From positions 1 through 30,104 of IMG/VR virus record IMGVR_UViG_3300037048_000168: DNA of 30,104 nt. One strand, given 5' to 3'. Shown here in pieces: positions 1 to 30,104 of this stretch. A program made the position numbers and the translations under genes. The notes below the pieces were generated by a model. The model was not told the origin of the DNA. It did no database searches and worked only from the letters and a program-made list of their open reading frames with translations. Origin of the DNA: a virus (lineage: Duplodnaviria; Caudoviricetes). Every line of letters begins with the position of its first letter. The stretch's first letter is position 1.

Positions 1-122
1 TCCGCCAGGGCGTTGAGCAACGCCCCCAGGGCCAGGGCCGCAATGATGAAGGTGACGAGGCTGCTTATGGGGCCGGGGTCGGCCTCCAGGTAGCGCCAGG
101 CGCGGGTTATGATTCGGCGCAT
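1..122 (-). CDS. Small membrane protein, truncated by the window edge
   Basis: ATG at 122 with AGGAG upstream; reads MRRIITRAWRYLEADPGPISSLVTFIIAALALGALLNALA (hydrophobic stretch). Confidence 0.55.
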   Translation of the reverse strand, partial: MRRIITRAWRYLEADPGPISSLVTFIIAALALGALLNALA

Positions 123-334
123 GGGGGTTTCTCCTTTTTTTTAAGGACCACAGGCTGGAAGCCGGCGCCACTGGGGCCGCTACCGGTTTGTTCGAGTCCA
201 GTTGGTTCAAAGGGATCATCCGACCGCAGCATCATACCGGTGCACAGGTGGCAAACACCGGTGTGGTCGTCCAGGCCGCCGATCCGCGGGTCCCAGGTCA
301 GGCAGTCCATACAGACGTAGTTATAGAGGGGCAT
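107..334 (-). CDS. FmdB-like zinc-ribbon protein
   Basis: MPLYNYVCMDC...CHLC matches the MPxYxYxCxxC...CxxC pattern. Confidence 0.7.
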   Translation of the reverse strand: MPLYNYVCMDCLTWDPRIGGLDDHTGVCHLCTGMMLRSDDPFEPTGLEQTGSGPSGAGFQPVVLKKKEKPPCAES

Positions 335-336
335 CA

Positions 337-501
337 TCAAAAACCTTTATTCTCGATCTTTTCGATTAATCGGCGCCAGCGGATTTGCTCCTGTTCCTGG
401 GTTTCTTCCTGGCGGGAGCCTTTGGAGGCCATGTCCAGGAGAGACCAGAGTGCTGTGGCCAGGAGAAAACCGACGATAATGCCGAAGATGAAGGCCAGCA
501 T
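337..501 (-). CDS. Small single-TM hypothetical protein (54 aa)
   Basis: MLAFIFGIIVGFLLATALWSLL followed by a charged tail; start coupled to the upstream stop at 501. Confidence 0.6.
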   Translation of the reverse strand: MLAFIFGIIVGFLLATALWSLLDMASKGSRQEETQEQEQIRWRRLIEKIENKGF

Positions 502-698
502 CAGGAGGTCCTTTTTATTAGTTGGGAGGCCGGTGTCACCGGGGCCAAGTAGTGGCCGCCCAGGGCGCGGGCGATGAATCGAGCCCGGCGGCCATCCAGT
601 TCCATTTTCAGGGCGGTGCGGATCTCCAGCACCCGGCGGCGCAGGCCGGTCCAGGTGGTGGACATTACATAATAGCGGGTGCGGTGAGGGGTTGCCAT
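501..698 (-). CDS. Hypothetical protein (65 aa)
   Basis: ATG at 698 preceded by GGAGG; MATPHRTRYYVM... Confidence 0.55.
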   Translation of the reverse strand: MATPHRTRYYVMSTTWTGLRRRVLEIRTALKMELDGRRARFIARALGGHYLAPVTPASQLIKRTS

Positions 699-786
699 GA
701 TGTGTTCCTCCGTTAGCCTGGGCAACTTGGCGAGAGAAAGAGAACCAAGTTTCTCGCCAAGACGCCAAGGCGCAAAGGGGATCAGA

Positions 787-915
787 TCAGTCCTGGTCGG
801 CTTCGGCCAGGTCGGCGAGATAGGCTTGCTGCTCCAGGGCCGGCCAGAGCGTGGCGTCATGGCCGGCGGTGATCAGGCCGATGGTCAGCAGCAGGAGCGT
901 CAGCATAAGTTTCAT
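787..915 (-). CDS. Small hypothetical protein with hydrophobic N-terminus (42 aa)
   Basis: MKLMLTLLLLTIGLITAGHD...; ATGA overlap with the upstream gene; not in the supplied ORF track. Confidence 0.45.
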   Translation of the reverse strand: MKLMLTLLLLTIGLITAGHDATLWPALEQQAYLADLAEADQD

Positions 916-1166
916 GCGGCAGCCTCGGGGGCTTGTGGCAGGTCCGGGACCTGCTTTTTGGGCCAGCTTTCCATGCGGACGGCCTGGCGGCGGGCGGCCA
1001 TGACCATTTCGGGGGCGGCGCCGTGTCTTTCGGCGAGGTCGGCCCAGACCCGGACGGTGTCAGCAGCCACCTGGTCCTGAGCCCGGAGGATAAAGACCGG
1101 CTCATCTTCGGGGATGAGGCCGGCGGGGTCCTGGATACGGTCGTAATCGGGACGGGAATGTTTCAT
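912..1166 (-). CDS. Phage hypothetical protein (DEPVFILRAQD motif)
   Basis: GGAGG RBS; first gene after the leftward promoter; the DEPxFxLRAQD motif recurs in small phage proteins. Confidence 0.75.
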   Translation of the reverse strand: MKHSRPDYDRIQDPAGLIPEDEPVFILRAQDQVAADTVRVWADLAERHGAAPEMVMAARRQAVRMESWPKKQVPDLPQAPEAAA

Positions 1167-1236
1167 GGGTTCCTCCGTGAGACCCCGGTCCGCCGGGGGC
1201 CGGGGCCTCGGTTAGAGTTTGATGATTCTGAAAAGG

Positions 1237-1265
1237 ATAATACGAGCGAGTATGAAGTTTGTCAA
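1237..1265 (-). promoter_or_regulatory. PL-like sigma70 promoter
   Basis: Minus strand TTGACA (1265-1260), 17-nt spacer, TATTAT (1242-1237). Confidence 0.8.
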
Positions 1266-1289
1266 GAAAAAAATACGCTATCGTATTTT
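1240..1289. promoter_or_regulatory. Two repressor operators (OL-like), consensus ATACG-N4-CGTAT
   Basis: ATACG-agcg-AGTAT at 1240-1253 inside the promoter, and perfect AAAATACG-ctat-CGTATTTT at 1270-1289. Confidence 0.75.
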
Positions 1290-1337
1290 ATTAGTTATTG
1301 ATTGGATAAGGGTGATTTCGGGGAAGGTGAGAAGGGT

Positions 1338-1622
1338 TTAGAAGATAGATTCGACGCCTTTGTTGGTGAGATACACGAGCAAGAAAAAGAAGGCAACATG
1401 GAGGAGGGATATTAGGACTTCCAGGAAGTAATAAAGGAGGCCACCGCCCACCAGGTCTCTGAATCCGTGGCCGTCAAACAAGGCAGATTGCAGAACAAAG
1501 AAGCAGGTCCCCAGATAGAAAAAGATGAACAGTAAGAGGACCCCGACGTAAAAAGGCGGGGCGTTGGGGTGCCGGTTTTTACCCCTCAACCAGGGCGGTA
1601 AGGACCATGAGGGCTTTAACAT
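1338..1622 (-). CDS. Putative small 2-TM membrane protein downstream of the repressor (start uncertain)
   Basis: Two strongly hydrophobic segments; fills the gap between the repressor and PL; 5' end overlaps the repressor 3' end. Confidence 0.4.
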   Translation of the reverse strand: MLKPSWSLPPWLRGKNRHPNAPPFYVGVLLLFIFFYLGTCFFVLQSALFDGHGFRDLVGGGLLYYFLEVLISLLHVAFFFLLVYLTNKGVESIF

Positions 1623-2067
1623 CTAATTCCTCGGGCTTAAAATTGTCGGTGACGCATTGCTCATATCCAAGAGCGATGATTTTGCCGAATCGTTTCGGTC
1701 CAATCCGTAAGCGATGGCCGGACAGGTAGGTTTGCACCACCGAACTCACCCTGGCGATATTTTCAGTATCAACTGGCAGGGGTTGGCGGCTTTCATAGGC
1801 ACCCTCCTGAAACTCTTGTAAAACTAAAGGCCCATGGCCGAATATCAGCCAATCAAGGGATTTGTGGAATTGTCTGGCGATCTTTACCGCCGTGTCCATG
1901 ACAATGGTTTTAGTCACCCCGGACCGCCAGCGGTACATCTGGTTATCAAAACCCAGCAGCCGGTCAAATTCCCGGTCGTCCTTTCCGGGGACCAGACGGT
2001 TTTCTTCCATAATCTTATCTAATTGTCCTAAAAATGTCTCCATAGAAAAAATATTGCCCGTACTCAT
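1579..2067 (-). CDS. CI-like XRE-family repressor without a C-terminal S24 peptidase
   Basis: HTH with ...MYRWRSG...KIARQFHKSLDWLIFGHG; divergent from a Cro-like gene and flanked by operators. Confidence 0.8.
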   Translation of the reverse strand: MSTGNIFSMETFLGQLDKIMEENRLVPGKDDREFDRLLGFDNQMYRWRSGVTKTIVMDTAVKIARQFHKSLDWLIFGHGPLVLQEFQEGAYESRQPLPVDTENIARVSSVVQTYLSGHRLRIGPKRFGKIIALGYEQCVTDNFKPEELDVKALMVLTALVEG

Positions 2068-2080
2068 GGGTATTTTTCCC

Positions 2081-2111
2081 TTGACAATAATATACGAGTG
2101 CGTATTATGCT
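2081..2111 (+). promoter_or_regulatory. PR-like promoter with overlapping operator
   Basis: TTGACA at 2081-2086; TATTAT at 2103-2108 (or TATGCT at 2106-2111); ATACG-agtg-CGTAT at 2092-2105. Confidence 0.8.
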
Positions 2112-2243
2112 GTTTTTAGAAAGGGGCGCGAGACGAAACGCGGCCCGGCGCCCCCGGGGAAGGTTTGAACTTGACGGGTCCGGCCTTCTCCGAGGGTTTT
2201 CCATGATACCGCGAAGGAATAGTTTTTTACAAGGGAGAATCAT

Positions 2244-2468
2244 ATGACGGTTAACGTCGAACAGGAGCAGCGCATCAAGCGGCTGCTGGCCATACGCCAG
2301 CCACGGGAGAATATGACGATCTTGGCCCGGAACCTTGGCCTGCCCTATGGCACGGTAGCATCCCATGTCTATGGATACCGGAGCAATCCAGAGGTGCAGG
2401 AGAAAATTGCGGCATATCTGGGCCAGGAGAAAGCAGAGCTTTTCGAGGGAAACGGGCATGAATTATAG
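2244..2468 (+). CDS. Cro/Ner-like HTH regulator
   Basis: 74 aa; LARNLGLPYGTVASHVYGYRSNPEVQEKIAAYLG; GGGAG RBS; first rightward gene. Confidence 0.8.
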   Translation: MTVNVEQEQRIKRLLAIRQPRENMTILARNLGLPYGTVASHVYGYRSNPEVQEKIAAYLGQEKAELFEGNGHEL

Positions 2469-2643
2469 GATAATCGCCGTTCTCCCGGAGAATCTACCAA
2501 AAATAAAACCCTGTAATTTCGCAGAGTTTTATTTTTTTTGGCCTGGTTTTTGGTAAAAGATGGCTTGTTTTACCAAGGATAATTAAAAAGCATAGTTAAA
2601 ATACATAGTTAATGCTTTGGCAAAAGACAAAGAGGTTTTGGCA

Positions 2644-3009
2644 ATGACGGAAAATATTTTTTGGGGAGATTGGGTTTCCGATCTCATGGCGGACCTGCTG
2701 TTGCGGCAGGACGTGGAGGAGCTGGCCAAGGTCCTGGGCAAGGCCCCGAACACGGTTTCCTGCTGGACGTACAAAAGCAAGTCGCTGGCCATGCCCACCA
2801 CCGAGCAGTTGATCAAGACGCTGGAGTTCGTCAACCGGACCCGGCCCGAGGCGGTGAGCCGGTTTTTGAAGGATTTCTGCGCCCGGTTCGGGGTGGTGGC
2901 GGGGAGCCGCGGGGAGGTGCTGCGGCAGATTGCCGGGGAGGTGGAAGGCAGGGGGCAGGGGCCAGGGGCCAGGGGCCAGGAAAGTCCGGCCAAGGTGAGA
3001 TTTCCATGA
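2644..3009 (+). CDS. CII-like HTH regulator
   Basis: VEELAKVLGKAPNTVSCW HTH; position after Cro; the ending ...DFCARFGVV resembles CII-family proteins. Confidence 0.6.
   Translation: MTENIFWGDWVSDLMADLLLRQDVEELAKVLGKAPNTVSCWTYKSKSLAMPTTEQLIKTLEFVNRTRPEAVSRFLKDFCARFGVVAGSRGEVLRQIAGEVEGRGQGPGARGQESPAKVRFP
2949..2980 (+). repeat. Heptamer tandem repeat (CAGGGGC/G) x4.5
   Basis: CAGGGGG CAGGGGC CAGGGGC CAGGGGC CAGG. Confidence 0.85.
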
Positions 3010-3143
3010 GGCCCAAGGATGGTACCGGGGTGATGGACATGGTTGTGGTGATCCTGTCGCCGTTGATTGCGGCGGGGCTGGTGGTGGTTTATCTGCTGGG
3101 CTGCTGGGCTGGGGGGGTGTGGCGATGGGTGCGCGGGAGATAA
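3006..3143 (+). CDS. Small membrane protein (45 aa)
   Basis: ATGA overlap with the upstream gene; hydrophobic VVVILSPLIAAGLVVVYLLG. Confidence 0.45.
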   Translation: MRPKDGTGVMDMVVVILSPLIAAGLVVVYLLGCWAGGVWRWVRGR

Positions 3144-3325
3144 GGAGTGCAGGCGGGGACGCCTGCACCACGGAATCAATCATAAACTTCGCGGTGGAAC
3201 GGGCTATCAGGAACCATCCGGATCAGACGGCCAGGGAGATGGTGAATTTGATCCGGGAGAATGCCCGGCTGGAGGGGGAGTTGTTTTGCCTGAGGGAGAA
3301 GTTGCGGGAGTTGGCGCAGCCATGA
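3125..3325 (+). CDS. Hypothetical coiled-coil protein
   Basis: LIRENARLEGELFCLREKLRELA heptad pattern; stop overlaps the next ATG. Confidence 0.5.
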   Translation: MGAREIRSAGGDACTTESIINFAVERAIRNHPDQTAREMVNLIRENARLEGELFCLREKLRELAQP

Positions 3326-3777
3326 CGCCCGATGAGGTGTTGGCGGGGCCGGAGTATTTCGATTGCGGGCCGATGAAGGCCCGGATCAGCGCCCGGGCCT
3401 GTCTGATGAATCAGGGAAAGGCGAAAGGGCTCTCTGCGTTCGCGAAGAGTTTTTTTTGCCAGGAGGCCTGCTGCCTGACCTGCGATCTGGGGAAGAAGAT
3501 GCGGGCTTACCCGCCGGGGGTGTTTCTGCTTCCCGGCCCTGAAGCCGCACCGGCCAAGGCCAAATCCCCCCTAACCCCCCTTTACAAAGGGGGGGAGGAA
3601 GAAACCGAAAACCTTGCAGGCGGGACGCTTGCATTACCAAATAAGGGGCAAGATGTAACCATACCGTTAACGCCTGCGCCACCAAGGCCGCCACGTCGGA
3701 AAAAGCTGCCGGCCCGGCTCAAGAATAGCTCGGCGGCGGTACAGCGGGATTATTGGAAAGAAAAGGGGGCATTATGA
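3322..3777 (+). CDS. Cys-rich hypothetical protein
   Basis: MTPDEV...FDCGPMKARISARAC...CLTCDLG; ATGA coupling at both ends. Confidence 0.65.
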   Translation: MTPDEVLAGPEYFDCGPMKARISARACLMNQGKAKGLSAFAKSFFCQEACCLTCDLGKKMRAYPPGVFLLPGPEAAPAKAKSPLTPLYKGGEEETENLAGGTLALPNKGQDVTIPLTPAPPRPPRRKKLPARLKNSSAAVQRDYWKEKGAL

Positions 3778-3986
3778 CAGACCGCCAGCGGGAGCAAGGG
3801 GTGGTGAAGTGGTTTGACGCCAAGAAAGGGATTGGTTTTATTCAGCGGCCGGGGGCGCCGGATGTGTTCGTGCATTTTGTCCAGATCATTTCGGCGATTC
3901 GCAGTTTGGAGAAGGGCGAGGCCGTGGAGTTCGGCGTGAAAACAGGGGCAAAAGGACCGGCAGCGGTCGATGTGGTGAGGTTGTAA
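3774..3986 (+). CDS. csp: Cold-shock domain protein (CspA family)
   Basis: GVVKWFDAKKGIGFI (RNP1), DVFVHF (RNP2), GKGPAA-type C-terminus; 70 aa. Confidence 0.95.
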   Translation: MTDRQREQGVVKWFDAKKGIGFIQRPGAPDVFVHFVQIISAIRSLEKGEAVEFGVKTGAKGPAAVDVVRL

Positions 3987-3989
3987 AAG

Positions 3990-4895
3990 GTGCGATCGAG
4001 AAATATTAAGCCGGGGTTTTTTGTCAACGAAGACTTGGCGGAAATTGACCCGGTAGGACGGCTACTTTTTATCGGCCTTTGGTGTTTGGCTGACCGCGAC
4101 GGCAAATTGGAAGACCGGCCCAAACGGATCAAGGGAGAATTATTCCGTTTTGATAATATTTCGGTCGGAGAGATCGATGGGTTTTTGGATAAATTAGCTT
4201 CATTAAAAATGTTGATCAGATATGAGGTTGATGACAATAAATATATAAAAATAATCAATTTTTCGAAACATCAAAAGCCGCATTATGCTGAAAAACCTTC
4301 CATCATCCCCGGTAATTGTACGGAAAAACCTTCCATCATCCCCGGTAATTGTACGGAAAAACCTTCCATCATCCCCGGTAATTGTACGGAAAAACCTTCC
4401 ATCATCCCCGGTAATTGTACGGAAAAACCGGGCATCAAGGGGGGGGTAAAACCACCTGATTCTCTGATTGCTGATTCTCTGAATAAAACCCCCCCTACCC
4501 CCCCGGCGGGGGGGAATGGGTGTGATCCGGATTTTTTGGTTTGGTGGGAAGAGGCGCCGCCTCAGATGCGCAAGGACCAGGAGGCGGCTAAGCGGGAATG
4601 GAGGCGGCAGAAGCGCCGGGGCAAGCTGCCGCCTCTGCCGGTTATGCTGGCGACGCTGCGGGCGCAGAAAGGCTCGGAAGCCTGGCAGAAGGAGGAGGGC
4701 CGGTTCATCCCCCTGCCGGAAAATTATCTGGCCAAGGGCCGATGGCAGGATGAGTCGGTGCAGATCCGGGAGCCGACGCCGGGATGCAGGGAGTGCCGGG
4801 GCTCGGGATACCGCCGGGCCAGGCCGGGAGAGGCGGCGGTGGGCGGGCAGGTCAGGTGCGGGTGCAAGGCGGAGGCGGAGGTGCGGGGACCTTGA
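3990..4895 (+). CDS. Phage replication initiator / replisome organiser
   Basis: RSRNIKPGFF...RLLFIGLWCLADRDG N-terminal domain, internal repeats, FIPLPENYLAKGRWQDE domain and a terminal CxxC...CxC. Confidence 0.85.
   Translation: MRSRNIKPGFFVNEDLAEIDPVGRLLFIGLWCLADRDGKLEDRPKRIKGELFRFDNISVGEIDGFLDKLASLKMLIRYEVDDNKYIKIINFSKHQKPHYAEKPSIIPGNCTEKPSIIPGNCTEKPSIIPGNCTEKPSIIPGNCTEKPGIKGGVKPPDSLIADSLNKTPPTPPAGGNGCDPDFLVWWEEAPPQMRKDQEAAKREWRRQKRRGKLPPLPVMLATLRAQKGSEAWQKEEGRFIPLPENYLAKGRWQDESVQIREPTPGCRECRGSGYRRARPGEAAVGGQVRCGCKAEAEVRGP
4290..4429 (+). repeat. Four perfect 33-bp tandem repeats (probable iterons / origin)
   Basis: GAAAAACCTTCCATCATCCCCGGTAATTGTACG x4 plus a partial copy; encodes (EKPSIIPGNCT)4. 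Confidence 0.9.
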
Positions 4896-5098
4896 AAGTT
4901 CGGAGCGTGTGGCCCGGGGGGATGGTGGAGTTGCCTGATTACCGGCTGGAGGGGGATCAGGTGGTGCTTTTAAGGAGTGCAGGCGGGGACGCCCGCACCA
5001 CCAGGGTCGCCTGCCCCACTCCGCCACTGGAGGGATTGAGGGCGGTGGCGCTGGGGTTGGCCGCGGCCTGGGATAGGCAAAAAGCAGGGCAACGGTAG
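4892..5098 (+). CDS. Hypothetical protein
   Basis: TTG start overlapping the stop of the initiator gene; fills the gap. Confidence 0.45.
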   Translation: MKVRSVWPGGMVELPDYRLEGDQVVLLRSAGGDARTTRVACPTPPLEGLRAVALGLAAAWDRQKAGQR

Positions 5099-5115
5099 GG
5101 AAACATAGGAATGGT

Positions 5116-5292
5116 ATGGTTCAGGAGCTAAACGGCGAGAAATATTTCACCATCCAGGAGGCGGCGGCGATGTTGCGCCGGCATCCCAAGACGGTTTGGC
5201 GCTGGACCCTGGAAGGCAAGATCACGTTTCACCAGCCGTCAGTGGGCTGTAAGATTCTCATCCCCGAACAAGCCCTCAAACAGCGGCTCTAA
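5116..5292 (+). CDS. Excisionase-like (HTH_17 / MerR-type) DNA-binding protein, 58 aa
   Basis: Translated by hand: MVQELNGEKYFTIQEAAAMLRRHPKTVWRWTLEGKITFHQPSVGCKILIPEQALKQRL; not in the ORF track. Confidence 0.85.
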   Translation: MVQELNGEKYFTIQEAAAMLRRHPKTVWRWTLEGKITFHQPSVGCKILIPEQALKQRL

Positions 5293-5391
5293 AACTTTTT
5301 ATTTTAGCATCTTTGGACATCCTTGGACAGACAAAGGTGCTTTTTTGTGAAACAGTAAGGGAAACCGAGTGTTTCTTGGGAAATATTGGAT

Positions 5392-6033
5392 ATGCCCCCG
5401 GAACGGAAGTTTTCAGACCAGGAGTTGGCGGCGAAGCTGCAAGAGGGCAAGAGCCTGACCTTGATTGCGGCGGAGTTGCGCGTCTCCAAAGGGACTGTGT
5501 GCAAGCGCCGCCAGAAGCTGCGGGCCTGCATCGTCAGCACCGCCACCATGCACCACGCCGGGGAGATGGTGCGCCAGCAGATCGACGCCAACCAGCAGCT
5601 TTTGAAGATCTCCGCCTCGGCGAATATCTGGCTTGACCGTCTGGAGTCCATGCGGGACCGGAAGCAGGAGGAGGTTATCGCCGGGATCTGCGAGGATGTC
5701 AGGCAGTTTATCCCCGGGGTCAAGGGCGAGGCTATTGCCGCTCAGTTGCGGAGCCTGGTGCTCATCGAGAAGGATATGGTGGACCAGGTGTTGAAGTTCT
5801 TGGCGGAGATTCGCCAGCAATTGCGGTTCATGTTCGAGATCCACGAGAAGATGGTGGACGCCCGGGAGTTTAAGGAGTTCAAGGAAGCCTTCCTGGCGGA
5901 GATCGGTTTGGAGCGGCCTGAAACCCGGGACCGGATCGTCGCCCGGCTCCAGAAGATGCAGGCCATGAGGTCCACGGTGGGCTGGCCCGAGGCCGGCCGG
6001 TTTAATTTTGAGGGTGAGGCCCATGCAGCTTGA
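5392..6033 (+). CDS. terS: Probable terminase small subunit
   Basis: N-terminal HTH (SLTLIAAELRVSKGTVCK), helical body, overlaps the terL start. Confidence 0.7.
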   Translation: MPPERKFSDQELAAKLQEGKSLTLIAAELRVSKGTVCKRRQKLRACIVSTATMHHAGEMVRQQIDANQQLLKISASANIWLDRLESMRDRKQEEVIAGICEDVRQFIPGVKGEAIAAQLRSLVLIEKDMVDQVLKFLAEIRQQLRFMFEIHEKMVDAREFKEFKEAFLAEIGLERPETRDRIVARLQKMQAMRSTVGWPEAGRFNFEGEAHAA

Positions 6034-7342
6034 ACCCCTGGCTGGCAAGAGAATCATCAAGTTCTGGGGAGAGCTGTGGGAGGACCTGGACCAGCGCTTC
6101 CCTCAGGCCGGCGAGGGCCGGGACCGACCGGCGGAGTGCTGGGAAGACCTGAATATTCACCCAAAGCTGGATTTTCTCCGGGAGCCGCACCGGTACAAAG
6201 CAGCCTGGAGCGGGCGGGACGCTGCCAAATCATGGTCTTTTGCCCGGGCGTTGCTGTGGCTGGCAAAGCAGGAAAGGCTCCGTATCTGCTGCGGCCGTGA
6301 ATTTCAAAATAGCATCCAAGAATCAGTTCATTATCTGCTGAAAAAACAAATCGGTCTGTTAGGCTGGAATAACTTTTTTGGTGTGCAACAACAGACTATC
6401 ACCGGCCAGAACGGCTCGTATTTTTTCTTCAAGGGCATCCGCAATAACCCCGAGCAAGTTCTAAAGTCCTTAGAAGACGTGGATATATTTTGGCTGGAAG
6501 AAGGCCAGACGGCAAGCGAAGCATCCTGGCAAATATTGATTCCTACCATCCGGAAAAAAGGATCGGAGATTTGGGTCAGTTTCAACCGCAATTTGGCCAC
6601 CGATCCAACTGATAAACGGTTCATCGGGCAGCCGTTACCGGGGGCCAAGGTCCAGAGATTAAGTTGGCGGGATAACCGCTTCATGTCTGAGGAGGCCACA
6701 AAGTACAAGAATTATTTGGCTTCGGTGGACCTCGAAACCTATAACCATGTCTTTGAGGGTGAGTGCCGCATTAATGCAGCGGCGGCGATTCTGAAGGACA
6801 AGTGCGTGGTGGAATATTTCGAGCCGCAGCCTTGGTGGGACGGGCCTTACTTCGGGGCGGATTGGGGGTTTGCCCAGGACCCGACGACGCTGGTCAAGTG
6901 CTGGATCGAGGCGGCGGCTGGGGTCCGGAAGCTCTACGTCGAGGGGGAGGTGTACCGGATCGGCCTGGAGTTGGATCATACCAAAGCGGCGTTTGAGGAA
7001 ATCGACGGGGCGGGCCGGTATACTATCCGGGCGGACAACGCCAGGCCGGAAACTATCAGCTATCTCCGGCGGCAGGGGCTGAATATCGTCGGGGCCCCCA
7101 AGGGCATTGGGAGCGTCGAAGACGGGATCGCCTTTCTGCGGGGGTTTCAACAAATCGTGATTCATCCGGACTGCACCCACACCGCCGATGAAAGCCGGTT
7201 GTACAGCTATAAGGTGGACCGGCTAACCGGGGACGTGCTGCCGGTGATCGTGGACTCCCACAATCATTGCATCGACGCTCTGCGGTATGCTTTGGAGCCG
7301 GTAATCAAAGCTGGGCCGGGGGCGAGGCTGGATTGGTCGTGA
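6023..7342 (+). CDS. terL: Terminase large subunit, PBSX/SPP1 family
   Basis: GRDAAKS Walker A, CGREFQNSIQESV, FWLEEG Walker B, FGADWGF, ADNARPE and HCIDALRYA motifs. Confidence 0.95.
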   Translation: MQLEPLAGKRIIKFWGELWEDLDQRFPQAGEGRDRPAECWEDLNIHPKLDFLREPHRYKAAWSGRDAAKSWSFARALLWLAKQERLRICCGREFQNSIQESVHYLLKKQIGLLGWNNFFGVQQQTITGQNGSYFFFKGIRNNPEQVLKSLEDVDIFWLEEGQTASEASWQILIPTIRKKGSEIWVSFNRNLATDPTDKRFIGQPLPGAKVQRLSWRDNRFMSEEATKYKNYLASVDLETYNHVFEGECRINAAAAILKDKCVVEYFEPQPWWDGPYFGADWGFAQDPTTLVKCWIEAAAGVRKLYVEGEVYRIGLELDHTKAAFEEIDGAGRYTIRADNARPETISYLRRQGLNIVGAPKGIGSVEDGIAFLRGFQQIVIHPDCTHTADESRLYSYKVDRLTGDVLPVIVDSHNHCIDALRYALEPVIKAGPGARLDWS

Positions 7343-7365
7343 TTTATTCGAGGAGGAAAAGGCAA

Positions 7366-7764
7366 ATGCGAAAATTTATGGTGCTGGTGTTGATCCTGAG
7401 CCTGGGGCTGCCGTCGCTGGGATGGGCGGCGCCTTTACTGACCCCGTTTGAATTATCGCGAGATGTGCGTTCGAACAATAACACCCTGATTCCCAACGCC
7501 TCGCAGTGGGTGAACGCCCAGGTGTTGGCGGCGGGCGTGGCAGAAACCGTGACGGTGCCCACGGGGGCCAAAGTGGTGGTTTTCTCCGGCAACAATGATT
7601 TTTACGTAAATTTTTCCGGGGGGACGGCGGCAGTACCGGGCGCAGATGTGAGCGATGGAACCGCAGCAGAACTTAATCCATCCGTCCGGTATGTCTATAC
7701 GCAGGGAACTTTCAGCGTGATATCGCCCTATGCCTGTATCATTACGCTGTCATATTACAAATAG
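7366..7764 (+). CDS. Small beta-rich phage protein with predicted signal peptide
   Basis: AGGAGG RBS; MRKFMVLVLILSLGLPSLGWA-APLL; beta-strand-rich mature region. Confidence 0.8.
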   Translation: MRKFMVLVLILSLGLPSLGWAAPLLTPFELSRDVRSNNNTLIPNASQWVNAQVLAAGVAETVTVPTGAKVVVFSGNNDFYVNFSGGTAAVPGADVSDGTAAELNPSVRYVYTQGTFSVISPYACIITLSYYK

Positions 7765-7787
7765 CTGATTTGGGAGGAAAAGGGCCG

Positions 7788-9965
7788 ATGACTCGCCATC
7801 TGGTTTCGCTGCTAATAGCCGCTTTGTTAATCTGCGCGCCGCTGGCTCCGGAGGGGCAATCCTATCCCGGAATTTATACTAATTCAGGCGGCGGGGGTCA
7901 TTGGGGGGATATCACCAATAAACCTGAAATTTGGGTCGGCGATGCGCTCTACGGGGCGACGCTGCAAACCGCCATTACCGCCATCGGGGCGACGGCGGCT
8001 ACCCTGCATATTCCGGCCGGGACGCACAGCATCGCCGCTGACCTGACCATCCCGGCCAACGTCACTTTGAGGCCGGAGCGGGGGGCCACCCTCGCCATTG
8101 CCACCACCAAGACCCTCACCATTAACGGCGGATTTGAGGCGGGGCTGTATCCGGTGATCACCTGCACCGGTACGGGAACGGTGGTCTTCGGCGACAGAGT
8201 GCCCGTAGTCTTTCCCCAATGGTTCGGAGCGGTGGGTGACAATTCCACCGATGACTCTGCGGCTATCAACCTGGCGGCGGCTGTGGCCCGGGGGTCGGCG
8301 TCTAAAAGGCTGGCGCTGCCGGCCTGCACCGGCTACAATGCGGCCTCGCAACTCGATCTACAACAATTACATATCGAGGGCAAGGCGACGGTCTCGAGTT
8401 CCTATGATGGCCATGCAGTATTGATCGGGAACGGCTCCAGGCTGGACATTGAACTTTCAGTTACCCGCAGCCCCGCCATCAGGACTGCCGGCACCAGTGG
8501 CATCTGGGTGTCGCAGTTAAATTATTCCACCCTGACCCTGGCTTCAAGTAATAGCTATATCGGCATAAAGTTCGAGGCCGGTACGGGCGCCATGGCTTAC
8601 AACACCATCACGTTGAAGAATTTGCATTATAACAATACCGGCCTGATGGTGCATGTCCCTGCCGGGGTGACTGGCTGGGCTAACGAAAACCTGGTTATCG
8701 GGGGTAGTTTTGGGGGGGCGGTAACCGGTGGCCTAAGCGCGGTTACCCTTCTCGGAGAAGGAACCAACGCGATTAACAAATGGTCCTTTATAAAGCCGAG
8801 CTTTGAGATTTCGGAAGGGACCGCGGTCATTACCACCAAGGCCCAAAATTGTCAGTTTCGCGACGTGCGCCGGGAAATGGGGGATGCCCTGGCAGTCGCT
8901 ACGTTTAATGACCGCAGCTATAACAACGTAATCTCCCTGGGATCATCTGATCGGTACTTCTTTTGGAACTATCAGACTGGCGGTTCATACGGAGCGCCTG
9001 GGTGTGACGTTAGGATGGAGGTGGATTCGCCGCCATTCCGGTTGACCGATTTTGCCAGTTTTAACAGCGCCTACCACGACGGCACTTATCTGCACGCGCC
9101 TGGGTTTCAACTAATTGACCCTTCTACCGGAGTAGTATCCCGCAAACTCAACACCACTAATTTAAAACTGATTGACGGCTTTGGGGGGGCGGCATTGGTG
9201 GGCACAGGTGACTCCTATGATAATATAGGTATCACAGTTAATTTTAAGAGAGACGTTGTTAATGGTTATCTAAGTCACACCAAAAAACTTTATGTCAAGG
9301 GTAGAACCTTGGATAAAGATCAAGAGCCTACTGTTTGGGTTAAGTGCTATGACTCCGCCGGTAACGTCCTCAGCGGAACTACACCGGCGTATGTGCAGGG
9401 GAATAGATGGACGGCTGTCAGCACCTTTTACAAAATCTATGCTTCGAGTCCAGCAACTAACGCTCTTTCATTCCATAAGGATGTCGCTAAGGCTCTAATC
9501 GGTGTAGCAGGCAGCGGGAATAAATTAACGGGCCTGGAAATCTACTCTCCTTACCAGGCTGACGGCTATTTGGACTATACCGGCCCGAAGGAGCTCCCTG
9601 GGGCCCTGTATGCGGCCAACGCCCCGACTAAATGGCATTTCCAGGTGGGGGACAGGGTGCTGAACGATGCCACGGCCTCTGGACAGCCCCAGGGCTGGAC
9701 CTGTACCAAACGCACCAGCACCACCCTCACGGCGGACGGCAGCGGGGGAGATTTAACGATAACGGTTGCCAGCATCACCGGCATCGCCAGTGGCGACATT
9801 ATTGGAGTCAAACTCAACACCGGGCAATATCATTTCACTACGGTCAACGGCGCCCCTGCGGGTAACACCGTAACCCTTACCGCCGCCCTGCCCGGAAGCG
9901 GGGTTGTGGCCACCTCTGGCAATGCGGTGGTGGCTAATCTGTGGACGGCGATGCCGAATTTGTAG
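7788..9965 (+). CDS. Tailspike / beta-helix depolymerase-like protein with predicted signal peptide
   Basis: PQWFGAVGDNSTDDSAAIN pectate-lyase-like entry motif, Asn/Gly-rich beta-helix, C-terminal VGDRVLN...GWTCT domain; paralogous to the 28150 tail fibre. Confidence 0.85.
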   Translation: MTRHLVSLLIAALLICAPLAPEGQSYPGIYTNSGGGGHWGDITNKPEIWVGDALYGATLQTAITAIGATAATLHIPAGTHSIAADLTIPANVTLRPERGATLAIATTKTLTINGGFEAGLYPVITCTGTGTVVFGDRVPVVFPQWFGAVGDNSTDDSAAINLAAAVARGSASKRLALPACTGYNAASQLDLQQLHIEGKATVSSSYDGHAVLIGNGSRLDIELSVTRSPAIRTAGTSGIWVSQLNYSTLTLASSNSYIGIKFEAGTGAMAYNTITLKNLHYNNTGLMVHVPAGVTGWANENLVIGGSFGGAVTGGLSAVTLLGEGTNAINKWSFIKPSFEISEGTAVITTKAQNCQFRDVRREMGDALAVATFNDRSYNNVISLGSSDRYFFWNYQTGGSYGAPGCDVRMEVDSPPFRLTDFASFNSAYHDGTYLHAPGFQLIDPSTGVVSRKLNTTNLKLIDGFGGAALVGTGDSYDNIGITVNFKRDVVNGYLSHTKKLYVKGRTLDKDQEPTVWVKCYDSAGNVLSGTTPAYVQGNRWTAVSTFYKIYASSPATNALSFHKDVAKALIGVAGSGNKLTGLEIYSPYQADGYLDYTGPKELPGALYAANAPTKWHFQVGDRVLNDATASGQPQGWTCTKRTSTTLTADGSGGDLTITVASITGIASGDIIGVKLNTGQYHFTTVNGAPAGNTVTLTAALPGSGVVATSGNAVVANLWTAMPNL
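8162..9326 (+). repeat. Long imperfect direct repeat, copy 1 (tailspike body)
   Basis: Aligns by eye with 28929-30102, starting CTGCACCGGTACGGGAACGGTGGTCTTCGGCGACAGAGT. Confidence 0.95.
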
Positions 9966-9990
9966 GGGAGAGGTTTTAAAGAGTGAAATT

Positions 9991-10635
9991 ATGATGCGGC
10001 GAATACAAAATATCCGCAAGGAAACCATCTTTGAAAACCCCGAGACTCAGCAGTCTTACCGGCGGGTGGTGGGGGCAATGGGGTGGCCTTGGGAGCCACG
10101 ACCTGGATTTCTGGTGGTGCTGGGGGAACAATACCTGGTGGATCAGGGGTTGAAAGGGCGTCCCCTGGAGGTTCTGGCGGAGCGGGAAGTTGAGAGTATC
10201 CCGGCCCTGCATCAGGGCTGTTTGGAACTCAGGAAGCAATGGTGCTGTGATATCTGGCTGGCCGACCTTCAGCAGAAAGAAGCGGTGAGGCTGTTTCGGC
10301 AGATCAACCGGGGGCTGAATGACCGCCGGAACGATATCGAGCCGGTGCAGTTGCATACCGCGCCGTATAGTCATGGGGCCGGACAGTTGCAGGTGTTGTT
10401 TCAGATGCTGGGGATGGTGCAAAGCCCGGATCACAAGCTGCTGTCCTACGGGCCGGATAGCAAGCTGCCCCGATATGCCCAGGGCCTTGACTCTAAGGAC
10501 CTTAAAGAGAAAGCCGGGAAGTTCCCGGCATTGGCGGCCCTGGCTTATGCGGTGGCCGAAATGATCCTTCGGGAGCCGTGGTCAGGCAAAGAACCAAGCC
10601 AGCAGGTGGTCACAGATTGGGACTGCTACGCATAG
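9991..10635 (+). CDS. Hypothetical protein resembling a degenerate terminase RNase H-like nuclease domain
   Basis: The pattern VVGAMGWP...GFLVVLG...LEVLAE...IWLAD...ALAALAYAV parallels GxDWG...VxxE...ADxA...DALRYA. Confidence 0.6.
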   Translation: MMRRIQNIRKETIFENPETQQSYRRVVGAMGWPWEPRPGFLVVLGEQYLVDQGLKGRPLEVLAEREVESIPALHQGCLELRKQWCCDIWLADLQQKEAVRLFRQINRGLNDRRNDIEPVQLHTAPYSHGAGQLQVLFQMLGMVQSPDHKLLSYGPDSKLPRYAQGLDSKDLKEKAGKFPALAALAYAVAEMILREPWSGKEPSQQVVTDWDCYA

Positions 10636-10647
10636 AGGGAGGGAGAC

Positions 10648-10872
10648 ATGGGAGGATTTGCCAGAGCTATTTTCGGCAAGCCGAAGGTTCCGAGTATGCC
10701 ATTGCCGCAGCTTCCAGTGGCGCCACCGGATATGAGCGCCGCCAGGGCGGAGGCGGAGAAGAAACGCCGGGCGGCGGCCCTGGCTAAAGGCGCAGCTTCG
10801 ACCCTTTTAACCGGAGGGCAGGGATTATTAGAGGATGCCCCGGTGCTGCGCCATCAACTTATGGGACAATGA
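10648..10872 (+). CDS. Small pre-portal virion/assembly protein
   Basis: GGAGG RBS; MGG...Pro-rich...GAASTLLTGGQG...LMGQ pattern typical of the gene before the portal in T7/BPP-1-like podoviruses. Confidence 0.8.
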   Translation: MGGFARAIFGKPKVPSMPLPQLPVAPPDMSAARAEAEKKRRAAALAKGAASTLLTGGQGLLEDAPVLRHQLMGQ

Positions 10873-10873
10873 G

Positions 10874-12538
10874 ATGCCAGCCAACCTCGAAGACCTGAAA
10901 TATCAATTAAGCCAGATGGCGTCGGACCGCTACGGTTTTGAACCGCACTGGCAGGAGGTCATTGATTACATCCTGTGGTTCCGGCAAAACATCGTAGCCA
11001 ACGGCCCGGCCGGGGCCAAGAAGATGTCCAGGATCAATGACGGCACTCCCACTTATTACGCCATGTTGTTCGGGGCCGGGTTCAGCGCCAAGAACGTCAA
11101 CCCCGCCATGCCCTGGTTTTCCATGCAGGCAGAAGATGATTATCTGAAGGATAACCGAGATGTGCGCCTGTGGCTGGATATGGTGGAAAAGATCTTTTAT
11201 AACACCTTCCGCAAGTCGAATTTCTACACCACCGACAAAGAGGGGACCATTGATTGGGCGATTATGGGGACTAACCCCATGTTCGTGGGCCCGCACCAGA
11301 AATGGGGCTGCCACTACCAGAACGTCAACCTGGGCGAGACCTACCTGGCAGCGGACCAGTTCGGCCAGATTGACACCCTGTTCAGAAAATTCGAGTTTAC
11401 CGCCAAGCAGGTGGTTCAGCAATGGGGAGAAGCTAAAGTCAGCGGCAAGGTTAAGGGTTTCATCAAGGCCAATAAGCTGACCGAGAAGGTGGTGGTGGTA
11501 CATGCGGTGCAACCCCGCCTAGACCGGGATACGCGAAAAGTTGACAACAAAAATCTGCCCTGGACCTCAGTTTATTTTGAACATGATGAGCCCCATTTGT
11601 TAGAAGAAGGGGGCTATCCGGAATTTCCCTACTGCGTTGCCCGGTACGTGGTGATGAAACCGGAGCTTTACGGGCGGGGCCTGGGGATGATGGCCCTGCC
11701 GGATAGCAAGGAACTCCAGATACGGACCCGGGACACCACCAAGGCGGGGCAGTTGCAATTGTCGCCGCCGGTGCTCCTGGCCGATGACGGGTTCGCCGGG
11801 ACGCCCATCAAGCGTATCCCCGGGGGCTACACCTTCGTTCGCAGTGAAGGGCGCATGCAGGATAAAATCGGGGTATTTCCCACCGCCGGGAACCTGGTCT
11901 GGTCGGAACAGAGCATGGACGGCCTGCGGCATCGGATCGGCCAGACGTTTTACGCCGATTTGATGAGCGTCGCCATGGATAAGAAGGTGACCCTGGGCGA
12001 ATTTATGGAGGTAGCCCAGGAAAAGATGCAGTTTTTGGGCGACGCCCTGGTGCGCCTGCAAGATGAGCGGTATAAACCGCTGTTCGACCGGACCTTTCAC
12101 ATTCTCTGGGAAGCGGGCAAGCTGCCGCCGCCGCCCCGGGAACTGATCGGCGAGGACGGCTGGCTGAAATTCAAGGTGGAATATATCTCGCCCATGGCCC
12201 GAGCCCAGAAGCAGGCGGAAAGCCAGGGGATTATTCAGGCGACCGGGTTTTTAGGGCAGGCGGCCCAGGCCAAGCCCGATATTATGGACATCCTGGATTG
12301 GGACGGCTCAGGGCGGACGGTGCTGGAGAATTACGGGGTGCCCACCAAACTGATCATCGATCCCAAGGTGGTGGAACAGATCCGGGCGGCCCGGGCCCAG
12401 CAGGCCAAAAAGCAGCAGGTTGCGGCTATGGCCCTGGAGGCCACCAAGACCATGCCGGCCCTTTCCAAAGGACCCGAGCCGGGGTCCCCGATGGATGAGA
12501 TCGGTCAGGCCTTGCAGCAGGGAGCGGGGAATGCGTAG
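10874..12538 (+). CDS. Portal protein (head-tail connector, T7 gp8 / Bbp21-like)
   Basis: 554 aa; GGYPEFPYCVARY...YGRGLGMMALPD and VEYISPMARAQK motifs. Confidence 0.93.
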   Translation: MPANLEDLKYQLSQMASDRYGFEPHWQEVIDYILWFRQNIVANGPAGAKKMSRINDGTPTYYAMLFGAGFSAKNVNPAMPWFSMQAEDDYLKDNRDVRLWLDMVEKIFYNTFRKSNFYTTDKEGTIDWAIMGTNPMFVGPHQKWGCHYQNVNLGETYLAADQFGQIDTLFRKFEFTAKQVVQQWGEAKVSGKVKGFIKANKLTEKVVVVHAVQPRLDRDTRKVDNKNLPWTSVYFEHDEPHLLEEGGYPEFPYCVARYVVMKPELYGRGLGMMALPDSKELQIRTRDTTKAGQLQLSPPVLLADDGFAGTPIKRIPGGYTFVRSEGRMQDKIGVFPTAGNLVWSEQSMDGLRHRIGQTFYADLMSVAMDKKVTLGEFMEVAQEKMQFLGDALVRLQDERYKPLFDRTFHILWEAGKLPPPPRELIGEDGWLKFKVEYISPMARAQKQAESQGIIQATGFLGQAAQAKPDIMDILDWDGSGRTVLENYGVPTKLIIDPKVVEQIRAARAQQAKKQQVAAMALEATKTMPALSKGPEPGSPMDEIGQALQQGAGNA

Positions 12539-12576
12539 AAGCAGTAGTCAGTAGTCAGTAAAAAAGGGCGACAAAC

Positions 12577-12804
12577 ATGACTGAAGTTTCGAAAGTCTCT
12601 GATCTGGAATTAGCCTACCGCGGGACGCCAATGGCGGTCCGGGAGGACCTGTTGAGGTTCTGCGGAGTGTGGTCGCCAAACCTGTCGGTTGACCCCCTGG
12701 AGATGGCCAGGAATGAAGGCCGCCGCCTGGTGGGCCTGTATATTTTGCAGATGTTAGGAGAAGTTACCTTACCAAAGGAGACCTTATGTCAGAAGAAGCG
12801 GTAA
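12577..12804 (+). CDS. Bbp19-like small protein
   Basis: DLLRFC...MARNEGRRLVGLYILQML; position between portal and scaffold. Confidence 0.75.
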   Translation: MTEVSKVSDLELAYRGTPMAVREDLLRFCGVWSPNLSVDPLEMARNEGRRLVGLYILQMLGEVTLPKETLCQKKR

Positions 12805-13613
12805 CCAGCCCCGGGACCGAGGCCGGGATTACTGGCGGTGAAGAGCGGAGTTGGCAGGAAACCTTTCTGTCGGGGGATGAATTTGCCGATCTCAGGGGGA
12901 ATGAGAGCCTGACGACCATCCCAGACGTGCGGACTCTGGCTAAGGCGTTTGTCGATACGAAGGCCATGGTAGGCCGCAAGGGCGTGATCCTGCCCAAGGA
13001 GGACGCCGCCCCGGAGGAATGGGAACAATTCTACACGCAATTAGGGCGCCCGGCGACTCCGGAGGCCTACGTCCTCAAGCCCGAGGGGCTGCCGGAGGGT
13101 TTCCCCTATATGGCGGAATTGGAGACCAGTTTCCGGCAGCTAGCGTTTCAGGCGGGATTGACGCCGGCGGCTACGAAGATCATCTATGACGGCTACAACA
13201 AATTCGCCCTGGAGCAGGCGCAAAATAGCCAGCGGGAATTAAAAGCCGAAATGGAGGAGATCCAGGCCGGTTTGCAGAAAGAATGGGGCGTAAAGTATGA
13301 GGAGAATATAGCGCTCGCCAGAAAAGCTATGAACCAGTGGGCGCCCCCCGGATCACCGGAACTGCTGGCCTTGGACCGATCCATCGGAGAGTCCCCGGTC
13401 CTGGTGAAGTTTTTCTATAACCTCGGAAAGTCCATGGGCGAAGGAGAATTTATTGCCGGGGGCTACACGGCGAACGCCAGCCTGGAAGCCAAGCGCCAGG
13501 AATTGATGCGGCACCCGGCTTATGTGGATGAAAAGCACCCGGAGCACAAGGTTATCGTGGACCAGGTAATCAAAATTTATCAGGAGATGCACCCGGAGCA
13601 GCAGGAGCAGTAG
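12786..13613 (+). CDS. Capsid scaffolding / assembly protein
   Basis: Acidic; FYTQLGRPATPEAY, LQKEWG and HPEHK motifs; precedes the capsid gene. Confidence 0.85.
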   Translation: MSEEAVTSPGTEAGITGGEERSWQETFLSGDEFADLRGNESLTTIPDVRTLAKAFVDTKAMVGRKGVILPKEDAAPEEWEQFYTQLGRPATPEAYVLKPEGLPEGFPYMAELETSFRQLAFQAGLTPAATKIIYDGYNKFALEQAQNSQRELKAEMEEIQAGLQKEWGVKYEENIALARKAMNQWAPPGSPELLALDRSIGESPVLVKFFYNLGKSMGEGEFIAGGYTANASLEAKRQELMRHPAYVDEKHPEHKVIVDQVIKIYQEMHPEQQEQ

Positions 13614-13614
13614 G

Positions 13615-13775
13615 CGGGAGTACCCTATCCAGGGCCCCGAGTATGGCGCCATCAGCACCAGCGGATTACCTCGCAAGAGGCCCGGAAAGCTCTTAGCCGC
13701 TTGAGCGGCTGGCAGTGCCCCCGGCCCCGCCAGGATGGGCGGATTAGCCGAAATTACCTACAAATTTCGGAGGTT
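13615..13775 (+). promoter_or_regulatory. Structured leader of the capsid gene (candidate cis-regulatory RNA)
   Basis: Five hairpins; three share a G-ANUA / C asymmetric internal loop; the last hairpin overlaps the GGAGG RBS. Confidence 0.6.
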
Positions 13776-13783
13776 CGCCTATC

Positions 13784-14674
13784 ATGGCTGATCAAATCAC
13801 CACCGCATTTGTCCGGCAGTTCTCGGATAACTTCAAGCTCACGGCCCAGCAATTAGAGACCGATTTGCGGGCCATCGTCACCGTTGAAACCAACATCAAA
13901 GACAAGAAATATATGGATTATATCGGCGCGGCCGGGGACCCGCAGCCGCAGTTGGAACTAGTGCAGGACCGGCTCCTGACCGAGATCCCGCACTCCCGGC
14001 GCCTGATCATCACCCTGCCGTATGAAAAGACGGTGCCCATCCCCAAGGCGGCGGAACTGCGGATGCTGGCCGATCCCGCCAACCCCTATCAGGTGGCCAT
14101 CAAGGCGTCTTTTGAGCGGTTCATCGAACGGAAATTGCTGGCCGCGGCCATCGGCAATTCCATCGGAGTGTCCACCGCCGAACTGACCGAAACGGTTATC
14201 CCTCTGCCGAATACCCAAAAGATTACGGAATCCGGCACCCTGGGCATGACCGCCGGTAAGATCATCGCCGCCCTGACCCGGTTCAACCTGAATCACCGGG
14301 GAAAATCGGAAAAACACCTGCGGTTGAGCGCCCAGGCCATCGAGGAACTGCTGCTGGACCTTGATGTGACTTACCCGCAGCAGCAGGCCCTGGAGATGGT
14401 GCGCACCGGCGAGCTTCAGTCGCTGTGGGGCTTCAAGGTGGGAATGTCCACGGAGTTGCCCAGGACCACGGCTGAGGGCATTGCAGGTATCCGGTCCAAT
14501 GTCGCCTGGTGCAAGGAAGGCCTGGGCCTGGGGTTCAACCAGGATTTCAACGCGACCATTGAGCCCCGGTATGACAAGGTGAATCTGCGGCAGATCGCCG
14601 CGTCGATTGATTTCGGCGTGACCCGTTTGCAGGAGACCGACGTTTTCGAGATCCAGGCTTACGAGACCTATTAA
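13784..14674 (+). CDS. Major capsid protein
   Basis: MADQITTAFVRQF N-terminus, LWGFK and FGVTRLQE motifs typical of this podovirus capsid family; 296 aa; GGAGG RBS. Confidence 0.92.
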   Translation: MADQITTAFVRQFSDNFKLTAQQLETDLRAIVTVETNIKDKKYMDYIGAAGDPQPQLELVQDRLLTEIPHSRRLIITLPYEKTVPIPKAAELRMLADPANPYQVAIKASFERFIERKLLAAAIGNSIGVSTAELTETVIPLPNTQKITESGTLGMTAGKIIAALTRFNLNHRGKSEKHLRLSAQAIEELLLDLDVTYPQQQALEMVRTGELQSLWGFKVGMSTELPRTTAEGIAGIRSNVAWCKEGLGLGFNQDFNATIEPRYDKVNLRQIAASIDFGVTRLQETDVFEIQAYETY

Positions 14675-14725
14675 CCGCAGGGCCAGCGGGGACGCCGGCC
14701 TTATTTAACGTAAGGAGAAAGAATT

Positions 14726-15154
14726 ATGTCACTCGTTAACAGCATCGGCGCCGCCCTGGTGGCGGCTGGGAAGTTTGTGGGCCGGTTCACTTGGGGCGCA
14801 CCCAAAGTATCGTACCTGGAGGAATATGAGGCGGTGGCCCTGCCTTCCGGTTCTACCATCACCATGTTTACCCCGAAGAAAGGCGAGAAATACGCCGGGT
14901 CGGGACAACTGGCCTGGGACGACCTGGGCACCGGCGTCACCCTGGCAGTGGGCATTGCCGGGGCCACGGAGAAATTTCTGGCGGCGGCGGATGCGGCCAC
15001 TGCCGCGGACAAGGCGGAACTGGATGCCGGGGCTGCGGCTATCGCCGCCCTGGGCTATGAGTTTGACGGGGCGACTCCGGTGGTCATCACCACGGGCGGC
15101 GCTGAGGCCGCAGGGACCATTAAACTGCGGATGGATTTCTTAGCCTGCAATTAA
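14726..15154 (+). CDS. Probable capsid cement/decoration protein
   Basis: Ala/Gly/Thr-rich, 142 aa, directly after the capsid gene; AAGGAG RBS. Confidence 0.7.
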   Translation: MSLVNSIGAALVAAGKFVGRFTWGAPKVSYLEEYEAVALPSGSTITMFTPKKGEKYAGSGQLAWDDLGTGVTLAVGIAGATEKFLAAADAATAADKAELDAGAAAIAALGYEFDGATPVVITTGGAEAAGTIKLRMDFLACN

Positions 15155-15239
15155 CGGACGGCGGGCGGGGACGCCCGCCCCACTAAAATAGGCTGGGGAG
15201 CAGGCACTGGGGCCACTCCTCGTCAGATAAGGAGAAGCA

Positions 15240-15752
15240 ATGGCGGATCTGGCGGCCACGAACGTGACGATAGCACACATCAGGAGACCGGGGAAGATCC
15301 CGGGGTTTGCCAACCTTGGATTGGTGACCATCTCCTTCGGTAATTCAACCTTGACCGTCCCGGCGGCGGGTATTCCCTTACCCGCCAACCTGAAACTTTT
15401 CGGGATGAGAAAGCTCATTCATTTTATGGCGCTTCAGGGCCCCGTGGGAGATGGCCTGAAGTACGAATACGACCAGGCTAATCACAAGCTGCTCATCCGG
15501 CAGGCCCCGGGGGCTTCCCATACCCATGATCTGAAAGTGATCGGTGCGGCGGCCGGCGGCATTGACGAACCTTTGGGAGTGGAAGGCACTGACACCCTGG
15601 CCAAAGATGCGGCCACCGACCGCACCATCGCCGGTGCGAGCAGTGCCACCAAGGGCGGCGTGGTGGCAGCGGCTGTGGCGGCGGCGGCCCTGGTGGCCTA
15701 TACCGGGGCGATTGCGCCAACGGTGGTGCGGGCCCTGGTTTACGGCGATTAA
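15240..15752 (+). CDS. Putative second head decoration / fibre protein
   Basis: AAGGAG RBS; Ala/Gly-rich; YEYDQANHKL motif. Confidence 0.65.
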   Translation: MADLAATNVTIAHIRRPGKIPGFANLGLVTISFGNSTLTVPAAGIPLPANLKLFGMRKLIHFMALQGPVGDGLKYEYDQANHKLLIRQAPGASHTHDLKVIGAAAGGIDEPLGVEGTDTLAKDAATDRTIAGASSATKGGVVAAAVAAAALVAYTGAIAPTVVRALVYGD

Positions 15753-15770
15753 GCAGGATTAACCTATGCG

Positions 15771-15796
15771 GGGGCCGGGAGGCCGGCCCCATTTTT
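15771..15796 (+). terminator. Intrinsic terminator-like hairpin after the head genes
   Basis: GGGGCCGG-gagg-CCGGCCCC followed by ATTTTT. Confidence 0.55.
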
Positions 15797-15809
15797 GAGG
15801 AAATGCGCC

Positions 15810-16385
15810 ATGGCCGCACAAGTCGATATCGCCAATCTGGCCTTGCTGCGCCTGGGGTCCATGCCCATAGAAAGCATGGATGAGAACTCCAAGCGGGCCA
15901 TCGCCTTGAAAAAGAATTTTGACCTGGTGCGGGATATTGTGTTGCGGGCGCACCCGTGGAATTTCGCCTTAACCCGGGCCACCCTGGCCAGGTTGAGCGC
16001 CGCGCCACTGTTCGGGTTCGCCTATACCTACCAGTTGCCCCCGGACCGGCTGCGGATCTTGGGGATGGTGAACTCCGCCGGCAAACTGGACCCGACCATC
16101 TCCTACAGCATTGAAGGCGACAAACTTTTAACCGATGAGGCCAGCGCCCGGATCAGATATATCCGGAGAGTCACGGAAGCGGGCGGATTTGATGAGGCGT
16201 TTGCCAGCGCCCTGGCGTCCCGCCTGGCGGCCGAAGTCGCCTATCACATCACCGGCGCCGCAGCTATGAAGAAACAGATGATGGACGAATACCAGGCTGA
16301 GTTAATGGCGGCCCGCAGCATTGACGCCCAGGAAAATCCTCCGGAGGTTTTTGAGACCAACGAGTGGATGGACGCGAGGATCTGA
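15810..16385 (+). CDS. Tail tubular protein A (adaptor, T7 gp11-like)
   Basis: IANLALLRLG, LRAHPWNFA and YQLPPD motifs. Confidence 0.9.
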   Translation: MAAQVDIANLALLRLGSMPIESMDENSKRAIALKKNFDLVRDIVLRAHPWNFALTRATLARLSAAPLFGFAYTYQLPPDRLRILGMVNSAGKLDPTISYSIEGDKLLTDEASARIRYIRRVTEAGGFDEAFASALASRLAAEVAYHITGAAAMKKQMMDEYQAELMAARSIDAQENPPEVFETNEWMDARI

Positions 16386-19144
16386 TGGCCAGGGTTACCC
16401 CGATACTGAACAACCAGACCTCGGGAGAGATCACGCCGCTGCTGTCCGGGCGGGTGGATTTAAACAAGTACCACAACACCGGAGAAATAGTCAGAAATAT
16501 CTATCTTCACACTCAGGGGCCTTCAAGTTCTCGACCCGGTTCAGAGTATATCGCCGCGGTCAAAGACCATAGCAAGCGCGTCCGCCTCGTCGATTTTCAG
16601 TTTAGCGCCACGCAGTCATACGTCCTGGAGTTCGGGGATCAGTATATCCGGTTTTATAAAGACAAAGGGCAGATCGCCGCCGGGCTGACGCCGTACGAAA
16701 TGGCCAGCCCGTACAAGGAATCGGACCTCCGGGACCTGAGATTCATTCAGTCGGCGGATTTCATGTTCATCTGCCACCCCTGGCATTACCCCCGCCAATT
16801 AACCCGCACCGGGCATACCGCCTGGACGCTCACCAATGTTCCCTTGGTGAACGGGCCGTATCTGGACGAAAACACTACCAAGACCACCTTGAAACCCAGC
16901 AGCTCCGGTTTGGGTGATACCATTTCCCTGACGGCCTATCCGGAAGTGGGTGATGAGGAGGTAATAAACGGCGATTTTGCTACAAACGCCACCTGGATTT
17001 GGGGCACGGGTTGGGCGCATGACGCGGTAGGACTGGAAGCGGATCATACCCCGGGCAACATCCTGCCCCTGGAACAGGCAATCAGTCTCACCCCGGGTAA
17101 GATGTATTTTATTGAATACCTCATTAACAATCTGACCGCGGGCAGTGTTACCCTGAAGCTCGGCGGGGTTAACGGGGTAACCCGGGCGCTGAACGGCGCC
17201 TACGCCGAAACCATTATCCCCACCACCACCAGCAATCTCCAGTTTACGCCCAGCACCGACTTTGACGGCTCCATTGACACGGTTTCGGTAAAAGAGGTTA
17301 GCAGTCCGGCAGCATCTTGGCTGTTAGGAATCGAAACGGTAATAAACGGTGATTTTGCCACCGATACCCCATGGATCTGGGGCGCCGGCTGGACCCATAA
17401 TGCGGGGACCTTGAAGGCTGATCATGCCCCAGGGAACATCCTGCCCCTGGAGCAGGCAATCAGCCCTATAGCGGGTCAAAGGTATCTCCTGCAATACACG
17501 GTCAGCAATCTCACCGCGGGGCATGTGACGCCGAAGCTCGGCGGAGTTAATGGGACACCACGGTTTGCAGACGGAACTTACACTGAAATCATTACTCCTC
17601 TCACCGGCGGCAATCTGCAATTTTATCCTGATATAAGTTCCAGTTTCATACCGCCACAATTTGACGGCTCCATTGACACGGTGTCGGTAAAAGAGGTTTA
17701 TGATCCCTTGGCGGTTTTTTATCCCGGTCATGTGGGATCTCTGTGGCGTCTGCGCTACGGCTCCGCCTCGGGATTTGTAGAGGTGACCGGTTATGTTTCC
17801 GGGGTCGAAGTCACCGCAGTGGTCAGGGATGGTTTGGGAGGGACCGCTAAAACCAAAAACTGGCGGGAAGGAGCGTTCTCGGATTACCGGGGCTTTCCGG
17901 CCACTTTGGCCTTCCATGAGCAGAGGCTGTTGTTCGCCGGGACGCCGAGCAAGCCGCAAACTATTTGGGGGAGCAAGTCGGCGGATTATCCCAATTTTGC
18001 CCCCCAGGACCCGATCACCGACGACGGCCCTATTACCTACACCATCCCCAGCGCCTCGGGACAGATCAACATCATTAAATGGCTGGCCTCAGGCCGGTCC
18101 CTGGTATCCGGAACCGTTAACGAAGAAATATCTTTGTCCACCGGCAATGAAACCGGGTTAACCCCAAGTAATCCGCCGATTATCCGGGCCAACACCTTTA
18201 AAGGCAGCGCCAATATTTCCCACATCTGGGTGGGCAATGCCATCTTGTTTGTGGAACGGCATGGCCGCAAGGTGCGGGAACTGGCCTACAGCTTCGCCGA
18301 TGACGCCTATGTGGCCCCAGACCTGACCATCTGGAGCGAACATATCACCGCTCCCGGCCTGGTGGAGTGGGCCTACCAGCGGGAACCGGATCAATGCCTG
18401 TGGGCGGTGCGAGGCGACGGGGCGTTTCTGAGCATGGTCTATGAACGGGCTCAGGAAGTGGTGGGCTGGGCCCGGCATGATACTGACGGCGAGGTGGAAT
18501 CCATCGCCTGCATCCCCGGAACCAAGCAGACGGAAGTGTGGCTGGCGGTGAAGCGCATTATCAACGGGGCGGTGAAACGCTATGTCGAATGTCTCCGGGA
18601 CGTGGATTTCGGGGCCGACCAAAAGGATGCCTTTTTTGTGGATTGCGGCCTGACCTATGCCGGAGTCCCAGCGCAAGTGATCTCCGGCTTGGGTCACCTG
18701 GAAGGCAAAGAGGTGGCGATCCTGGCGGACGGAGCGGTTCATCCGCGGCGAACCGTGAACGGCGGACAGATCACTTTGGAGGTTGCAGCCTCTAAGGTAC
18801 AAGTGGGATTGCCGTACCGGAGCCAATTCTTTTCGGTCCCAATAGAAGCCGGGGCCACGGACGGCACCGCCCAGGGGAAGATCAAGCGCATTGACCATCT
18901 GACCCTGCGCCTGCTCCGGTCCATGGGCGGGCAGGTCGGCCCGGACCTTGACAACCTGGAGCCGTTGATCTACCGGCAGGCGGAGGATGACATGGACACC
19001 GCCACGCCCCTGTTCACCGGCGACCTGGAGCTTGATTTCCAGGGGGAATATGAGTCCAAGGGCCAGATTATGATCGTCCAGGACGACCCCCTACCCCTGA
19101 CCATTTGTGCGCTCATCCCGCGCCTGACCACCTTTGAGGGCTGA
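16385..19144 (+). CDS. Tail tubular protein B (nozzle, T7 gp12-like) with two inserted repeat domains
   Basis: SGEITPLLSGRVD, LEFGDQYIRFY, QRLLFAGT, VVGWARH and GLGHLEGKEV motifs. Confidence 0.92.
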   Translation: MARVTPILNNQTSGEITPLLSGRVDLNKYHNTGEIVRNIYLHTQGPSSSRPGSEYIAAVKDHSKRVRLVDFQFSATQSYVLEFGDQYIRFYKDKGQIAAGLTPYEMASPYKESDLRDLRFIQSADFMFICHPWHYPRQLTRTGHTAWTLTNVPLVNGPYLDENTTKTTLKPSSSGLGDTISLTAYPEVGDEEVINGDFATNATWIWGTGWAHDAVGLEADHTPGNILPLEQAISLTPGKMYFIEYLINNLTAGSVTLKLGGVNGVTRALNGAYAETIIPTTTSNLQFTPSTDFDGSIDTVSVKEVSSPAASWLLGIETVINGDFATDTPWIWGAGWTHNAGTLKADHAPGNILPLEQAISPIAGQRYLLQYTVSNLTAGHVTPKLGGVNGTPRFADGTYTEIITPLTGGNLQFYPDISSSFIPPQFDGSIDTVSVKEVYDPLAVFYPGHVGSLWRLRYGSASGFVEVTGYVSGVEVTAVVRDGLGGTAKTKNWREGAFSDYRGFPATLAFHEQRLLFAGTPSKPQTIWGSKSADYPNFAPQDPITDDGPITYTIPSASGQINIIKWLASGRSLVSGTVNEEISLSTGNETGLTPSNPPIIRANTFKGSANISHIWVGNAILFVERHGRKVRELAYSFADDAYVAPDLTIWSEHITAPGLVEWAYQREPDQCLWAVRGDGAFLSMVYERAQEVVGWARHDTDGEVESIACIPGTKQTEVWLAVKRIINGAVKRYVECLRDVDFGADQKDAFFVDCGLTYAGVPAQVISGLGHLEGKEVAILADGAVHPRRTVNGGQITLEVAASKVQVGLPYRSQFFSVPIEAGATDGTAQGKIKRIDHLTLRLLRSMGGQVGPDLDNLEPLIYRQAEDDMDTATPLFTGDLELDFQGEYESKGQIMIVQDDPLPLTICALIPRLTTFEG
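16961..17698 (+). repeat. Tandem duplicated ~115-aa domain inside the nozzle gene
   Basis: VINGDFAT...GSIDTVSVKEV at 16961-17299 and 17339-17698. Confidence 0.95.
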
Positions 19145-19145
19145 A

Positions 19146-19601
19146 ATGAAATTGCGGATCATCCCTTTTGAGTTTGCCCACCTGGCGGCCATGCAGCCCA
19201 GAGAATTTGAGGCCCGGGAGTTGGCCCTGTTGGACAACCTGGAGGGGCGGGTCGATGAATATCTGGCCCAGGGCATGGCCTACACCGGCATCATCGGGGA
19301 CCGGATATTGGCCTGCGGCGGGGTCATCATGTTGTGGCGGGGAGTGGCGGAACTTTGGCTGGTGACCACCGGCCAGGTCCCGGAATTTCCCCTGGCCTTT
19401 CATCGGGCTATTCTCAAGATCCTGGCGCTCCTGGAGCGGAGCATGGGGTTATGGCGCATGCAGGTGGCGATTCACGGCGAGCACCTGGTGAGCCAGTATT
19501 GGGTGCAGCGTCTGGGGTTTAAGGAGGAAGGGCCCATGCCTGGTTATGCGCCGGACGGGTCCACCTATGTCAGGTTTGCCCGGGTAAAAGGAGGAATTTA
19601 A
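19146..19601 (+). CDS. GNAT-fold acetyltransferase-like protein (T7 gp13 position)
   Basis: ILACGGV...GVAELWL...WVQRLGFKEEG. Confidence 0.8.
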   Translation: MKLRIIPFEFAHLAAMQPREFEARELALLDNLEGRVDEYLAQGMAYTGIIGDRILACGGVIMLWRGVAELWLVTTGQVPEFPLAFHRAILKILALLERSMGLWRMQVAIHGEHLVSQYWVQRLGFKEEGPMPGYAPDGSTYVRFARVKGGI

Positions 19602-19602
19602 G

Positions 19603-20181
19603 ATGCCATTTATGGCAGCAGCCTTGCCGGTCATCGGCTTAGTCACGAGTATCGCCGGCGCCGGTTTGACCGCCTTCAGTTCCATCAAGAGCGGCATGGA
19701 GCAGTCGGAGGCCATGAAGGCCCAGGCGGAGGGCGCCCGGTACAATCAGCGGGTGGCCGAACAGAACGCTTTGGCCACCGAGCAGGCCGGGGCCTTTGCC
19801 GAACGCCAGGCCCGGTTGAAGGCAATCCGGCTGGGGGGCACCCAGGCGGCGTCCTACGCCAAGGCCGGGGTCTTGCCGGAAGGCTCCCCCCTGGATGTCA
19901 TGGCCGAGACCGCCATGCTGGAGGAGCAAGACATCCTGGCGACCCGGTACAACTATCAGGTGCAGGCCTCCAGATACCGGTCACAGGCGGGGTTTTACGG
20001 CTATGAAGCCCAGCGTCAGGACGCCTTGTCCGGCAGTCCGATCCTGGGGGGATTCTTGAAAGCGGGGACTTCTCTGTTGACCACCGCCGGAGGGTTAGCG
20101 AAAGGCTGGAATTGGGGCGGCGGCCAGAAGCCAAGTAACTTATCCCTTAATTACAATGTTCCCGGGTCCGGGGGATATTAA
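19603..20181 (+). CDS. Internal virion / ejection protein A (gp14-like)
   Basis: Hydrophobic Ala/Gly N-terminus; GTQAASYAKAGV...GSPLDV motif. Confidence 0.8.
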   Translation: MPFMAAALPVIGLVTSIAGAGLTAFSSIKSGMEQSEAMKAQAEGARYNQRVAEQNALATEQAGAFAERQARLKAIRLGGTQAASYAKAGVLPEGSPLDVMAETAMLEEQDILATRYNYQVQASRYRSQAGFYGYEAQRQDALSGSPILGGFLKAGTSLLTTAGGLAKGWNWGGGQKPSNLSLNYNVPGSGGY

Positions 20182-20183
20182 CC

Positions 20184-21737
20184 ATGCCGCGCATTCCTCT
20201 CTATGATCCTTCCGTGCAACTGAGCCACCTGGGACCCCAGGTTGAGCAGGACATTAAGAGCTTCGGCATGGAGAACCTGGCCATGGCGAAGAATTGGGAA
20301 CTGGTGGGCCAGGCCGGGGACAAGTTGAGCGAGATGGGATTGCAGCTTAACCAGCGGCTGCACCAGGCCAAGATGGTCAATGACCTGGCCGGCATGAAGA
20401 TGGACACCACCCAGCGTCTTTATCAGTTGCGGGATGAGGTGCAGAAAGGGCCGGACCCGGAGAAGTGGGAGCAAACTTTTAAGGAGGCGGGAGCCAAGAT
20501 TTTTCAGGAGAATTTGGAGCGGTCCACTGATGCCGGAGTCCAGGCCCATTACAAAACGGCCTGGGCCAGCCATTTTCCGGTGATGCTGCATGGGGTGACG
20601 GTGGAGGCCCGCAAGACGCAGATCGCCAATTTCGCCGGGAACCTGGAGGAAAATTACGGCAAAAGCATTGATCTGTTTAACCAGGCCGGAAACGATATCG
20701 AGAAGGCCAAGATCAAGGGGGACGCCTTCGGGATGATCCAGGGCGGGGTGTCCGCCGGGTTCCTGACGCCGGTTAAGGCCCAAAAATTGCGGGAGGGGTT
20801 TGATCAGTCGGTCATGCTGGCGGCGGTCAATCAGGAAATTATGAATGACCCCAAGGGCGCTTTCGATAAATTGGCGGACCCGGCCAGATATTTTTCCGGC
20901 ATGGACGCCCAGACCGCCATGACTTTGCGGGGCCGGGCCCAAGCGGAAATGCACCGGGTCCAGGGGGACAACGCCCTGGAGGTGCAGAAGCTCTACGAGA
21001 CTAAGCAGCTCACCCCGGAGTCCTTGAAGGCGATGCGGGACGGCAGGACCATCAACCTGGGGACCTGGAAGATGTACGACGCCGCTCTGCAAAGCGACGC
21101 CCTGCCGGTGAAGGCGGCGAAGGACAATGATCTGTACGTCCGGCGGTGGCAACAGGCCCTGGCGGGGAACCTGCCCGAGGACCAGGTGTTCAATGATTTG
21201 CGGGCCGGGGCCATCACCAAGAGCGAAGCCCATTTCCTGATTAATACCAGCAAGAAAATGGCGGTGGGCGAGACTCCCGATGACCTGGCCTTTACCAAGT
21301 CCCCTTATTACAAGGCGGCGATGGGCGAGTTGAATTACCGGAGCGCCCAGATCGACAAATCTCTGTGGAACCTGAAGCCCGGTGCAAAAAAGTCGTCGGC
21401 CAAGGGCGAGGCGACCATGATGTTTCTCGACGAATGCCGCGCCGCCCAGAAACAGGGGATGCCCCCGGGTCCCTGGATGCTGGAATCGGTCAACAAGATT
21501 TTGAAGCCTATAGAAATGATGAACACCCCGGGGGCTGGGGAGCCGCCCAAGAAGACCTGGTGGCAGAGGACCTTTGGGAGTGATGAGGAGGCTGGAAAAG
21601 GACGGCAGGCGGGGACGCCTGCGACAGGCCAGGGACAAACCGGAATCCCGGTAATGAATAAGCGGACAGGCAAAATGGAACATGTGTCCCAAGCCGAGTA
21701 TGACTTGATCATGCAAAATCAGAAAGGTGGCCGCTAA
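20184..21737 (+). CDS. Internal virion / ejection protein B (gp15-like)
   Basis: MPRIPLY start, helical 517 aa, syntenic position. Confidence 0.75.
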   Translation: MPRIPLYDPSVQLSHLGPQVEQDIKSFGMENLAMAKNWELVGQAGDKLSEMGLQLNQRLHQAKMVNDLAGMKMDTTQRLYQLRDEVQKGPDPEKWEQTFKEAGAKIFQENLERSTDAGVQAHYKTAWASHFPVMLHGVTVEARKTQIANFAGNLEENYGKSIDLFNQAGNDIEKAKIKGDAFGMIQGGVSAGFLTPVKAQKLREGFDQSVMLAAVNQEIMNDPKGAFDKLADPARYFSGMDAQTAMTLRGRAQAEMHRVQGDNALEVQKLYETKQLTPESLKAMRDGRTINLGTWKMYDAALQSDALPVKAAKDNDLYVRRWQQALAGNLPEDQVFNDLRAGAITKSEAHFLINTSKKMAVGETPDDLAFTKSPYYKAAMGELNYRSAQIDKSLWNLKPGAKKSSAKGEATMMFLDECRAAQKQGMPPGPWMLESVNKILKPIEMMNTPGAGEPPKKTWWQRTFGSDEEAGKGRQAGTPATGQGQTGIPVMNKRTGKMEHVSQAEYDLIMQNQKGGR

Positions 21738-24700
21738 TGGTTTTTGACCCCAGCGACTACAGGCCTCTTGATGTTGAGGAAATGGCGGCGATCTCCGGGG
21801 TTTCCTCGCCGGATGAAGGCGATATCCAGTTCAGCGGGACTACGGGCCGGTCCCGGACCAATAACAATCCGCTCAATTTAGAGTATCGCCCCGGCAGCTA
21901 TCAGGACAAGTATGGGGCGGAATTGGAACCGCAACCCCGGGCCGGGAGCAGGCGCAGGTTCGCCAAGTTTAGGAGCATGCAGGACGGGTATAACGCTGGG
22001 CTGGATCAGATCAGACTCGACCAAAGCTCTAAGAGAAATCACACCCTCGCCTCATTCGTAGAGAAGTTTGCTCCCCGGCATGAAAACCCTACGGATGAGT
22101 TGATCGCCACTTATGCAAAACAGGTCGGCGCCCGCCCCGATACGCCTCTATCGGAAATCGCCCCGGAAAAGCTGATTGTCCCCATGCTGGCCAGGGAGTC
22201 GAGCACCAGGATAAAGCGCGGCGGGGGAGTGCTGGGCTTCCTAAGCGAGGTCCTGGGGCCGGCCAGCGCCGAAGCGGCGGAAGGTCCGGCAGTCCGTCCA
22301 GGGTTTAATCCAGCAGATTATAGCGTCAGGCCAGATTTTAACCCTTCTGATTATAGTGTTCAAGGAGCGCAGGCGGGGACGCCTGCACCACTGACAAGAA
22401 AGGAGCCGGGGATTTATGAGGAAAAGCGGACCCTCATCGAGTCCGTCAAGGATTATTTGGGCTACCGAGATCTGCCGGCCTTCCTGCCCGCTTTCAACCA
22501 GGAGACGGGGTTGTGGCAGGCCCTAGATATTTATGAGGCCCGGAAGCTCTACCACGGCTGGGAAGAACCTACGGAATTGGAGCGGGTCCTTTACCGCTGG
22601 GTGGTTACTACTACTACCCTGGGGGCGGCGGATTGGATTGCCAAGGATCTGACTGCGCCGGTGCCGGGGCCGAAAACTGCGGTCGGGGCCTTTGCCTCCG
22701 GGGCACTGGATTTTGCTAGCTTCATGGTGTTTCCGTTCAAGATGGCGGAAGGTCTGTTGGGGACGCGGCTGGCCCCCACCCGGTCAGGACTCCGGGGGTT
22801 AGCGCAGGTGATGGGCCAGGGCGGGGCGACCCTGGGGCTGGCCAGCGCCATTTCCGGCCTGTTGCCGAGCCTGGCGCACAACGACCGGGTGAGCGATGCC
22901 GGGCTGGAATTTGTCAAGGGCACGGCCAGCGGCGCTACAATCGGGGCGCTGTTTCCCGTGGCCGGGCTGGTGCCCACCAAGACCTTGCGGATGGCAGTCG
23001 GGTTGGCGGGCTTGGATTTCGTCAAGACCCGATTCCACGAGGCCCCGGACAAGGGGCTGTTCACCCTGGACGATGTGTACCGGGGGGTGCGGGACGGCAC
23101 CATCGACCGGACGGTCCTGGCGCAGAAGACCTTTGATTATCTGCTGGACCTCTACTTTCTGGCCAAGGTCCCTTCCATGAAACAGCAGTTGGCGGGCCTG
23201 AAGATGAACGCCTTGATGGAGGAGGCGGGCAGGGTCAACCCCCAGGAAGCGGAAGACGCTTTGGTGGAGATCGGCAAGAGCGGGGTGCTTCAAGAGCAGG
23301 GGTCAGGGGTCAGGGGTCAGGGGTCAGGGAAAGAAGGAGTGCAGGCACAAGAAGGACCGCAGGCGGGGACGCCTGCGCCACTGGAGGATCTGGGGACACC
23401 GGTTAAAAAGCCGGAGCCAGTGGCCTGGAAAAAACCCTGGGAGTTGAGCGGGGAGGAGTATGGCGCAAGGGTGCGGGCCTTGAGTTCTGAGGACCGGCCG
23501 GAGCCGACGCCGGAGAAGGTCGCCAAGCTGCGGGAGGCGGACGTGCGCCAGGCTCTGAAGCGGGGCGAGCCGGTGCCTCCCGAAGTCCTGGCGGATTTCC
23601 CGGAGATGGCGGGAAGGGTTGGGAAGGAGTTACCGGCGGCGGGGGGGTTGGAAGTCAAGAATATTCCCACCGCGGCGGTCAAGGCGGACCCGGAAAGGTT
23701 TCAATATAAGCTGGGGGCGGATGAGACCACCGGGGCAGGGTTGGCCCTGGGGGATGTTAAGACCTGGGATGAGGGCTTGTCCGGGGTCTTGACCCTGTGG
23801 CGGTCCCCGGAAGGCGAGTTGTTTGTGGTCAACGGCCACCAACGGTTAGCCCTAGCCCAAAGGACCGGCACCGAATCGGTCCGGGCGCAGGTCCTGGACG
23901 CCTCCGGGTGGTCGGATGTGCAGGCCCGGGCCTATGGCGCCCGCATCAACATTGCCGAGGGCCGGGGCACTGAAATTGACGCCGCCAAATTTATGCGGGA
24001 TATGGGGATTTCCCCCTCAGACCTGGCGGCCCAAGGCGTGTCGCTGGTGGAGGGCAAGACCCGGCGGGCGGTGGCCCTGGCGCAGTTGTCCGATCCCCTC
24101 TTTCATTTCACGGCTACGGGAGACATTCCCGTGCGGCGCGCCGCCATTATTGGCGAAGAATTGTATGGGAACCATCCGGCCCAGGACGCCCTCTTTAAGA
24201 CGATCCGGTCTTTGGAAAAAGCCGGCAAAGTTATCAGCGACGGCAAGTTGAGAGAATTGATTCTGCTGGGCAAGGCGGCGGGAGTGGTGCCGGGTAAGCA
24301 GAAGAACCTTTTTGGCGAAACGGAAATTAAGAAAAGTCTGATGCTGGAGGTGGCCGACCTCCTGGAAAACGCCAAAACTCAGTTGCGGCGGGATAAAAAT
24401 ATTTTTGGGATGGTGGACAAAGAATCGGCCAGGTTGAGCCGGGGCAAGAACATCATTGATCCCGAGACCAACAAGGCTATCTCTGAGGAGGCCGCCCAGG
24501 CGATTGACGCCCTCAACCGGTTCGCCTACATGGGTGATTCAGCAACCCGGAAAATAATTGATAGTTTTGCGCGTAAATTATCGACAAGTAAGAAAAAATC
24601 GGCTATAAGGGAAGAATCCTATGAAGCCATCAAAACCGCAATTTCAGAAGATCGAACCAAGTTCGGACTTGATGCAGGGACTCGACCGGGCGCTGGCGGC

Positions 24701-27700
24701 AAAGAACCCGCAGCAGGCGTCCGTTCTCTCTTCGGGGTTGAGCCAGGTGCAGCAACAGCAGCAGCAGGAGAAGTTCAAGCCCCTCCGGTAACATCCGCAT
24801 TACCCCCAGGCGTTAAGGAATTTCAGGGAAAGTTCGGCACCGCCCGCGGCGAGAAGCCGGACGTGGGGATTTCTGCGCCCGAGGCCCCGGATTATGCCTA
24901 CATCGACAAGGGCGATATGGTGCGGGATGCCCGGAACCCGGAGGCCTTTGGGGCGGTGGTGCGGGAATCGGCGAGGGGGGACCAGAAGGGCTTCATCGTC
25001 GAGCGGGACGGGAAGGATTATTTTATTCCCCGGGAAGAGGCCCGGCTGATGGGGCTGGAGGAGTTGGAGGGGACGCCTGCACCACCGGGCAAGATGTACG
25101 GCGGCGGCCCGGGGCTGGAGGAGATCCAGGCTTACGGGAAGCAGCTGCTGGCCCTGGGCAATAAGATGATTGATTGGGTGGACGCCCGGTTGGACAAGAA
25201 TTTACCCCCGGAGTTGCAGAACAAGGACGCGGGGAAGATTGTCGGGAGCCTGCTGTTGAAGTTTCAGCAGTTTGAGGATATCGCCCGGACCTATCCCGAG
25301 GCGCAGGCGACATTTGAGGCGGCCCGGGCCGGGCTGGCCCTGAAGACCCGCCACGCCGCCGAGTTCTACAGTCTGACGACCCCGTACCTGAGCCGGTTGA
25401 AACCGGGAGAACGGGCCAGGGTGGACAAGGCGCTGGTGGATCTGGACATAATCAATGATCCGGCCATGGGGGAGAACTTCCGGCTGGGGAACGATATCGA
25501 CCGGTGGCAGTCCTACCTTCTGAATCCCCGGGAGGATATCCGGGATAAGGGCGTCGCCTTTTATATGGGGCGGGGCTTGAATGCCGTGGAAGCGGAGGGG
25601 GCCTTCGGGGTGCGCATGAGCCTAGATTACGCCAAGGCCCTGCACCTGGACTGGCACACCCGGAGCTTTCAGGAATGGCTCCAGTCTCACGGCTTTGACC
25701 ACGGCAGGATCAAAGACATTATGGACTGGGTCCTGAATACCGAAATGAAGCCGGATGAGATCGCCAAGGCTTTTTTCGGAGCGGAGCCCGGCAAGAACGT
25801 GGGGCACATCCTGGAGAATTTCCGCCGCAGCATGTCCTATTGGCTCAAAGAGACACACCAGTATATCCCCCATAGCAGGTTCGGAGAATATTTTATCCGC
25901 GTGATCGATACTAACCAGGCCGCCAAAGCCAAGGAGGCCTATAAGAAGACCCTGGAGGCCATCGGGCGCCGGTATCCCAAGGATAAGGTTGAGGTTGAAG
26001 CCCTCATGCAACAGGCTTCTTTGGAGTTCATGGAGGGGGAATCCCCCTCACCCCAGCCCTCTCCCGGTAGAGGAGAGGGGGCGAGACTGAGCAAGGCGGA
26101 CCAGCTGCGGGCGAAGGCCCGGGATAAATACCAGGCGGACATGAAGGCGACGGTGATCCACGCGGCGGCGGCGGAGAGCAAGGCGCAGTACCATGATAAG
26201 CGGGCGGCGCTGGAGGCTGAGTTCCCGGCTGAGGCAGGCTATGTGATCAAGCAGAGCCTGAATAAGCAGTTGCCCATGGAAATCTTTTCCGAGACTCACA
26301 TCCCCCGGGTCTGGCGGATCGTCAGCGAGGCGGCGGCCACCGGCAAGATGCCCGAGGGGTCCAAGGAAGCCATGATCGAGGCCTGGCAAGACTTCCTGGC
26401 CGCCAAGGGATTCGGGGCCCACTTCATCAAGCGGAGCAACACCCCGGGCTATGAAACCGATTTGAAACGGCCCCTGACCGGTTACCTGGCGGGCCTGGCG
26501 GGGTACATCGGCAAGATGGAAAAGATTCGGGGGTTCTCGGAGGCCTTCCAGGAGGTCCCCAAGGAGATGCCCAACCTCCTGCGGCACCTGAATGAGTACG
26601 GTAATTATGTCCTCTCCAACCCATACGAGTATGAGGGGATCAGGAACGTCATCTACAACTGGACCCTGGGGGGTAATTTCTCCTTCCACTTCATTAACGC
26701 CCTGCAAAATATGTCCACCGGCTGGGCGGTGCTGGGAACGGCGGGGCCGGGGCCGGTGAAGCATCTCGCCGGGGCCAACAAGGATTGGGGCCGGTACATG
26801 CTCACCGGGGAGGGGCTGCGCCCGGGAGAAGAGGCGCTGCTGCACCGGGCGCGGTTTGAACCGGAGTTGGCGCCCTCGGGAGTCGCCGAACTTTCCGGCC
26901 AGGCCTACAATCCCCTGTACCGCTGGCTGCACAACGACCCGACTTCACTATCGGCCAAGGCCATGGACGTGTTTAAAGGGTTCTGGAGCGGGGCCTTTGT
27001 GGAGCAGTTGAACCGGGAAACCTTCTTTTTGGCGGCATTGCGCACCACCGGGGATTACGACCAGAGCGTCGCCCTGGTCCGGCAGGCGCATTTTCTCTAC
27101 GGCAAGGAGACCCGGCCGTCCGTGGCCCGGGGGGCCGGGTCCATCCCGGCGATCTTCCTGACCTACACCACCAACTATTTTACCCTCCTGAAGAATTTCA
27201 GCAAGGCGGCCCTGGGGGTGAACCCGGAGATCTATGGCACCCAGGCCCAGGGGGCCAAGGGGTTGGCCCGGATGTTCGCCGGGGCCATGATCAGCGGCGG
27301 GCTGACGGCCAGCTTCATCGGCCCGATCCTGAAGACGGCCTGGGAACAGGTATTCGGGAGCAATCTGGAGGAAGACGCCAAGGATTTTTTGCAGCACACC
27401 GTCGGGGTGTCCAAAGGCACGGCGGAGTTTACCGAACGGTTGTTCGACCGCGGCCTGCCGGCGGCGGCCCTGGGAATCGACATCGGCAGCCGCATTGCCC
27501 CTAACCTGCCGATGCAGAGACAGTTGAGCGAAGATTTGACCTGGCAGAACCTGGTAGCCGGGGCGCTGGGGGCCGGGTCCATCCCCTTGCAGGTGGCTTT
27601 TGGGGTAGGAAAGGCCCTGCACCAGGGCGAACCGGGAAAGGCCCTGGAAGCGGGGGCGCCGGTGTCGGTGGGGAACGTCCTCAAGGCGCTGCGGCTGGGG

Positions 27701-28135
27701 ACCGAGGGGGCCACCACCTTTAAAGGCCAGCCGATCTTCACGGACCAGGGGGAGCCTCTGGTATTGGACATGGGCGAAGCGATCCGGAAGGCGGCGGGAT
27801 TTCAGCCCATCCGCCTGGCGGAGCATCAGCGCAAGGCGAGCTTCGCCCGGGAGATGGAAAAGGACCGGCGGGACAAGGCCCAGGGGTTTGCCGGGGATCT
27901 GGCCAGGGCGATCCGGGCCGGGGATGATGCGGGGTTTAACCGCACCGTCGAGGCCTTGACCGCCTATAACAATGAGATGCAGAAGGCCGGACGCCTGGCG
28001 GATATCATTGACCCCAAGTCGGTGGAGCAGGCGGTTCGGAGCCGGTTTAAATCGAAGTACCCGGACGTGTCCCAGAAAAAGATGATGCTGCGCCGACCAC
28101 AGCCGGAGACGGAAGAACAGGAAGATCAGGAATAA
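21737..28135 (+). CDS. Large polyvalent ejection protein: lysozyme-like, ParB-like and PLxRFG-type domains
   Basis: RTNNNPLNL...FAPRHEN near the N-terminus; LFVVNGHQR; YIPHSRFGEYF; 2132 aa in the gp16 position. Confidence 0.8.
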   Translation: MVFDPSDYRPLDVEEMAAISGVSSPDEGDIQFSGTTGRSRTNNNPLNLEYRPGSYQDKYGAELEPQPRAGSRRRFAKFRSMQDGYNAGLDQIRLDQSSKRNHTLASFVEKFAPRHENPTDELIATYAKQVGARPDTPLSEIAPEKLIVPMLARESSTRIKRGGGVLGFLSEVLGPASAEAAEGPAVRPGFNPADYSVRPDFNPSDYSVQGAQAGTPAPLTRKEPGIYEEKRTLIESVKDYLGYRDLPAFLPAFNQETGLWQALDIYEARKLYHGWEEPTELERVLYRWVVTTTTLGAADWIAKDLTAPVPGPKTAVGAFASGALDFASFMVFPFKMAEGLLGTRLAPTRSGLRGLAQVMGQGGATLGLASAISGLLPSLAHNDRVSDAGLEFVKGTASGATIGALFPVAGLVPTKTLRMAVGLAGLDFVKTRFHEAPDKGLFTLDDVYRGVRDGTIDRTVLAQKTFDYLLDLYFLAKVPSMKQQLAGLKMNALMEEAGRVNPQEAEDALVEIGKSGVLQEQGSGVRGQGSGKEGVQAQEGPQAGTPAPLEDLGTPVKKPEPVAWKKPWELSGEEYGARVRALSSEDRPEPTPEKVAKLREADVRQALKRGEPVPPEVLADFPEMAGRVGKELPAAGGLEVKNIPTAAVKADPERFQYKLGADETTGAGLALGDVKTWDEGLSGVLTLWRSPEGELFVVNGHQRLALAQRTGTESVRAQVLDASGWSDVQARAYGARINIAEGRGTEIDAAKFMRDMGISPSDLAAQGVSLVEGKTRRAVALAQLSDPLFHFTATGDIPVRRAAIIGEELYGNHPAQDALFKTIRSLEKAGKVISDGKLRELILLGKAAGVVPGKQKNLFGETEIKKSLMLEVADLLENAKTQLRRDKNIFGMVDKESARLSRGKNIIDPETNKAISEEAAQAIDALNRFAYMGDSATRKIIDSFARKLSTSKKKSAIREESYEAIKTAISEDRTKFGLDAGTRPGAGGKEPAAGVRSLFGVEPGAATAAAGEVQAPPVTSALPPGVKEFQGKFGTARGEKPDVGISAPEAPDYAYIDKGDMVRDARNPEAFGAVVRESARGDQKGFIVERDGKDYFIPREEARLMGLEELEGTPAPPGKMYGGGPGLEEIQAYGKQLLALGNKMIDWVDARLDKNLPPELQNKDAGKIVGSLLLKFQQFEDIARTYPEAQATFEAARAGLALKTRHAAEFYSLTTPYLSRLKPGERARVDKALVDLDIINDPAMGENFRLGNDIDRWQSYLLNPREDIRDKGVAFYMGRGLNAVEAEGAFGVRMSLDYAKALHLDWHTRSFQEWLQSHGFDHGRIKDIMDWVLNTEMKPDEIAKAFFGAEPGKNVGHILENFRRSMSYWLKETHQYIPHSRFGEYFIRVIDTNQAAKAKEAYKKTLEAIGRRYPKDKVEVEALMQQASLEFMEGESPSPQPSPGRGEGARLSKADQLRAKARDKYQADMKATVIHAAAAESKAQYHDKRAALEAEFPAEAGYVIKQSLNKQLPMEIFSETHIPRVWRIVSEAAATGKMPEGSKEAMIEAWQDFLAAKGFGAHFIKRSNTPGYETDLKRPLTGYLAGLAGYIGKMEKIRGFSEAFQEVPKEMPNLLRHLNEYGNYVLSNPYEYEGIRNVIYNWTLGGNFSFHFINALQNMSTGWAVLGTAGPGPVKHLAGANKDWGRYMLTGEGLRPGEEALLHRARFEPELAPSGVAELSGQAYNPLYRWLHNDPTSLSAKAMDVFKGFWSGAFVEQLNRETFFLAALRTTGDYDQSVALVRQAHFLYGKETRPSVARGAGSIPAIFLTYTTNYFTLLKNFSKAALGVNPEIYGTQAQGAKGLARMFAGAMISGGLTASFIGPILKTAWEQVFGSNLEEDAKDFLQHTVGVSKGTAEFTERLFDRGLPAAALGIDIGSRIAPNLPMQRQLSEDLTWQNLVAGALGAGSIPLQVAFGVGKALHQGEPGKALEAGAPVSVGNVLKALRLGTEGATTFKGQPIFTDQGEPLVLDMGEAIRKAAGFQPIRLAEHQRKASFAREMEKDRRDKAQGFAGDLARAIRAGDDAGFNRTVEALTAYNNEMQKAGRLADIIDPKSVEQAVRSRFKSKYPDVSQKKMMLRRPQPETEEQEDQE
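23297..23329 (+). repeat. Heptamer tandem repeat (CAGGGGT) x4.7
   Basis: CAGGGGT x4 plus CAGGG inside the large ejection protein gene. Confidence 0.9.
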
Positions 28136-28149
28136 AAGGAGCCGGAGCG

Positions 28150-30104
28150 ATGAAAAGCTGGAGAAGATCCGCAGGCTGGAAAGCCTGCGCCACTTTGATC
28201 ATGGTTTTGATGGCCATCATCTGGTTAGTATCCGCCGCCGGAGCCACGGTGAGCAGTTCCGGCAACAAATGGATCTACACCGCCGACGGCGTCCAGAAGA
28301 TTTTCCCCTATGTAAACCGGATTTACACCGCCACGGATCTCAAGGTCTATTTGCGGGATACCAACGGTTTGGAAACTCTTCAGATCAAGGATGTGGATTA
28401 CACCGTGTCCGGGGTCCTGAATGCCACCGGGGGCAACGTCACCTTCGGGACGGAGCCGCCGTCGGGTAATCAGGTCATCGTCAAGATTGAATTGCCGCTG
28501 ACTCAAGATCTGGCCTTGCCGGAATATGGACGCCTGCCCTCGGTCCCCATGGAAATCTCCCTGGACCGTCAGGTCAAGCTTACCCAGCAGATCCAAGAGC
28601 AGTTAGACCGGTCCTTGCATTTTTCTCTGGGAAGCGCCGCCAGCGGTTTGATGCCGGAAAACCGCACCGGGTTCCCTTTATATCTCCGGTTAAATGCCGC
28701 CGGGACCGCCATTGAAGGGGCGGCGGCGCTCCCGACGACTGCCTTCAATCTTAGTTGGATAGATGTTAAAACCTATGGGGCGCTCTTTGACGGGGCGGCT
28801 TTAGCCGCGGCCATCGCCGCCAACCCCGGCGGCGGGACTCTTTACTTCGGCGCCCCCTGCACCGTGACTGCCCCGGTAACCATACCGGCAGGTTTCGCCA
28901 TTGCCGACGGTCCTTACAAAATTTTTAACTGCACCGGTACGGGAACGGTGGTCTTCGGCGACAGAGTACCGGTAGTCTTTCCCCAATGGTTCGGAGCGGT
29001 GGGTGACAATTCCACCGATGACTCTGCGGCTATCAACCTGGCGGCGGCCGCTGCCCGGGGGTCGGCGTGTAAGAGGCTGGCGCTGCCGGCCTGTATTGGC
29101 CACAAGGTGGCCTCGCAACTCGATTTTCAGCAATTGCATGTCGAAGGTAAGGCGGCGATCACTAGTTCTTACGATGGTCATGCAGTATTGATCGGGAACG
29201 GCGCCAGGCTGGATATTGAACTTTCAGTTGACCGCAGCCCCGCCATCAGAACTGCCGGCACCAGTGGCATCTGGGTGTCGCAGTTGAATTATTCCAACCT
29301 GACCCTGGCTTCAAGTCATAGCTACATCGGCATAAAGTTCGAGGCCGGTACGGGCGGCATGGCTTACAACACCATTACATTGAAGAATTTACATTACAAC
29401 AATATCGGCCTGATGGTGCATGTCCCCGCCGGGGTGGCTGGGTGGGCTAACGAAAATCTGGTTATCGGGGGTAGTTTTGGGGGGGCGGTAACCGGTGGCC
29501 TAAGCGCGGTTACTCTTCTCGGAGAAGGAACCAACTCGATTGACAAATGGTCCTTCTTAAAGCCGAGCTTTGAGATTTCGGAAGGGACCGCCGCCGCCGT
29601 TTTTACCAATGCTCAAAATTGTCATTTTCACGACGTGCGTTATGAGTGCGGCACTGCTGTTCCTGTAGCTCTATTCAACGACCGTAGTTATGGGAATGTT
29701 ATATCATTAGGCTCTGTTGCTCATACCCCCTATACCTGGGACGTGCAGGCTTACGGTCCAGGTTTATACGGGACGATGGATAACGATGTGCGTATGAGCG
29801 GCGATTACAGTCTGCACCGTTTAACAGATGCAGCCAGCTTTAACAGCGCCTACCACGACGGTACTTATCTCCACGTGCCTGGGTTTCAACTCATTGATCC
29901 TCCTTCCGGTGTGGTGTCCCGCAAACTCAATACCACTAATCTAAAGCTGATTGACGGCCACGGCGGGCCGGCCTTGTTAGGCACAGGTGACTCTTATGTT
30001 AATGTAGGTATCACAGTGAATTTCTACGATGATATGCCCAATAATACTTCTTATGCTAAGAAGTTATACATCAAAAACCGCCTCTTGGATAAGAACCAGG
30101 AGGC
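28150..30104 (+). CDS. Tail fibre/tailspike with T7 gp17-like N-terminal anchor and predicted signal peptide (3' truncated)
   Basis: Translated by hand, open to the window end: MKSWRR...LVSAAGA-TVSSSGNKWIYTADGVQKIFPY...DYTVSG...LDRQVKLTQQ, then a beta-helix. Absent from the ORF track because there is no stop. Confidence 0.92.
   Translation, partial: MKSWRRSAGWKACATLIMVLMAIIWLVSAAGATVSSSGNKWIYTADGVQKIFPYVNRIYTATDLKVYLRDTNGLETLQIKDVDYTVSGVLNATGGNVTFGTEPPSGNQVIVKIELPLTQDLALPEYGRLPSVPMEISLDRQVKLTQQIQEQLDRSLHFSLGSAASGLMPENRTGFPLYLRLNAAGTAIEGAAALPTTAFNLSWIDVKTYGALFDGAALAAAIAANPGGGTLYFGAPCTVTAPVTIPAGFAIADGPYKIFNCTGTGTVVFGDRVPVVFPQWFGAVGDNSTDDSAAINLAAAAARGSACKRLALPACIGHKVASQLDFQQLHVEGKAAITSSYDGHAVLIGNGARLDIELSVDRSPAIRTAGTSGIWVSQLNYSNLTLASSHSYIGIKFEAGTGGMAYNTITLKNLHYNNIGLMVHVPAGVAGWANENLVIGGSFGGAVTGGLSAVTLLGEGTNSIDKWSFLKPSFEISEGTAAAVFTNAQNCHFHDVRYECGTAVPVALFNDRSYGNVISLGSVAHTPYTWDVQAYGPGLYGTMDNDVRMSGDYSLHRLTDAASFNSAYHDGTYLHVPGFQLIDPPSGVVSRKLNTTNLKLIDGHGGPALLGTGDSYVNVGITVNFYDDMPNNTSYAKKLYIKNRLLDKNQE
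28929..30102 (+). repeat. Long imperfect direct repeat, copy 2 (tailspike body)
   Basis: Aligns with 8162-9326; similarity runs to the window end. Confidence 0.95.

Follow-up and report, generated by a model that had tools for sequence, protein, structure and literature searches.

We analysed a 30,104-base stretch of DNA, hereafter the window, which is the entire virus record IMGVR_UViG_3300037048_000168, and found that three of its genes encode proteins beginning with predicted Sec signal peptides. One of them, 28150, is a tail fibre gene, and the other two, 7366 and 7788, lie next to each other in the head module. As far as sequence can speak to it, there is good support for regarding these as genuine export leaders under selection. 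We further propose, with slightly more confidence than doubt, that the 28150 fibre, and likely 7366 and 7788 as a head-spike pair, would be exported, cleaved in the periplasm and attached to particles at lysis. The features on which the argument rests are the following.

3990: replication initiator
6023: large terminase (terL), from Pfam/PHROG matches
7343..9990, plus strand: inserted two-gene cassette 7366/7788, between the large terminase and the 9991 gene
7366..7428, plus strand: predicted Sec signal peptide of 7366, 21 aa, cut GWA/AP, rule score 9.0
7366..7764, plus strand: 132-aa protein with a jelly-roll/cupin-like beta-sandwich, model pLDDT 93
7788..7856, plus strand: predicted signal peptide of 7788, score 7.4, cut before Q24 or after S25
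7788..9965, plus strand: 725-aa beta-helix protein of tailspike fold with a short Pro/Gly-rich head, model pLDDT 91
10874: T7-type portal, from Pfam/PHROG matches
13784: capsid gene, from Pfam/PHROG matches
28150..28245, plus strand: predicted signal peptide of the 28150 fibre, 32 aa, cut AGA/TVSS, score 11.1
28171..28193, plus strand: copy of a REP-like dispersed palindrome inside the n-region of the 28150 leader
28240..28251, plus strand: candidate internal start of 28150 (GGAG, 5 nt, GTG at 28249), RBS score 3.5
28246..28630, plus strand: tail anchor of T7 gp17/Carin-1 type, matched by PHROG 13893, 1640 and others from profile position 2
28929..30104, plus strand: beta-helix body of the fibre, common to 7788 and P0189, in a gene cut by the contig end

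The phage is a short-tailed phage (podophage) from groundwater. Its record sequence is also present in groundwater and coal metagenomes, and there were no RNA datasets among the sequencing runs listed as containing it. The remaining genes of the window encode a scaffold, tail tubes A and B, three internal virion proteins (one of them gp14-like) and an acetyltransferase-like product. Gene 28150 occupies the slot 3' of the internal virion protein genes of podophages, as does the fibre gene of a sister phage, G001. The REP-like palindrome has nine matches at seven places in the window, where 0.06 would be expected; elsewhere, it occurs seven times in 336 kb of Desulfobaccales loci, compared with none in 958 kb of other viral loci. 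Given this distribution and the names of the homologues, the order Desulfobaccales is the likely host. A search of 83 Desulfobaccales genomes with the anchor as query, run without a positive control, found no prophage, and a pattern taken from the contig end matched no viral contig.

Leaders were called with our own rule-based test of the n-, h- and c-regions rather than with SignalP. The rule passes 3 of the 25 curated plus-strand genes, namely 7366, 7788 and 28150, which are preceded by GGAGGA, GGAGGA and AGGAG, respectively. It passes none of the five minus-strand genes and no internal Met position out of 128, and of 2000 random internal windows drawn from each of the three proteins it passes none. 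Four starts in the control set were mis-set (three by one or two codons, and that of one minus-strand gene by more), none of them leader-like. The original prediction that three genes with good ribosome-binding sites carry such leaders is therefore confirmed, as is, by the same rule, its statement that no core virion gene in the window has one. The features expected of Sec and signal peptidase I substrates, a basic n-region, a hydrophobic h-region and small residues at -3 and -1, are clear in 7366 and 28150. The 7788 leader also passes the rule and its n- and h-regions are clear, but the cleavage originally placed before QSY is atypical, with Pro at -3 for a cut between G and Q (the rule cuts after S25), which makes this leader the weakest of the three. 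A Tat motif (S/T-R-R-x-F) and a lipobox are absent from all three leaders; the W-R-R-S of the 28150 leader falls outside the Tat consensus. Beyond the leader, none of the three proteins has a membrane segment, and neither 7366 nor 7788 has an alternative start with a ribosome-binding site at its mature domain. Furthermore, the 28150 leader is identical in contigs from other runs (X1, 27600-28958; X4, 28027-28232; X5, 28145-28357), and the junction between leader and anchor is spanned by X5 and by X1, the latter possibly being the source sample.

In 28150, the predicted cut falls exactly at the start of the tail anchor. PHROG tail families match the protein from residue 33 (Thr33), at profile position 2, and thus AGA/TVSSS marks the anchor start precisely, as originally proposed. 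A profile built from the ten-sequence clade of 28150 matches residues 1-132 of Carin-1 Dpo31/Dpo36 (E 5.8e-33), the domain through which, in the accessible part of the published description (PMC13317679), this spike attaches to the tail. Pfam gave no match to the 28150 anchor. Anchor profiles and gene slot agree in supporting the original identification of a T7 gp17-like tail fibre. The gene is truncated by the contig end; it is so far the phage's only tail-anchored fibre, and a second, leaderless one may lie beyond. Initiation at GTG 28249 would give a leaderless fibre beginning at Ser35, and RNA folding around both starts (z -2.4) does not discriminate between them.

The fibre is a mosaic. 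Residues 50-300 are 46-58% identical to the sister fibre, and the necks of the two group together (neck tree, support 99), whereas residues 300-651 are 88-100% identical to P0189. The body shares 365 of 409 residues with P0189 and is 77% identical in protein to 7788 (DNA identity of 83.6% to positions 8162-9244 of the window); its beta-helix fold is assigned through this identity to the modelled 7788.

The 7788 protein is a right-handed parallel beta-helix in a monomer model. Its best Foldseek matches are K2-2 TSP (E 1.6e-9), Depo32 and CBA120 TSP2, with low whole-chain TM scores of 0.26-0.31. Pfam has no family for it, and among 50,697 annotated phage records only a 10% piece of it was matched. 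The body of 7788 is 79% identical to P0189, and the leader and head are unlike it (8% identity over residues 1-50). P0189-type sequence occurs in the same sequencing runs as the phage, and P0189 may be a host gene or a gene of another phage. The family to which both belong is found in 53 of the 83 Desulfobaccales genomes; in most cases the head and neck are conserved and the body varies. The leader test is passed by 59 of its 86 members, and most of the 14 failures that have the usual head are truncated or extended calls of the leader.

Among 30 chromosomal loci of this family, 16 adjoin polysaccharide genes (12 clearly and 4 loosely), 4 stand at the end of a phage tail cluster, 2 belong to Mu-like head modules (one of these placements deduced from gene sizes) and the other 8 have different surroundings. 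We rejected the view that every chromosomal relative is a spike of a GTA-like particle, as a tail-cluster protein used as query had strong matches in only 7 of the 83 genomes, compared with 53 for the spike family; such proteins can evidently work without a particle. One chromosomal cluster contains terminase-, portal- and capsid-like genes, by reading rather than by profile scan. Many family members look like WceF, a host enzyme discussed below. An exported surface-polysaccharide enzyme of host type is the probable source of the fibre body. The direction of this transfer is deduced rather than read from the tree, because the neck tree, which places 7788 with mostly chromosomal members, is too weakly supported (84). 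We infer that 7788 is either a head fibre or an exported polysaccharide enzyme.

Comparison with the sister phage suggests when these parts were acquired. G001 is complete (40,467 bases, with terminal repeats) and syntenic with the window phage, and its portal is 81% identical. Its single anchored fibre, P0038, is leaderless, starts Met-Thr-Val and contains 12 Cys. DNA identity between the two phages stops at 7343 and resumes at 10056. In G001, which has no 7366/7788 cassette, the stop of terL overlaps the start of the 9991 homologue, so that the terminase gene runs directly into it; 7343-9990 is thus an insertion. The most economical history that can be drawn from this comparison is that leader, new body and cassette were gained in the lineage of the window phage rather than lost in the sister. 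Two of these points, the insertion of 7366 and 7788 as a cassette and the match of the bodies to a host-type polysaccharide-locus family, were absent from the original prediction.

The first gene of the cassette, 7366, encodes a small protein with no clear solved relative in fold searches (best PDB Z-scores 6.9-7.2), and its nearest Atlas clusters are 76-100% viral. An Atlas match to the PRD1 P5 spike-N domain (0.86, on 32% of members) is no more than a lead. Pfam has no family for 7366 either, and none of the 50,697 phage records matched it. It is present in 3 of the 83 Desulfobaccales genomes, in two of them within phage clusters. Terminase, portal or fibre genes are the usual neighbours of its relatives, and the gene that comes next is often fibre-like, with a product that has a short aromatic, Pro- and Gly-rich peptide as its mature N-terminus; an I-Y-T motif recurs in 7788 and in the loci L012 and L016. 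This gene context suggests a virion role for 7366, as head-spike base or capsid decoration, and by analogy 7366 and 7788 may pair as base and fibre.

Leaders are also found in all five closest relatives of 7366 and, across the family, in 21 of 58 members, with seven changes on the tree (bootstrap 7-8); the strong branches alone permit a single leader origin. The next gene carries a leader in 9 of 11 leader-positive 7366-type loci, compared with 2 of 21 leader-negative ones (Fisher p 9e-5), and in 7 of 9 compared with 2 of 19 after near relatives were collapsed, with L044, L048 and duplicate loci omitted from the test. In L014 and L255, a leaderless base gene is followed by a leader-bearing fibre gene; if the two products are partners, they could meet only after the membrane is breached.

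Leaders recur in homologues of all three proteins, as unrelated sequences of identical n/h/c build with the cleavage motif at the mature start. This recurrence speaks for the export interpretation of the original prediction, whereas the leaderless state of most anchor homologues speaks against it. Among the best 150 anchor representatives, 138 begin directly with the anchor, 11 have a leader in front of it (an upper figure, since the query included the leader) and 1 has an internal anchor. At the DNA level, 58 of 59 distinct viral anchor loci are leaderless, and 16 of the 27 relatives of 7366 likewise begin at the mature domain. Conservation of the leader across homologues, the check that had been suggested, thus gave a divided answer, with a leaderless majority on the one side and recurrent gains on the other. 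As most homologues begin at the mature domain, the leader is a repeatedly gained add-on rather than a constant of the family. Moreover, the leaderless majority, although drawn in the case of the 150 proteins from a search biased towards leaders, counts against a need for export, which is unnecessary for this anchor type.

Where leaders do occur on anchors, their form is regular. A small residue directly precedes the anchor start in all 12 (Ala in ten, Ser and Cys in the others), and the -3 residues are mostly small or aliphatic. On a quick tree of anchors, leaders sit on several branches, with eight changes, at least four of them forced by strong branches, and their sequences are unrelated to one another. 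By comparison with P0117, the protein P0047 appears to have acquired its leader through a duplication of its own N-terminal residues around a hydrophobic insert. L085 carries a leader, below the rule threshold and identified by eye, on the only anchor gene of its locus, with no start codon at the anchor start. L042, a leader-bearing candidate from tblastn, was discarded because stop codons lie upstream of its Met.

According to the mechanism we propose, 28150, 7366 and 7788 would be exported through their Sec leaders, and signal peptidase I would cleave them in the periplasm, leaving an anchor with a free Thr N-terminus. The same N-terminus would arise in leaderless fibres by removal of Met. 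Lysis would then open the inner membrane, and the exported appendages would dock on finished particles. That fibres and tailspikes can attach late and spontaneously to completed particles is known from T7 gp17 and the P22 tailspike. An intact docking domain on an exported protein points to docking, and attachment at lysis is favoured by the anchor, by the position of the pair in the head module, by the way in which likely partner genes change leader state together and by a cultured precedent. In phage phi18:3, gp085-087 pass our leader test and are annotated as structural proteins by MS/MS (KC821620), and 0 of 9 other MS-annotated proteins tested pass the rule. Nevertheless, the MS annotation could reflect a co-purifying protein, and gp085-087 are not homologues of 7366, 7788 and 28150.

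As for why such proteins would be exported, a body derived from an exported host-type enzyme would match the glycan of the host itself. By being exported, the enzyme would stay on its evolved route and could begin to clear host polysaccharide before the progeny exit. This reason, the exported-enzyme origin of the body together with its use on the envelope before release, is more likely than disulfide folding. The latter was rejected for this case, as DsbB exceeded the cut-off in 1 and VKOR in 0 of the 83 Desulfobaccales genomes, which are incomplete. Even Cys counts are not enriched (27/59 compared with 12/27), and the 12 Cys of the leaderless sister fibre also count against disulfides. Cys density is higher in leader-bearing anchored fibres (0.88% compared with 0.42%), a difference confounded by body type.

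The exported forms could instead be WceF-like envelope enzymes that trim or release host polysaccharide, while the tail fibre itself is made leaderless from GTG 28249. We regard this, the main rival reading, as unlikely. The gain could lie in an easier exit, in reduced re-adsorption or in superinfection exclusion. Identity of the bodies to P0189 is 79-89%, and, as described above, 16 of 30 chromosomal loci of the family lie by polysaccharide genes; WceF, in the accessible part of its description (PMC7949094), is just such an exported tailspike-fold hydrolase in an EPS operon. The GGAG-N5-GTG at 28240-28251 would supply the leaderless start, and the cassette, being absent from the sister, is accessory. 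However, this reading leaves unexplained the leader on 7366, a virus-associated protein with no enzyme fold that is found in 3 of 83 host genomes, and the precise fusion of leaders to anchors on several branches. L085 has no internal start at its anchor, and no promoter-like site was found on the plus strand 5' of the cassette, so that expression in a lysogen is not indicated. Action on the envelope is kept alive by the host-type origin of the enzyme bodies and by the internal GTG, and it can hold together with attachment at lysis.

Two further readings agree poorly with the data. If the leaders stayed uncleaved in the inner membrane, they would anchor the fibre and spikes there, exposed to the cytoplasm, where assembly would be membrane-associated, or else kept on the cell. 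The atypical c-region of 7788 and the long, basic n-region of 28150 would fit such tethers, yet the reading is improbable, as all 12 leader-bearing anchors, and also the 7366 family, have a small -1 residue exactly at the mature start, and further membrane segments are absent. Moreover, the positive-inside rule predicts that the chain beyond a basic n-region lies outside. We consider it very improbable that the leaders are untranslated or functionless extensions, whether wrong starts or passengers of a captured gene. Most anchor homologues do start Met-Thr, a repeat element makes up part of the 28150 leader and the 7788 leader possibly came with a captured exported gene. Against this, 7366 and 7788 have no other mature start with a ribosome-binding site, the chance controls gave zero, and the leader and head of 7788 differ from those of P0189 at the 8% level already noted; the 28150 leader, since it sits on a phage-derived anchor, is no carry-over from P0189. 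Attachment of exported appendages at lysis remains our preferred reading.

The accepted view is that a tailed phage finishes its particles inside the cytoplasm. With exported anchored fibres, some of the assembly would instead take place across a membrane, and lysis would set its timing. A broader claim, which we put forward tentatively and at a little less than even chance, is that tailed phages have a second, extracytoplasmic assembly line, in which Sec-secreted appendages would snap on at lysis, an exported polysaccharide enzyme of the host would be recruited as a ready-made receptor-binding domain by placing a leader before the tail anchor, and the switch would be captured in this phage and its sister. 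Export of anchored fibres would also link the enzymes of host polysaccharide loci and phage spikes as gene pools, which would offer a route for rapid change of host specificity and make hosts predictable from spike bodies. In annotation pipelines, a signal peptide counts against assigning a virion role. What the window contributes is a leaderless sister genome for direct comparison, a host-type source that is nearly identical to the body, and evidence against disulfide folding as the general reason for export.

Use of the host Sec pathway by phages is familiar from filamentous phage coat proteins and signal-peptide endolysins. These are components of membrane-assembled, non-tailed virions or lysis enzymes, unlike appendages of a tailed particle built in the cytoplasm. 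Our literature search, which covered subscription journals poorly, found no description of exported tail fibres or spikes. Among tailed phages, Carin-1 Dpo31/Dpo36 (PDB 28lx, 28mg, 8ck1) resemble 28150 in their M-T-V anchor, their gene slot after the internal virion proteins and their beta-helix. The known fibres of T7 gp17 type are leaderless, whereas in 28150 a 32-aa signal-peptide-like leader replaces Met1.

Among exported enzymes, WceF of Pantoea stewartii, the Tat-exported tailspike-fold hydrolase of an EPS operon in the accessible part of its report (PMC7949094), is similar in fold and context, in that it is an exported tailspike-fold beta-helix and relatives of our bodies lie in polysaccharide biosynthesis loci. 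WceF, as described there, is a host enzyme using Tat; the present leaders lack the Tat consensus, and the bodies sit on a tail anchor or in a phage head module. The RcGTA head spike, in which a jelly-roll base pentamer of Rcc01079 holds the capsule-binding Rcc01080 fibre by its first residues, as given in the accessible part of the account (PMC7296036), offers an analogy for 7366 and 7788: there too, a fibre gene whose product has a short N-terminal peptide comes after a small gene, the product of which is modelled in the case of 7366 as a jelly-roll-like sandwich. Rcc01079 is not among the structural matches listed for 7366, and that part of the account mentions no leaders. Cellulophaga phage phi18:3 (KC821620) comes close as a cultured podophage with three leader-bearing, MS-annotated structural proteins, gp085-gp087, and differs in protein families and in its Bacteroidota host; we found no literature on these three leaders. 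The individual parts described here are thus all of known kinds, and the export route that would join them is possibly a new assembly route.

Comparing two anchor-bearing relatives of the fibre, P0047 and P0117, we found that the P0047 leader, a predicted Sec-type signal peptide, looks like a duplicate of the anchor's first residues flanking a hydrophobic insert. From this comparison, the P0047 leader was apparently born by duplication of those residues around the insert. The leader of the window's own fibre gene, 28150, contains one copy of a REP-like palindrome, GCAGGC-N6-GCCTGC-NCCAC, which occurs at seven places in the window; several copies lie in frame within virion genes, and the palindrome is also present in the sister phage and at Desulfobaccales loci.

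REP-like palindrome copies in the window: 3149, 4979, 15161, 21605, 22369, 23359 and, within the fibre leader, 28171

The window encodes a 2132-aa internal virion protein (21737-28135) with a lysozyme-like match at its N-terminus and a DarB-like match at its C-terminus. Tail tube B carries an internally duplicated segment (16960-17299 and 17338-17698; 70% DNA identity) and is 919 aa long, compared with 781 aa in the sister phage. The 10648-like gene is present once in the window, but in the sister phage (G001, locus L196) it occurs as two tandem copies, located after the 9991 homologue and before the portal gene. In the replication region, the initiator gene contains a tandem repeat with a 33-bp unit (4282-4437), possibly origin iterons, and a cold-shock domain gene (3774-3986) lies immediately upstream, as in the sister phage.

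Predicted leaders also occur on bacterial chromosomes. Seven Desulfobaccales genomes share a conserved phage cluster, possibly a domesticated prophage or GTA, whose tail protein is 77-100% identical among them. The cluster has several leader-bearing genes, some separating the portal gene from the protease gene and others following the tail genes. The Mu-like prophages L055 and L239 each have a leader-bearing spike gene two genes past the major head gene. A tailspike-fold gene with a predicted leader, a conserved head and a variable body is present in 53 of the 83 Desulfobaccales genomes.

Conserved phage cluster: L253, L065, L251 and L252 (genomes G007, G049 and G050)
Leader-bearing tailspike-fold gene, Desulfobaccales and related chromosomes: L050-L064 and L233-L249

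These chromosomal tailspike-fold genes often adjoin polysaccharide genes, and we describe them as a WceF-like family, after the exported tailspike-fold hydrolase in the EPS operon of Pantoea stewartii.
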